64,000 nucleotides of DNA from the NCBI GenBank assembly GCA_002269645.1, contig NIVC01002635.1, forward strand, positions 62,001-126,000. Reading direction: 5' to 3'. Made by a program: the position numbers and the translations under genes. Below are positions 1 through 64,000 of this stretch, piece by piece. The notes beneath the pieces were generated by a model. That model was not told where the DNA came from. It saw only the letters and a list, made by a program, of their open reading frames with translations, and did not search any database. Each line of letters begins with the position of its first letter. Position 1 is the first letter of the stretch. The DNA comes from Macrostomum lignano. Lineage: Eukaryota.

Positions 1-359
1 ACGAGCATTTGCCTCCACACTGCTGCTGCTGCTATGGAAGTCTCCGTCGGACAAGGGTGCAGCCTGCTCGTTATTTACGTCATCCTCGACGCACCCCGAT
101 GGTCTCCGTCTCCATCATCATCCGACCATCCTGCCTCCTCTAACAGCACATCGGGGGAATCCATCTACTCAACCTCCATATGGACAGTCGGTTCAGCAGT
201 ACCGTGGTCTTCAACAGGGACACCAGCCGCCTTATTTTGGGCGTCCTGTCGCTGTTAAGCGAGACGCTCACGACGCCTCCGTTGGCGAAGTGGGTCACCG
301 CGACGCAACCGTCCTGTTGGGTCGGCATCGGCGTCTTTTGCCAAGCGAGAAAGCGGCAC

Positions 360-1132
360 CTGTTAAGAAAATAAAAATAACTAGTCTTTGTTGCAGTAAA
401 TTAAATAATAAGAGCGAAGTGAGTGGCGCAGGGCCCAAACTAGTATATTTATTTGTTGTATCCCTGCAGCCCCCGGCCCGGCAGTAGGGTGGTCCTACAG
501 GGTACAGTATCGTGTACAAGTGGTCCTTGCTTAGCCTGCGCGCGGGCGCTAAGGCGAGCACTTCCCCGGACAGTCTGGGGCGTCAGGACGCACCCACGCA
601 GCCTTCCCACGCGTCGGGACGCAGTGGTGCGGGCCGCCTTCAGAGAGGCGTCGGGACGCACTGGCTGGCGTAGAGGCGTAGAGACGTACGGTAGGTATCC
701 TTCCGACGTCTCCCTCCCAACTAGCTGAGTCGGCGTCTGGACACACGGACTCTCTGCTCCCCCCCCCCCTAGGCAACCGAAAGAAGGAAGGCAGAATGCA
801 CACTTACTCAGCTGGCGGCTGTCGCTCAGGACCGGTGCGGGTAGGTGGCCTTATCGATATATTTCTATTTCAAGTAATCGTAGCACGATCGTAACTATGG
901 CTGTCTAGCGCCGTCGGAAAGCAGGTTTCACGGAGAGGTGAATGGCCGAGACGCGCACCGCTCCAACCCGCCGCGAGCGATGTTAAATAGCACACGCCCG
1001 CGGAGGGGGAGGGCCACGCGCTCTCCACCCCACCACTTCACCAACCCCCCCCAGCCAACCCCCCGGGGACGGCAGCCCCAAGCCCGCCGCCGGACCAGCC
1101 AATCACTACGCGACTAGCTGGCCGCGACCAAT
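360..1132 (-). promoter_or_regulatory. Putative Pol II promoter plus 5' intron of a decayed unit running off the left edge
   Basis: Two CCAAT boxes (1099-1103, 1128-1132). TATTTAA on the minus strand (983-989). Donor GTAAGT starting at 807 and pyrimidine-rich acceptor ttcttaacag ending at 360. The downstream frame is acidic/low-complexity and broken by stops. Confidence 0.35.
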
Positions 1133-2689
1133 CGCCGCGCAGGGCGAGCGAACAAATTCCAAAACTCAAACCGACTTAAGCCTCTGGCTGCGGCAACGCA
1201 AAAAGGGGGGGAATAACAAAAAACCCGTAGGCCAACAGGTGACTCAGCCCGCCGGGGCTAGGTGCACAGGCACCGCAAAAGTGCACAACACAACATATTA
1301 TTATAACTTAGGGGGTTAAGTCCAGAAAAAAAGGAGGGGTGGAGTGGACTAAAGAGAGGCGAGAATGGAGAGCAGATCAGAAGGCGGCGAGGAAGAGATA
1401 AGAATATCAAGATTGCACTAGACAGAGAAAGAGAGAAAACAGAGCATAGGCGTAGGAAGGTTTCAAAAAGCATGGCCTTACTGCCCCCCCCTGTTCTCCA
1501 GGAAAAATTCCCTTTATTTGACATACTAAATCATTGATTAGTTATATTAAACAAAGTAATATCTAGCTACTGCTATCATACTACTGCTCCTCCAGCAAAC
1601 GATCAGAATCCGGCGTACGTCTTGAATGACGAAGTAGCAGCCTGTCGATTAGCCATCGCAGTGCTAGAAGCTGCATTTGGCAACTGCGTGGCCCAACCCA
1701 CCAAAGTGTCGTGGATTCCAAGACAGTCCTATCTACACAAAAATCTCTTTCAGGTCTAGCAGCTGTACGTCTTATACTTTGCCTGAAGGGACCCGAAAGC
1801 TGCAACTTTCTCCAAGGTTTCGACCTCTTCCTTTCCTGACCGGCTCATTCCTAATGTCACGTGCGACACCATTTAGACCTCGCAGTCTGCCGGTTTCGCT
1901 CTGTAGAAACGTGAACAGCCGCTTTCGTCGACCCGAATCCACGACTTTTTTGAGTCGGAGTGGATAGAGGGCATTGAATGGATTTAGCCGATCAGGTGAA
2001 TTTTCCCTGGGATGGAGAACTCGCGCAGCTCATACACGCACATGTAATTTGCCGTTTCTAGGTAGAGGTACGACTCCTTGTTGCGACTGACTCAATTGAG
2101 ATCGCCAACTCGAAAGCGTCTTCAGCCGAGCAGCCTTAATAATAAAATTTATAACGCTGGGGTTACTTTTTGCTCGTGAGAGTTCTGTGTTCTGCTGCTC
2201 ATTCTAAATCATCAATACAAAGCATTATACGCTCGTAATGAATACAGAAAAATAAACTCCCAATCACAATATACTAAATACTAATACTAATTGGAAACAA
2301 CTTTTACGTCAGAAAATTTTTATTCATGTAATTATTATTAGTCTCAAAGTATGTAGACAAGTGTAAATCATGAAGGGTTGCTGAGTTAGTTATGTAAATT
2401 TACATGTATGTGTAACAGTTTAAATTAACCCTATAAAGTAATTTAGAACATAGGACCGTAAAGTGCGAGAAATAGTAGAAAGAATGTGCATAGAGATAAT
2501 TGTCAGCATCAAATTATGAAGTCGTTTCTATCACCAGACTTTTAAAAATCGCATGGGAAAACGAAAAGGCAGCTGAAACGTTTTGATAAAATTTAAATTT
2601 ATCAAACAGATAAACAATAATCGGATCCAACAGATCAAAAAGTTCTTCATAGCCTTCCAAAACAGCATGTAGGCGCCAGCCAACATTGT

Positions 2690-2746
2690 CTATTCGATGC
2701 CGTGCATCCTCATCCTGGCCTCCAATTCAGCAAGCTTTGCCTTCTG
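2690..2746 (-). pseudogene. 3' remnant of a third ApoL-like paralog
   Basis: Minus-strand [18 protein letters not shown] matches QRAEIAELENKMRIHGIK near the C-terminus of the 5593-6528 protein (11/18 identical, with synonymous codon differences). It is followed by AT-rich UTR-like DNA; the upstream sequence is unrelated. Confidence 0.7.
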
Positions 2747-3483
2747 AGGTCCAACGAGGGGTCGGTGCGCTCGTCTGGCCGCTGGCTTTTTCGGTCAGGG
2801 CCAGCCGAGGTTTTCTCATCGCGCCTGCGACGGGTGACGACCTGAAAGCCGTCATTTTGAGATGCCCGTGCAGCGGGGTGGAGGTAGACGCACCTGAACG
2901 AGGTGCGGGGGTTTCCGAGGGGTTCGCGGCAGAGTCAACCTCCCTGTTGGAGGGTTGGGGGATTGACGGACCCCCGGCCCGGGAATTGTCGGCTCCCGAG
3001 CCGCGTCAGGTTTTGAATTATCTATGCAGAGTAGTCTGGAAAAGAAAACCTGAAATGTAGAAAATTGGGAGGGTGGTAACCGCTCGGGGACTGGATATAC
3101 CCCCAGCCAGCTCCGTGGAGCTACCCTCTGCCACGGTAAACAGCAGAGAAGCTTTGGGTTGCCGTCTTAACCCAGGATTGCTCCCAGGCGAGGCTCCGGT
3201 CCACACTCTGCAAGATCAGGGGGCGGGAGGCCGGCTGCGGGCTTGGGACACAGGCGCCAGGTCGGATTGACAGCCAACGCCCGAGCTCTCCCCCACAGGA
3301 GCGGCCCTGGAGAACCTGTGTGGTATCAGTTGCAACTATAGGCTGTCGATGGGTAGTTGGCGCTTAGCCAGCAGCCAACTACTTAGCAGCCACCTGCCTT
3401 GCATAAAGGCAGCAGGGGGGATTCGTCCTCCACCAGCAGACCAAAACGAGGAAAATGAATCCGAAAATCAACATTGTGTGAGT

Positions 3484-3521
3484 AACGACGCGTTTCGCAC
3501 TCCTAGGTGCATCTTCGGGTT
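3484..3521 (-). ncRNA. Inverted copy of the mini-hammerhead with a core mutation
   Basis: Reverse complement of 3787-3824 except that the core reads CCGAAGA instead of CTGAAGA; probably inactive. Confidence 0.65.
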
Positions 3522-3581
3522 TATTTTTTCAACAACGAAATTAAACAGGTTTTGCGAATAAATATGTGGAGTTGGTTATAG

Positions 3582-3726
3582 GTATATAGGTATACCTATA
3601 CCTAGATATATAGGTATAGGTATAAATATAGGTATAGGTATAGGTATAGGTATAATATATAGGTATAAACGTATAGGTATGTATAGGTATAAATATATAG
3701 GCATATAGGTAGGTATATAGGTATAG
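3582..3726. repeat. Degenerate TATAGG microsatellite spacer between the inverted arms
   Basis: Repeated tatagg/ggtata units. Confidence 0.85.
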
Positions 3727-3786
3727 CTATAACCAACTCCACATATTTATTCGCAAAACCTGTTTAATTTCGTTGTTGAAAAAATA

Positions 3787-3824
3787 AACCTGAAGATGCA
3801 CCTAGGAGTGCGAAACGCGTCGTT
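3787..3824 (+). ncRNA. Minimal type I hammerhead ribozyme (PLE-type)
   Basis: Stem I aac/gtt; CTGAAGA (3790-3796) plus one extra T; stem II gcac-ctagga-gtgc; GAAA; palindromic short stem III ACGCGT; GUC cleavage triplet at 3819-3821. Confidence 0.8.
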
Positions 3825-4113
3825 ACTCACACAATGTTGATTTTCGGATTCATTTTCCTTTTACTAGCCAAGCGAGCTACACTACCCAAAACGAGGAAGC
3901 TGGCCGCTTCCACGCCAGGCCTAAGCGAAGGAGGACGAGAAAAGCCTCCTCGGAAACGAAAACTGGCGGATGTCACAGAGTCCCTCGGTTTAAATTGCCA
4001 TTTGCCCCCCTTGCTGGTTTCTTGCTGGTATCAAAAAATGCAATTTTGCTTTTGCATATTTTGCATTGCATTTTCACAGTACACTGTTTGATATCTAATA
4101 TGTTTATAATATT

Positions 4114-4683
4114 CTCCAGCTCACATCTTTAGCTCACATCTCCAGCTCACATCTCCAGCTCACATCTCCAGCTCACATCTCCAGCTCACATCTCCAGCTC
4201 ACATCTCCAGCTCACATCTCCAGCTCAAATCTCCAGCTCACATCTCCAGCTCACATCTCCAGCTCAAATCTCCAGCTTACATCTCCAGCTCACATCTCCA
4301 GCTCACATCTCCAGCTCACATCTCCAGCTCACATCTCCAGCTCACATCTCCAGCTCACATCTCCAGCTCACATCTCCAGCTCAAATCTCCAGCTCACATC
4401 TCCAGCTCACATCTCCAGCTCAAATCTCCAGCTTACATCTCCAGCTCACATCTCCAGCTCACATCTCCAGCTCACATCTCCAGCTCACATCTCCAGCTCA
4501 CATCTCCAGCTCACATCTCCAGCTCACATCTCCAGCTCACATCTCCAGCTCAAATCTCCAGCTCACATCTCCAGCTTACATCTCCAGCTCACATCTCCAG
4601 CTCACATCTCCAGCTCACATCTCCAGCTCACATCTCCAGCTCAAATCTCCAGCTTACATCTCCAGCTCACATCTCCAGCTCAC
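4114..4683. repeat. 13-bp tandem repeat (CTCCAGCTCACAT), about 43 copies
   Basis: Visible periodicity with minor variants (ctcaaat, cttacat). Confidence 0.95.
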
Positions 4684-5592
4684 TTCCGATATTCACACTG
4701 TTGTACCATAAGCGAACTATAGCTCTCCTTGGGTGATCGCCAATGCACTGAGGAATCGCCTGGTGGTCCTTGGTTCGATCTGTCGTTGCTCTTCTCAATT
4801 GGGCAATTTGGGGAAGGCAGAGAATTTTTGAACCAACACGCAACCAACAGCTCTTGATGAGGGAGTGTCACTTCAGCCTCTCCTGACTGCTCGCAGGGTC
4901 TCAGTCAGCCCTGTGTTGGTACAATGACCTATTTGTCTTAGATGCCGTCTCCTGGGTGTCTCGGACCTCCTGGATAAAAGCACAGCTAAAAGTAAAATGT
5001 GCAGCTCGAGGTTCCCTGTTGAAACAGCAGGGAAGAAAACTCTGGGTTTTCCATATGAGCCCATTTTTTAAAAATTGGATTTCGAAGTTTAATATTTCTC
5101 TATTTTTATGTTTAATAACATATTTTAGTGGTTTGTCAAGTTTTGGTCAATAGTATTTGAGTGAGTTAAAAAAGCTACGAAATAGAAAGTGCCAATTCAT
5201 GTGAGCATTTTTACTCACAGTTTAGATAAAAAGGTGGACCAGGTCAGCTTCCAGGCACTTATACAAGATTTGTGTCGAGTACGAGAGAAATTTAAATTGT
5301 TGAAGGTTATTAAACTCTTAGAGATCTAAACATTTGGAAACAGAGAATTTAATATACCTTAGTAATTGGATGGAGTTGACTAGGATACATAGTGATGTAC
5401 CATTTTAAGTAGTCGCCAGAGTAAATTGACAGCTTTTTGAGACAGTGATGAATATATAGTTTTAACAATAAAAATACGGGAAACGAGGAAAATAAATTCA
5501 ATAAATAATTAAATCAATAATTTTCAGTATTCCGTGATAGTTGTAAGTAAGTAAAGTAAATAAAGTAAGTATTGTAAATAAAGCTAGTTAGT

Positions 5593-6528
5593 TTAGTTAA
5601 ATAATGTTGCGTAGGAATGTTCCATCCATTTGATGCCGTGAATCCTCATCTTGTTCTCCAACTCGGCGATCTCTGCCCTCTGCTCATCGAGCTGCTCCTG
5701 CAGCAGAGCGATGCGGTCGTCCTTCTCCAGGTCTTTGCGAAAGAATTCCAGTGCGGTCTGCAGCGCTTCGATCGCCTTCTTGTCCAGCTGGATGGTTTCG
5801 GCTTTGTCTCCGCTGCTCTTCAGCTGCTTGGCGATGACTTCCAGTTGGTTTGAGTCGTCTCTGAAGCCTCTGGCCAGCTCACGCATCGCCTTCACGTCGA
5901 CCACAGTGTTCCTCGCCACCACACCGGCCCCAACCACACAACCAGCAGCGGCAATCCAGGCGAGTCCGCCGGTGAAGAAGCCGAGAGCCGCGAGCCCGAT
6001 CGCTCCGAGCGCCAGGCCGGTAGTCGCTGCCGCTCCCCTGTTTCTCGTGCTGTTCGCTTTCTTCTCCAGCTCATCCGCTTTCTGCTTCAGCTTATCAGTG
6101 AGTTTCGTGGCGATTTGCTGTGCTTTGAGCAAGTGGCCGATGAAGTCATCGAATGCGGCTGAGAAGTCGCTTGCCATTTTATGAGTAGATATGAGAATCT
6201 CACAGAACTCCTTGACTAGTTCTGGAGGGACGCTGCTCTTGATTTTTGTTGTCACGAATCTCTCGAACACTTGGATCTCTTTCCCGAATTTCTGGAGCCA
6301 GACTTCCAGCTTGGATCTGGAGTTCCGAACTTCTACCAGCTGCAGCTTCAGTTCCTTCATCTGCGGCTCATTGGGCAGGTCGAGTTGCTCCACCACGCCG
6401 GCGTGCTTCTTCGTTTGCTCGATAACTCTGTACAGCTCGGTTCTATCGTCTTGGAGCGACTTCATCGTTTTGACAGCCTTGCTGATGCCGCTCAGGACGT
6501 CGCTGATCTCTCCCAGCTTCTCAGCCAT
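5593..6528 (-). CDS. ApoL-like coiled-coil protein with a Gly/Ala-rich hydrophobic hairpin, about 311 aa, single coding exon
   Basis: Start placed at MAEKLGEISDVL (ATG at 6528) because homology to the 59870 paralog begins there (MTEKLAEISDVL). Amphipathic helices flank the hydrophobic GAAATTGLALGAIGLAALGFFTGGLAWIAAAGCVVGAGVV, which resembles the ApoL GLxLAPFTxG hairpin. The family call is inference. Confidence 0.7.
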   Translation of the reverse strand: MAEKLGEISDVLSGISKAVKTMKSLQDDRTELYRVIEQTKKHAGVVEQLDLPNEPQMKELKLQLVEVRNSRSKLEVWLQKFGKEIQVFERFVTTKIKSSVPPELVKEFCEILISTHKMASDFSAAFDDFIGHLLKAQQIATKLTDKLKQKADELEKKANSTRNRGAAATTGLALGAIGLAALGFFTGGLAWIAAAGCVVGAGVVARNTVVDVKAMRELARGFRDDSNQLEVIAKQLKSSGDKAETIQLDKKAIEALQTALEFFRKDLEKDDRIALLQEQLDEQRAEIAELENKMRIHGIKWMEHSYATLFN

Positions 6529-7070
6529 GACTCCGATGTCTACTGCTTGTGGTCCACCGTATTCTATGGAAACAGCTCTACCTATAGCCTTAGCAAATCT
6601 TCTCAGAAGTTTAAACAGGTAAATCTGAGACAATGGTTTTCCAGCAGGTACCAAGAGGAAGCAGACTTAATTGGGAATGTAAAAAGATTATCAAAATGCA
6701 GCTACTCGTATGACTGGCGCTACCCTCCTTGGCTCAGCTTATTTTGCCACTGTTCGAGTTCCTCCCGGTTTAAATGTGCATTCAAAGTTCCCTTTTCGAG
6801 ACGCTCAGAGACCCCACCAGTAGAGCAAAAATGACTGTTCATTTAGTTCCGTGTTTCGGTTTGGACTGAAAATGCTTGAGAGAATTGAGCAGCCAGTAGA
6901 CAGCTTTCCAGGAAAGCTAACAAGTAGGAACAACTGCAGAGTTCCTATGCGTCTTTGTTTCTGTTGGACTCTGACTGACTGATCATTTATGGACTGTGGG
7001 CTCTGGGTCAGTGTTTGGGGTGGGTTTTGTCTGGTGAGGGTTTGCGTACTCTGTGTACATCGTTGCTCTT

Positions 7071-7271
7071 TCTCCATTTTCACCTGCTTACCGTTGATCT
7101 TCACAAAACAGAAGTCAGCTGGCTTAGTTGATGCTCCGATGTTCTGAGCTGCCGATGTTGGTGTCGTGAAGTCGTTGACTAGTTGCAGCTGCTGAACAAA
7201 CTCAGTGATCTGATCTACAGTCAGCTCTTGCGTCATCTCACGCTCCAGAACCTTGTTTCTCGTGTCGTGGC
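7071..7271 (-). pseudogene. Inverted gag-end/protease-start fragment inside the Gypsy element
   Basis: Minus strand reads DTTRNKVLEREMTQELTVDQITEFVQQL...FCFVKINGKQVKME, gag helices followed by the protease lead-in, opposite to the pol orientation. Confidence 0.65.
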
Positions 7272-9089
7272 TTGCGTGAGGCCAATGTTAAAATTAACGA
7301 GTCAAAGTGCGTTATGGAGGCTAGCATCCTGAAGTTTCTGGGGCACGTCATCGATTCTGAAGGCATCAAACCAGACCCAGGAATGGTTGAGAGAGTGCTA
7401 CAGGTAGCGAGCCCCAAGAGTAAAAAGGACCTAGAGAAGTTTCTAGGACTCGCACAGTTCTACGGCCGACTGATTCCCAACTTCTCCGAGCGCTGCCGAG
7501 TATTGCATGAGCTGAGGAGGAGCGACAGTGCATTCGATTGGAGCCCGGCAGCCGAGGCTGCCTTTGCCGAAGTAAAAGCATGTCTTGCCTCCGAGCCGTG
7601 TGTCAAGCCATACGACATCAATGCGCCAGTCTGCCTTCGTGTTGATGCTAGTGAAAAATCTGTAGGCGCTGTTCTGACTCAAGCAGGTCACCCGGTGATG
7701 TACCTATCGAGGATGCTCACCTCCGCGGAGTCCAACTACTCTAACATTGAAAGGGAGCGCTAGCCGTAGTTTGGGCAGTTGAGCGAGCGAAGAAAATGTT
7801 GATCGGGAAAAAAATTATCTTGCAAACGGACCATGAGCCTCTGAGATTTATTTTCAACCCGAGCAAAAGCCTGTCAAAAACAGCATCAGCTAGGCTGACT
7901 AGATGGGCCTTGAGACTGTGTGCATTCGATTACTCTGTGAAATACATTCCAGGAAAGCAGCTACTGGACGCTGATGCCTTGTCAAGGCTCAACTACACTG
8001 CAGAAGTCGACGAGGACACGGTGCATCAAGCGGATTCAGTGCTGAGCGCAGATGACTGCGGCGCGTCTGGGCTGGTGACTCGGCAGGAGCTCCGGGAAGC
8101 TACCCTGAACTGCTCGGTGCTGAAGAGACTGCAACAGAGAATCCGAACCGGGCGTTGGGGTCAGGTTTCCCAGGTTGAGCGACCCTTTAAAGCCTGTAGA
8201 ACTTCCCTGTCGACTGATAACGGCTTGGTGATCCATGGAACTCGAGTGGTACCTCCAGCAGTGCTTCGTCGGCGGATTCTGGAAGCGGCTCATGATGAAG
8301 TGCATCCTAGCTTTGAAAACACTAAGGCCCACATCTGCAAGGAATTCTGGTGGCCTGGATTGGATCGAGATGTGCGACAGTATGTGGAGAGATGCCGGAC
8401 ATGCGCTGAGTCCCGCCCACTGTCTAATCGCAAAATCGACATTTGGCCACCGGAGACAACTCCATGGAACCTCGTCCACATGGACCACTGCGAAGTCTCG
8501 GGAGTCGGCCTGCTGCTGCTACTGTCGGACGCTTACTCAGGCTGGCCTGAAGCCATTCCTGTTCCGGACAAGTCGACGGACACTGTCGAGAGTCCTGAGA
8601 GCTGTCTTTGCTCGCAACGGTGTGCCGCAAACCTTGGTATCCGACAACGCACCAGAGTTTAAATCGACCCGACTGTCTCAGTGGCTGAACTCAATCGGCT
8701 GCAGGGAGGTCCACACTCCGCCATACCACCCGGCATCAAACGGACAGGCTGAACGGCTCGTAAGGAGCCTGTAGGACGGCCTGAGAACCTGGAACCGAGT
8801 TGTCCCATTTCAACAATTCCTGCAGAAGCTGCTCCTGACCGTGAGGACTGGCCGGCCGAGTGGATCTAGACCAGCGTCACCGGACATCATGATGCGGGGG
8901 AGGAGGCTGCGTCATCCTCTATCAATGCCTGAACAAGTCGGAGATGCTATCTAGCTTCGGATGCGCCCAGAGACCGGACCCGTCAAGGCTAAGTTCGTGG
9001 TTCAGCATGGCCAAAATACTGCTCTGGTGACGCCAACTGATTTGCCGTCTGGAGGACTGCGTCTGGCCCACCGCAACCAATGGAGCGAC
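7272..9089 (+). pseudogene. Disrupted pol (RT C-terminus, RNase H, integrase)
   Basis: Frameshift near 7757-7763 (ERE/ALAVVWAVE), frameshift near 8585 and premature TAG at 8772-8774; conserved motifs are spread over ORFs 7272-7763, 7796-8662 and 8235-8774. Confidence 0.9.
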
Positions 9090-9302
9090 TGTTGGTTCTT
9101 GAGGCACAGACACTATAACACCAATTTTGATGTAGCCTATAGCTAACTCGGTAATTTCTTAAGTGCTCCAGTTGAGCAGCTCTTACTATCACTTTTATTT
9201 ATTGTGGCCTTAGAACGAGGCACCGCTCATTCAAGTTGTACTGTAATGCTAGTGGCGGTCATGCCATAGATAAAAGCCTATATCAAATTAAGACATCTAA
9301 CA
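9090..9302 (-). mobile_element. Solo LTR (213 bp) nested in the Gypsy element
   Basis: Begins TGTTGG and ends CTAACA, flanked by 5-bp TSD GCGAC (9085-9089, 9303-9307). AATAAA on the minus strand. Unrelated to the host LTR. Confidence 0.8.
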
Positions 9303-10754
9303 GCGACCGTCCAGAGCGACCGTCCAGAGCCTGAGCATCTGCAGCCCCCAGCTGGTACGCCCAAGATGGTCGTTCCGGAACCAGCTGACAAGCCGACGGT
9401 TCAGAATGACAGCGCGAATACTGGTGGGCCTTCCTATGAGCTCCAACCAAGACGTCCGGTCTGCTACAAGTGCTAATTTGATGGGGGGGGGGGGGTAGTG
9501 TTGGACTCTGACTGACTGATCATTTATGAACTTTGGGCTCTGGGGTCAGTGTTTGGGGTGGGTTTTGTCTGGCGAGGGTTTGCGTACTCTGTGTACATCG
9601 TTGCTCGTTCTCCATTCCCTCGTGCATGTCTTATCTCTGTCACCCATCCCAAAGCTATGCTGCGATGCTTATTAAATGTGTTCTGATCTAAGGTATACTT
9701 CAATAAACTTTTGTCACTACTGAGTGCTAAAGCTATTGACTTTCAGTTTCTAAATTCGCAAGTTTGGGACTGAATTTCCTATGCTTTTCGGTTGTTCAGG
9801 GACTGCTGAATTCGTCCTTGAGCTATTTGGCTGCAATTTGTAAGCAGCCAATTCGAAATTTCAGATTCAAATTTTCAGCTAGCTTAAAGTTTCCGACAAT
9901 AAAAGGCTAAAAAACAGATTATTTTTCACAATATGAAAGTTCGATACTGATTCGTTCTAGCACTACTTACAGTAGGCTTTCAAAAACACCAACCTGAGCT
10001 GCCTGAATGGCTACCGCTATTATTATTATCAACAGTGCGCTGGATTTTTAGTAGAATATTCGGGTACAGAGAATATTGAAAAAAAATTACAGGAGGAGCT
10101 GTCCTGTGGCTGTGAATTGCAGTTAAAATTTCATGCACAGGCCCAGATATACGAGCTACATGGAAGTTTTGTGCGCACTGGCAGGAGTATATTAATCAGT
10201 GACCCAATGGTTCAGTTTTAATGTCATTTTATTTATTGTTATGAAATGTGTTGCATTATTGCTAACACTTGAACTCGAATGAGCACAGCAAGCAGCTTCA
10301 GGCGGTACTCGAAGGACTCAGCGAAAAGAGGAGGCTGACAGTGCTCCAGGAAAAATGCCAGGCCGAGTTCCTGGGCCTTACGGGATTTGAGCTGATAGAG
10401 TTCGACCGTCAAAGAGGTGACCCGCATCCCAGCACAATGGAAATTAATGCGTCATTTCATCCCCGACTTTGCAAAGACAGCGAGACCACTGCGAGAGGTG
10501 CTCAAGTAGGACACCGCCTTTCACTGGACGAGCGAGTGCGACTCTGCCTTCGCCGAGCTCAAGCGACAGCTGAGCTATCTACCGGTGGCGGTAGGCCTGC
10601 ATCTACCGATACACCTAGGCTTTGCAGGGCTTTGGGAGTTTGTTAAATCATGCCAGTTATCTTTCAACTATAAATGCATGTGCGCTCCAGCCTTCCTCTG
10701 TGACTTTTCTACCCCGCAATCGCTTCTCGCATCTGCGTTAATTGGCTCGCAGTA

Positions 10755-10809
10755 GTACAACATGGCTGTACAACATGGCTGTACAACATGGCTGTACAAC
10801 ATGGCTGTA
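10755..10809. repeat. 13-bp tandem repeat GTACAACATGGCT x4
   Basis: Direct observation. Confidence 0.9.
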
Positions 10810-11529
10810 GCCAGGGAAGTTCCGCTTCTCTATGTCCATATCTATGAACATGTTCTCAGAATGCTCACTTTTACATTTAGACAAGAGACAACAAGAAAGA
10901 CCCAACGAGACTACTGTTAACAGAGTGAGCAGCAAGCGTTTATCAAACGAATTTTATTAGTGTGTGAAAATCACGCAAACTTTCCGTTCAGGCACTGCAA
11001 CGGCAGTAAAAGCACTGCAGTTCTGCAGCACTACTGAGATCGCTATGATAGCCACCTAGCCATAGTCAGCTGGATGCTTCTAGAGCTTCCGGCCTCTGCT
11101 GCATATTGGCAAAGCGTTTCATGATTTGTTATTGTTAAACTGGCAAGAATAGATTTCGAAAGTGAAAATTTACGGAATTATCAAGAGTAGTGTTTTGAAT
11201 TTTAGCAAAGTTATTATAAAATTACAATCACAAGTATCAAAAGTAGTCAGGTTTGTATTAGAATATAAATACAGAATTATGATTTACTGGAAAATTATTG
11301 GTTATCGTACGATCGCCAGCATGCAAATCAACCGATAATTCGATGTCCTCTCTCCGACATAGATTCTCTTATCAGACCTCCCCCCAAATTGTATTTCCGC
11401 TATTTGTATTTGCGGGGCAACACAAGGTTAGTAGATACAAAACTGAATAAAGTTTGTCACAATTGGGCACAGCTCAAAGCTCCGATGCGATTTTCCGAAT
11501 GGAAGCTTTCAATATAAAATGCCACTGCG

Positions 11530-14194
11530 CTACTGCTGTGTCTTCTTATTCCCTTTGTGCAGCAGCGAGGTGAGGTACAGGTTCAGCGCCAGGTCGCTGC
11601 CCGCAAGGTTCGCATTGAAGCTGCGCCTGCATTTGGGACACCTGGCCTCTAAAGTGTGTCCCGAGAACTCCGACACCAGAGACTCCTCACCGCACAGCGG
11701 GCACCTGTACATGCATGTCTGCAGACCCTTCAGTGAGGCGAACAGCTTTTCAGCGACGCCCGGTCCGCGCTCTCTGAAGGCGGCTCTCTCGGCCTCAGTC
11801 AGCTGCTCCTCGGTCCAGAACACATCGATGAACTTCATCCTGAGCACGGCTGCGCTCTGCACTCTGAAGAAGCCGCCGTCGCCCCAGCCGGAGCCCCACG
11901 AGTTCATCAGCCTCAGGCTGTGTCTGTCGAAGCTCATCAGCACCACCGCGTGTCCGAACAGCTCAGAGTCTCCCCGAGCTCCGAGTCCACCGGTGAGGTC
12001 GGACTGAGTGAGAATGCCTTCGGGATTCTGCTTGAAGAACTGCCTGAAGCTGCCCCACTCGCTCTTAGTGAGGTGGAACCTCGCCACGACTGGCCGCTTG
12101 GCGATGACGGCGTCCAGCGCGGCTCTCTCATCGACCTCCTTGCACTGCAGCCGGTACTCCGGGCACACTGTCCGCAGCACCTCGACTGTGCGGGCTCTGC
12201 GCTGTCCGAACTGAGTGACGATCTCGTCTCTGAGCTGGAAGAAGTCCGGATATCCGCCGTCCCGACCCACAACCCTGAGCATGCTCAGGTGCATGACGGT
12301 CGCCGACGCGACTGCATAGCAGGTGAGCTCCGACTGTCGCTGCGGCTCGAAGCCCTCGTTGGCCCTGTTGATGTACAGGTCGAGGTCCACGTCGGCCAGC
12401 ACGTCCGACAGCGCGTCCTGCGAGCACACGCAGCTCTTGGCGATGTCGCAGACCTCATCGATGAGGTCGGGGTGATTGATCTGGAAGAACAGTCGGGTCT
12501 CATTGTTGTCGGTGTCGATTGTCCAGCCTTTTCGGATGAACAGGGTTCTGGGGACCTTCTGGGTGGAGACTGTCGAGGCCATGTGGAACATAAATTTAGC
12601 AGGTCGATCCCAGCCACTGTCGAGTGTGCTGTAGAGCCGTCGCGGGTCAGAGATGTCAGTGTCCGTGATGAAGCAGGACACGACCGTCACCCCGAGATTG
12701 TGCAGTTTCTGTCGCATCTCAGTGTCTCGGCTGCCGCTGCTGTCCGCCGGCTCTCCATCAGAAAGGATGAAGAGCAGCTTGAACTCAGTTTTGCGTTTCT
12801 CGCTACAAAAAATATTTTTCGATGTCTCGAGAGCCTCCATCAGCGGGGTGCCTCCGTAGATGAAGGGCTCGATGGTGTCCAGGAGCTCCGTGATTCGCTC
12901 GTCAGTCAGCTCAGCGTCTTCGTTGCAGGAGTGCAGGATTTTCTGAGCTTCATCTGGGGCAAAGACGGACAAAGGAGTCAACTGAGTCAAAGGACTCAAT
13001 GCCCTCAACTCATTCTCCGCTCTCCTTCTTTCAGCTTCTGCTTCTGCTTCTACTTCTGCTTTTACTTCTGTTTCTTTCTGCTTCTTTTTGGCGTTAAGGA
13101 AGTTTTCACATTTGTTCACAACAGCTCTAACTTCGGAGTCCGTCCCCAACAACGGGTCTTCTGACCCCACAAACGAACCAAGAAATCCAGAAGTGACTCT
13201 CGCGGCTTCGCTCGCCCAGTGAAAATTTCGGCACTGCTCAGGCAGATAATCATCAACAACTTTTCGTTTGAATTCCGAGTCGGTTTGCAGAGCGTCCAGA
13301 ATGACGCAGGCAGTTCGCTTGTCTCTTATATTCCTGTCCACCATGTCCGCTGTGGCCCAACTCCGAACTCTCGGCGCTCCACTGGACTCAAGGATGGAGA
13401 GAGCTCGGTCAATGATATCTTGCTTTGAAGAAGATTCTAACCTCTTTATTCGGTCTTCATACTCCTGCTTCTTTCTTCTGGCCTCATCTTCCAGCTCCTG
13501 TTTTTTCCTGTCCAGTTCTTGCTTTCCCCTCTCCAGCTCTTGCTTTTTACGGTCCAGCTCTGGTTTTCTCCTCTCCAGCTCTTCCCTTTTTCTCTGCCCA
13601 GCCTCCAGTGAGGCCAAGATGTCGAACACTGTGGGCTGTGACTCAGCTCCCACGCCGCCCAGGAACACCTGGTTGGTCGGTGACACGTCGTGCTCGACCA
13701 GCTGGTCGGCCACCTGGAAGATGGAGCGGACCCACTTGTTCTTCGATGCGTAGCTGGCCGCGCCCGCTGCCTGCTGGCAGTCGAAGCTGCGCTGCATGGA
13801 GCCGGAGACGTCCAGCAAAGCTCCGGTGAGCACCGACCTCACGTGACGCTCCTGCAGTGTCGGTGGAAAGTTCAGCTTGACATGCAAAACCTTTTAGCTA
13901 CAAATGTGTGTTTAAAATCTGTAGAACATGAAGTAGTGCTCATTTATGTGGTTCATTGTATAATGATATGATTTCAATTCATAAATTCTATAAAGGTGCA
14001 TCCTTTAATTCTATTTTAGCGTCTGATACATAAATAACTTTATTATAAAATATTTGTACTTAGTGAATTTAAGATATAGAAATTATGATAATGAAAAATA
14101 TCTTTCATTCTGTTCAAGAGAGGAAGAACAACCAGTTCATTCTGTTTAATTTTTTCTGAATTTCGGAAAGCAGAAACTTCGTGCAGCTTACCAT
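11530..14194 (-). CDS. Split-VWA / coiled-coil / papain-like (C1A) cysteine protease / Zn-ribbon protein, paralog 1 (~774 aa)
   Basis: Exon 1 coding = ATG 14194-14192; intron 14191-13852 (GTAAGC...CTGCAG); exon 2 13851-11530. MIDAS motifs LLDVSGSM, YGGTPL, FILSDGE. Protease QRQSELTCYA, GHAVVLM, MNSWGSGWGDGGFFRV. Zn ribbon CPLC-x17-CPKC. Confidence 0.85.
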
Positions 14195-14510
14195 TGAGAA
14201 TCCTTTCAATTTTTGGCTCAAGTTGTGGCTTTACTTAAGGAGAACTGGCAGCACTGACTGGAATAATTCAAATTATGTATAAATTCATTATCGCAACAGA
14301 TAGAAAACTGGAATCTTTAATAAAGGCCCAATAGTTTAGGTAAATGGAAAATATTTCTAATTTGCTTTAACAAATAGCATTCAAACGTTGATTTCCTTCC
14401 AGTGAAATTAACGTTTGTTTTATTTAGTTAAAATATCCGGAAAAATTATTTAGAATTTAAAACAGTATCATGCACTGGTTGTGCGAGATTGAGTGAGTGC
14501 TGACCGGGTG

Positions 14511-14790
14511 CGCCTTCACCTCTGCAATGCAGCATCACATCAATCACCTTCACCTCACTAATGCAGCATTGCATCACTCGCATTCACCTCACCAATGCAG
14601 CATCACATCATTCGCTTCCACCTCACTAATGCAGCATTGCATCACTCGCCTTCACCTCACTAATGCAGCATTGCATCACTGCCTTCACCTCACTAATGCA
14701 GCATTGCATCACTGCCTTCACCTCACTAATGCAGCATTGCATCATTCGCCTTCACCTCACTAATGCAGCATTGCATCATTCGCCTTCACC
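14511..14790. repeat. 34-bp minisatellite (CACTAATGCAGCATTGCATCACTCGCCTTCACCT), about 8 degenerate copies
   Basis: Direct observation; the same repeat lies upstream of paralogs 2 and 3. Confidence 0.9.
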
Positions 14791-15929
14791 GCCTTGAAAA
14801 TTGCATTTGATAAAGCTTCTGTTAAGCTTTTAGATTTTTGCGCTTTGATAAACAATTCTGTATGTACATTCGAGTTTTTAGGTCTGGAGTCTTCTTGATA
14901 GCCGATAAAGTTCAGCTTATAATTTCAGGTTTTAATACCGAAATAAATCAAAGCAAGTCTTTTTTGCAGCGCTGTGCTCGGGTGCACTGATGAGCAACCT
15001 CCGGCTCTCAGTCAAGGGTGCCAGGCACTGCACTGCAACACGTTTCTTTCTCTCTGCGCCCCCTAAGCTGCTAACTTGATTGTGCCCCACCCCATTTTCT
15101 CTGCCCTTCTAAGTTGTTTACACACAAGACCTGCGACCGCCCCACTCCCCCACCCCCATTCTGCTGTGATTGGCTGACCGGCCCCCAGCTGTCAACACCC
15201 AGCTGCCTGTGCTCTCTTCTGCCTTCTCATTGGCTGCTGGTTTTCGTGTAATTTTGGACCTTGTTTGAGCTCGTGGGTCTTCAGACCCTGGGGCTAAAAG
15301 TCAATGAACCCAAATATAAGATGTGTGGGCAGCCGGCAGGGCATGTGCCTGCTGATTGTGGGTAATTGCGCGTGTCTGCTCGTTTGCTTCGAGGGTGACC
15401 CTGCATATTGTACGGGACAGTCATAGGGACGGGCTGACCACGTCTCTCGAAGTCATAGAGACGAACGATCAGATTCCGAAGTTAGTCTAGCCAGGGCGAC
15501 TGACTCCATCAAGTGCTCACTGCTCTGAATTTCTTGGGAATAACTGGGAAGCACACGATCGGTTTAACGGCCGCGTCACAACACCAGCAAACTGCGTTTT
15601 CCCAGTAGAAGATACCCGTCAGAAATTGTATTGCGCTTCCGCTGCTACTGATGGTCTTTGCAACATCTGAAACGTCCGAAATGCATAGAGAAATACGTCA
15701 GGGGCCCTGTCTCCGTTTTACCATGTTTTCATTCCACAACAAAATCCAAAAATCTAAATGATAAAAGCAGATAGTATACTTTGTTCCTCACAAAAATGGA
15801 AGGCCGGTAAAGTAGGAATACATTGTCGAAATCTGTACTTTTCTTTTCTTATTTTTTCTTTTTCTTTTCTGAAGAAAAAGAATTTTCTTTAAATCCAGTG
15901 AATGTTTGATTGTCTCTCGGATACTGGAA

Positions 15930-16195
15930 AGTGCTAGTCAGTGCCAGTCAGTGCCAGTCAGTGCCAGTCAGTGTCAGTCAGTGCCAGTCAGAGCCAGTTA
16001 GAGCCAGTCAGTGCCAGTCAGAGCCCGTTAGAGCCAGTCAGTGCCAGTCAGTGCCAGTCAGAGCCAGTCAGTGTCAGTCAGAGCCAGTCAGTGCCAGTTA
16101 GAGCCAGTCAGTGCCAGTCAGAGCCCGTTAGAGCCAGTCAGTGTCAGTCAGAGCCAGTCAGAGCCAGTCAGAGCCAGTCAGTGCCAGTCAGTGCT
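15930..16195. repeat. 10-bp tandem repeat AGTGCCAGTC/AGAGCCAGTC
   Basis: Direct observation. Confidence 0.95.
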
Positions 16196-16582
16196 AATTG
16201 ATAGACTTGGGACACAACACACTGTGATTCGCACGAAAAACTGCAAAAATTACTACTTACAATACAAAAGCGCGATTCTTCTCGGCTTCAGGTACTGAGA
16301 AATAAGCAAAAGAAATACTCTCGTAGATATAAATTTATTTCAGCAAGCCAAAATTGATAAGTTTACAAAAAGAGAAATCCGAAGATATTGAAAATTCTCC
16401 AAATCTGTCAACAAGCAGCCAGCATCTTGCTGCTATTAAAAGATCGCAGTTTATGATCGATATGTGAAAGAGCGAGCAGGTGATGTGCAGGTTCCCATTT
16501 AAGACGCCCAGCCCCCAAGCGTGCGTCCTGAAGGCTCCGACGCGATAGACTGACTCAGTAAGACTGGCAACCTTACTTCCAA

Positions 16583-16740
16583 CTCTGCGGACCCTTCAGC
16601 GAGACGACCAGTCAGTCTCTCAGCGCCCTGTGAACGCGGCTCTGTCGGCCTCAGTCAGCCGCTCCAGAACACATGAATGGAACAAATCCAGGCCGGTACT
16701 CCGGACACTTCCTTCAGCACATTGACTGCCTGAGCTGCAG
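16583..16740 (-). pseudogene. Collapsed relic of a VWA-protease paralog (protease-domain pieces)
   Basis: Pieces match the intact genes: AQAVNVLKEV..PEYR vs ARTVEVLRTVCPEYR, LTEADRAAF vs LTEAERAAF, SLKGPQS vs SLKGLQT, with internal deletions and frameshifts. Confidence 0.75.
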
Positions 16741-16747
16741 ACAGCTA

Positions 16748-17238
16748 GACAGCTGATTATCGCATTGGGAACAGAAGCAGCTGGGAGACAAGGACAGCTG
16801 ATTATCGCATTGGGAACAGAAGCAGCTGGGAGACAAGGACAGCTGATTATCGCATTGGGAAGAGAAGCAGCTGGGAGACAAGGACAGCTGATTATCGCAT
16901 TGGGAACAGAAGCAGCTGGGAGACAAGGACAGCTGATTATCGCATTGGGAAGAGAAGCAGCTGGGAGACAAGGACAGCTGATTATCGCATTGGGAACAGA
17001 AGCAGCTGGGAGACAAGGACAGCTGATTATCACATCGGGAACAGAAGCAGCTGGGAGACAAGGACAGCTGATTATCGCATCGGGAACAGAAGCAGCTGGG
17101 AGACAAGGACAGCTGATTATCGCATCGGGAACAGAAGCAGCTGGGAGACAAGGACAGCTGATTATCGCATCGGGAACAGAAGCAGCTGGGAGACAAGGAC
17201 AGCTGATTATCGCATCGGGAACCGAAGCAGCTGGGAGA
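16748..17238. repeat. 45-bp minisatellite, about 11 copies
   Basis: Unit GACAGCTGATTATCGCATTGGGAACAGAAGCAGCTGGGAGACAAG. Confidence 0.95.
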
Positions 17239-18202
17239 GGAGAAGAGAGGAAGAGAAGAGAGTGACATGAAGATGGGAATACAAAGATCAATCAAAGGCA
17301 TATTTCAACGCTTCTGTTCTTTCACGGAAAAAACTGCAAAAAGTTTTAGACTAAGCCGTCTCAAACCAGTTTCATCTTCTCAAATCCCGAATCGCGCGTA
17401 AGTCGGTCTTGGCTGATGATGAGTAGCCATGGCGCGTTGCAGTTACCAGAGGCGCACAATTCAACCAAAGCGTACCTGTACAGTCTGTTACAGGTAGTTA
17501 CCAAGTACACAGACTGCCTAGAGGCTGCCAAGTTCAGTCTGAACTGGTTAAATTCTCTCCTTTCTAGCTGGATCATCGCAAGGGACTTGAGATGATTAAG
17601 AATTATCAATAATTATGTTAGTAACTACTGAGAGTAGCATGCCAGTCACCTTGCAGCTTCCTTTCTACTAGAATTGTTTAATTTTCATGGTCTCAGCTGC
17701 TCAGATCAGGTGAAAACGGCCTCTGTAACCGGTTTCTCTGGCAGTTGCGCACATCATTAACTGAACTTCCATTTTGGCAAAGAGACAAAAATAGAAATTA
17801 AATCTCTGTGAGCGGTTCGAGCACTGCATTGTGAGGCCAGACGTCTCTCCTCACAAACTGCTTGCTTTCTTATTTAACACTGCGGTGAACCCTTGAAATA
17901 CAAGGGCTGAGAGAACTCTTATTTATGACAGCCACTGACGCAACAAATAAAATATTGCAGTTTTGCCTCTGGGCAATTTGCAGATGATGCGCTTGAGACA
18001 AAAAGGCCTCAGTTTAAACTGAGCCAAGGCTGCGGCCCGCGCTCTCTCTGCGCTCGGTGGCGAGATGGTCAGAGATTTTTCAGCTCTTGCGTTCTCATTG
18101 GATTATGAGAACACAACTTCTGTGCGAGGTGCGGTTTCCAATGAACTGTCCCTGCATTTATTTTGCTCACTCTGTTTTTATCCTCTGTCTGCTATTAAAA
18201 GA

Positions 18203-18337
18203 AGGATAACTGGCTACTCAGGGTCTGGTGGGGCAGCTGATGGCTGGAGATGAGAGTCAGGTGAGCAGATGAGGATAATTGGCTACTCAGGGTCTGGTGG
18301 GGCAGCTGATGGCTGGAGATGAGAGTCAGGTGAGCAG
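18203..18337. repeat. Two copies of the 69-bp unit that is expanded at 34861-52064
   Basis: Same unit and the same unique flanks (gctattaaaaga... and ...aaccaaaa.gtttagaaactggagg) as the large array. Confidence 0.9.
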
Positions 18338-18713
18338 GGGAGAACCAAAATGTTTAGAAACTGGAGGCGAAGAGATGGAAGAATGCCGCAATGATTTTCA
18401 TGGCACTTTCAACTGTAGCCATGACAATTTTAATCGAGAAAGAAGAAAGAAGCTGTTGTCTTGTGCGTCATGCTGTGACTCAATTTCATTCGTCGTTTGG
18501 CCCTTTAAACTTGCATTCTCACAGCGCAATCCCGAGCGCACCCAAGCAACTCCAATGTACGCAGGAAGATTCGGACTGCACTGCTCAGTTCGAACTTCTC
18601 CGAGCTGCACCTGCGCATTGAGTAAACTGCACTGCTGCACTCTTGTGAACACTCAGGAGAGAAAATTTTGAGCACGACTGGCCAAGCTTAGATGCGTATT
18701 GAATTTATATTAA

Positions 18714-19730
18714 AGAGGAGAGGAGAGGAGAGAGAGGAGAAGAGAGGAGAGGAGAGGTGAGGAGAGGAGAGGGAGGAGAAGAGAGGAGAGGAGAGGAGAG
18801 GAGAGGAGAGGAGAGGGAGGAGAAGAGAGGAGAGGAGAGGAGAGGAGAGGAGAGGAGAGGAGAGGAGAGGAGAGGAGAGGAGAGGAGAGGAGAGGAGAGG
18901 AGAGGAGAGGAGAGGAGAGGAGAGGAGAGGAGAGGAGAGAGGAGAGGAGAGGAGAGGAGAGGAGAGGAGAGGAGAGGAGAGGGAGAGGAGAGGAGAGGAG
19001 AGGAGAGGAGAGGAGAGGAGAGGAGAGGAGAGGAGAGGAGAGGAGAGGAGAGGAGAGGAGAGGAGAGGAGAGGAGAGGAGAGGAGAGGAGAGGAGAGGAG
19101 AGGAGAGGAGAGGAGAGGAGAGGAGAGGAGAGGAGAGGAGAGGAGAGGAGAGGAGAGGAGAGGAGAGGAGAGGAGAGGAGAGGAGAGGAGAGGAGAGGAG
19201 AGGAGAGGAGAGGAGAGGAGAGGATAGGAGAGGAGAGGAGAGGAGAGGAGAGGAGAGGAGAGGAGAGGAGAGGAGAGGAGAGGAGAGGAGAGGAGAGGAG
19301 AGGAGAGGAGAGGAGAGGAGAGGAGAGGAGAGGAGAGGAGAGAGGAGAGAGGAGAGGAGAGGAGAGGAGAGGAGAGGAGAGGAGAGGAGAGGAGAGGAGA
19401 GGAGAGGAGAGGAGAGGAGAGGAGAGGAGAGGAGAGGAGAGGAGAGGAGAGGAGAGGAGAGGAGAGGAGAGGAGAGGAGAGGAGAGGAGAGGAGAGGAGA
19501 GAGAGGAGAGGAGAGGAGAGGAGAGGAGAGGAGAGGAGAGGAGAGGAGAGGAGAGGAGAGGAGAGGAGAGGAGAGGAGAGGAGAGGAGAGGAGAGGAGAG
19601 GAGAGGAGAGGAGAGGAGAGGAGAGGAGAGGAGAGGAGAGGAGAGGAGAGGAGAGGAGAGGAGAGGAGAGGAGAGGAGAGGAGAGGAGAGGAGAGGAGAG
19701 GAGAGGAGAGGAGAGGAGAGGAGAGGAGAG
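18714..19730. repeat. (GAGAG)n pentanucleotide microsatellite
   Basis: Direct observation. Confidence 0.97.
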
Positions 19731-19793
19731 AATAACCAATTGTATCGCGCCACCAGACTCTCTACTTGACTAATCCAGCTCACACTGCAAAAC

Positions 19794-20491
19794 CAAGGAC
19801 GACTTAAGTAGAAGGACGGGAAACCTCGTTTCTTAGAAAATTTTTGAAGGCACTTTTTCCCGAAAAAATACACTACGGAGATAGGAAATTTTCATTTTTT
19901 CAGCACAAAAATTGCTATTACTTTTGATAGGAGGCAGATCCAGTGCTCATCTTTTGATATGTTGTGCCTTTTTTATTGCTCTATCGATATTTATAAAGCT
20001 TTTCGTTCAGAAAATTAGGATTATATGTCAATTTTTTATTCTACGTACATTTCCTGTATCTGAAAATCACAAAAATGCATGACGCAGCTCCAATATTTGC
20101 TTTTATGAACCTGTTTTATCATCTCTGTTACGAATATTTGCTAAACAGTCAGTTAAGAATGATAAAATAGACTTCTAAAACCAAAGAGCCGAGCCGTGGC
20201 ATTCTAATGTATTTCAATCACAAGACACGTGAAAATATACGGAGAATAAAAAATTTACATAGAATCCTAATTTTCTGAACTAAAAGCTTTATAGATATCG
20301 ATAGAGCAATAAAAAAGGCACAACATATCAAAAGATGAGCACTGGATCTGCCTCCTATCAAAAGTAATAGCAATTTTTGTGCTGAAAAAATGAAAATTTC
20401 CTATCTCCGTAGTGTATTTTTTCGGGAAAAAGTGCCTTCAAAAATTTTCTAAGAAACGAGGTTTCCCGTCCTTCTACTTAAGTCGTCCTTG
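19794..20491. mobile_element. hAT-type MITE (698 bp)
   Basis: TIRs of about 260 bp (19794-~20053 and ~20231-20491) beginning CAAGGACGAC. 8-bp TSD TGCAAAAC (19786-19793, 20492-20499). No ORF. The paralogous site near 52772 is empty. Confidence 0.88.
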
Positions 20492-21548
20492 TGCAAAACT
20501 TGAAGCAAAAAAAATTTCTCATCAAACTTCTAATGAAATTTCTTTCCAGTTAGAATTTCGTTAGCCCTGGAGTGAGCTTGATTTGTTTTTATATTTAGTC
20601 CACAGCTGCGCACTAGAAAGAGAACTTCAGTTTTGCCTGCAAAATCTGCCAGTATCTCGAATGCACACCTGGCAGGTGCGCACCGCACAGTAAGCTGAAA
20701 CAGCAGAGAAATTTATGAAGCTGGACCATGCTAGCAACTGGGGCTTGAGACAATAGCCAATGACGGTCGCTCCTATGCTATAATTTTGACAGTCTGCGTC
20801 TTCACAATGCTCAGTGTCTTTCGAATAGAATATTGGCTGAGGTGGAAACTGTGCTGAAGCTCAAGGGTCTCACTAACGAGTTCGGAGAGCTAAGAAAACA
20901 TCTTGGCTCGTATGCTCAGGCATTGAGTCTCCCTGCTAAAGGGGCTGCACTCGGTGGCACGTGCTGGCGAACCACAAGACAGCTGGGGCAGCAAAGATAA
21001 GCATTGTGCTCTCGCATGTGTTTTTATCGGAAACTTCGAGCCGAAACAAAGTTTACAATTGTATGAGCCTATAAACAATAGTTAAGTTTACGATTGAAGG
21101 CTTGATGATGGATTTATTGAATAATCATTTATCTACATATTTGGTACAATCATAAAATGGCTTCCGATACTGGGTAATGACACAGGACATTGGGATTTGT
21201 ACAAATACAGGTGGGATACTAAGTGATGATACATCTAAAAGGCATTGGGATTTGAGCTGATACGCATGGGATACTGGGGAATGATGCAAGGCATGGGTAT
21301 GATGGGCATGAGCAGTCGACTACTCATTTTTTCATATTTTAGACATACCTATGTTGTCGATTACAGCCATTAGAGAGCAGGTTTAAAGACCTGATAAATT
21401 GATACCGCAAAAAAGGTTGAGATCATAAAAACATTGTTTTATTTAAAAATAGTCTGTGGATAAATATGTTAATTCTGAAGTAGTCTGAATGTTGCCAATA
21501 ACTCTGTTTCAAGAATTAGCTGCACTAAGCTTCACAAGCTCCACTGCA

Positions 21549-24331
21549 CTACTGCCGTGTCTTCTTATCCCCTTTGTGCAGCAGCGAGGTGAGGTACAGG
21601 TTCAGCGCCAGGTCGCTGCCCGCAAGGTTCGCATCGAAGCTGCGCCTGCATTTGGGACACCTGGCCTTCAGCGTGTGTCCCGCGAACTCCGACACCAGAG
21701 ACTCCCTTTTGCAGAGCGGGCACCTGTACTTGCATGTCTGCAGACCCTTCAAGGACTTAAACAGTCTCTCAGCGACGCCCGGTCCGCGCTCTTTGAAGGC
21801 GGCTCTCTCGGCCTCGGTCAGCTGCTCCTCGGTCCAGAACACATCGATGAACTTCATCCTGAGCACGGCTGCGCTCTGCACTCTGAAGAAGCCGCCGTCG
21901 CCCCAGCCGGAGCCCCACGAGTTCATCAGCCTCAGGCTGTGTCTGTCGAAGCTCATCAGCACCACCGCGTGTCCGAGCAGCTCAGAGTCTCCCCGAGCTC
22001 CGAGTCCACCGGTGAGGTCGGCCTGAGTGAGAATGCCTTCGGGATTCTGCTTGAAGAACTGCATGAAGTTGTCCCTCTCGCTCTTAGTGAGGTGGAACCT
22101 CGCCACGACTGGCCGCTTGGCGATGACGGCGTCCAGCGCGGCTCTCTCATCGACCTCCTTGCACTGCAGCCGGTACTCCGGACACACTGTCCGCAGCACC
22201 TCGACTGTGCGGGCTCTGCACTGTCCGAACTGAGCGACGATCTCGTCTCTGAGCTGGAAGAAGTCCGGATATCCGCCGTCCCGACCCACAACCCTGAGCA
22301 TGCTCAGGTGCATGACGGTCGCCGACGCGACTGCATAGCAGGTGAGCTTCCACTGTCGCTGCGGCTCGAAGCCCTCGTTGGCCCTGTTGATGTACAGGTC
22401 GAGGTCCACGTCGGCCAGCACGTCCGACAGCGCGTCCTGCGAGCACACGCAGCTCTTGGCGATGTCGCAGACCTCATCGATGAGGTCGGGGTGATTGATT
22501 TGGAAGAACAGTCGGGTCTCATTGTTGTCGGTATCGATTTTCCAGCCTTTTCGGATGAACAGGGTTCTGGGGACCTTCTGGGTGGAGACTGTCGAGGCCA
22601 TGTCGAACATAAACTTTGCAGGTCGATCCCAGCCACTGTCGAGTGTGCTGTAGAGCCGTCGCGGGTCAGAGATGTCTGTGTCCGTGATGAAGCAGGACAC
22701 GACCGTCACCCCGAGATTGTGCAGCGCCTGTCGCATCTCAGTGTCTCGGCTGCCGCTGTTGTCCGACGGCGCTCCATCAGAAAGGATGAAGAGCAGCTTG
22801 AACTCAGTTTTGTGTTCCTCACTACAAAAAATATTTTTCGACGTCTCGAGAGCCTCCATCAGCGGGGTGCCTCCGTAGATGAATGGCTCGATGGTGTCGA
22901 TGAGCTCCGTGATTCGCTGGTCAGTCAGCTCAGAGTCTTCGTTGCAGGAGTGCAGGATTTTCTGAGCTTCATGAGGAGCAAAAACAGACGAATGAGTCAG
23001 TGCAATGAGATTTGCAGTGAGATTTTTCGTCAGTGCTCTGAGATCTTCAGCCAGTGCAGTGAGATTTGTACTCAATGGCCTCAGCTCATTCTCCGCTCTC
23101 CTTCTTTCTTCTTCTAATTTGTCGTTAAGGAAGTCTTCACATTTGCTCACAACAGCTCTTACTTCGGAGTCCGTCGCCTTTTTCGACTGTTCTTCAGCCG
23201 CGAACGCGGTCGTTGCTGCAGCCGCCCCCATCACAAGAGGGAGCAAACCCCCAGTCAGCAATCCACCGAGTACTCCAGCTCCGACCGCAGCGAATTTCGT
23301 GGCGGGACTGTGAGCGACTTCACTCGCGACGCGATAAGTTCGGCACTCTTCAGGCAGAAACTCATAAACAACTTTTCGTTTGAATTCCGAGTCGGTTTGC
23401 AGAGCGTCCAGAATGACGCAGGCAGTTCGCTTGTCTCTTATATTCCTGTCCACCATGTCCGCTGTGGCCCAACTCCGAACTCTCGGCGCTCCACTGGACT
23501 CAAGGATGGAGAGAGCTCGGTCAATGATATCTTGCTTTGAAGAAGATTCTAACCTCTTTATTCGGTCTTCATACTCCTGCTTCTTTCTTCTGGCCTCATC
23601 TTCCAGCTCCTGTTTTTTCCTGTCCAGTTCTTGCTTTCCCCTCTCCAGCTCTTGCTTTTTACGGTCCAGCTCTGGTTTTCTCCTCTCCAGCTCTTTCTGC
23701 CCAGCCTCCAGTGAGGCCAGGATGTCGAACACTGTGGGCTGTGACTCAGCTCCCACGCCGCCCAGGAACACCTGGTTGGTCGGTGACACGTCGTGCTCGA
23801 CCAGCTGGTCGGCCACCTGGAAGATGGAGCGGACCCACTTGTTCTTCGATGCGTAGCTGGCCGCGCCCGCTGCCTGCTGGCGGTCGAAGCTGCGCTGCAT
23901 GGAGCCGGACACGTCCAGCAGAGCTCCGGTGAGCACCGACCTCACGTGACGCTCCTGCAGTGTCGGTGGAAAGTTCAGCTTGACATGCAAAACCTTTTAG
24001 CTACAAAATGTGTGTTTAAAATCTGTAGAACATGAAGTAGTGCTCATTTATGTGGTTCATTGTATAATGATATGATTTCAATTCATAAATTCCATAAAGG
24101 TGCTTCTGAACCCATTAATTATTTCTTGTATTCTTGTACTTTTAATTCTATTTTAGCATCTGATACACAAATATCTTTATTATAAAATATTTGTTTTTAG
24201 TGAGTTTAAAATATAGAAATTATAAGAATGAAAACTATATTTCATTCTGTTCAAGAGAGGAAGAACAACCAGTTCATTCTGTTTAATTTTTTCTAAATTT
24301 CGGAAAGCAGAAACTTCGTGCAGCTTACCAT
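21549..24331 (-). CDS. Split-VWA / coiled-coil / C1A protease / Zn-ribbon protein, paralog 2 (~802 aa)
   Basis: ATG 24331-24329; intron 24328-23955; exon 2 23954-21549. Same motifs (QRQWKLTCYA, GHAVVLM, NSWG, CPLC...CPKC). The insert carries an extra hydrophobic Gly-rich segment. Confidence 0.85.
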
Positions 24332-24545
24332 TGAGATCCTTTCTATTTTTTGCTCAAGTTGTGGCTTAACTGTAGGAGAACTGGCAGCACTGACTGGAAT
24401 AATTTAATTTATGTATAAAATAATTATCGCAGCAAATAGAAAATGGGAATATTCAATTAGGCCCAATAGTTAAGGTAAATGGAAAATATTTCTAATTTGC
24501 TTAACAAATAGCATTCAAACGTTAATTTCCTTCCAGTGAAATTAA

Positions 24546-24848
24546 AGTTTGTTTTAATAAGTTAAAATATCCGGAAAAATTATTTAGAATTTAAAACAGT
24601 ATCATGCACAGGGTGTGCGAGATTGAGTGAGTGCTGACCGGGTGCGCCTTCACCTCTGCAGTGCAGCATTGCATCATTCGCCTTCACCTCACTAATGCAG
24701 CATTGCATCACTCGCCTTCACCTCACTAATGCAGCATTGCATCATTCGCCTTGAAAATTTCATTTGATAAAGCTTCTGTTAAGCTTTTAGCTTTTTGAGC
24801 TTTGATAAACAATTCTGTATGTAAATTCGAGTTTTTAGGTCTGGAGTC
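24546..24848. repeat. 303-bp host segment duplicated on both sides of the Gypsy (copy 1)
   Basis: Near-identical to 29321-29623 (one mismatch noticed); includes ~3 copies of the 34-bp minisatellite. Confidence 0.9.
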
Positions 24849-27800
24849 TGTTGTGTTGCGACACAGAAGTCTAATGTTTCCAGATGCTTGTAGGGATATA
24901 GAGCAGCTGTGTAGTTATAAGTGCTCTTTAACACTCGTTTATTAGTCGTGTCCATAGACATAAATCAAACACACAGAGAATGAGTCTATGAGTCTATCAT
25001 AACATAACATCTCCCTTCTTCAGAGGGATTCCTATGTGTAAGTAAAATAAATCCTCTTTCCGGAAGTTCTGTTCTACACTCACACCTTTTCATTAGTCAA
25101 TGTGCCTGAAATCGCACGACTGGCTTCACCACACGTCCACTCCGTGTTGTATAGCCATTTGTCGTCCTAGGTGACTGACATTGTTGTGCATTAGGTGCTT
25201 GTGCTGATGGTTTGCTGCCTATATTTTCCTCCACTGCTTCGTGCTTATCCGGTTGACTTTGAGAAGCTTTCAGTGGTGCGGTAGTTTCCTTTCCGAATGC
25301 GTCTTCAAGGGTTTCTCTTTGTGGAACAGCGATTTCTTCTGCTGCTCCAGTCCGTTGAGTCAAAAACGATTTGTTCCGACGTAGTAGCTTTCCTTGTTCA
25401 TCGCGAACTATATAAGAACGGTCATTCACTCTCATGTGCACTTCTGCTGGCTGCCATCGTCGTGTTGATTCTTGCATCCAAACCTTTTCTCCACAACCAA
25501 ATTCTCTCCTTTCCTTAGATCCACGGTTGTAATATTCTTCGGCCTTGTTCTGCTGGTCCTTCAGCTTCTGCAGTACTTTCCTGGACATGACCTGTCTAGG
25601 AATTAGATCTGCTTTTGGGATCGGCAAATCATAGCGCAGTTTGTGTCCAAAGACTAGCTCAGCGGGTGATGGCATTCCATGCTCGATAGGAGTGTTCTTG
25701 TAATGCAGCAGTGCCATGTGCTCGCCTTCATTGCTCTTCAGAACCTTCTTTAAAATATTCTTGATCGTTTGAACGCCTCTTTCCGCTAATCCGTTGGACT
25801 GGCTGTACTTCGGCGATGATGTAGCATGCTTGAAGCCGTACTCTTTCGCGAAACGACCAAATTCTCTTCCCGAGAATGGAGGTCCATTGTCAGATCTTAA
25901 AATCTCGCAAACTCCATAGGTCTGGAAATACTTCTTTAGTTGAGGAATCACAGAGGCAGCTGAAGTATTGTTGATCCTAGCGTATTCGATCATCCGACTG
26001 TATTATTTATCAACATATATCAGGAAATTCTTCCCGTCAATATGGAAAATATCCGTGCCACATTCCTGAAATGGGTAGTCCGGTAGACACTGAGCCACCA
26101 TCGGTTCCTTCTGTGGCTTTCTTTGGCTTTCCTGGCAGGCAATGCACGCTGAAGTCATTTCTTGAATATCACATCTAATTCCAGGCCAGTAGACGCTCTC
26201 TGACGCCTTTAAGCTTGCCTTCACAATTCCAGGGTGTCCAGTATGCAGCTTCTGTAGCACTTCCATTCTCATTGAGTTTGGAACGACTATTCGGTTCTTC
26301 ATCCAGATCAGATTGCCATGCGCAGTCAGATCATGTCTGACGTTCCAGAAACAACGAAGCTCAGTCACGAGCTGGCTTCTGTGGTGAGGCCAACCAACAC
26401 CGATGATCTCAGCGAGTTGTTGCAGTGTTGAGTCCTTTGCCGTTTCATTTTCCAGTTTCTGCATCAGTTCTGGGAATCCAACCGACATTCTAACACCGAG
26501 CACGTGACCTTCGATGTTATCTTCGAGTTGTTTAGAGGCATGTACGTTCTTTAAGAAAGCGCGGCTTAGAGTGTCTGGAATGTGCAAGTCTTTACCGGGA
26601 ACGTATATAATGTGCAGGTCGTACTTCTGAACTAGTAGCATCAGTCTCTGCAATCTTGCTGTAAGAGTTGAAATTGGCTTCCGGAAGATGTTCTCTAGCG
26701 GCTTGTGGTCGCTCTCGACCGTTACCTTGTGTCCCCAGACGTACTGGTGGAATCGCTTGCAGCCAAACACAATAGCCAAAAGTTCCTTTTCGATCTGAGC
26801 ATACTTCCGTTGGGATGGCGTCAGTGATGACGAAGCGTATTCCAGCGGGTGTCCATCTTGCAGGATAGTTGCTCCGAGACCGTGTTGACTAGCATCGACT
26901 GACAGAGTAAGTGGTGCGTTTGGGTTATAGCGAGCTAAGACTGGTGCGTCGCAAAGACTCTGCAAAATTGATTCGTACGCTTTTTCGTGTTCATTTGTCC
27001 AGTTCCACTGAGCATTCTTCGTCAGCAATGTGCGTAGCGGTGCTGCCTTAGATGACAAATCCGAAATGAATTTGGACAAAAAATTTGCACATCCTAGAAA
27101 TCGCATAAGTTGCTGCTTTCTCTCATTGCCGGATAGAGTATCTGGTCGGGGCATATCGCGCATTGCTTTCACTTTGTCTGGGTCGACTTTAATTCCGGTG
27201 TGCGAAAGTATGTTGCCGAGGAATTTCAACTCCTTCAATCCGACTTTCCGCTTTTTATAATTCAGGCGCAAATTCTTCGCACGGCACATTTCCATAAGCT
27301 GCTTCACAGCTTCATCGTGTTCTTCAACAGTCTTGCCCCAAACAATGAAGTCGTCAATAAAATTGTTGCAGTTTCTGATCTTGTCCGAGATCTCCTCCCG
27401 AACTCGCTTCTGGTAGACTTCCGATGTGGAACAAATTCCATAGGGCATTCTCAGCCAACGATATCGTCCAAAAGGTGTGTGAAAGCACGTCATCAACGAA
27501 CTTTCATAATCCAATGCAATCTGGTGAAAACTCGCAGTCGCATCAAAAGTTGAGAACAGAGCAGCGTTTCCGATTTCTGCAATAATTTCGTCATAAGACG
27601 GTATCTGATACTGCTCTCTCATTATGTTGGCATTCAGATGCTGAGGGTCTAGGCAAAGACGTATAGTCTTGTCTGCCTTCCAGACGACGACCACATTTGA
27701 AACGTACTTCGTGGGCTCATCACACTTGGTGATGAGTCCATCCGAAACCAGGCGATCTAATTCAGCCTTCAAAGGTTGCATTGCTGCAAACGGGATTCTT

Positions 27801-29322
27801 CGAGGGCGATCCGTCCAAGATTCTTTGTCATCGCGCAGGCTGATGTGATAACTCCCAGGTAAGCAACCTGTTCCTTCAAAGACATCGGGATACTCTCGAA
27901 GAAATCTTTCATCTGTCCACGTGGACTTAAACCCTTCAGGTTGAACAGAAACTCCGAAGTTGAATTTCACCAGGCCTATCTCTTCTGCAGTTTTCCATCC
28001 GATGAGTGGAATGAGCCTCTCTTTAATCACAATAAATTCATTTTCATGCTTGACTCCTTCATATTCCAGTTTCAATTGTACCTTCCCTGCGACTGTTAGG
28101 CGTGACCTTTTATAGCAAAAGAGTCTGCAAGACGTTGCTTGTATCGACGTGTTTGGTGCAATCCGCCTAAGCAGATGTTCAGGGAGTACATTTGCGTCCG
28201 CTCCTGTGTCGCATTTGCAATTCACCAGCTGACCTTCGATTTTGATACCAACAGTTGTTCTACTGTCTCTGTCGTTGCCACCCGGTCGCAGAGATGCTGA
28301 CATGACCCACGAATCTTGACGATCAGATACTGAGCTTTCATTTTTATTTCGATCCAAGGCTCTTACGGTCTTATTCCGACAAACGTTGCTGAAGTGGTTT
28401 TGCTTTCCGCAAGATTTGCACGTCTTGCCATATGCAGGGCATGAACCTTTCTTGTGTTTCTTACCACAGAATGAGCAACCCTCCGACTTTCCTACCATCG
28501 GCTTTCCATTGGACCCAAACCTTTTGTTCGGTCGTCTCTCCTTGTACTTGAAATCTGGTCTGCCTGTTGAGCGAGGCTTCACAACAGAATTGACTTCTTT
28601 CTGGATGTATTTCGAAGTCTCTCCGGAGGTGTTTCCCGTCATGATCCGCACTTGGGTCTTTGATGATTCACTTGCACGGCAGATAGATATAGCCTTATCT
28701 AGCGTCAACTCCTGCTCACGTAGAAGCCGTTCTCGCAACTCTGTGTCTCTGATTCCGAGGACAATCTGATCTCTAATTATTGATTCGTTCACCGTCAATT
28801 CGTAGGCTGGCTTCTCGAATGAGCATGTCTTGATAAGTTGTTTCAGGCCGCTAACGAATGAGTCAATGCTCTCATGCTCGTTCTGCCTGCGTTGCCGAAA
28901 TTTGTAGCGCTCGAAAGTTTCGTTCGCACTCGGCTTGCAATATTCTTCGAACAGTTTCGTCACTTTCGACAGCTCTTCGTCTCCTTCCGATTTCTCGAAA
29001 GTTGAATAAATCTCACGACCTTCTTCTCCGATGGCTGTTAGCAGTGTCGCTATTTGCACTTTAGCCGGTGATTCGTCACGCTTGGTTGCAGTCATATAGA
29101 GCTCGAACGCAGAAATCCATTTACTCCAGTTTTCCGCCTTGTGCTCATCAAAGCAGAATGGCTTTGGGGGTTTGAGCCCGCCATCCATTTGAATCCAGAT
29201 CCAGTTGAGCACAGTACTGCGTTTGACAATTCAAATCCAGAGCTCTTCACAAGTGCAACTCTGACACCATGTTGTGTTGCGACACAGAAGTCTAATGTTT
29301 CCAGATGCTTGTAGGGACATAG
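24849..29322 (-). mobile_element. Ty3/Gypsy (Mag-like) LTR retrotransposon with a truncated 5' LTR
   Basis: 3' LTR 24849-25009 (TGTTATG...CAACA on minus); PPT 25010-25020; PBS-like TGGTGTCAGA at 29269-29260. The 5' LTR retains only 53 bp (29270-29322). Absent from the paralogous site (ggagtc|ttcttg at ~14891). Confidence 0.95.
25097..29188 (-). pseudogene. gag-pol: Single gag-pol ORF interrupted by one in-frame TAA
   Basis: ATG at 29188. Two CCHC knuckles, protease CDTGAD, RT FIDD, RNase H VDASQHGLGA, integrase HHCC and D-D-E (GTDIF, SDNGPPF, SNGLAERGV). Stop at 26003-26005; the ORFs on either side are in the same frame. Confidence 0.92.
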
Positions 29323-29623
29323 TTTGTTTTAATAAGTTAAAATATCCGGAAAAATTATTTAGAATTTAAAACAGTATCATGCACAGGGTGTGCGAGATTG
29401 AGTGAGTGCTGACCGGGTGCGCCTTCACCTCTGCAGTGCAGCATTGCATCATTCGCCTTCACCTCACTAATGCAGCATTGCATCACTCGCCTTCACCTCA
29501 CTAATGCAGCATTGCATCATTCGCCTTGAAAATTTCATTTGATAAAGCTTCTGTTAAGCTTTTAGCTTTTTGAGCTTTGATAAACAATTCTGTATGTACA
29601 TTCGAGTTTTTAGGTCTGGAGTC
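29321..29623. repeat. 303-bp duplicated host segment (copy 2)
   Basis: Matches 24546-24848 and continues into the sequence homologous to 14892 onward. Confidence 0.9.
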
Positions 29624-30632
29624 TTCTTGATAGCCGATAAATTTCAGCTTATAATTTTCAAGTTTTAATACCGAAATAAATCAAAGTAAGTCTTTTTTGC
29701 AGCGCTGTGCTCGGGTGCACTGATGAGCAACCTCTGGCTCTCAGTCAAGGGTGCCCGGCACTGCACTGCAACGCGTTTCTTTCTCTCTGCGCCCTCTAAA
29801 CTGCTAACTTGTTTGTGCCCACCCAATCTTCTCTGCCCCTCTAAGTTGTTTACACACCAGACCTGCGACCGCCCGCCCCACTCCCCCATTCTGCTGTGAT
29901 TGGCTGACCGGCCCCCAGCTGTCAACACCCAGCTGCCTGTGCTCTCTTCTGCCTTCTCATTGGCTGCTGGTTTTCGTGTAATTTTGGACCTTGTTTGAGC
30001 TCGTGGGTCTTCAGACCCTGGGGCTAAAAGTCAATGAACCCAAATATAAGATGTGTGGGCAGCCGGCTGAGCATGTGCCTGTTGATTGTGGGTAATTGCG
30101 CGTGTCTGCTCGTTTGCTTCGAGGGTGACCCTGCATATTGTACGGGACAGTCATAGGGACGGACTGACCACGTCTCTCGAAGTCATAGAGACGAACGATC
30201 AGATTCCGAAGTTAGTCTAGCCAGGGCGACTGACTCCATCAAGTGCTCACTGCTCTGAATTTCTTGGGAATAACTGGCAAGCACACGATCGGTTTAACGG
30301 TCGCGTCACAACACCAGCAAACTGCGTTTTCCCAGTAGAAGATACCCGTCAGAAATTGTATTGCGCTTCCGCTGCTACTGATGGTCTTTGCAGCATCTGA
30401 AACGTCCGAAATGCATCGAGAAATACGTCAGGGACCCTGTCTCCGTTTTACCATGTTTTCATTCCACAACAAAATCCAAAAATCTAAATGATAAAAGCAG
30501 ATAGTATACTTTGTTCCTCAGAAAAATGGTAGGCCGGTAAAGTAGGAATACATTGTCGAAATCTGTACTTTTATTTTCTCATTTATTTTCTTTAAATCCA
30601 GTGAATGTTTGATTGTCTCTCGGATACTGGAA

Positions 30633-31998
30633 AGTGCTAGTCAGTGCCAGTCAGTGCCAGTCAGTGCCAGTCAGTGCCAGTCAGTGCCAGTCAGTGCCAG
30701 TCAGTGCCAGTCAGTGCCAGTCAGTGCCAGTCAGTGCCAGTCAGTGCCAGTCAGTGCCAGTCAGTGCCAGTCAGTGCCAGTCAGTGCCAGTCAGTGCCAG
30801 TCAGTGCCAGTCAGTGCCAGTCAGTGCCAGTCAGTGCCAGTCAGTGCCAGTCAGTGCCAGTCAGTGCCAGTCAGTGCCAGTCAGTGCCAGTCAGTGCCAG
30901 TCAGTGCCAGTCAGTGCCAGTCAGTGCCAGTCAGTGCCAGTCAGTGCCAGTCAGTGCCAGTCAGTGCCAGTCAGTGCCAGTCAGTGCCAGTCAGTGCCAG
31001 TCAGTGCCAGTCAGTGCCAGTCAGTGCCAGTCAGTGCCAGTCAGTGCCAGTCAGTGCCAGTCAGAGCCAGTCAGTGCCAGTCAGTGCCAGTCAGTGCCAG
31101 TCAGTGCCAGTCAGTGCCAGTCAGTGCCAGTCAGTGCCAGTCAGTGCCAGTCAGTGCCAGTCAGTGCCAGTCAGTGCCAGTCAGTGCCAGTCAGTGCCAG
31201 TCAGTGCCAGTCAGAGCCAGTCAGAGCCAGTCAGAGCCAGTCAGTGCCAGTCAGTGCCAGTCAGTGCCAGTCAGTGCCAGTCAGTGCCAGTCAGAGCCAG
31301 TCAGTGCCAGTCAGAGCCCGTTAGAGCCAGTCAGTGCCAGTCAGTGCCAGTCAGTGCCAGTCAGTGCCAGTCAGAGCCCGTTAGAGCCAGTCAGTGCCAG
31401 TCAGTGCCAGTCAGAGCCAGTCAGTGTCAGTCAGAGCCAGTTAGAGCCAGTCAGTGCCAGTTAGAGCCAGTCAGAGCCAGTCAGAGCCAGTCAGTGCCAG
31501 TTAGAGCCAGTCAGTGCCAGTTAGAGCCAGTCAGAGCCAGTTAGAGCCAGTCAGTGCCAGTTAGAGCCAGTCAGTGCCAGTCAGTGCCAGTCAGAGCCAG
31601 TTAGAGCCAGTCAGTGCCAGTTAGAGCCAGTCAGTGTCAGTCAGAGCCAGTCAGAGCCAGTTAGAGCCAGTCAGTGCCAGTTAGAGCCAGTCAGAGCCAG
31701 TTAGAGCCAGTCAGTGCCAGTTAGAGCCAGTCAGAGCCAGTTAGAGCCAGTCAGTGCCAGTTAGAGCCAGTCAGTGCCAGTTAGAGCCAGTCAGTGCCAG
31801 TCAGAGCCAGTTAGAGCCAGTCAGTGCCAGTCAGAGCCCGTTAGAGCCAGTCAGTGCCAGTCAGTGCCAGTCAGAGCCAGTCAGTGTCAGTCAGAGCCAG
31901 TCAGAGCCAGTCAGAGCCAGTCAGTGCCAGTTAGAGCCAGTCAGAGCCAGTCAGTGTCAGTCAGAGCCAGTCAGAGCCAGTCAGTGCCAGTCAGTGCT
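30633..31998. repeat. 10-bp tandem repeat, expanded paralog of 15930-16195
   Basis: Direct observation; the left half is homogeneous AGTGCCAGTC. Confidence 0.97.
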
Positions 31999-32387
31999 AA
32001 TTGATAGACTTGGGACACAACACACTGTGATTCGCACGAAAAACAGTGCAAAAATTACTACTTACAATACAAAAGCGCGATTCTTCTCGGCTTCAGGTAC
32101 TGAGAAATAAGCAAAAGAAATACACTCGTAGATATAAATTTAGTTCAGCAAGCCAAAATTGATAAGTTTACAAAAAGAGAAATCCGAAGTTATTGAAAAT
32201 TCTCCAAATCTGTCAACAAGCAGCCAGCATCTTGCTGCTATTAAAAGATCGCAGTTTATGATCGATATGCGAAACAGCGAGCAGGTGATGTGCAGTTTCC
32301 CATTTAAGACGCCCAGCCCCCAAGCGTGCGTCCTGAAGGCTCCGACGCGATAGACTGACTCAGTAAGACTGGCAACCTTACTTCCAA

Positions 32388-32543
32388 CTCTGCGGACCCT
32401 TCAGAGATGACCAGTCAGTCTCTCAGCGCCCTGTGAACGCGGATCTGTCGGCCTCAGTCAGCCGCTCCAGAACACATGGATGCAACAAATCCAGGCCGGT
32501 ACTCCGGACACTTCCTTCAGCACATTGACTGCCTGAGCTGCAG
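32388..32543 (-). pseudogene. Second copy of the collapsed VWA-protease relic
   Basis: Near-identical to 16583-16740. Confidence 0.75.
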
Positions 32544-32550
32544 ACAGCTA

Positions 32551-33805
32551 GACAGCTGATTATCGCATTGGGAACAGAAGCAGCTGGGAGACAAGGACAG
32601 CTGATTATCGCATTGGGAACAGAAGCAGCTGGGAGACAAGGACAGCTGGTTATCGCATTGGGAACAGAAGCAGCTGGGAGACAAGGACAGCTGATTATCG
32701 CATTGGGAACAGAAGCAGCTGGGAGACAAGGACAGCTGATTATCGCATTGGGAACAGAAGCAGCTGGGAGACAAGGAAAGCTGATTATCGCATTGGGAAC
32801 AGAAGCAGCTGGGAGACAAGGACAGCTGATTATCGCATTGGGAACAGAAGCAGCTGGGAGACAAGGACAGCTGATTATCGCATCGGGAACAGAAGCAGCT
32901 GGGAGACAAGGACAGCTGATTATCGCATTGGGAACAGAAGCAGCTGGGAGACAAGGACAGCTGGTTATCGCATTGGGAACAGAAGCAGCTGGGAGACAAG
33001 GACAGCTGATTATCGCATTGGGAACAGAAGCAGCTGAGAGACAAGGACAGCTGATTATCGCATTGGGAACAGAAGGAGCTGGGAGACAAGGACAGCTGAT
33101 TATCGCATTGGGAACAGAAGCAGCTGAGAGACAAGGAAAGCTGATTATCGCATTGGGAACAGAAGCAGCTGGGAGACAAGGACAGCTGATTATCGCATTG
33201 GGAACAGAAGCGGCTGGGAGACAAGGACAGCTGATTATCGCATTGGGAACAGAAGCAGCTGGGAGACAAGGACAGCTGATTATCGCATTGGGAACAGAAG
33301 CAGCTGGGAGACAAGGACAGCTGATTATCGCATTGGGAACAGAAGCAGCTGGGAGACAAGGACAGCTGATTATCGCATTGGGAACAGAAGCAGCTGGGAG
33401 ACAAGGACAGCTGATTATCGCATTGGGAACAGAAGCAGCTGGGAGACAAGGACAGCTGATTATTGCATTGGGAACAGAAGCAGCTGGGAGACAAGGAAAG
33501 CTGATTATCGCATTGGGAACAGAAGCAGCTGGGAGACAAGGACAGCTGATTATCGCATTGGGAACAGAAGCAGCTGGGAGACAAGGACAGCTGATTATCG
33601 CATTGGGAACAGAAGCAGCTGGGAGACAAGGACAGCTGATTATCGCATTGGGAAGAGAAGCAGCTGGGAGACAAGGACAGCTGATTATCGCATTGGGAAC
33701 AGAAGCAGCTGGGAGACAAGGACAGCTGATTATCGCATTGGGAACAGAAGCAGCTGGGAGACAAGGACAGCTGATTATCGCATTGGGAACCGAAGCAGCT
33801 GGGAG
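32551..33805. repeat. 45-bp minisatellite, about 28 copies
   Basis: Same unit as 16748-17238. Confidence 0.96.
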
Positions 33806-34860
33806 AGGAGAAGAGAGGAAGAGAAGAGAGTGACATGAAGATGGGAATACAAAGATTAATCCAATGCATATTTCAATGCTTCTGCTCTTTCACCGATAAA
33901 ACTACAACAAGTTTTAGAAAATGCCGTCTCAGCGAGTTTCATCTCAGATTTCAGCTTCTCAAATCCTGAATCGCGCGTAAGTCGGTCTTGGCTGATGATG
34001 AGTAGCCATGGCGCGTTGCAGTTACCAGAGGCGCACAATTCAACCAAAGCGTACCTGTACAGTCTGTTACAGGTAGTTACCAAGTACACAGACTGCCTAG
34101 AGGCTGCCAAGTTCAGTCCGAACGTTTTTAAAGTTCTCTCCTTTCTAGCTGGATCATCGCAAGGGACTTGAGATGATTAAGAATTATCAATAATTATGTT
34201 AGTAACTACTGAGAGTAGCATGCCAGTCACCTTGCAGCTTCCTTTCTACTAGAATTGTTTAATTTTCATGGCCTCAGCTGCTCAGATCAGGTGACATCGG
34301 CCTCTGTAACCGGTTTCTCTGGCAGTTGCGCACATCATTAACTGAACTTCCATTTTGGCAAAGAGACAAAAATAGAAATTAAATCTCTGTGAGCGGTTCG
34401 AGCACTGCATTGTGAGGCCAGACGTCTCTCCTCACAAACTGCTTGCTTTCTTATTTAACACTGCGGTGAACCCTTGAAACACGAGGGCTGAGAGAAATCT
34501 TATTTATGACAGCCACTGACGCAACAAAATAAAATATTGCAGTTTTGCCTCTCTGGGCAATTTGCAGACGATGCGCTTGAGACAAAAAAGCCTCAGTTTA
34601 AACTGAGCCAAGGCTGCGGCCCGCGCTCTCTCTGCGTTCGGTGGCGAGATGGTCAGAGATTTTTCAGCTCTTGCGTTCTCATTGGATTATGAGAACAGAA
34701 CCTCTGTTTCATTGAACACAGTGTCACCTGTACAAACCTGTTCAGCTCAGGTGAGCAGTGCGAGATGAGCATAGCAGCGGGGTTTGGGGCTGCGAGTTTG
34801 TTGTGAACTTGCAGAACGTTTTGCTCATGCTTTGTTTTTCCCCTCAGTCTGCTATTAAAA

Positions 34861-37800
34861 GAAGGATAATTGGCTACTCAGGGTCTGGTGGGGCAGCTGA
34901 TGGCTGGAGATTAGAGTCAGGTGAGCAGATGAGGATAATTGGCTACTCAGGGTCTGGTGGGGCAGCTGATGGCTGGAGATGAGAGTCAGGTGAGCAGATG
35001 AGGATAATTGGCTACTCAGGGTCTGGTGGGGCAGCTGATGGGCGGAGATGAGGATAATTGGCTACTCAGGGTCTGGTGGGGCAGCTGATGGCTGGAGATG
35101 AGAGTCAGGTGAGCAGATGAGGATAATTGGCTACTCAGGGTCTGGTGGGGCAGCTGATGGCTGGAGATGAGAGTCAGGTGAGCAGATGAGGATAATTGGC
35201 TACTCAGGGTCTGGTGGGGCAGCTGATGGCTGGAGATTAGAGTCAGGTGAGCAGATGAGGATAATTGGCTACTCAGGGTCTGATGGGGCAGCTGATGGCT
35301 GAAGATGAGAGTCAGGTGAGCAGATGAGGATAATTGGCTACTCAGGGTCTGGTGGGGCAGCTGATGGCTGGAGATTAGAGTCAGGTGAGCAGATGAGGAT
35401 AATTGGCTACTCAGGGTCTGATGGGGCAGCTGATGGCTGGAGATGAGAGTCAGGTGAGCAGATGAGGATAATTGGCTACTCAGGGTCTGGTGGGGCAGCT
35501 GATGGCTGGAGATGAGAGTCAGGTGAGCAGATGAGGATAATTGGCTACTCAGGGTCTGGTGGGGCAGCTGATGGCTGGAGATGAGAGTCAGGTGAGCAGA
35601 TGAGGATAATTGGCTACTCAGGGTCTGGTGGGGCAGCTGATGGCTGGAGATGAGAGTCAGGTGAGCAGATGAGGATAATTGGCTACTCAGGGTCTGGTGG
35701 GGCAGCTGATGGGCGGAGATGAGGATAATTGGCTACTCAGGGTCTGGTGGGGCAGCTGATGGCTGGAGATGAGAGTCAGGTGAGCAGATGAGGATAATTG
35801 GCTACTCAGGGTCTGGTGGGGCAGCTGATGGCTGGAGATGAGAGTCAGGTGAGCAGATGAGGATAATTGGCTACTCAGGGTCTGGTGAGGCAGCTGATGG
35901 GCGGAGATGAGGATAATTGACTACTCAGGGTCTGGTGGGGCAGCTGATGGCTGGAGATGAGAGTCAGGTGAGCAGATGAGGATAATTGGCTACTCAGGGT
36001 CTGGTGGGGCAGCTGATGGCTGGAGATGAGAGTCAGGTGAGCAGATGAGGATAATTGGCTACTCAGGGTCTGGTGGGGCAGCTGATGGCTGGAGATGAGA
36101 GTCAGGTGAGCAGATGAGGATAATTGGCTACTCAGGGTCTGGTGGGGCAGCTGATGGCTGGAGATGAGAGTCAGGTGAGCAGATGAGGATAATTGGCTAC
36201 TCAGGGTCTGGTGGGGCAGCTGATGGCTGGAGATGAGAGTCAGGTGAGCAGATGAGGATAATTGGCTACTCAGGGTCTGGTGGGGCAGCTGATGGCTGGA
36301 GATGAGAGTCAGGTGAGCAGATGAGGATAATTGGCTACTCAGGGTCTGGTGGGGCAGCTGATGGGCGGAGATGAGAGTCAGGTGAGCAGATGAGGATAAT
36401 TGGCTACTCAGGGTCTGGTGGGCAGCTGATGGCTGGAGATTAGAGTCAGGTGAGCAGATGAGGATAATTGGCTACTCAGGGTCTGGTGGGGCAGCTGATG
36501 GCTGGAGATGAGAGTCAGGTGAGCAGATGAGGATAATTGGCTACTCAGGGTCTGGTGGGGCAGCTGATGGCTGGAGATGAGAGTCAGGTGAGCAGATGAG
36601 GATAATTGGCTACTCAGGGTCTGGTGGGGCAGCTGATGGCTGGAGATGAGAGTCAGGTGAGCAGATGAGGATAATTGGCTACTCAGGGTCTGGTGGGGCA
36701 GCTGATGGCTGGAGATGAGAGTCAGGTGAGCAGATGAGGATAATTGGCTACTCAGGGTCTGGTGGGGCAGCTGATGGCTGGAGATGAGAGTCAGGTGAGC
36801 AGATGAGGATAATTGGCTACTCAGGGTCTGGTGGGGCAGCTGATGGCTGGAGATGAGAGTCAGGTGAGCAGATGAGGATAATTGGCTACTCAGGGTCTGG
36901 TGGGGCAGCTGATGGCTGGAGATGAGAGTCAGGTGAGCAGATGAGGATAATTGGCTACTCAGGGTCTGGTGGGGCAGCTGATGGCTGGAGATGAGAGTCA
37001 GGTGAGCAGATGAGGATAATTGGCTACTCAGGGTCTGGTGGGGCAGCTGATGGCTGGAGATGAGAGTCAGGTGAGCAGATGAGGATAATTGGCTACTCAG
37101 GGTCTGGTGGGGCAGCTGATGGCTGGAGATGAGAGTCAGGTGAGCAGATGAGGATAATTGGCTACTCAGGGTCTGGTGGGGCAGCTGATGGCTGGAGATG
37201 AGAGTCAGGTGAGCAGATGAGGATAATTGGCTACTCAGGGTCTGGTGGGGCAGCTGATGGCTGGAGATGAGAGTCAGGTGAGCAGATGAGGATAATTGGC
37301 TACTCAGGGTCTGGTGGGGCAGCTGATGGGCGGAGATGAGAGTCAGGTGAGCAGATGAGGATAATTGGCTACTCAGGGTCTGGTGGGGCAGCTGATGGCT
37401 GGAGATGAGAGTCAGGTGAGCAGATGAGGATAATTGGCTACTCAGGGTCTGGTGGGGCAGCTGATGGCTGGAGATTAGAGTCAGGTGAGCAGATGAGGAT
37501 AATTGGCTACTCAGGGTCTGGTGGGGCAGCTGATGGCTGAGATGAGAGTCAGGTGAGCAGATGAGGATAATTGGCTACTCAGGGTCTGGTGGGGCAGCTG
37601 ATGGCTGGAGATGAGAGTCAGGTGAGCAGATGAGGATAATTGGCTACTCAGGGTCTGGTGGGGCAGCTGATGGCTGGAGATGAGAGTCAGGTGAGCAGAT
37701 GAGGATAATTGGCTACTCAGGGTCTGGTGGGGCAGCTGATGGCTGGAGATGAGAGTCAGGTGAGCAGATGAGGATAATTGGCTACTCAGGGTCTGGTGGG

Positions 37801-40800
37801 GCAGCTGATGGCTGGAGATGAGAGTCAGGTGAGCAGATGAGGATAATTGGCTACTCAGGGTCTGGTGGGGCAGCTGATGGCTGGAGATGAGAGTCAGGTG
37901 AGCAGATGAGGATAATTGGCTACTCAGGGTCTGGTGGGGCAGCTGATGGCTGGAGATGAGAGTCAGGTGAGCAGATGAGGATAATTGGCTACTCAGGGTC
38001 TGGTGGGGCAGCTGATGGCTGGAGATGAGAGTCAGGTGAGCAGATGAGGATAATTGGCTACTCAGGGTCTGGTGGGGCAGCTGATGGCTGGAGATGAGAG
38101 TCAGGTGAGCAGATGAGGATAATTGGCTACTCAGGGTCTGGTGGGGCAGCTGATGGCTGGAGATGAGAGTCAGGTGAGCAGATGAGGATAATTGGCTACT
38201 CAGGGTCTGGTGGGGCAGCTGATGGCTGGAGATGAGAGTCAGGTGAGCAGATGAGGATAATTGGCTACTCAGGGTCTGGTGGGGCAGCTGATGGCTGGAG
38301 ATGAGAGTCAGGTGAGCAGATGAGGATAATTGGCTACTCAGGGTCTGGTGGGGCAGCTGATGGCTGGAGATGAGAGTCAGGTGAGCAGATGAGGATAATT
38401 GGCTACTCAGGGTCTGGTGGGGCAGCTGATGGCTGGAGATGAGAGTCAGGTGAGCAGATGAGGATAATTGGCTACTCAGGGTCTGGTGGGGCAGCTGATG
38501 GCTGGAGATGAGAGTCAGGTGAGCAGATGAGGATAATTGGCTACTCAGGGTCTGGTGGGGCAGCTGATGGCTGGAGATGAGAGTCAGGTGAGCAGATGAG
38601 GATAATTGGCTACTCAGGGTCTGGTGGGGCAGCTGATGGCTGGAGATGAGAGTCAGGTGAGCAGATGAGGATAATTGGCTACTCAGGGTCTGGTGGGGCA
38701 GCTGATGGCTGGAGATGAGAGTCAGGTGAGCAGATGAGGATAATTGGCTACTCAGGGTCTGGTGGGGCAGCTGATGGCTGGAGATGAGAGTCAGGTGAGC
38801 AGATGAGGATAATTGGCTACTCAGGGTCTGGTGGGGCAGCTGATGGGCGGAGATGAGGATAATTGGCTACTCAGGGTCTGGTGGGGCAGCTGATGGCTGG
38901 AGATGAGAGTCAGGTGAGCAGATGAGGATAATTGGCTACTCAGGGTCTGGTGGGGCAGCTGATGGCTGGAGATGAGAGTCAGGTGAGCAGATGAGGATAA
39001 TTGGCTACTCAGGGTCTGGTGGGCAGCTGATGGCGGAGATGAGGATAATTGGCTACTCAGGGTCTGGTGGGGCAGCTGATGGCTGGAGATGAGAGTCAGG
39101 TGAGCAGATGAGGATAATTGGCTACTCAGGGTCTGGTGGGGCAGCTGATGGCTGGAGATGAGAGTCAGGTGAGCAGATGAGGATAATTGGCTACTCAGGG
39201 TCTGGTGGGGCAGCTGATGGCTGGAGATGAGAGTCAGGTGAGCAGATGAGGATAATTGGCTACTCAGGGTCTGGTGGGGCAGCTGATGGCTGGAGATGAG
39301 AGTCAGGTGAGCAGATGAGGATAATTGGCTACTCAGGGTCTGGTGGGGCAGCTGATGGCTGGAGATGAGAGTCAGGTGAGCAGATGAGGATAATTGGCTA
39401 CTCAGGGTCTGGTGGGGCAGCTGATGGCTGGAGATGAGAGTCAGGTGAGCAGATGAGGATAATTGGCTACTCAGGGTCTGGTGGGGCAGCTGATGGCTGG
39501 AGATGAGAGTCAGGTGAGCAGATGAGGATAATTGGCTACTCAGGGTCTGGTGGGGCAGCTGATGGCTGGAGATGAGAGTCAGGTGAGCAGATGAGGATAA
39601 TTGGCTACTCAGGGTCTGGTGGGGCAGCTGATGGCTGGAGATGAGAGTCAGGTGAGCAGATGAGGATAATTGGCTACTCAGGGTCTGGTGGGGCAGCTGA
39701 TGGCTGGAGATGAGAGTCAGGTGAGCAGATGAGGATAATTGGCTACTCAGGGTCTGGTGGGGCAGCTGATGGCTGGAGATGAGAGTCAGGTGAGCAGATG
39801 AGGATAATTGGCTACTCAGGGTCTGGTGGGGCAGCTGATGGCTGGAGATGAGAGTCAGGTGAGCAGATGAGGATAATTGGCTACTCAGGGTCTGGTGGGG
39901 CAGCTGATGGCTGGAGATGAGAGTCAGGTGAGCAGATGAGGATAATTGGCTACTCAGGGTCTGGTGGGGCAGCTGATGGCTGGAGATGAGAGTCAGGTGA
40001 GCAGATGAGGATAATTGGCTACTCAGGGTCTGGTGGGGCAGCTGATGGCTGGAGATGAGAGTCAGGTGAGCAGATGAGGATAATTGGCTACTCAGGGTCT
40101 GGTGGGGCAGCTGATGGCTGGAGATGAGAGTCAGGTGAGCAGATGAGGATAATTGGCTACTCAGGGTCTGGTGGGGCAGCTGATGGCTGGAGATGAGAGT
40201 CAGGTGAGCAGATGAGGATAATTGGCTACTCAGGGTCTGGTGGGGCAGCTGATGGCTGGAGATGAGAGTCAGGTGAGCAGATGAGGATAATTGGCTACTC
40301 AGGGTCTGGTGGGGCAGCTGATGGCTGGAGATGAGAGTCAGGTGAGCAGATGAGGATAATTGGCTACTCAGGGTCTGGTGGGGCAGCTGATGGCTGGAGA
40401 TGAGAGTCAGGTGAGCAGATGAGGATAATTGGCTACTCAGGGTCTGGTGGGGCAGCTGATGGCTGGAGATGAGAGTCAGGTGAGCAGATGAGGATAATTG
40501 GCTACTCAGGGTCTGGTGGGGCAGCTGATGGCTGGAGATGAGAGTCAGGTGAGCAGATGAGGATAATTGGCTACTCAGGGTCTGGTGGGGCAGCTGATGG
40601 CTGGAGATGAGAGTCAGGTGAGCAGATGAGGATAATTGGCTACTCAGGGTCTGGTGGGGCAGCTGATGGCTGGAGATGAGAGTCAGGTGAGCAGATGAGG
40701 ATAATTGGCTACTCAGGGTCTGGTGGGGCAGCTGATGGCTGGAGATGAGAGTCAGGTGAGCAGATGAGGATAATTGGCTACTCAGGGTCTGGTGGGGCAG

Positions 40801-43800
40801 CTGATGGCTGGAGATGAGAGTCAGGTGAGCAGATGAGGATAATTGGCTACTCAGGGTCTGGTGGGGCAGCTGATGGCTGGAGATGAGAGTCAGGTGAGCA
40901 GATGAGGATAATTGGCTACTCAGGGTCTGGTGGGGCAGCTGATGGCTGGAGATGAGAGTCAGGTGAGCAGATGAGGATAATTGGCTACTCAGGGTCTGGT
41001 GGGGCAGCTGATGGCTGGAGATGAGAGTCAGGTGAGCAGATGAGGATAATTGGCTACTCAGGGTCTGGTGGGGCAGCTGATGGCTGGAGATGAGAGTCAG
41101 GTGAGCAGATGAGGATAATTGGCTACTCAGGGTCTGGTGGGGCAGCTGATGGCTGGAGATGAGAGTCAGGTGAGCAGATGAGGATAATTGGCTACTCAGG
41201 GTCTGGTGGGGCAGCTGATGGCTGGAGATGAGAGTCAGGTGAGCAGATGAGGATAATTGGCTACTCAGGGTCTGGTGGGGCAGCTGATGGCTGGAGATGA
41301 GAGTCAGGTGAGCAGATGAGGATAATTGGCTACTCAGGGTCTGGTGGGGCAGCTGATGGCTGGAGATGAGAGTCAGGTGAGCAGATGAGGATAATTGGCT
41401 ACTCAGGGTCTGGTGGGGCAGCTGATGGCTGGAGATGAGAGTCAGGTGAGCAGATGAGGATAATTGGCTACTCAGGGTCTGGTGGGGCAGCTGATGGCTG
41501 GAGATGAGAGTCAGGTGAGCAGATGAGGATAATTGGCTACTCAGGGTCTGGTGGGGCAGCTGATGGCTGGAGATGAGAGTCAGGTGAGCAGATGAGGATA
41601 ATTGGCTACTCAGGGTCTGGTGGGGCAGCTGATGGGCGGAGATGAGGATAATTGGCTACTCAGGGTCTGGTGGGGCAGCTGATGGCTGGAGATGAGAGTC
41701 AGGTGAGCAGATGAGGATAATTGGCTACTCAGGGTCTGGTGGGGCAGCTGATGGGCGGAGATGAGGATAATTGGCTACTCAGGGTCTGGTGGGGCAGCTG
41801 ATGGCTGGAGATGAGAGTCAGGTGAGCAGATGAGGATAATTGGCTACTCAGGGTCTGGTGGGGCAGCTGATGGCTGGAGATGAGAGTCAGGTGAGCAGAT
41901 GAGGATAATTGGCTACTCAGGGTCTGGTGGGGCAGCTGATGGCTGGAGATGAGAGTCAGGTGAGCAGATGAGGATAATTGGCTACTCAGGGTCTGGTGGG
42001 GCAGCTGATGGCTGGAGATGAGAGTCAGGTGAGCAGATGAGGATAATTGGCTACTCAGGGTCTGGTGGGGCAGCTGATGGCTGGAGATGAGAGTCAGGTG
42101 AGCAGATGAGGATAATTGGCTACTCAGGGTCTGGTGGGGCAGCTGATGGCTGGAGATGAGAGTCAGGTGAGCAGATGAGGATAATTGGCTACTCAGGGTC
42201 TGGTGGGGCAGCTGATGGCTGGAGATGAGAGTCAGGTGAGCAGATGAGGATAATTGGCTACTCAGGGTCTGGTGGGGCAGCTGATGGAGTCGAGAGATGA
42301 GGATAATTGGCTACTCAGGGTCTGGTGGGGCAGCTGATGGCTGGAGATGAGAGTCAGGTGAGCAGATGAGGATAATTGGCTACTCAGGGTCTGGTGGGGC
42401 AGCTGATGGCTGGAGATGAGAGTCAGGTGAGCAGATGAGGATAATTGGCTACTCAGGGTCTGGTGGGGCAGCTGATGGCGGAGAGATGAGGATAATTGGC
42501 TACTCAGGGTCTGGTGGGGCAGCTGATGGCTGGAGATGAGAGTCAGGTGAGCAGATGAGGATAATTGGCTACTCAGGGTCTGGTGGGGCAGCTGATGGCT
42601 GGAGATGAGAGTCAGGTGAGCAGATGAGGATAATTGGCTACTCAGGGTCTGGTGGGGCAGCTGATGGCTGGAGATGAGAGTCAGGTGAGCAGATGAGGAT
42701 AATTGGCTACTCAGGGTCTGGTGGGGCAGCTGATGGCTGGAGATGAGAGTCAGGTGAGCAGATGAGGATAATTGGCTACTCAGGGTCTGGTGGGGCAGCT
42801 GATGGCTGGAGATGAGAGTCAGGTGAGCAGATGAGGATAATTGGCTACTCAGGGTCTGGTGGGGCAGCTGATGGCTGGAGATGAGAGTCAGGTGAGCAGA
42901 TGAGGATAATTGGCTACTCAGGGTCTGGTGGGGCAGCTGATGGCTGGAGATGAGAGTCAGGTGAGCAGATGAGGATAATTGGCTACTCAGGGTCTGGTGG
43001 GGCAGCTGATGGCTGGAGATGAGAGTCAGGTGAGCAGATGAGGATAATTGGCTACTCAGGGTCTGGTGGGGCAGCTGATGGCTGGAGATGAGAGTCAGGT
43101 GAGCAGATGAGGATAATTGGCTACTCAGGGTCTGGTGGGGCAGCTGATGGCTGGAGATGAGAGTCAGGTGAGCAGATGAGGATAATTGGCTACTCAGGGT
43201 CTGGTGGGGCAGCTGATGGCTGGAGATGAGAGTCAGGTGAGCAGATGAGGATAATTGGCTACTCAGGGTCTGGTGGGGCAGCTGATGGCTGGAGATGAGA
43301 GTCAGGTGAGCAGATGAGGATAATTGGCTACTCAGGGTCTGGTGGGGCAGCTGATGGCTGGAGATGAGAGTCAGGTGAGCAGATGAGGATAATTGGCTAC
43401 TCAGGGTCTGGTGGGGCAGCTGATGGCTGGAGATGAGAGTCAGGTGAGCAGATGAGGATAATTGGCTACTCAGGGTCTGGTGGGGCAGCTGATGGCTGGA
43501 GATGAGAGTCAGGTGAGCAGATGAGGATAATTGGCTACTCAGGGTCTGGTGGGGCAGCTGATGGCTGGAGATGAGAGTCAGGTGAGCAGATGAGGATAAT
43601 TGGCTACTCAGGGTCTGGTGGGGCAGCTGATGGCTGGAGATGAGAGTCAGGTGAGCAGATGAGGATAATTGGCTACTCAGGGTCTGGTGGGGCAGCTGAT
43701 GGCTGGAGATGAGAGTCAGGTGAGCAGATGAGGATAATTGGCTACTCAGGGTCTGGTGGGGCAGCTGATGGCTGGAGATGAGAGTCAGGTGAGCAGATGA

Positions 43801-46800
43801 GGATAATTGGCTACTCAGGGTCTGGTGGGGCAGCTGATGGCTGGAGATGAGAGTCAGGTGAGCAGATGAGGATAATTGGCTACTCAGGGTCTGGTGGGGC
43901 AGCTGATGGCTGGAGATGAGAGTCAGGTGAGCAGATGAGGATAATTGGCTACTCAGGGTCTGGTGGGGCAGCTGATGGCTGGAGATGAGAGTCAGGTGAG
44001 CAGATGAGGATAATTGGCTACTCAGGGTCTGGTGGGGCAGCTGATGGCTGGAGATGAGAGTCAGGTGAGCAGATGAGGATAATTGGCTACTCAGGGTCTG
44101 GTGGGGCAGCTGATGGCTGGAGATGAGAGTCAGGTGAGCAGATGAGGATAATTGGCTACTCAGGGTCTGGTGGGGCAGCTGATGGCTGGAGATGAGAGTC
44201 AGGTGAGCAGATGAGGATAATTGGCTACTCAGGGTCTGGTGGGGCAGCTGATGGCTGGAGATGAGAGTCAGGTGAGCAGATGAGGATAATTGGCTACTCA
44301 GGGTCTGGTGGGGCAGCTGATGGCTGGAGATGAGAGTCAGGTGAGCAGATGAGGATAATTGGCTACTCAGGGTCTGGTGGGGCAGCTGATGGCTGGAGAT
44401 GAGAGTCAGGTGAGCAGATGAGGATAATTGGCTACTCAGGGTCTGGTGGGGCAGCTGATGGCTGGAGATGAGAGTCAGGTGAGCAGATGAGGATAATTGG
44501 CTACTCAGGGTCTGGTGGGGCAGCTGATGGCTGGAGATGAGAGTCAGGTGAGCAGATGAGGATAATTGGCTACTCAGGGTCTGGTGGGGCAGCTGATGGC
44601 TGGAGATGAGAGTCAGGTGAGCAGATGAGGATAATTGGCTACTCAGGGTCTGGTGGGGCAGCTGATGGCTGGAGATGAGAGTCAGGTGAGCAGATGAGGA
44701 TAATTGGCTACTCAGGGTCTGGTGGGGCAGCTGATGGCTGGAGATGAGAGTCAGGTGAGCAGATGAGGATAATTGGCTACTCAGGGTCTGGTGGGGCAGC
44801 TGATGGCTGGAGATGAGAGTCAGGTGAGCAGATGAGGATAATTGGCTACTCAGGGTCTGGTGGGGCAGCTGATGGCTGGAGATGAGAGTCAGGTGAGCAG
44901 ATGAGGATAATTGGCTACTCAGGGTCTGGTGGGGCAGCTGATGGCTGGAGATGAGAGTCAGGTGAGCAGATGAGGATAATTGGCTACTCAGGGTCTGGTG
45001 GGGCAGCTGATGGCTGGAGATGAGAGTCAGGTGAGCAGATGAGGATAATTGGCTACTCAGGGTCTGGTGGGGCAGCTGATGGCTGGAGATGAGAGTCAGG
45101 TGAGCAGATGAGGATAATTGGCTACTCAGGGTCTGGTGGGGCAGCTGATGGCTGGAGATGAGAGTCAGGTGAGCAGATGAGGATAATTGGCTACTCAGGG
45201 TCTGGTGGGGCAGCTGATGGCTGGAGATGAGAGTCAGGTGAGCAGATGAGGATAATTGGCTACTCAGGGTCTGGTGGGGCAGCTGATGGCTGGAGATGAG
45301 AGTCAGGTGAGCAGATGAGGATAATTGGCTACTCAGGGTCTGGTGGGGCAGCTGATGAGAGTCAGGTGAGAGATGAGGATAATTGGCTACTCAGGGTCTG
45401 GTGGGGCAGCTGATGGCTGGAGATGAGAGTCAGGTGAGCAGATGAGGATAATTGGCTACTCAGGGTCTGGTGGGGCAGCTGATGGCTGGAGATGAGAGTC
45501 AGGTGAGCAGATGAGGATAATTGGCTACTCAGGGTCTGGTGGGGCAGCTGATGGCTGGAGATGAGAGTGAGGATAATTGGCTACTCAGGGTCTGGTGGGG
45601 CAGCTGATGGCTGGAGATGAGAGTCAGGTGAGCAGATGAGGATAATTGGCTACTCAGGGTCTGGTGGGGCAGCTGATGGCTGGAGATGAGAGTCAGGTGA
45701 GCAGATGAGGATAATTGGCTACTCAGGGTCTGGTGGGGCAGCTGATGGCTGGAGATGAGAGTCAGGTGAGCAGATGAGGATAATTGGCTACTCAGGGTCT
45801 GGTGGGGCAGCTGATGGCTGGAGATGAGAGTCAGGTGAGCAGATGAGGATAATTGGCTACTCAGGGTCTGGTGGGGCAGCTGATGGCTGGAGATGAGAGT
45901 CAGGTGAGCAGATGAGGATAATTGGCTACTCAGGGTCTGGTGGGGCAGCTGATGGCTGGAGATGAGAGTCAGGTGAGCAGATGAGGATAATTGGCTACTC
46001 AGGGTCTGGTGGGGCAGCTGATGGCTGGAGATGAGAGTCAGGTGAGCAGATGAGGATAATTGGCTACTCAGGGTCTGGTGGGGCAGCTGATGGCTGGAGA
46101 TGAGAGTCAGGTGAGCAGATGAGGATAATTGGCTACTCAGGGTCTGGTGGGGCAGCTGATGGCTGGAGATGAGAGTCAGGTGAGCAGATGAGGATAATTG
46201 GCTACTCAGGGTCTGGTGGGGCAGCTGATGGCTGGAGATGAGAGTCAGGTGAGCAGATGAGGATAATTGGCTACTCAGGGTCTGGTGGGGCAGCTGATGG
46301 CTGGAGATGAGAGTCAGGTGAGCAGATGAGGATAATTGGCTACTCAGGGTCTGGTGGGGCAGCTGATGGCTGGAGATGAGAGTCAGGTGAGCAGATGAGG
46401 ATAATTGGCTACTCAGGGTCTGGTGGGGCAGCTGATGGCTGGAGATGAGAGTCAGGTGAGCAGATGAGGATAATTGGCTACTCAGGGTCTGGTGGGGCAG
46501 CTGATGGCTGGAGATGAGAGTCAGGTGAGCAGATGAGGATAATTGGCTACTCAGGGTCTGGTGGGGCAGCTGATGGCTGGAGATGAGAGTCAGGTGAGCA
46601 GATGAGGATAATTGGCTACTCAGGGTCTGGTGGGGCAGCTGATGGCTGGAGATGAGAGTCAGGTGAGCAGATGAGGATAATTGGCTACTCAGGGTCTGGT
46701 GGGGCAGCTGATGGCTGGAGATGAGAGTCAGGTGAGCAGATGAGGATAATTGGCTACTCAGGGTCTGGTGGGGCAGCTGATGGCTGGAGATGAGAGTCAG

Positions 46801-49800
46801 GTGAGCAGATGAGGATAATTGGCTACTCAGGGTCTGGTGGGGCAGCTGATGGCTGGAGATGAGAGTCAGGTGAGCAGATGAGGATAATTGGCTACTCAGG
46901 GTCTGGTGGGGCAGCTGATGGCTGAGATGAGGATAATTGGCTACTCAGGGTCTGGTGGGGCAGCTGATGGCTGGAGATGAGAGTCAGGTGAGCAGATGAG
47001 GATAATTGGCTACTCAGGGTCTGGTGGGGCAGCTGATGGCTGGAGATGAGAGTCAGGTGAGCAGATGAGGATAATTGGCTACTCAGGGTCTGGTGGGGCA
47101 GCTGATGGCTGGAGATGAGAGTCAGGTGAGCAGATGAGGATAATTGGCTACTCAGGGTCTGGTGGGGCAGCTGATGGCTGGAGATGAGAGTCAGGTGAGC
47201 AGATGAGGATAATTGGCTACTCAGGGTCTGGTGGGGCAGCTGATGGCTGGAGATGAGAGTCAGGTGAGCAGATGAGGATAATTGGCTACTCAGGGTCTGG
47301 TGGGGCAGCTGATGGCTGGAGATGAGAGTCAGGTGAGCAGATGAGGATAATTGGCTACTCAGGGTCTGGTGGGGCAGCTGATGGCTGGAGATGAGAGTCA
47401 GGTGAGCAGATGAGGATAATTGGCTACTCAGGGTCTGGTGGGGCAGCTGATGGCTGGAGATGAGAGTCAGGTGAGCAGATGAGGATAATTGGCTACTCAG
47501 GGTCTGGTGGGGCAGCTGATGGCTGGAGATGAGAGTCAGGTGAGCAGATGAGGATAATTGGCTACTCAGGGTCTGGTGGGGCAGCTGATGGCTGGAGATG
47601 AGAGTCAGGTGAGCAGATGAGGATAATTGGCTACTCAGGGTCTGGTGGGGCAGCTGATGGCTGGAGATGAGAGTCAGGTGAGCAGATGAGGATAATTGGC
47701 TACTCAGGGTCTGGTGGGGCAGCTGATGAGAGTCAGGAGCAGATGAGGATAATTGGCTACTCAGGGTCTGGTGGGGCAGCTGATGGCTGGAGATGAGAGT
47801 CAGGTGAGCAGATGAGGATAATTGGCTACTCAGGGTCTGGTGGGGCAGCTGATGGCGGAGATGAGGATAATTGGCTACTCAGGGTCTGGTGGGGCAGCTG
47901 ATGGCTGGAGATGAGAGTCAGGTGAGCAGATGAGGATAATTGGCTACTCAGGGTCTGGTGGGGCAGCTGATGGCTGGAGATGAGAGTCAGGTGAGCAGAT
48001 GAGGATAATTGGCTACTCAGGGTCTGGTGGGGCAGCTGATGGCTGGAGATGAGAGTCAGGTGAGCAGATGAGGATAATTGGCTACTCAGGGTCTGGTGGG
48101 GCAGCTGATGGCTGGAGATGAGAGTCAGGTGAGCAGATGAGGATAATTGGCTACTCAGGGTCTGGTGGGGCAGCTGATGGCTGGAGATGAGAGTCAGGTG
48201 AGCAGATGAGGATAATTGGCTACTCAGGGTCTGGTGGGGCAGCTGATGGCTGGAGATGAGAGTCAGGTGAGCAGATGAGGATAATTGGCTACTCAGGGTC
48301 TGGTGGGGCAGCTGATGGCTGGAGATGAGAGTCAGGTGAGCAGATGAGGATAATTGGCTACTCAGGGTCTGGTGGGGCAGCTGATGGCGGAGATGAGGAT
48401 AATTGGCTACTCAGGGTCTGGTGGGGCAGCTGATGGCTGGAGATGAGAGTCAGGTGAGCAGATGAGGATAATTGGCTACTCAGGGTCTGGTGGGGCAGCT
48501 GATGGCTGGAGATGAGAGTCAGGTGAGCAGATGAGGATAATTGGCTACTCAGGGTCTGGTGGGGCAGCTGATGGCAGGAGATGAGGATAATTGGCTACTC
48601 AGGGTCTGGTGGGGCAGCTGATGGCTGGAGATGAGAGTCAGGTGAGCAGATGAGGATAATTGGCTACTCAGGGTCTGGTGGGGCAGCTGATGGCTGGAGA
48701 TGAGAGTCAGGTGAGCAGATGAGGATAATTGGCTACTCAGGGTCTGGTGGGGCAGCTGATGGCTGGAGATGAGAGTCAGGTGAGCAGATGAGGATAATTG
48801 GCTACTCAGGGTCTGGTGGGGCAGCTGATGGCTGGAGATGAGAGTCAGGTGAGCAGATGAGGATAATTGGCTACTCAGGGTCTGGTGGGGCAGCTGATGG
48901 CTGGAGATGAGAGTCAGGTGAGCAGATGAGGATAATTGGCTACTCAGGGTCTGGTGGGGCAGCTGATGGCTGGAGATGAGAGTCAGGTGAGCAGATGAGG
49001 ATAATTGGCTACTCAGGGTCTGGTGGGGCAGCTGATGGCTGGAGATGAGAGTCAGGTGAGCAGATGAGGATAATTGGCTACTCAGGGTCTGGTGGGGCAG
49101 CTGATGGCTGGAGATGAGAGTCAGGTGAGCAGATGAGGATAATTGGCTACTCAGGGTCTGGTGGGGCAGCTGATGGCTGGAGATGAGAGTCAGGTGAGCA
49201 GATGAGGATAATTGGCTACTCAGGGTCTGGTGGGGCAGCTGATGGCTGGAGATGAGAGTCAGGTGAGCAGATGAGGATAATTGGCTACTCAGGGTCTGGT
49301 GGGGCAGCTGATGGCTGGAGATGAGAGTCAGGTGAGCAGATGAGGATAATTGGCTACTCAGGGTCTGGTGGGGCAGCTGATGGCTGGAGATGAGAGTCAG
49401 GTGAGCAGATGAGGATAATTGGCTACTCAGGGTCTGGTGGGGCAGCTGATGGCTGGAGATGAGAGTCAGGTGAGCAGATGAGGATAATTGGCTACTCAGG
49501 GTCTGGTGGGGCAGCTGATGGCTGGAGATGAGAGTCAGGTGAGCAGATGAGGATAATTGGCTACTCAGGGTCTGGTGGGGCAGCTGATGGCTGGAGATGA
49601 GAGTCAGGTGAGCAGATGAGGATAATTGGCTACTCAGGGTCTGGTGGGGCAGCTGATGGCTGGAGATGAGAGTCAGGTGAGCAGATGAGGATAATTGGCT
49701 ACTCAGGGTCTGGTGGGGCAGCTGATGGCTGGAGATGAGAGTCAGGTGAGCAGATGAGGATAATTGGCTACTCAGGGTCTGGTGGGGCAGCTGATGGCTG

Positions 49801-52064
49801 GAGATGAGAGTCAGGTGAGCAGATGAGGATAATTGGCTACTCAGGGTCTGGTGGGGCAGCTGATGGCTGGAGATGAGAGTCAGGTGAGCAGATGAGGATA
49901 ATTGGCTACTCAGGGTCTGGTGGGGCAGCTGATGGCTGGAGATGAGAGTCAGGTGAGCAGATGAGGATAATTGGCTACTCAGGGTCTGGTGGGGCAGCTG
50001 ATGGCTGGAGATGAGAGTCAGGTGAGCAGATGAGGATAATTGGCTACTCAGGGTCTGGTGGGGCAGCTGATGGCTGGAGATGAGAGTCAGGTGAGCAGAT
50101 GAGGATAATTGGCTACTCAGGGTCTGGTGGGGCAGCTGATGGCGGAGATGAGGATAATTGGCTACTCAGGGTCTGGTGGGGCAGCTGATGGCTGGAGATG
50201 AGAGTCAGGTGAGCAGATGAGGATAATTGGCTACTCAGGGTCTGGTGGGGCAGCTGATGGCTGGAGATGAGAGTCAGGTGAGCAGATGAGGATAATTGGC
50301 TACTCAGGGTCTGGTGGGGCAGCTGATGGCTGGAGATGAGAGTCAGGTGAGCAGATGAGGATAATTGGCTACTCAGGGTCTGGTGGGGCAGCTGATGGCT
50401 GGAGATGAGAGTCAGGTGAGCAGATGAGGATAATTGGCTACTCAGGGTCTGGTGGGGCAGCTGATGGCTGGAGATGAGAGTCAGGTGAGCAGATGAGGAT
50501 AATTGGCTACTCAGGGTCTGGTGGGGCAGCTGATGGCTGGAGATGAGAGTCAGGTGAGCAGATGAGGATAATTGGCTACTCAGGGTCTGGTGGGGCAGCT
50601 GATGGCTGGAGATGAGAGTCAGGTGAGCAGATGAGGATAATTGGCTACTCAGGGTCTGGTGGGGCAGCTGATGGGCGGAGATGAGGATAATTGGCTACTC
50701 AGGGTCTGGTGGGGCAGCTGATGGCTGGAGATGAGAGTCAGGTGAGCAGATGAGGATAATTGGCTACTCAGGGTCTGGTGGGGCAGCTGATGGCTGGAGA
50801 TGAGAGTCAGGTGAGCAGATGAGGATAATTGGCTACTCAGGGTCTGGTGGGGCAGCTGATGGCTGGAGATGAGAGTCAGGTGAGCAGATGAGGATAATTG
50901 GCTACTCAGGGTCTGGTGGGGCAGCTGATGGCTGGAGATGAGAGTCAGGTGAGCAGATGAGGATAATTGGCTACTCAGGGTCTGGTGGGGCAGCTGATGG
51001 CTGGAGATGAGAGTCAGGTGAGCAGATGAGGATAATTGGCTACTCAGGGTCTGGTGGGGCAGCTGATGGCTGGAGATGAGAGTCAGGTGAGCAGATGAGG
51101 ATAATTGGCTACTCAGGGTCTGGTGGGGCAGCTGATGGCTGGAGATGAGAGTCAGGTGAGCAGATGAGGATAATTGGCTACTCAGGGTCTGGTGGGGCAG
51201 CTGATGGCTGGAGATGAGAGTCAGGTGAGCAGATGAGGATAATTGGCTACTCAGGGTCTGGTGGGGCAGCTGATGGCTGGAGATGAGAGTCAGGTGAGCA
51301 GATGAGGATAATTGGCTACTCAGGGTCTGGTGGGGCAGCTGATGGCTGGAGATGAGAGTCAGGTGAGCAGATGAGGATAATTGGCTACTCAGGGTCTGGT
51401 GGGGCAGCTGATGGCTGGAGATGAGAGTCAGGTGAGCAGATGAGGATAATTGGCTACTCAGGGTCTGGTGGGGCAGCTGATGGCTGGAGATGAGAGTCAG
51501 GTGAGCAGATGAGGATAATTGGCTACTCAGGGTCTGGTGGGGCAGCTGATGGCTGGAGATGAGAGTCAGGTGAGCAGATGAGGATAATTGGCTACTCAGG
51601 GTCTGGTGGGGCAGCTGATGGCTGGAGATGAGAGTCAGGTGAGCAGATGAGGATAATTGGCTACTCAGGGTCTGGTGGGGCAGCTGATGGCTGGAGATGA
51701 GAGTCAGGTGAGCAGATGAGGATAATTGGCTACTCAGGGTCTGGTGGGGCAGCTGATGGCTGGAGATGAGAGTCAGGTGAGCAGATGAGGATAATTGGCT
51801 ACTCAGGGTCTGGTGGGGCAGCTGATGGCTGGAGATGAGTCAGGTGAGCAGATGAGGATAATTGGCTACTCAGGGTCTGGTGGGGCAGCTGATGGCTGGA
51901 GATGAGAGTCAGGTGAGCAGATGAGGATAATTGGCTACTCAGGGTCTGGTGGGGCAGCTGATGGCTGGAGATGAGAGTCAGGTGAGCAGATGAGGATAAT
52001 TGGCTACTCAGGGTCTGGTGGGGCAGCTGATGGCTGGAGATGAGAGTCAGGTGAGCAGAGGATA
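34861..52064. repeat. 69-bp satellite array, about 250 copies (~17.2 kb)
   Basis: Unit GAGGATAATTGGCTACTCAGGGTCTGGTGGGGCAGCTGATGGCTGGAGATGAGAGTCAGGTGAGCAGAT; period checked at 41111 and 41180. Scattered ~50-bp deletion variants. Confidence 0.98.
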
Positions 52065-52389
52065 ACCAAAAGGTTTAGAAACTGGAGGCAAAGAGATGGA
52101 AGAATGCCGCAATTATTTTATGGCACTTTCAACTGTAGCCATGACAATTTTAATCGAGAAAGAAGAAAGAAGCTGCTTTCTTGTGCGTCATGCTGTGACT
52201 CAATTTCATTCGTCGTTTGGCCCTTTAAACTTGCATTCTCACAGCACAATCCCGTGCGCAAAAAAGCAACTCAAATGAACGCAGAAAGATTCGGACTGCA
52301 CTGCTCAGTTCGAAATTCTCCGAGCTGCACTTGCGCATTGAGTAAACTGCATTGCTGCACTCTTGTGAACGCTCAGGAGGGTATATTGA

Positions 52390-52752
52390 AGAGGAGAGGA
52401 GAGGAGAGGAGAGGAGAGGAGAGGAGAGGAGAGGAGAGGAGAGGAGAGGAGAGGAGAGGAGAGGAGAGGAGAGGAGAGGAGAGGAGAGGAGAGGAGAGAG
52501 GAGAGGAGAGGAGAGGAGAGGAGAGGAGAGGAGAGGAGAGGAGAGGAGAGGAGAGGAGAGGAGAGGAGAGGAGAGGAGAGGAGAGGAGAGGAGAGGAGAG
52601 GAGAGGAGAGGAGAGGAGAGAGAGAGGAGAGGAGAGGAGAGGAGAGGAGAGGAGAGGAGAGGAGAGGAGAGGAGAGGAGAGGAGAGGAGAGGAGAGGAGA
52701 GGAGAGGAGAGGAGAGGAGAGGAGAGGAGAGGAGAGGAGAGGAGAGGAGAGA
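52390..52752. repeat. (GAGAG)n microsatellite, paralog of 18714-19730
   Basis: Direct observation. Confidence 0.97.
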
Positions 52753-53421
52753 AAATGAATAACCTACAAAAATTAAAGCAAAAATATTTTCTCATCAAAC
52801 TTCAAATGAAATTTCTTTCCAGTTAGAATTTCGTTAGCCCTGGAGTGAGCTTGAGTTGTTTTATATTTAGACCACTGCAGCTGCCACAGCTGCACACTAG
52901 AAAGAGAACTTCAGTTTTGCCTGCAAAATCTGCGAGCACCTCGAACGCACACCTGGCAGGTGCGCACCGCACTTTAAAGCTAAAACAGAGGAAATTTGTA
53001 AAACTGGACATGCAAGCAACTGGGGCTTGACGCAATAACCAATGACAGTCGCTCCTAAGCTATCATTTTGACAGACTGCGTCTCCACAGTGCCCAGTGTC
53101 TAGAAAAAGATATTGGCTGAGTTGGACATTGTGTCGAAGCTCAAGGGATCTAACAAAAAGATTTCGGAGAGTTGTAAACATCAATGGCTTATATGCTCGG
53201 GCAGTGAGCACGCTAAAGGGGCTGCACTCAGCAGTACTTGCTGCTGGACCACAAGAGGGTTGGGGCAGCAAAGAGGAGCATTGTGCTCTCGCATATGTTA
53301 TTTAACAAAAACTCTAAGCGGAAACAGAGTTTACAATTGTATGAGCCTGAATACTTGATGATCGATTTATTGAATAATTATTTATTTGCATTTGATAAAA
53401 TCATAAAATGGCTTCGGATGC

Positions 53422-53577
53422 TGGGTAATGATGCAACGCATTGGGATTTGGGCTGATACGCATGGGATATTGGGTAATGATGCAACGCATTGGGATTTGG
53501 GCTGATACGCATGGGATATTGGGTAATGATGCAATGCATTGGGATTTGGGCTGATACGCATGGGATATTGGGTAATG
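53422..53577. repeat. 49-bp tandem repeat, ~3 copies
   Basis: Unit starts at 53422, 53471, 53520 and 53569; a degenerate counterpart lies at ~21170-21300. Confidence 0.9.
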
Positions 53578-53794
53578 GTGCAAGACCTTTAAGCAGTTAA
53601 TTACTCGTTTTTTTCATATTTTATACATACTGAACTTATGTTGCAGGTTAAAACAATTAGAGGGCAGGTTAAAAAACCCTGATAAACTGATACCACAAAA
53701 TAAGCTTGGCATCATACAAAAACGTTGCAAGTTTCCAGTTTGGGGAGCAACTATGCGAACTCTTATTTAGTCAGATTTTGTCAATAACTCTGTG

Positions 53795-56597
53795 TCACCA
53801 ATTCGCTGCACAAAGCTCTAGAAGCTCCACTGCACTACTGCTGTGTCTTCTTTGTGCAGCAGCTGCTGTCCCTTTGTGCAGCAGCGAGGTGAGGTACAGG
53901 TTCAGCGCCAGGTTGCTGCCCGCCAGGTTCGCATCGAAGCTGCCCAAACACCTGGGACACCTGGCCTCTAAAGTGTGTCCCAAGAACTCCGACACCAGAG
54001 ACTCCTCACCGCACAGCGGGCACCTGTACATGCATGTCTGCAGACCCTTCAGTGAGGCAAACAGCTTTTCAGCGACGCCCGGTCCGCGCTCTTTGAAGGC
54101 GGCTCTCTCGGCCTCAGTCAGCTGCTCCTCGGTCCAGAACACATCGATGAACTTCATCCTGAGCACGGCTGCGCTCTGCACTCTGAAGAAGCCGCCGTCG
54201 CCCCAGCCGGAGCCCCACGAGTTCATCAGCCTCAGGCTGTGTCTGTCGAAGCTCATCAGCACCACCGCGTGTCCGAGCAGCTCAGAGTCTCCCTGAGCTC
54301 CGAGTCCACCGGTGAGGTCGGCCTGAGTGAGAATGCCTTCGGGATTCTGCTTGAAGAACTGCTTGAAGCTTCCCCACTCGCTCTTAGTGAGGTAGAACCT
54401 CGCCACGACTGGCCGCTTGGCGATGACGGCGTCCAGCGCGGCTCTCTCATCGACCTCCTTGCACTGCAGCCGGTACTCCGGACACACTGTCCGCAGCACC
54501 TCGACTGTGCGGGCTCTGCGCTGTCCGAACTGAGCGACGATCTCGTCTCTGAGCTGGAAGAAGTCCGGATATCCGCCGTCCCGACCCACAACCCTGAGCA
54601 TGCTCAGGTGCATGGCGGTCGCCGACGCGACTGCATAGCAGGTGAGCTCCGACTGTCGCTGCGGCTCGAAGCCCTCGTTGGCCCTGTTGATGTACAGGTC
54701 GAGGTCCACGTCGGCCAGCACGTCCGACAGCGCGTCCTGCGAGCACACGCAGCTCTTGGCGATGTCGCAGACCTCATCGATGAGGTCGGGGTGATTGATC
54801 TGGAAGAACAGTCGGGTCTCATTGTTGTCGGTGTCGATTGTCCAACCCTTTCGGATAAACAGGGTTCTGGGAACCTTCTGGGTGGAGACTGTCGAGGCCA
54901 TGTGGAACATAAATTCAGCAGGTCGATCCCAGCCGCTGTCGATAGTGCTGTAGAGCCGTCGCGGGTCAGAGATGTCTGTGTCCGTGATGAAGCAGGACAC
55001 GACCGTCACCCCGAGGTTGTGCAGTTCCTGTCGCATCTCAGTGTCACTGCTGCCGCTGCTGTCCGCCGGCTCTCCATCAGAAAGGATGAAGAGCAGCTTG
55101 AACTCAGTTTTGTGTTCCTCGCTACAAAAAATATTTTTCGACTTTTCGAGAGCCTCCATCAGCGGGGTGCCTCCGTAGATGAAGGGCTCGATGGTGTCCA
55201 GGAGCTCCGTGATTCGCTGGTCAGTCAGCTCAGCGTCTTCGTTACAGGAGCGCAGGATTTTCTGAGCTTCATCTGGGGCAAAGACTGACAAAGGAGTCAG
55301 TGCAGTGAGATTTGCAGTGAGATTTTTCGTCAGTGCTCTGAGATGTTCAGCCAGTGCAGTGAGATTTCTACTCAATTGCCTCAGCTCATTCTCCGCTCTC
55401 ATACTTTCTGCCTCTTCTTGACGTCGAAATTTTGCTTTAAGGTAGTCTTCACATTTGTTCACAACATCTTTTAATTTAGATTCCGTCCAATACAATGGCT
55501 CCTTAGCATTGGACATATAACCATAATAAAATACAGAAGTGGATCTCGCGGCTTCACTCTTCACGCGATAAGTTCGGCACTCTTCAGGCAGAAAATCATT
55601 AACAACAATTTGTTTAAATTCAGAGTCGTTTTTCAGAGCGTCCAGAAACACGCAGGCTGTTTTTTTGTCTCTTATATTCCTGTCCACCATGTTCTTCGGC
55701 GCCCAAAGTCGAACTCTCGGTGCGCCACTGGACTCAAGGATGGAGAGAGCTCGGTTAATGATATATTGCTTTGAAGAAGATTCTAGCATTTCTGCGAGTA
55801 TTCGGTCTTCATACTCCTGCTTCTTTCTTCTGGCCTCATCTTCCAGCTCTTGCTTTCTGTTGTCCAGCTCTTGCTTTATCATCTCCAGCTCCTGCTTTTT
55901 GCTCTCCAGCTCTTCCCGTTTTCTCTGCCCAGCCTCCAGTGAGGCCAAGATGTCGAACACTTCAGGCTGTGACTCGGCTCCCACGCCGCCCAGGAACACC
56001 TGGTTGGTCGGTGACACGTCGTGCTCGACCAGCTGGTCGGCCACCTGGAAGATGGAGCGGACCCACTTGTTCTTCGATGCGTAGCTGGCCGCGCCCGCTG
56101 CCTGCTGGCAGTCGAAGCTGCGCTGCATGGAGCCGGAGACGTCCAGCAGAGCTCCGGTGAGCACCGACCTCACGTGACGCTCCTGCAGTAGCGGTGAAAA
56201 GTTCAGCTTTAAGCTACATACACTAAAAATTGCGGTTACATCAAGCTCAGCCTTAGATGCACAACTTTGTAGCTAAAATGTGTGTTCAGTATCTGAGATT
56301 GGTTTAGAATATGAAAAATTGATTCGCTCGTTGTATAACTATATGATTGCAATTCATAAACTCGAAAAAGGTGCTTCTGAACCCATTTCCTTTTTCTTAT
56401 AATGTTATATTTATTATCTCGTTTAAATATCTGACACAAATTATTTTTGTTGCAATATAAATACACTTAATGAATTTGGAATATATAGGAGTTATGATAA
56501 TGAAAAATAATTTATCCTTTTCCAGAGAGGAAGAACAGCGAGTGAATTCTGGACACAGCATTTTTTTGGAAAGCAGAAATTTCCAGCAGCTTACCAT
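53795..56597 (-). CDS. Split-VWA / coiled-coil / C1A protease / Zn-ribbon protein, paralog 3 (~796 aa)
   Basis: ATG 56597-56595; intron 56594-56183; exon 2 56182-53795. Catalytic and MIDAS motifs intact (CPLC...CPRC). The C-terminal tail is extended by a late frameshift. Confidence 0.85.
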
Positions 56598-56910
56598 TGA
56601 GAATCCAGTTCTGCTTTTTCTCGAGTTGTGGCTGCCCTTGAAGAAGACAACTAAATTAATTTAAATTGTGTATTAATTTTTTATCGCAACTGATGAAAAA
56701 ATCAATATTCAAGAAAGCGACATATCGTAAAAATAGAAAAAAACATTTCCATTCTGCTTCTGGCAGAAAATATTTAATGCTCGTAGTATACTTCTTTTAG
56801 CAAACCATTTGTTTTATTGTTTTTAAGTTAAAATATCCGGAAAAATTATTCAGAATTTAAAACTATACAATGTACTGGTTGTCCGAGCCTGAGCGAGCGC
56901 TGACGAATGA

Positions 56911-57668
56911 CCTTCACCTCACTATGCAGCATTGCATCACTCGCCTTCACCTCACTAATGCAGCATTGCATCACTCGCCTTCACCTCACTAATGCAGCAT
57001 TGCATCACTCGCCTTCACCTCACTAATGCAGCATTGCATCACTCGCCTTCACCTCACTAATGCAGCATTGCATCACTCGCCTTCACCTCACTAATGCAGC
57101 ATTGCATCACTCGCCTTCACCTCACTAATGCAGCATTGCATCACTCGACTTCACCTCACTAATGCAGCATTGCATCACTCGCCTTCACCTCACTAATGCA
57201 GCATTGCATCACTCGCCTTCACCTCACTAATGCAGCATTGCATCACTCGACTTCACCTCACTAATGCAGCATTGCATCACTCGACTTCACCTCACTAATG
57301 CAGCATTGCATCACTCGACTTCACCTCACTAATGCAGCATTGCATCACTCGCCTTCACCTCACTAATGCAGCATTGCATCACTCGCCTTCACCTCACTAA
57401 TGCAGCATTGCATCACTCGCCTTCACCTCACTAATGCAGCATTGCATCACTCGCCTTCACCTCACTAATGCAGCATTGCATCACTCGCCTTCACCTCACT
57501 AATGCAGCATTGCATCACTCGACTTCACCTCACTAATGCAGCATTGCATCACTCGCCTTCACCTCACTAATGCAGCATTGCATCACTCGCCTTCACCTCA
57601 CTAATGCAGCATTGCATCACTCGACTTCACCTCACTAATGCAGCATTGCATCACTCGCCTTCACCTCA
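56911..57668. repeat. 34-bp minisatellite, about 22 copies
   Basis: Period checked at 56941 and 56975; each unit contains the palindrome AATGC-A-GCATT. Confidence 0.96.
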
Positions 57669-58780
57669 TCAATTCATCATGTACATCATTCACGCTGGCA
57701 TGCTAAGTGTTGCTAGTGGTCCTTGAGTTTGACCAGAAGATTTTCCAACAAATAAAACTCATTTCTGCAGAAAACTTAACGCACTTTCTAATGAGAAAAT
57801 CGCGCAAAAGATTTTGTTGAACAATGTCTGTTGCAGCTGGCAACTTGAAGCTCGAAGTGCTGACAAGAACATGAGCCGACAGTAAAATCAACTGAGTGAG
57901 CGGCCTCAAGGGCTCATCTCGTGCCCGTGTCGCAGAGGCTCTGCACAGACATTCGCTGAATCAGAGAGCGCTAAAATATGCAGTAAATCTGCTTGCCAAC
58001 ACTGAGTGGCCGCGTGAAGTGGTCAATTCCATCCTGCCTTGAATGCATTGCCAGCCAATGCAACTGCTCAAATCAGCAAAAGCTGAGGATTCGACCCCGG
58101 TCTCAGCCAATACGGAGCAGTTATGAACAAAATATCTCCCATGCGAAAATGATATATAGCTCTCTGCAGGTGTCAGGGCAGAGGAACGAGTTAGCCGGTA
58201 AAGGCACAGCTGTAATGGGGCGCTGTTTTCGGTCGCTATCAAGCAGAAAGTTTTGATCACGGTTAACACAAACGAAAGAATTTTAAGTACATTTAAAATA
58301 CATTTCAGTAGAAGTCAATACGCAATGCTATTTTCATCCACTGCAAATAAAAGTACATGTAATCCGAACACACTTTATAAACCACTTGCAGTCATGGCAG
58401 GTTCCATTCACTGAACGTTGCTTTACAAATTTACAAGTCAGTCCCAGTTACAAGTAAATGCACAATACAACTGCGATCCACAGAGATGCATTCGGGCAAA
58501 AAAGCACATTGCATTGTAAAAGTACACTCACTATTAAAGTTCACTCGCTATAAAAGTACACTCACAGTACAGGCCGCTCAAATGGCAGCGGAGGCGGCGC
58601 GCATCTACAAAGCATCGCGCAGCTCGGCAGTAGAGGCGCAGACTTCTGCCTCTGCGCCTCAGGCGGCCTGGTCTCCGCTCGGCGCAGCTTGATGCTATCC
58701 AGCAGCTCCGCCTCATCCTGGAGCGCCAGGTCGACCGGGCCCAGCCAGCTGCGGAAGCGGCGCTGCTGCAAGTGACTTGG

Positions 58781-58861
58781 CTGGAAAGCTGCGACTCTGA
58801 TTGGAAATCTGCGACTCTGGTTGGAAATCTGCGACTCTGGTTGGAAATCTGCGACTCTGAT
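58781..58861. repeat. 20-bp tandem repeat TTGGAAATCTGCGACTCTGG, ~4 copies
   Basis: Direct observation. Confidence 0.85.
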
Positions 58862-59869
58862 CTAGCATGACTTATTGATAAATAACTACCATGACTTATT
58901 GATTTTTAATGTTTAAGGGTCTCCAACCCAGCTACATGTATGCATAAGCTAGGGATACCATCGATCAATTAGTAGTATAAATTGGCATTTTATTGTTATT
59001 AGTTGTAGCACGTACTAAGACGGAGCCATCAAATATATTTATACAGAGCTACCTCTCATTTATTCAAAATCTGATTGCCTAATGATTGTCTTAGTATGAA
59101 TGATGATCATCGAAAGCTGAGAGGGTTAATAATTGTTATTCACATGTAATTTCTTGTTTTGCTGACGACTAGAAACTTAAATTCATATAGAAGGTCGAAA
59201 TGCAGTCTTTGAAGCCTCAGCAGTCAGCAGCTCGGCTGTGACTGACGCCCCATCGGATTTGCCAATCACACCGAGCTTTTTCTTGATTACGTGAAATTTT
59301 GGAAGCAATTATGATTAGCACCTGCATCGGCCGATGCAGTGGGGGAGAAGCTTCAGCTTCGCAGCGTCCAAAGTCTGTCATGAGCATAGCAGTGAGACTG
59401 CATAGCAGCAAATGCAGAAGTTTTGACACCCTGAATGTCTCCCTGCTGCACTGCTGCTCAGATCGGCTTATCTGAGTCCACGATCTGCGGTCAGACAGGG
59501 ACTGCGATAACCCTGTGTGCAGCGGTAGTGAAAAGCCCGCCAAGAGAAAAGTAAGAGAGGGGCAGTGCAGGTGGGCATGACAACCAACCCTGAGTCTACG
59601 AGGGCAACCAAAAGAAACGGTTTCCACAAAACATTCACTGGCGTCTTGGCTGCTGTTTTCATTTTGCGACAGACTTTCCTGATACGAGCGGCACACGCGG
59701 CACAGTGAGGGACCAGACGGAATTTCGGACTTCGGAACTTCGAACGTGAAACGAACGTACATTGAGCTGCCTCACTGGCTCTGCGCATTGGATCTGCATA
59801 AAGGCTGTGGAACTCAAATTTCAGTTAAAGTTGCTCCGGCTCTGTAAGCACTTAAAAGCAGAAGTAAAA

Positions 59870-61180
59870 ATGACGGAGAAGCTTGCAGAGATCAGCGACG
59901 TTCTGGCGGGAATTCGAGATGCCGTCCAGACGCTGAGGTCTATCGGAGGTAAGAGTGATGAGCTGCTGAAGGTTACTGAGCTCACCAAGGCTCAAGCCAG
60001 CGAGGTGGAGCAGCTGAAGCTGGCCAAGGAGCCTCATCGGGAGGAACTGCAGCCACAACTTGACGGACTGAGTCTCTTTCTCAAGAAACTGAAGCAAGAG
60101 CTCAAGAGAGTGCAGGTTACGGGATCTCACCTAGAGGTTTGGATAAACAGTTTTGGAAGGCAGATCGATGAGTTTGAGACATTCTGGAAGGTCAGGATCC
60201 AGGCCAATATTGAGCCAGATTTGCTCAAACAGCTCTGTGAAAAGCTGGACCAGCTGCACACAATGGCCTGTGATTTCTCGGAATCGCTCGCGACCTTCAC
60301 CGGTCAGCTGAGCAAGTCGCAGGAGCTCACCAAAACTCTGTCTGACGGGCTGAGTCAGAGACAGGCGGGTTCGAGCAGGCAGGCAGGCCAAGCACAGCTG
60401 CTCGGGCTGATTGCTTGCGCAACAGTCGGAGCTCTCGGTCTCGCGGCACTTCACTTCTTCGATGGCGGAGCTGCTTTTATCGCCAGCTTTGCCGCAGGCA
60501 TTTTGCTGGGCAGCGCGGCCGTGAAAACAGCGACGGATTTGAAGGAGCGGCGAGAGCGAGCCCGGTGCGCTGGTGCCTGCCGCAGGAAGCTGGACTCGGT
60601 CCACAGAATGCTGTGGATCGGCTGCGACACCGCCAGGACCATCCAGGTGGACGAGGCAGCCATCAAGGCGTTGCGGACTGCTCTGCAGTTTTTCACTCGA
60701 GACGTGGAGAGGGACGACCGCATCGCTCAGCTGGAGACGGAAGGCCTTGAGAAGGACGACCGCATCGCTCAGCTGGAGACGGAAGGCCTTGAGAAGGACG
60801 ACCGCATCGCTCAGCTGGAGACGGAAGGCCTTGAGAAGGACGACCGCATCGCTCAGCTGGAGACGGAAGGCCTTGAGAAGGACGACCGCATCGCTCAGCT
60901 GGAGACGGAAGGCCTTGAGAAGGACGACCGCATCGCTCAGCTGGAGACGGAAGGCGTTGAGAAGGACGACCGCATCGCTCAGCTAGAGAAGGAAAATGCC
61001 GAGCTGAAAATAATGATCAACCGATCAAGTGAAAAAACGTCACGCAATGAGCTGGAGTTCGATAATCAATTTCTAGGCGAATGCTACGCAATGGTGAGAA
61101 GCTTAGTGACTCGCTTGAACAAAGCCCTTAGAGTAGCCGTATTTGCCAATGCCAACGACAAATTTACCTTCTCGTCATGA
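59870..61180 (+). CDS. ApoL-like coiled-coil/hairpin protein 2 (~436 aa) with C-terminal 14-aa repeats
   Basis: Aligns end to end with the 5593-6528 protein (EKLAEISDVL, LEVW..FG, DFS, GLAAL.FF.GG, TIQ.D..AI.AL.TAL.FF..D.E.DDRIA). ATG at 59870, just after an aagcag acceptor-like site. Confidence 0.75.
   Translation: MTEKLAEISDVLAGIRDAVQTLRSIGGKSDELLKVTELTKAQASEVEQLKLAKEPHREELQPQLDGLSLFLKKLKQELKRVQVTGSHLEVWINSFGRQIDEFETFWKVRIQANIEPDLLKQLCEKLDQLHTMACDFSESLATFTGQLSKSQELTKTLSDGLSQRQAGSSRQAGQAQLLGLIACATVGALGLAALHFFDGGAAFIASFAAGILLGSAAVKTATDLKERRERARCAGACRRKLDSVHRMLWIGCDTARTIQVDEAAIKALRTALQFFTRDVERDDRIAQLETEGLEKDDRIAQLETEGLEKDDRIAQLETEGLEKDDRIAQLETEGLEKDDRIAQLETEGLEKDDRIAQLETEGVEKDDRIAQLEKENAELKIMINRSSEKTSRNELEFDNQFLGECYAMVRSLVTRLNKALRVAVFANANDKFTFSS
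60713..60986 (+). repeat. Coding 42-bp tandem repeat (DDRIAQLETEGLEK), 6 full copies plus a partial
   Basis: Unit starts at 60713, 60755, 60797, 60839, 60881, 60923 and 60965. Confidence 0.95.
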
Positions 61181-61619
61181 AGCGAACTTTGACGCGGTTA
61201 GAGCGACGGATGATTACCCTGAAAGTCAAAAAGTTTGTAGATTGCTCGTTGTTTGTAGATTCCTTGTTAGCTCTCCGATCCTGCAGCCATGAACACCAGA
61301 TAAACCCAGGATACCAGATTTCACTACTCTCAATATTTGAACGCGAATATGCGAGCTTTATCGTGCTCATCTGATCTTAGTTCAAGATCATTTCAGCTAA
61401 ATACACGGTTTATTCAGAGGATGAGACCAAGTGGTGCAGAATCAGTGTCTTTGACAGCGATTTCTGATTATAAACTAAACTGGTACATGTAAAATTTTTA
61501 ACCTAAATAAAATCATTACCATTATAGCGAGTTTAAGTTTGAGAGGGCGCCTTGCTCTCTTCCTGGATGTACCCTGCACCCATTTCCCTTCCCTTCCCCT
61601 TTCCACTCGCCTTCGCCTT

Positions 61620-61690
61620 CGAAGCTGCAGTGCATGGAGCCGGACACGTCCAACAGAGCTCCGGTGAGCACCTACTTCGCGTGATGCTCT
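61620..61690 (-). pseudogene. 5' fragment of another VWA-protease paralog
   Basis: EHHAK*VLTGALLDVSGSMHCSF, near-identical at the DNA level to the start of exon 2 of the intact genes; truncated after ~70 bp. Confidence 0.85.
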
Positions 61691-61927
61691 ACTTAGAGTT
61701 CGATCTTTTCAATGACGTTTGAACAGATAGAAGTGTAAGTTAAAGCCTTTCATAGCTCGCATTCGATTGCCTACTCGCAAGTAGTATAAAAATGACTGCA
61801 TTTTAATTTCTTGTTGCTAAAATGCATTCGATTTTTATAAGAATTTCTTGTGCACGCTGCTAGTCATTAATTTCACCGTGTGGCCCACAAGACAGAAAAT
61901 AATTCGATGATTATTACTGGATAACTT

Positions 61928-62327
61928 TTATTCATTTAGTGCTTTTAAATGAGTAAATATTCCTCTACAAGCAGGTATCTGTTGTGTATCAGACAAACCC
62001 GGAGCCCAAAGGGCATTGCTAAGCAAGGTGGAACCTTCGTCAGGACAAAAAATTATTTCAATATATTTTTTCGAAATTATTTTCATTTTTCGAATTTCGG
62101 CTTGCATCTGCTCAGCCGACGCAAGGACGTCGAACACCTCTGGGTCATTTTGAGCTCCGACGCCAATCATAAAAATTCGGTCAGCCGGAGATACGTCGGT
62201 TCTCACCAGCTGGCGTCCAACTCGAAAGATGGACTTGGCCCATGTCTGCTTGGCTGCCTCCGTCACCTGCCGGAAGCTCCGCTTTGTCGAGTTGGACGCG
62301 TCCAGCACAGCTCCAATGAATACTAAC
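61928..62327 (-). pseudogene. Divergent, truncated N-terminal VWA half of the VWA-protease family
   Basis: VFIGAVLDASNSTKRSF...WAKSIFRVGRQLVRTDVSPADRIFMIGVGAQNDPEVFDVLAS aligns with VLTGALLDVSGSMQRSF...WVRSIFQVADQLVEHDVSPTNQVFLGGVGAESQPEVFDILAS. SKKYI...LWAP matches paralog 3. It stops before the second VWA half. Confidence 0.8.
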
Positions 62328-62564
62328 CTGTCCGGCTGCTTGAGATTGGAGAAGCACGAGCGTAAATGCCGATAATGTATTTACCCAGCTACGAGTAGCT
62401 ATCAGTGTAACTATCTAAAGTGCCAGCAGATCTTTGCGGCGCACCTCACTCCTAAGTATCTCAGTAAATACTCGCAACTTGCTGATGCAGCGAACCAATT
62501 ACTCATCTTGCTCATGATGCACAAGCATGATGATTAAGGATATGTTACACTGTCGGCTAAGACA

Positions 62565-63283
62565 TCACTGGTGACAATAATTCCTGACTAACAATACAAT
62601 GCGAGAACATACAATTATTTCACAGATATTCTGTGCACCTGACACAGCAACAGTTCCCACCTGTAGAAAATCATAAGCATCGGTCACGGGACAGTCCCGA
62701 ACACTGCAGAGCTCCGTGAGAGGCAGGCGCAGACCGCCGCATGTCACCGTCGCCACGTGATCCATGAAGCTTGTCGCCTCAGTGTTGGAGCCATACTGCA
62801 CGCAGTACGCAGCAATTCCCTGCTTTCGTAGATTTTTTGCCTAACCCTAACCATCCAGTTAACTTCGCGCTCGTTCCTGCTGCTGTCAACCCCATACGGG
62901 TACGAGTCGCCAATAAGCACCAGCGCTCTGGAGCTGTTAACACGCGAACGGAGGCAAGCCACTTCCTGCAGCACCAGCTCGTAGCACTCAGGCGTGTCGA
63001 TGCCGCCCGTCCTTGGCACGGTCTGAACGAATTCGATCAGATCGGCAGTTGAGGTGGCGAGTGGCGAGTGGCGAGTCTTGAGTAGCGATTGGCGAGTTGA
63101 CGTTGGCGAGTCTCAGTTGCGTATTTATCGTCGTAGTCACCGTGCGGGATGAGAGCAACGCTGATGTCTGGGATGCCCGCAGTGAGTCGCTTCAGCGCCT
63201 CGTTGATATTACGGCGCACTTCTTCAAGGAATCCCTGCAATGGAGGCGGTTGTATCAAATGAAACCACAGGGTCAAGAGGCAT
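62565..63283 (-). pseudogene. Frameshifted stand-alone VWA domain of a different (DTTxS / GGxDxPE) subtype
   Basis: MPLDPVVSFDTTAS/MQGFLEEVRRNI...VALIPHGDY...GGIDTPECYELVL...RALVLIGDSYP...GIAAYCVQY...TCGG is spread over three frames. The motif pattern resembles the VWA of Dictyostelium VwkA-type proteins (inference). Confidence 0.7.
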
Positions 63284-64000
63284 TATAAGAGTTTGTATCT
63301 GAGTTCTTTTGCTTGATAGAAAAGCTCAGCTGGCTCCGTAATCCGCTTTTTAACATCAGATATTTGTTGCTCTGAGCAGTTACATGCCGGTATTTTGGGC
63401 ATAGTAGAGGAAGGGGTTGATGCAGAGAGCCTGCGAATCAAGTGTCTGGGTTGTTATTGGTCCTGAGCTGACCACTCGAGCCTGATTTGAAATGTGAGCC
63501 AAGGCTGCAACACTGCGTCCTTTCTGCTGTTGTGCTTTAGCCTCAATAATTTGAGCTTGACAGCTCATGCAGCTCTCAATCCATTTTTTTTCTAGTTTGG
63601 TCCGTTCGACAGCAATTCATAATTACATGTGCGCATTAACGTATAATCTATGGGCAACATTTGTTTCACCCACAACACTGCGCAACTGCAGTCGTGTACT
63701 GTACGCAGCAGGGTTCGGGCTGCGCAGTTCATTCGAACTTTTCCCAGCTGCAGTTAGCTGGATTAGCTGCATCGCTGTACTCTAATTTGCGAAAAATGAG
63801 TGCCTGCCTTCGGCGCCGAAATAAATTCTGACAACACCGATTGCCAACATAATGTAAGAATTTAGTCCTAGAATTCTCGACCTAAAAACCATGGCGACGC
63901 ACTTGCTAAATTCAGTGAAATGTTCTTCCTCGCTGCTTAATTAAACCGTCACTCTACTCTCGTACAAGACATATGAGAGTCGCCAGAGCTCCAATTAAAA

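What the first reader, a model, noticed from the sequence alone, without database searches (positions are those of the whole stretch)
11530..56597. Tandem family of cytosolic split-VWA + papain protease + Zn-ribbon proteins
Seen: three intact paralogs. The VWA MIDAS motifs (DVSGS; GGT; SDG) are separated by a ~250-aa insertion and followed by a complete C1A-type Gln/Cys-His-Asn site and a CxxC-x17-CxxC ribbon. There is no signal peptide. Established: animal C1A cathepsins are normally secreted or lysosomal zymogens with an I29-type prodomain, and VWA MIDAS binds a divalent cation and a ligand acidic residue. Inference: a cytosolic ligand-gated protease in which the VWA/insert module replaces the propeptide as regulator. 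I do not recognise a characterised protein with this architecture.
Basis: partly seen in the sequence, partly recalled or inferred. Interest (0 to 1): 0.85.

Follow-up and report, generated by a model that had tools for sequence, protein, structure and literature searches.

The report
Flatworm VWA-papain protease gene cluster
Three tandem flatworm genes encode an uncharacterised intracellular protein that joins a metal-dependent binding domain to a papain-type protease. Its bacterial relatives carry immune-type domains in place of the protease, so it is probably an innate-immunity or cell-death protease that nobody has yet studied.

Summary
Three intact paralogs (about 774, 802 and 796 aa; 84-91% identical) lie on the minus strand of a repeat-rich stretch of the Macrostomum lignano genome. 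Each has a one-codon first exon (ATG) and a single large coding exon.

Each protein has four parts:
- a VWA domain with a complete MIDAS (DVSGS, T, SDG);
- a ~240-aa helical insert that splits the VWA;
- a divergent papain-family (C1) domain with Gln/Cys/His/Asn, an NSWG motif and a GxxGGYP motif;
- a CPxC-x17-CPxC zinc ribbon.

There is no signal peptide, no propeptide, and two of papain's three disulfides (Cys22-Cys63, Cys153-Cys200) have lost a cysteine.

The family is large (1653 clusters at 50% identity) and occurs in eight invertebrate phyla. Every source name is automatic, and I found no paper on it.

New here: the VWA module is homologous (hhalign E 7e-25) to stand-alone bacterial proteins that carry TIR or EAD7 where the protease sits. 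Rare animal members add Death, TRADD-N/GT4 or WD40 domains.

Best reading: a single-chain sensor-effector protease of an immune or cell-death type. Gating by the VWA remains inference. It is a new variant of a known kind, of moderately high interest.

The parts
11530..13851 (-). Copy 1, coding exon 2 (773 codons plus stop). Encodes VWA-insert-VWA-C1-Zn ribbon.
   Evidence: ORF and translation. The acceptor CTGCAG|GAG puts the first exon-2 base at 13851. The sequence is 100% identical to residues 37-809 of UniRef A0A1I8I0H8 from Macrostomum lignano.
14192..14194 (-). Copy 1, proposed start codon at the end of exon 1. It is followed by a GTAAGC donor; the intron is 13852-14191.
   Evidence: The ATG|GTAAGC motif is conserved in all three copies. 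The model is inferred and there is no RNA evidence for it.
17367..17474 (-). Alternative distal first exon (...EKMKL|) used by the deposited chimeric gene model. Its donor, GTTTGA, is weak.
   Evidence: tblastn of the N-terminus of P0121 gives 100% identity here, and a 95% copy lies at 33943-34053.
13621..13839 (-). Copy 1, VWA N-terminal part: beta1 with the DVSGS MIDAS loop (13798-13812), alpha1, beta2 and beta3.
   Evidence: AF2 secondary structure E7-14, H39-53, E61-67, E75-77. D14, S16 and S18 are at least 90% conserved.
12904..13620 (-). Copy 1, helical insert (aa 78-316). It has two long antiparallel helices, a helical head, and a variable aromatic or hydrophobic tip (aa 213-236).
   Evidence: AF2 helices 78-139 and 238-283, with a low-pLDDT tip. 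It has the highest column entropy in the family, 2.56 bits. It has no PDB fold match.
12424..12903 (-). Copy 1, VWA C-terminal part (MIDAS Thr335 in GGT, SDG364-366) plus the conserved post-VWA extension (aa 401-476).
   Evidence: for the motifs. hhalign to the bacterial VWA-TIR/EAD7 family gives probability 99.6% and E 6.6e-25 over aa 324-470. BLASTP gives 34% identity.
11812..12390 (-). Copy 1, papain-family (C1-like) peptidase domain. Gln506 is at 12334-12336, Cys511 at 12319-12321, His634 at 11950-11952 and Asn650 at 11902-11904.
   Evidence: phmmer to papain and DPP1. Foldseek to papain, ervatamin and xylellain. hhalign to papain E 4.7e-6, including the GxxGGYP motif. Codons verified.
11611..11715 (-). 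Copy 1, zinc ribbon C717-P-L-C720 ... C738-P-K-C741.
   Evidence: The four Cys and two Pro are invariant in 82 sequences. There are sub-threshold Zn_ribbon hits. AF2 models short beta-strands at 714-746.
11560..11610 (-). Copy 1, C-terminal helix DLALNLYLTSL. This is the most conserved segment of the family.
   Evidence: Entropy 0.83 bits. AF2 helix 752-762.
21549..23954 (-). Copy 2, coding exon 2 (801 codons plus stop). The ATG is at 24329-24331. The insert tip is expanded to a 35-aa Gly/Ala/Leu hydrophobic segment, and the nearly invariant Trp599 is replaced by Arg.
53795..56182 (-). Copy 3, coding exon 2 (795 codons plus stop). The ATG is at 56595-56597. The C-terminal tail after LHKG differs from the other copies.
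61931..62380 (-). Truncated, divergent fourth copy. It covers only the first ~90 aa of the VWA (DASNS motif, 39% identity). A smaller piece lies at 61525-61671.
   Evidence: tblastn and hmmsearch of the six-frame translation.

Best explanation
These are three tandem copies of a gene for an intracellular, single-chain sensor-effector cysteine protease. It belongs to a widespread but unstudied invertebrate family.

Shown:
- The N-terminal module is a VWA domain with a complete metal-ion-dependent adhesion site.
- The VWA is interrupted after strand beta3 by a helical stalk-and-head insert. The tip of that insert is the most variable part of the protein.
- The C-terminal module is a divergent papain-family peptidase with an intact Gln/Cys/His/Asn set, followed by a long helix, a zinc ribbon and a strongly conserved terminal helix.

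Inferred mechanism:
- The VWA/MIDAS, possibly together with the variable insert tip, binds an acidic residue or carboxylate of a ligand protein, either foreign or a danger signal. Alternatively it drives self-assembly.
- As in integrin I domains and complement factor B/C2, that event is relayed through the C-terminal VWA helix and the short, highly conserved linker to the fused protease.
- The protease then cleaves host or invader substrates as an immune or cell-death output.

The module logic appears to be inherited from bacteria. There the same VWA module is fused to TIR domains or to the adaptor domain EAD7 in place of the protease.
For: (1) The domains and catalytic residues are intact and conserved.
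- MIDAS residues, Gln506, Cys511, His634, Asn650 and the four zinc-ribbon Cys are invariant or at least 90% conserved in 82 sequences.
- AF2 models reach pLDDT 83 and 87.
- Foldseek matches papain-family enzymes and whole VWA domains, complement C2a among them.
- hhalign to papain gives E 4.7e-6.

(2) An intracellular location is likely.
- There is no signal peptide.
- Two of papain's three disulfides lack a cysteine.
- There is a zinc ribbon.

(3) The VWA module is shared with bacterial proteins, and the effector is swapped.
- hhalign against the bacterial family gives probability 99.6% and E 6.6e-25.
- The homology ends exactly where the effector begins.
- At least 148 bacterial relatives carry TIR or EAD7 at that position.
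- The two bacterial genes inspected stand alone, with unrelated neighbours and no MoxR partner.
- In one locus the neighbours are other TIR and TIR-STALD proteins.

(4) Some animal members carry apoptosis or immunity adaptor domains.
- One has two N-terminal Death domains. It is a trans-spliced Hydra mRNA found in two independent sequencing runs.
- Acropora models carry GT4-conflict with or without TRADD-N.
- One member carries WD40 repeats.

(5) The evolutionary pattern is typical of immune genes.
- Tandem clusters occur in several genomes, judged from many hits on the same contigs.
- Named members come from Cnidaria, Platyhelminthes, Annelida, Nemertea, Mollusca, Echinodermata, Nematoda and Tardigrada. 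No vertebrate appears among the roughly 15 named hits.
- The insert tip is hypervariable.
- In this window there is purifying selection on the VWA (omega 0.1-0.3). The protease-coding part is homogenised by gene conversion: about 2 synonymous differences where 15-26 are expected, P at most 3e-5.
Against: - No experiment or expression data exist for the flatworm genes.
- The Pfam hits of the three window proteins to VWA, Peptidase_C1 and zinc ribbon are all below the gathering scores.
- Fusions to Death, TRADD-N, GT4 or WD40 domains are rare: 4 of about 270 proteins inspected. The Acropora fusions could be merged gene models.
- The immune role of the bacterial VWA-TIR proteins is itself only inferred. 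They match PADLOC models only through the TIR part.
- The Gln-to-Cys spacing is one residue shorter than in papain. About 20 residues are missing between the Cys helix and the GxxGG motif, so activity is not guaranteed.
- Allosteric gating could not be examined because no model coordinates are available.
Confidence: 0.5

Rival explanations
1. A housekeeping cytosolic peptidase. The VWA serves only as a constitutive docking or oligomerisation domain, as in Rpn10 or the Ku-type VWA, and there is no immune role. The protease would trim peptides or remove a protein modifier.
For: Cytosolic papain-family enzymes without propeptides exist: bleomycin hydrolase appears among the Foldseek matches. Most family members are stand-alone proteins with no adaptor domain. 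The core is strongly conserved across phyla.
Against: A core housekeeping enzyme should not be patchily distributed or tandemly amplified. The VWA module's relatives carry TIR or EAD7. Death-domain fusions exist. The insert tip is hypervariable.
Confidence: 0.2
2. A self-processing protein. The papain-like domain acts mainly in cis, cutting its own chain to release or unmask the VWA/insert or the zinc-ribbon tail. The released part, not the protease, would be the functional entity. CLCA proteins behave this way: a protease domain plus a VWA, with self-cleavage.
For: The architecture pairs a protease with a VWA in one chain, as in CLCA. That comparison rests on my own knowledge and was not tested here. 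The linker at aa 477-500 and the C-terminal helix are unusually conserved, as expected for a cis-substrate or a plug.
Against: No conserved cleavage motif was identified. In the bacterial relatives the equivalent position holds TIR, which acts in trans or on a small molecule.
Confidence: 0.15
3. A membrane-associated or unconventionally secreted adhesive protease. The hydrophobic insert tip anchors the protein in a membrane, and the VWA binds an extracellular or organellar ligand.
For: The insert tip is aromatic and hydrophobic across the family. In copy 2 it is expanded to a 35-residue Gly/Ala/Leu segment long enough to span a membrane.
Against: There is no signal peptide. A zinc ribbon and many free cysteines are present. 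Two of papain's three disulfides lack a cysteine. In most members the hydrophobic tip is only about 10 residues long.
Confidence: 0.08
4. In this flatworm the three copies are recent, functionless duplicates decaying in a satellite- and retrotransposon-rich region.
For: The copies lie in a ~10-kb tandem unit full of minisatellites. A gypsy element insertion and a 17-kb satellite expansion sit between copies 2 and 3. Overall dN/dS is about 0.5. Copy 2 has lost a nearly invariant Trp, and copy 3 has an altered C-terminal tail. A truncated fourth copy lies nearby.
Against: All three ORFs of about 2.3-2.4 kb are intact and keep every catalytic, MIDAS and zinc ligand. The splice signals are conserved. 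The VWA and linker show omega 0.0-0.3.
Confidence: 0.07

Closest known systems
Papain-family (MEROPS C1A) cysteine peptidases: papain, ervatamins, cathepsins L/K/V, xylellain
   Same: They share the fold and catalytic apparatus. Cys sits at the N-terminus of a helix, His is on a beta-strand, Asn-Ser-Trp-Gly follows, and the GxNGG-type motif appears here as GRDGGYP. Evidence: Foldseek E 1e-4 with TM up to 0.56, and hhalign E 4.7e-6.
   Different: There is no signal peptide and no I29 propeptide. Two of papain's three disulfides lack a cysteine. The Gln-to-Cys spacing is one residue shorter. About 20 residues are deleted after the Cys helix. Tyr replaces Trp after the catalytic Cys. The domain is fused to a VWA and a zinc ribbon. 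The window proteins score just below Pfam's Peptidase_C1 threshold (17.3-19.6 against 20.7 bits), although some family members pass it.
Complement factor B and C2 (VWA followed by a protease, used in immunity)
   Same: The logic and domain order are the same: a MIDAS-bearing VWA lies N-terminal to a protease in one chain. In factor B the MIDAS binds the C-terminal carboxylate of C3b, and the protease works only in that complex (my own knowledge). The VWA of C2a is among the Foldseek matches.
   Different: Those proteins use a trypsin-like serine protease, are secreted, carry CCP modules and have no insert in the VWA. No sequence relationship beyond the VWA fold is shown. This is an analogy of mechanism, not membership.
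Bacterial stand-alone VWA-TIR and VWA-EAD7 proteins (uncharacterised), and the vWA-effector components of the conflict systems described by Kaur et al. 2020/2021 (PMC7159879, PMC8195603)
   Same: The VWA module, including its post-VWA extension, is truly homologous (34% identity; hhalign probability 99.6%, E 6.6e-25). The C-terminal effector position is the same. EAD7, Death, TRADD-N and GT4-conflict are domains of that literature.
   Different: The bacterial proteins have about 35 residues where the animal proteins have a 150-250-aa insert. They carry TIR or EAD7 instead of the C1 peptidase and zinc ribbon. The two inspected have no MoxR ATPase partner, so they are not the published ternary systems. 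The papers searched do not describe the VWA-C1-zinc-ribbon architecture.
Bleomycin hydrolase (C1B)
   Same: It is a cytosolic papain-family peptidase with no propeptide. It appears among the weaker Foldseek matches.
   Different: It has no VWA and no zinc ribbon, and it forms a self-compartmentalising hexamer. The family here matches C1A enzymes better.
Death-fold-recruited proteases (caspases, MALT1 paracaspase)
   Same: At least one family member, a Hydra mRNA, places two Death domains in front of the protease-bearing chain. That is the arrangement used to recruit caspase-type proteases into signalling complexes.
   Different: The protease fold is different (clan CA papain-like, not clan CD caspase-like). 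The three flatworm proteins have no Death domain.

Membership tests
von Willebrand factor type A (VWA) domain with MIDAS | A Rossmann-like alpha/beta fold with six beta-strands and flanking helices | tested here: met
   AF2 models have pLDDT above 90 in the core. Foldseek aligns 160-180 columns to CMG2, TRAP, integrin I domains and VWF A3 at probability 0.98-1.0, although E-values are only 0.01-0.05. A family profile hits the TRAP VWA at E 1.3e-4. Nineteen of 38 family members hit Pfam VWA at E below 1e-4. The window proteins themselves are below threshold.
von Willebrand factor type A (VWA) domain with MIDAS | MIDAS residues DxSxS, Thr and Asp in the correct loops | tested here: met
   DVSGS (aa 14-18) follows beta1. 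T335 precedes helix 337-348. D365 lies in SDG at the end of beta4. All are at least 90% conserved.
von Willebrand factor type A (VWA) domain with MIDAS | Binding of a divalent cation and an acidic ligand | not testable with these tools
   This needs biochemistry.
Peptidase family C1 (papain family), subfamily C1A | Catalytic Gln, Cys, His and Asn in papain order, with Cys at a helix N-terminus | tested here: met
   Q506, C511 (start of helix 511-525), H634 (strand 632-641) and N650-S-W-G are conserved in the family. His, Asn and Trp align to papain His159, Asn175 and Trp177. The Cys-helix region was matched by fold only, not by a sequence alignment.
Peptidase family C1 (papain family), subfamily C1A | Score above the curated Pfam Peptidase_C1 threshold | tested here: inconclusive
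   The window proteins score 17.3-19.6 bits against a 20.7 cut-off. Relatives P0141 (23.7 bits) and P0065 (21.4 bits) pass, and the best member reaches E 8e-8.
Peptidase family C1 (papain family), subfamily C1A | Secretory zymogen organisation: signal peptide, I29 propeptide and three conserved disulfides | tested here: not met
   There is no signal peptide, and the VWA C-terminal helix leads directly into the mature domain. In the hhalign alignment, papain Cys63 aligns to Arg and Cys153 to Asp; Cys22 corresponds to Leu/Gly by eye. The Cys56-Cys95 pair was not examined. The protein is therefore a papain-fold, C1-like peptidase but not a classical C1A cathepsin.
Peptidase family C1 (papain family), subfamily C1A | Three-dimensional Cys-His-Asn geometry and peptidase activity | not testable with these tools
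   Model coordinates are not returned. Activity needs an assay.
[quoted passage not shown] 2020) | A vWA-effector protein encoded next to a MoxR AAA+ ATPase and a third (VMAP or iSTAND) component | tested here: not met
   The two bacterial relatives inspected stand alone among unrelated genes. The flatworm genes are flanked only by satellites and retroelement fragments. The resemblance is limited to the arrangement of a vWA followed by a swappable C-terminal effector.
Zinc ribbon | Two CxxC knuckles on short beta-hairpins | tested here: met
   CPxC-x17-CPxC is invariant. AF2 models short strands at 714-746. Pfam zinc-ribbon hits are only sub-threshold. Metal binding was not tested.

The most novel reading that the evidence does not exclude
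This may be a previously unrecognised arm of invertebrate innate immunity or regulated cell death. A bacterial VWA sensor module, acquired by an early animal, was coupled to a papain-type protease. The MIDAS and the hypervariable insert tip would recognise a pathogen-derived or danger ligand and switch on the protease. In effect this would be an intracellular, cysteine-protease counterpart of the complement factor B/C2 principle, used in place of or alongside caspases.
Probability: 0.3. Interest if true: 0.85.

Novelty: new variant of a known kind. Interest (0 to 1): 0.62.

Why it matters
If the reading is right, many invertebrate phyla share an unstudied intracellular protease. These include corals, hydroids, flatworms, annelids, nemerteans, molluscs, echinoderms and some nematodes and tardigrades. 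Its regulatory module comes from the same pool as bacterial TIR-bearing proteins. That would add a papain-family enzyme to the short list of proteases wired into immune or cell-death signalling, and one more link between bacterial conflict systems and animal immunity. It would also give a tractable case of VWA/MIDAS-to-enzyme coupling inside the cell. Macrostomum lignano and Hydra are both genetically manipulable, so the hypothesis can be tested directly. Practically, the deposited flatworm gene model for copy 1 is a 3511-aa chimera named 'ribonuclease H', which hides the gene.

Tried and rejected
- Pfam on the three proteins gave only sub-threshold hits. By themselves these do not establish the domains, so profile, fold and family-level evidence were needed.
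- PADLOC gave nothing meaningful for the flatworm protein.
- Rfam found no RNA families in the window.
- A scan of viral contigs found no relatives, so an origin in giant viruses is not supported.
- A scan of 185,579 prokaryotic species genomes found only VWA-TIR-type relatives and none with the protease pattern. The full architecture was therefore not found in prokaryotes, within the limits of the two peptide patterns used.
- I looked for a MoxR partner or a conserved operon around two bacterial relatives and found none.
- I looked for model coordinates, to measure triad geometry and to ask whether the insert covers the active site. None are provided.
- The helical insert has no PDB fold match.
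- Literature searches for the architecture, for the UniProt accession and for M. lignano reports found nothing specific.
- A look-up of P0012 found no contig on record.
- Long plus-strand ORFs overlapping the genes (for example 11920-13164 and 21489-23117) were set aside as antisense artefacts of GC-rich coding sequence.

Full report
**What is in the window**

The window is eukaryotic and rich in repeats. It holds Ty3/gypsy pol fragments at 7.3-8.8 kb and 25.1-29.2 kb, several minisatellites, and a 17-kb array of a 69-bp satellite at 35.0-52.1 kb.

Three long minus-strand ORFs lie at 11530-13887, 21549-23990 and 53795-56173. They are 89-91% identical in alignment.

No ORF has an ATG before the DVSGS motif. 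Each contains a conserved CTGCAG|GAG acceptor, and 340-415 nt upstream lies a conserved TCTCAATG|GTAAGC. This gives a two-exon model in which exon 1 contributes only the ATG:
- Copy 1: ATG 14192-14194, exon 2 from 13851.
- Copy 2: ATG 24329-24331, exon 2 from 23954.
- Copy 3: ATG 56595-56597, exon 2 from 56182.

**Source organism and the deposited gene model**

Copy 1 is 100% identical to residues 37-809 of UniRef A0A1I8I0H8. That entry is a 3511-aa protein named 'ribonuclease H' from the flatworm Macrostomum lignano. Its other parts map to retroelement and coiled-coil ORFs elsewhere in the window. The window is therefore M. lignano, and the deposited model is a chimera.

The deposited model uses a distal exon at 17367-17474 with a weak GTTTGA donor. 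With either first exon the protein begins just before VWA strand beta1 and has no signal peptide.

**The duplication**

The duplicated unit is about 10 kb. It comprises the gene, then 34-bp, 10-bp, 45-bp and 69-bp satellites, then an AGAGG satellite. Unit 2 has been stretched to 32 kb by a gypsy insertion and by satellite expansion.

A fourth, truncated and divergent copy (first ~90 aa, 39% identity) lies at 61931-62380.

**Domains**

Pfam hits of the window proteins to VWA, Peptidase_C1 and zinc ribbon are all below threshold. The domain calls therefore rest on stronger tests.

- An AlphaFold2 model built on an 82-sequence alignment has mean pLDDT 83 and pTM 0.69.
- A second model of residues 1-500 has pLDDT 87.
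- In both, the VWA core is beta1 (7-14, ending in DVSGS), alpha1, beta2 (61-67), beta3 (75-77), then the helix after GGT335, beta4 (357-364, ending in SDG) and beta5 (388-395).
- Foldseek aligns this model to complete VWA domains over 160-180 columns at probability 0.98-1.0. The matches include CMG2, TRAP, integrin I domains, VWF A3 and complement C2a.
- A family profile hits the TRAP VWA by sequence.

Between beta3 and the Thr-bearing helix lies an all-helical insert (aa 78-316). It has two long helices (78-139 and 238-283), a helical head and a low-confidence tip. It has no PDB counterpart. The flatworm proteins carry extra coiled-coil length here. In other species the insert is about 150 aa.

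The protease domain (aa ~488-680) was tested in three ways:
- It matches papain, ervatamins, xylellain and cathepsins by fold.
- It matches papain and DPP1 by sequence over the His-Asn region.
- It matches papain in a profile alignment of 122 columns at E 4.7e-6. That alignment also pairs papain's GCNGGYP with GRDGGYP.

Cys511 opens helix 511-525, His634 lies in strand 632-641, and Asn650-Ser-Trp-Gly follows. In the hhalign alignment, papain Cys63 aligns to Arg and Cys153 to Asp. Reading the motif by eye, Cys22 corresponds to Leu/Gly. So two of papain's three disulfides lack a cysteine; the Cys56-Cys95 pair was not examined.

A long helix, an invariant CPxC-x17-CPxC zinc ribbon and a very conserved terminal helix complete the chain. 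All motif codons were verified.

**The family**

A word-indexed search found 358 relatives at 42-50% identity over the full length. All are 'uncharacterized'.

An exhaustive profile search found 1653 cluster representatives at E below 1e-3, of which 419 are below 1e-30.

Named members come from eight phyla:

| Phylum | Named genera |
|---|---|
| Cnidaria | Acropora, Montipora, Dendronephthya, Hydractinia |
| Platyhelminthes | Macrostomum |
| Annelida | Owenia |
| Nemertea | Tubulanus |
| Mollusca | Mytilus, Mya |
| Echinodermata | Holothuria |
| Nematoda | Panagrolaimus |
| Tardigrada | Paramacrobiotus |

Several genomes hold many paralogs on one contig. Where context could be read, the gene is a single uninterrupted ORF in gene-poor eukaryotic DNA.

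I found no viral relatives, no prokaryotic genome with the protease pattern, and no paper describing the architecture.

**What points to function**

The scan of prokaryotic genomes recovered proteins that share the VWA module but end in a TIR domain.

- A search seeded with one of them found at least 148 bacterial relatives. Most are VWA-TIR, some are VWA-EAD7, and some have unassigned C-termini.
- The profile-profile comparison of the animal and bacterial families gives probability 99.6% and E 6.6e-25. It covers animal residues 324-470 and bacterial residues 112-257.
- That span is the second half of the VWA plus a conserved extension. The homology stops exactly where the effector begins.
- The N-terminal LxGxLVDVSGSM is also shared.
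- The bacteria have about 35 residues where the animals have the large insert.
- The two bacterial genes inspected stand alone without a MoxR partner. In one locus the neighbours are other TIR proteins.

Among animal members, rare fusions add further domains:
- Two Death domains in P0141. This is a 2.9-kb contig from two independent runs. Its first 19 nt are the 3' end of the Hydra SL-B1 spliced leader, so it is a mature trans-spliced mRNA.
- GT4-conflict with or without TRADD-N in Acropora models.
- WD40 repeats in one member.

EAD7, TRADD-N and GT4-conflict are domains defined in the conflict-system papers PMC7159879 and PMC8195603. Those papers also report bacterial homologs of the Death domain. 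The second paper mentions cnidarian DED-TRADD-N proteins ending in 'a vWA domain', but neither describes the protease.

**Evolution within the window**

- Overall dN/dS among the three copies is about 0.5.
- The VWA halves and the linker show 0.0-0.3. The insert shows 0.5-0.65.
- The protease region has almost no synonymous differences: about 2 where 15-26 are expected, P at most 3e-5. This indicates gene conversion, while 7-10 amino-acid differences persist there, two of them next to the catalytic Cys in copy 2.
- Across the family, the insert tip is the most variable segment (2.56 bits). The post-VWA extension, the linker and the C-terminal helix are the most conserved (0.83-0.90 bits).
- The tip is aromatic and hydrophobic. 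In copy 2 it is expanded to a 35-residue Gly/Ala/Leu stretch.

**Interpretation**

Shown:
- The gene family is real, conserved, probably intracellular and uncharacterised.
- It has an intact MIDAS VWA, a papain-family catalytic set and a zinc ribbon.
- Its VWA module is homologous to bacterial proteins that carry TIR or EAD7 in the effector position.

Inferred:
- It is a sensor-effector protease of an immune or cell-death type.
- The VWA, perhaps with the variable tip, binds a ligand or nucleates assembly, and passes that event to the protease through the C-terminal VWA helix and the conserved linker.
- This would resemble integrin I domains and complement factor B/C2 (established knowledge, not tested here).

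The idea that the insert blocks the active site could not be examined. Rivals are a housekeeping peptidase, a self-processing protein, a membrane-associated form, and decaying duplicates.

**Verdict**

This is a new variant of a known kind: a VWA-coupled protease, or equivalently a conflict-type VWA-effector protein. The genes themselves are already present in databases under automatic names. Interest is 0.62. It would be higher if a ligand-switched immune protease were demonstrated.

Noticed in passing
window 35046-52059: A 17-kb tandem array of a 69-bp satellite with higher-order 138/207-bp periods and strong GC skew (+0.52). Short blocks of the same satellite lie at 18203-18337 and 34863-35052, so it expanded inside one duplicated unit.
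   Followed up: partly
window 14511-14790, about 24.4-24.75 kb, and 56911-57668: A 34-bp minisatellite (CCTTCACCTCACTAATGCAGCATTGCATCACTCG) sits about 300-400 bp upstream of the proposed first exon of all three gene copies. Copy number differs: about 8 upstream of copy 1 and about 22 upstream of copy 3. It could be part of the promoter region.
   Followed up: no
window 25097-29212 (minus strand) and 7272-8774 (plus strand): Ty3/gypsy-type pol ORFs (RT, RNase H, integrase). The first lies between copy 2 and its upstream satellites, at a position that is uninterrupted in unit 1 (14615/14681 corresponds to 24749/29421).
   Followed up: partly
window 5593-6654 (minus strand) and 59762-61180 (plus strand): Two related ORFs encode coiled-coil-like proteins (42% identical to each other by way of the chimeric database model). 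The second contains a 42-bp in-frame repeat at 60707-60994. They have no Pfam family and unknown function.
   Followed up: no
window 1-17474 (minus strand): The public protein UniRef A0A1I8I0H8 ('ribonuclease H', 3511 aa, Macrostomum lignano) is a chimeric gene model. It strings together a distal exon, copy 1 of the VWA-protease gene (reading past its stop codon), retroelement pieces and the coiled-coil ORF.
   Followed up: yes
window 61931-62380 and 61525-61671 (minus strand): Remnants of an older, divergent paralog (39% identity). They keep only the first VWA strands, with a DASNS motif, followed by unrelated sequence.
   Followed up: partly
L002 5647-10387 (Lysobacterales MAG): The bacterial VWA-TIR gene lies beside a nucleotidyltransferase with a TIR-like tail and a TIR-STALD (SLOG) protein. 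This looks like a small cluster of TIR-bearing, defence-type genes.
   Followed up: partly
window 12319-12336 (copy 1) and the equivalent position in copy 2: Copy 2 differs from copies 1 and 3 at the two residues just before the catalytic Cys region (QRQSELTC in copies 1 and 3, QRQWKLTC in copy 2), in a stretch that is otherwise homogenised by gene conversion. This may reflect diversification of substrate binding, but there are too few sites to test.
   Followed up: no

What the first reader, a model, noticed from the sequence alone, without database searches (positions are those of the whole stretch)
12965..13255. Hypervariable segment inside the VWA insert while the protease is nearly invariant
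Seen: between KRKVV/KQIVV and SVFAP the paralogs are barely alignable. Paralog 1 has HWASEAARVTSGFLGSFVGSEDPLLGT; paralog 2 (22985-23365) has a Gly-rich hydrophobic stretch; paralog 3 (55290-55610) has STSVFYYGYMSNAKEPLYWT. The second VWA half and the protease differ by few residues. Inference: a swappable specificity/sensor loop under diversifying selection, as in immune receptors.
Basis: partly seen in the sequence, partly recalled or inferred. Interest (0 to 1): 0.72.

Follow-up and report, generated by a model that had tools for sequence, protein, structure and literature searches.

The report
Fast-evolving tip loop in flatworm VWA-protease genes
Three tandem copies of an uncharacterised flatworm gene (a metal-binding VWA domain fused to a papain-like protease) are kept almost identical by copying from one another, except for a greasy surface loop on a helical stalk that differs in every copy; whether that loop is an immune-style sensor is not shown.

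Summary

(1) The protease is "invariant" because synonymous divergence there is also near zero (dS 0.012-0.016), while non-coding flanks differ by up to 20%. That points to inter-paralog gene conversion, not purifying selection.

(2) The variable block has both dN and dS raised (dS 0.30-0.45, omega 0.7-1.0; core loop 1.3, not significant). It is an older, mosaic piece, and positive selection is not demonstrated.

(3) The block is composite. It holds a 28-55 aa flexible loop (AlphaFold pLDDT below 50) on a stalk-borne helical insert, plus coiled-coil segments encoded by 21-bp heptad repeats that change by unit indels.

(4) The loop is the most variable site in about 100 homologues, yet it is compositionally constrained: charge-poor and rich in Gly, aromatic and hydrophobic residues. 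Par2's membrane-hairpin-like version recurs independently in distant members.

The window is from Macrostomum lignano. The family (split VWA, papain fold, zinc ribbon) had no informative name in the databases or papers I could search.

The parts
11530..13851 (-). par1, main coding exon (aa 13-785 of the listed ORF, stop included): split VWA, papain-like protease, zinc ribbon
   Evidence: ORF. It is 100% identical to aa 37-809 of the public Macrostomum lignano model A0A1I8I0H8, whose junction L|ERHV places the splice acceptor at 13852/13851.
14192..14194 (-). Candidate start codon at the end of a proximal 5' exon (TCAATG|GTAAGC); the donor GT is at 14190-14191
   Evidence: The motif is conserved upstream of all three paralogs and is in frame with the acceptor, giving MERHVRSV.... 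This is inferred; no RNA data were available.
17367..17375 (-). Alternative distal 5' exon end (ATG AAA CTG|GT) used by the public gene model for par1
   Evidence: The par2 counterpart near 33940 lacks the donor, so which first exon is used is unresolved.
13795..13812 (-). MIDAS motif DVSGSM of the N-terminal half of the VWA domain
   Evidence: D26, V27, S28, S30 and M31 are invariant or nearly invariant in the alignments of 24 and 103 sequences.
13435..13620 (-). Stalk helix 1 (aa 90-151), a coiled coil encoded partly by a 21-bp tandem repeat (13490-13602)
   Evidence: AF2 helix H90-151 with block-mean pLDDT 81-92; TRF period 21. These columns are empty in nearly all homologues (occupancy 0.01-0.04).
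13228..13425 (-). Conserved helical module of the insert (aa 155-220, ILExxGAPRVRxWA ... LPxxCR)
   Evidence: AF2 helices H155-220. The module is conserved family-wide and is duplicated in some homologues.
13144..13227 (-). par1 hypervariable tip loop, NFHWASEAARVTSGFLGSFVGSEDPLLG (aa 221-248)
   Evidence: pLDDT is below 50 for aa 223-244. This is the family-wide peak of entropy and mismatch.
12970..13143 (-). Stalk helix 2 (aa 249-306), with a conserved start (TDSEVRAVVNKCE) followed by a repeat-encoded part; 6/12-bp array at 13030-13085
   Evidence: AF2 helix H250-295; TRF; alignment.
12478..12969 (-). C-terminal half of the VWA domain (GGTPL Thr, LLFILSDG Asp of the MIDAS)
   Evidence: (TRAP VWA, E = 5.8e-5).
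11812..12375 (-). Papain-fold cysteine protease domain (approximate limits); Cys523 at 12319-12321, His646 at 11950-11952, Asn662 at 11902-11904
   Evidence: Foldseek against PDB: ervatamin and cathepsin K, probability 1.00, TM 0.53-0.54. His646 is invariant, and Cys523 and Asn662 are conserved in at least 90% of the 103 aligned sequences. Pfam PF00112 scores just below its cutoff.
11629..11703 (-). C-terminal zinc ribbon (CPLC ... CPKC)
   Evidence: Invariant C729, C732, C750 and C753; weak Zn_ribbon Pfam hits.
21549..23954 (-). par2, main coding exon
23175..23339 (-). par2 tip loop (55 aa) with 33 consecutive uncharged residues, FAAVGAGVLGGLLTGGLLPLVMGAAAATTAFAA
   Evidence: Kyte-Doolittle 19-residue maximum of 1.81, the highest in the protein. 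pLDDT is below 50 for aa 221-268.
22989..23174 (-). par2 stalk helix 2, with a 21-bp heptad repeat at 23013-23067 (NLTALAE DLRALTK NLTANL)
53795..56182 (-). par3, main coding exon (altered, longer C-terminal tail)
55487..55573 (-). par3 tip loop, TYRVKSEAARSTSVFYYGYMSNAKEPLYW (7 aromatic residues)
55289..55486 (-). par3 stalk helix 2, with a 21-bp heptad repeat at 55313-55367
61522..62380 (-). Degenerate N-terminal VWA fragments of a fourth family member (one with DVSGSM, one with a decayed MIDAS, LDASNST)
   Evidence: tblastn at 39% identity; ORF translations.

Best explanation
The marked segment is the outer part of a roughly 290-aa helical insert that splits the VWA domain of a cytosolic VWA / papain-like protease / zinc-ribbon protein of Macrostomum lignano. 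The model predicts two long helices that must leave and re-enter the VWA core, forming a stalk. They carry a small conserved helical module and, after the motif LPxxCR, a flexible loop.

(a) Most of the gene, above all the protease-coding half, is repeatedly homogenised among the tandem copies by gene conversion, so silent sites are identical there too. (b) The loop evolves at about the neutral rate for its exact sequence, under a constraint on composition only (few charges; much Gly, aromatic and aliphatic). It is not homogenised, so each copy keeps an old, different version. (c) The adjacent stalk helices are encoded by 21-bp (one heptad) tandem repeats and change by whole-unit indels that roughly preserve stalk length.

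Inferred function: the loop is a greasy docking element at the far end of the stalk. In par2 it has become a 33-residue uncharged hairpin with a central Pro that could insert into a membrane, while par1 and par3 carry short aromatic/Gly versions. On this reading the copies share one VWA-protease 'engine' but differ in what, or where, they dock.

Shown: the anatomy, the mosaicism, the rates, and the compositional bias. Inferred: the stalk geometry, docking, and membrane insertion.
For: Gene conversion. Protease dS is 0.012-0.016 in all three pairs, against 20% divergence of the par2-par3 3' flank and the par1-par3 upstream region (p = 1.5e-9). Topology switches along the gene: 35 sites support 12|3 in columns 101-200, 20 support 13|2 in columns 751-800, 10 support 23|1 in columns 301-350, and support is mixed within the block.

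Block rates. dS is 0.30-0.45 and dN 0.29-0.34. For par1-par2 the block's synonymous excess over the rest has p = 7e-7.

Structure. AF2 models reach pLDDT 83.6-83.7 and pTM 0.73, with helices 90-148/151 and 250-295/274-323 and a loop at pLDDT below 50.

Repeats. There are 21-bp and 6/12-bp arrays in the helix-coding DNA. Helix-2 lengths are 58, 62 and 66 aa despite unrelated indels.

Family-wide hot spot. Loop entropy is 2.5-2.6 bits against 0.5-1.9 elsewhere. Among 217 pairs at 80-96% identity, the loop mismatch rate is 0.50-0.54 against 0.03-0.30 elsewhere. In four independent DNA pairs, loop dN is 0.18 against 0.029 and loop dS is 0.15 against 0.041.

Compositional constraint. Charged residues are 15.6% in the loop against 26.5% in the rest (lower in 99 of 103 sequences). 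Gly is 11.4% against 6.0%, and hydrophobic plus Gly is 58.5% against 48.3%. The motif E-[GA]-x-[YF]-[FWY]..G.[VI]P..G..LQ.W recurs.

Recurrent long hairpins with central Pro/Gly appear at the same site in at least four separate lineages.
Against: Only three copies from one genome were available. The alignment inside the block is uncertain, so dS there is rough. Omega near 1 fits equally well a mix of positively selected and constrained sites. No membrane, localisation, expression or activity data exist. The homologue sequences used for the composition test are not phylogenetically independent. The raised loop dS in other species rests on two of four pairs, one of which has indels.
Confidence: 0.6

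Rival explanations
1. One reading: the loop is a ligand- or pathogen-recognition surface under recurrent diversifying selection. Divergent versions are maintained or shuffled among paralogs, as in immune receptors or restriction factors such as the MxA L4 loop. The VWA-protease part is the conserved effector.
For: The loop is the family-wide hot spot, with dN six times the rest. Loop omega is about 1.2-1.3, against 0.3 in the adjacent module (p = 0.03). Old loop lineages persist inside otherwise homogenised genes, here and in other species. The genes form tandem arrays, and the family is large (426 clusters at E <= 1e-30). The loop is predicted to be flexible, sits beside a long-helix stalk, and is aromatic-rich, like MxA L4 (PMC12047444).
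Against: Omega is never significantly above 1 (p = 0.34-0.47). The compositional constraint and the repeated conversion to long uncharged hairpins fit generic hydrophobic docking better than specific recognition. Two of the four close pairs from other species have nearly identical loops. No link to infection or immunity was found in databases or papers.
Confidence: 0.25
2. The block is a functionless, disordered linker. Its variation is purely neutral drift plus slippage indels, and it stands out only because the rest is homogenised.
For: The loop has pLDDT below 50. Omega is about 1. Tandem-repeat-encoded helices carry unit indels. The long coiled coil is absent from nearly all homologues.
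Against: Loop composition departs strongly from the rest of the protein and from what a hydrophilic linker would have. A recognisable motif and a near-constant length of about 28-33 aa persist across cnidarians, annelids and flatworms. The stalk helices have high model confidence (block-mean pLDDT 81-97) and keep matched lengths. Long hairpins recur at exactly this site.
Confidence: 0.13
3. The copies are decaying pseudogenes or assembly duplicates, and the variable block is simply damage.
For: No ATG lies at the position where homologues start. Degenerate fragments sit nearby. The region is extremely repeat-rich.
Against: Three intact ORFs of 785-813 codons persist despite dS up to 0.45 in places. 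Omega is 0.06-0.3 in the VWA and middle regions. All indels in the block are in frame. Splice signals supplying an ATG are conserved, and a public gene model uses the same acceptor. The copies have distinct flanks and a private LTR-element insertion.
Confidence: 0.03

Closest known systems
Papain family (peptidase C1; cathepsins, ervatamin, bleomycin hydrolase)
   Same: The protease domain has the papain fold (Foldseek probability 1.00, TM 0.53-0.54). It carries the Gln/Cys/His/Asn set in the canonical motifs (Q518, TCYA, GHAVV, NSWG).
   Different: I saw no signal peptide or propeptide upstream: the VWA domain starts within about 15 residues of the N-terminus. The domain is fused behind a VWA domain and ahead of a zinc ribbon. 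Sequence similarity is so low that Pfam PF00112 stays just under its cutoff (17.3-19.6 against 20.7 bits).
VWA / integrin I-type domains with a MIDAS site
   Same: The DxSxS, Thr and Asp MIDAS residues are conserved. An alpha/beta pattern appears in the model. The profile matches the TRAP VWA domain.
   Different: In M. lignano the domain is split after its second strand by a roughly 290-aa helical insert (stalk, module, loop); most homologues have about 190 aa there. Pfam VWA models are sub-threshold for the window proteins.
MxA (dynamin-like antiviral GTPase) loop L4
   Same: This is an analogy of layout only. In both, a disordered, rapidly evolving loop rich in hydrophobic and aromatic residues projects from a helical stalk of an otherwise conserved enzyme (PMC12047444; bioRxiv 10.64898/2026.08.07.743570).
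   Different: There is no homology. For MxA, positive selection and target binding are demonstrated; here omega is not above 1 and no target is known.
Concerted evolution of tandem multigene families with an unconverted variable region
   Same: Near-zero dS in most of the gene against diverged flanks, switching tree topologies, and one block that keeps deep divergence.
   Different: Whether the block escapes conversion through selection, or because its indels and repeats stop conversion tracts, is unknown.
Monotopic hairpin membrane anchors and glycine-zipper segments (reticulon-, caveolin- or oleosin-type hairpins); comparison from general knowledge
   Same: Par2's loop has 33 uncharged residues rich in Gly, Ala and Leu, with a central Pro and charged flanks. 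Both ends must return to the same side because they belong to one folded domain.
   Different: No Pfam glycine-zipper or hairpin family matched. Par1 and par3 lack the feature. Membrane insertion is untested.
CLCA proteins (protease plus VWA in one chain); comparison from general knowledge
   Same: A protease domain and a MIDAS-bearing VWA domain combined in one polypeptide.
   Different: CLCA proteins are secreted, use a metalloprotease, have the opposite domain order, and have no stalk insert. No sequence relationship was detected.

Membership tests
Peptidase C1 (papain family) | Catalytic Cys at the start of the central helix, with His and Asn in the beta-barrel lobe and an oxyanion-hole Gln upstream | tested here: met
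   In the 103-sequence alignment, His646 is invariant and Cys523 (TCYA), Asn662 (NSWG) and Q518 are conserved in at least 90% of sequences. Distant mussel, tardigrade and fungal members mostly keep them.
Peptidase C1 (papain family) | Papain fold | tested here: met
   Foldseek of the AF2 model against PDB: ervatamin, papain and cathepsin K, probability 1.00, E = 3e-4, TM (target) 0.53-0.54. BFVD hits are Peptidase_C1 proteins.
Peptidase C1 (papain family) | Score above the Pfam PF00112 gathering threshold | tested here: not met
   17.3, 19.6 and 17.7 bits against a cutoff of 20.7. A few homologues carry a precomputed PF00112 hit. I treat this as a divergent relative of C1, not a canonical member.
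Peptidase C1 (papain family) | Secretory signal and inhibitory N-terminal propeptide | tested here: not met
   Upstream of the protease lie the VWA domain and a conserved middle region. The N-terminus runs straight into the VWA MIDAS.
VWA domain | MIDAS residues DxSxS ... T ... D | tested here: met
   DVSGSM (aa 26-31), GGT347PL and LSD377G are invariant or nearly so.
VWA domain | Significant profile match | tested here: inconclusive
   The Pfam VWA_2 and VWA_3 models score 14-18 bits against a cutoff of 27 for the window proteins. The family profile hits TRAP VWA structures at E = 5.8e-5, and many homologues have precomputed PF00092 or PF13519 hits.
Immune-type hypervariable recognition region under diversifying selection | dN/dS significantly above 1 in the variable region | tested here: not met
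   Omega is 0.69-0.98 for the block, 1.28 for the core loop (p = 0.47), and 1.21 in four pairs from other species (p = 0.34). Power is low: 35-118 codons.
Immune-type hypervariable recognition region under diversifying selection | Variable region with deeper coalescence than the homogenised remainder, inside tandem gene arrays | tested here: met
   Block dS is 0.30-0.45 against 0.012-0.016 in the protease. Loop dS is 0.15 against 0.041 in other species. Tandem copies occur here and in L009.
Immune-type hypervariable recognition region under diversifying selection | Response to, or binding of, a pathogen component | not testable with these tools
   No expression, interaction or phenotype data were available, and no literature was found.
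Monotopic membrane hairpin | At least about 30 uncharged, hydrophobic residues with a central helix breaker and charged flanks, both ends on one side | tested here: met
   Met for par2 only: 33 uncharged residues, KD19 of 1.81, central LLPLV, flanked by K and EE. Par1 and par3 have 11-12 uncharged residues and KD19 of 0.53 and -0.36, so they do not meet it.
Monotopic membrane hairpin | Actual membrane association | not testable with these tools
   This needs fractionation or imaging.

The most novel reading that the evidence does not exclude
An undescribed family spread through animals and fungi (426 clusters at E <= 1e-30) encodes cytosolic sensor-proteases. A stalk-mounted, rapidly diversifying hydrophobic loop would recognise a pathogen or damaged-membrane cue. 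The MIDAS-bearing VWA domain would transmit the signal and the papain-like domain would execute a proteolytic response. Tandem paralogs would keep a common effector through gene conversion while preserving a repertoire of different loops.
Probability: 0.12. Interest if true: 0.8.

Novelty: new variant of a known kind. Interest (0 to 1): 0.45.

Why it matters
It shows how a 'conserved enzyme, hypervariable loop' pattern can be misread. Here the conservation is produced by gene conversion, so it says nothing about selection. The loop evolves at roughly the neutral rate under a constraint on composition.

The analysis also brings out a large protein family with no informative name: a split VWA domain with a helical insert, a divergent papain-fold protease, and a zinc ribbon. 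It occurs in corals, hydrozoans, annelids, echinoderms, molluscs, tardigrades, flatworms and fungi. One loop is the fastest-changing site in every lineage examined and has repeatedly turned into a membrane-hairpin-like segment.

Macrostomum lignano is an established laboratory model (PMC8629357, PMC11641670). From general knowledge, not checked here, RNAi and transgenesis are available in it, which would make the localisation and loop-swap questions directly testable.

Tried and rejected
Frameshift origin of the divergent loops: rejected, because only same-frame translations are similar.

Pseudogenes without a start codon: rejected, on conserved splice signals and a public model that uses the same acceptor.

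Par2's hairpin copied from the neighbouring hairpin-containing genes or from elsewhere in the window: no DNA or protein match beyond chance.

Pfam glycine-zipper or other named families for the insert: none at E <= 1.

PDB sequence search: only weak VWA and cathepsin hits.

Viral structure library: domain-level Peptidase_C1 hits only.

DNA for NCBI-annotated coral paralogs (P0013, P0035, P0038): not on record. I used ENA-derived pairs instead.

Literature: searches on the architecture, on coral LOC identifiers, and on M. lignano found nothing about the family.

The first one returned no M. lignano paralogs even though a 100% identical public model exists, so a repeat was unlikely to add genomic copies.
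Full report
WHAT IS THERE

The window is eukaryotic and very repeat-rich. It holds an LTR retroelement, a 17-kb satellite and many minisatellites.

It comes from the flatworm Macrostomum lignano. Residues 13-785 of the first ORF are 100% identical to residues 37-809 of the public model A0A1I8I0H8.

Three paralogous ORFs lie on the minus strand: par1 at 11530-13887, par2 at 21549-23990, and par3 at 53795-56173. Degenerate N-terminal fragments of a fourth copy lie at 61522-62380.

The ORFs open with TTG or GTG and lack the ATG that homologues use. However, a splice acceptor (CTGCAG|GAGCGT, par1 13852/13851) is conserved in all three copies, and the public model uses it. Two candidate 5' exons end in or near an in-frame ATG followed by a GT donor. 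The proximal one is conserved in all three copies (par1 14192-14194). The distal one, at 17367-17375, is used by the public model but lacks its donor upstream of par2. I therefore treat the genes as intact two-exon genes; this is an inference without RNA data.

THE PROTEIN

Each copy encodes a VWA domain with a complete MIDAS site (DVSGSM ... GGTPL ... LSDG). A roughly 290-aa insert splits this domain. A conserved middle region follows, then a papain-fold protease (Q518, Cys523 in TCYA, His646 in GHAVV, Asn662 in NSWG), and finally a CPxC...CPxC zinc ribbon.

Pfam scores are all just below threshold. Other evidence supports the domain calls:
- The family profile hits TRAP VWA structures at E = 5.8e-5.
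- The AlphaFold models have pLDDT 83.6 and 83.7, with pTM 0.73.
- The models match papain-family structures with Foldseek probability 1.00 and TM 0.53-0.54.
- I found no signal peptide or propeptide.

In the models the insert consists of:
- a long helix (aa 90-148 in par2, 90-151 in par1);
- a compact helical module ending in LPxxCR;
- a loop of low confidence (pLDDT below 50: par1 223-244, par2 221-268);
- a second long helix (par1 250-295, par2 274-323) that leads back into the VWA fold.

Because both helices start and end at the VWA core, they must run antiparallel as a stalk, with the module and the loop at its far end.

CHECKING THE OBSERVATION

The quoted peptides and coordinates are correct. 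For par1 vs par2 the block differs at 26% of aligned nucleotides, against 3.6% elsewhere (p = 3e-27), and it also has several in-frame indels.

The block is not uniform. It contains:
- the loop proper (par1 13144-13227, par2 23175-23339, par3 55487-55573);
- a conserved helix start (TDSEVRAVVNKCE);
- a coiled-coil part encoded by tandem repeats. These are a 6/12-bp array in par1 (13030-13085) and 21-bp heptad units in par2 and par3. The first stalk helix also has 21-bp arrays in all three copies.

Helix-2 lengths stay at 58, 62 and 66 residues despite unrelated insertions and deletions, which suggests the stalk length is constrained. Cross-frame comparison excludes a frameshift origin.

WHY THE PROTEASE LOOKS INVARIANT

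Region-wise Nei-Gojobori estimates give:
- Protease: dS of 0.012-0.016 in all three pairs, with dN of 0.017-0.025. That is 2 synonymous against 7-10 non-synonymous differences.
- Non-coding DNA next to the genes: about 20% divergence between par3 and the other two, and 4-8% between par1 and par2.
- The deficit of silent differences in the protease relative to the flank is significant (p = 1.5e-9).

Support for the three possible groupings switches along the gene:
- columns 101-200: 35 of 35 informative sites group par1 with par2;
- columns 751-800: 20 of 25 group par1 with par3;
- columns 301-350: 10 of 17 group par2 with par3;
- inside the block: all three groupings are similarly supported.

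This is the signature of repeated inter-paralog gene conversion. The invariance of the protease therefore reflects recent homogenisation, not unusually strong purifying selection.

THE VARIABLE BLOCK

Both rates are raised in the block: dS is 0.30-0.45 and dN is 0.29-0.34, giving omega of 0.69-0.98. For the par1-par3 core loop (35 codons) dN is 0.54 and dS is 0.42, which is not above 1 (p = 0.47). It is, however, higher than in the adjacent module, where omega is 0.29 (p = 0.03).

For par1 and par2, which are otherwise a recent duplicate, the block's synonymous excess (p = 7e-7) means the block was not simply mutated faster. Either it was left out of the homogenisation, or it was replaced from another copy.

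THE FAMILY

Homologues at 43-50% identity occur in corals, Hydractinia, the annelid Owenia and a sea cucumber. More distant ones occur in a mussel, a tardigrade and a fungus. All are called uncharacterised or carry only generic domain names, and most keep the MIDAS site, the catalytic residues and the zinc ribbon. The exhaustive search found 1,662 cluster representatives at E <= 0.001 and 426 at E <= 1e-30.

The long coiled coil is specific to the flatworm copies; occupancy of those columns is 0.01-0.04.

The loop after LPxxCR is the most variable and most indel-prone part of the protein everywhere:
- Entropy is 2.5-2.6 bits, against 0.5-1.9 elsewhere.
- Among 217 pairs that are 80-96% identical, the loop mismatch rate is 0.50-0.54, against 0.03-0.30 elsewhere.
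- Coding DNA from four independent close pairs (L001-L008) gives loop dN of 0.18 against 0.029, loop dS of 0.15 against 0.041, and loop omega of 1.21, not significantly above 1 (p = 0.34).

The raised loop dS comes from two of the four pairs. So the window's pattern, a deep loop inside a shallow gene, recurs in some other lineages.

THE LOOP IS NOT FREE TO BE ANYTHING

Across 103 sequences it is:
- poor in charged residues (15.6% against 26.5% in the rest; lower in 99 of 103);
- rich in Gly (11.4% against 6.0%);
- rich in aromatic and hydrophobic residues.

Most members share a loose motif, E-[GA]-x-[YF]-[FWY]..G.[VI]P..G..LQ.W, and a length of 28-33 aa. Par1 and par3 still fit this pattern.

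Par2 instead carries 33 consecutive uncharged residues (FAAVGAGVLGGLLTGGLLPLVMGAAAATTAFAA). Its Kyte-Doolittle 19-residue mean is 1.81, the highest in the protein.

Similar Gly/Ala-rich stretches with a central Pro occur at the same site in separate branches of a neighbour-joining tree and in more distant members:
- the clade containing P0003, P0007, P0048, P0050 and P0086;
- Owenia P0068;
- P0124;
- Montipora P0001.

Because both ends of the loop belong to one folded domain, such a segment can only be a hairpin, not a membrane-spanning pass.

INTERPRETATION

The best-supported account is evolutionary. Gene conversion homogenises the genes. A composition-constrained surface loop evolves at about the neutral rate and escapes homogenisation. 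Repeat-encoded stalk helices change by heptad-unit indels.

Functionally, I infer that the loop is a hydrophobic docking element at the end of the stalk, and that in par2 it is a membrane hairpin. On this view the paralogs share an effector but differ in where or to what they attach.

Its layout resembles the MxA L4 loop (PMC12047444). But its key prediction, omega above 1, is not met with the data available, and its main supporting contrast turns out to be an effect of gene conversion.

A purely functionless linker is unlikely, given the compositional bias, the persistent motif and the recurrent hairpins.

LIMITS

- There are only three copies from one genome.
- Alignment within the block is uncertain.
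- The omega tests use few codons.
- There is no expression or experimental data.
- Searches found no literature on this family.

Noticed in passing
window 5593-6525 (-) and 59762-61180 (+): Two paralogous genes (42% identical) flank the cluster. Each has an N-terminal helical region, a Gly/Ala-rich uncharged stretch of about 40 aa (for example GLALGAIGLAALGFFTGGLAWIAAAGCVVGAGVVA), and then a coiled coil; the second carries a 14-aa repeat, DDRIAQLETEGLEK. Neither has a Pfam match. The only database homologues are two hypothetical proteins of Macrostomum lignano at about 50% identity. The hydrophobic stretch resembles par2's loop in composition, but there is no detectable sequence relationship.
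   Followed up: partly
window 24546-29624: A young Ty3/gypsy-type LTR retroelement is inserted upstream of par2, inside the duplicated unit shared with par1. Its 304-bp LTRs (24546-24849 and 29321-29624) are 99.7% identical. The gag-protease-RT-RNase H ORF is at 26003-29212 and the integrase ORF at 25097-25993, both on the minus strand.
   Followed up: partly
window 34863-52059: A tandem satellite of about 17 kb, with offsets in multiples of 69 bp and about 96% identity between copies, separates par2 from par3.
   Followed up: no
window 4113-4683, 16748-17238 (also 32551-33806), 18714-19730 (also 52390-52751), 30633-31994, 56911-57688: There are several further minisatellite arrays, with self-match offsets of roughly 13, 45, 5-10, 20 and 34 bp. 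Some are shared between the duplicated units around par1, par2 and par3. They generate long spurious ORFs such as the 'GEERR' and 'LSSP' repeats.
   Followed up: no
window 61522-61671 (-) and 61928-62308 (-): Two short ORFs encode N-terminal VWA fragments of the same family. One has an intact DVSGSM. The other is more diverged (39% identity), with a decayed MIDAS (LDASNST). They are probably remnants of a fourth, older copy.
   Followed up: partly
public model A0A1I8I0H8 (P0123) compared with window 5593-17375: The public 3,511-aa M. lignano protein named 'ribonuclease H' appears to be a chimeric gene model. It joins par1 to the downstream hairpin/coiled-coil gene, and the name suggests that its remainder comes from retroelement ORFs, which I did not check.
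   Followed up: partly
window 7796-8662 (+): A fragment of another retroelement, with RNase H and integrase H2C2 zinc-binding domains.
   Followed up: no
L009 (ENA contig ctg21023, a homologue's locus): In another species' assembly, two family members lie about 10 kb apart in the same orientation. They sit next to a Mutator-type transposase and a Pox_A32-type packaging ATPase gene, the latter being typical of Polinton/Maverick elements. Whether the family travels with mobile elements was not examined.
   Followed up: no
homologues P0003, P0007, P0028, P0048 and P0004, P0005 (alignment A3): In some homologues the conserved helical module of the insert (ILExNGAPRVRxWA ... LPxxCR) is duplicated in tandem. 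The insert therefore grows by module duplication as well as by coiled-coil extension.
   Followed up: no
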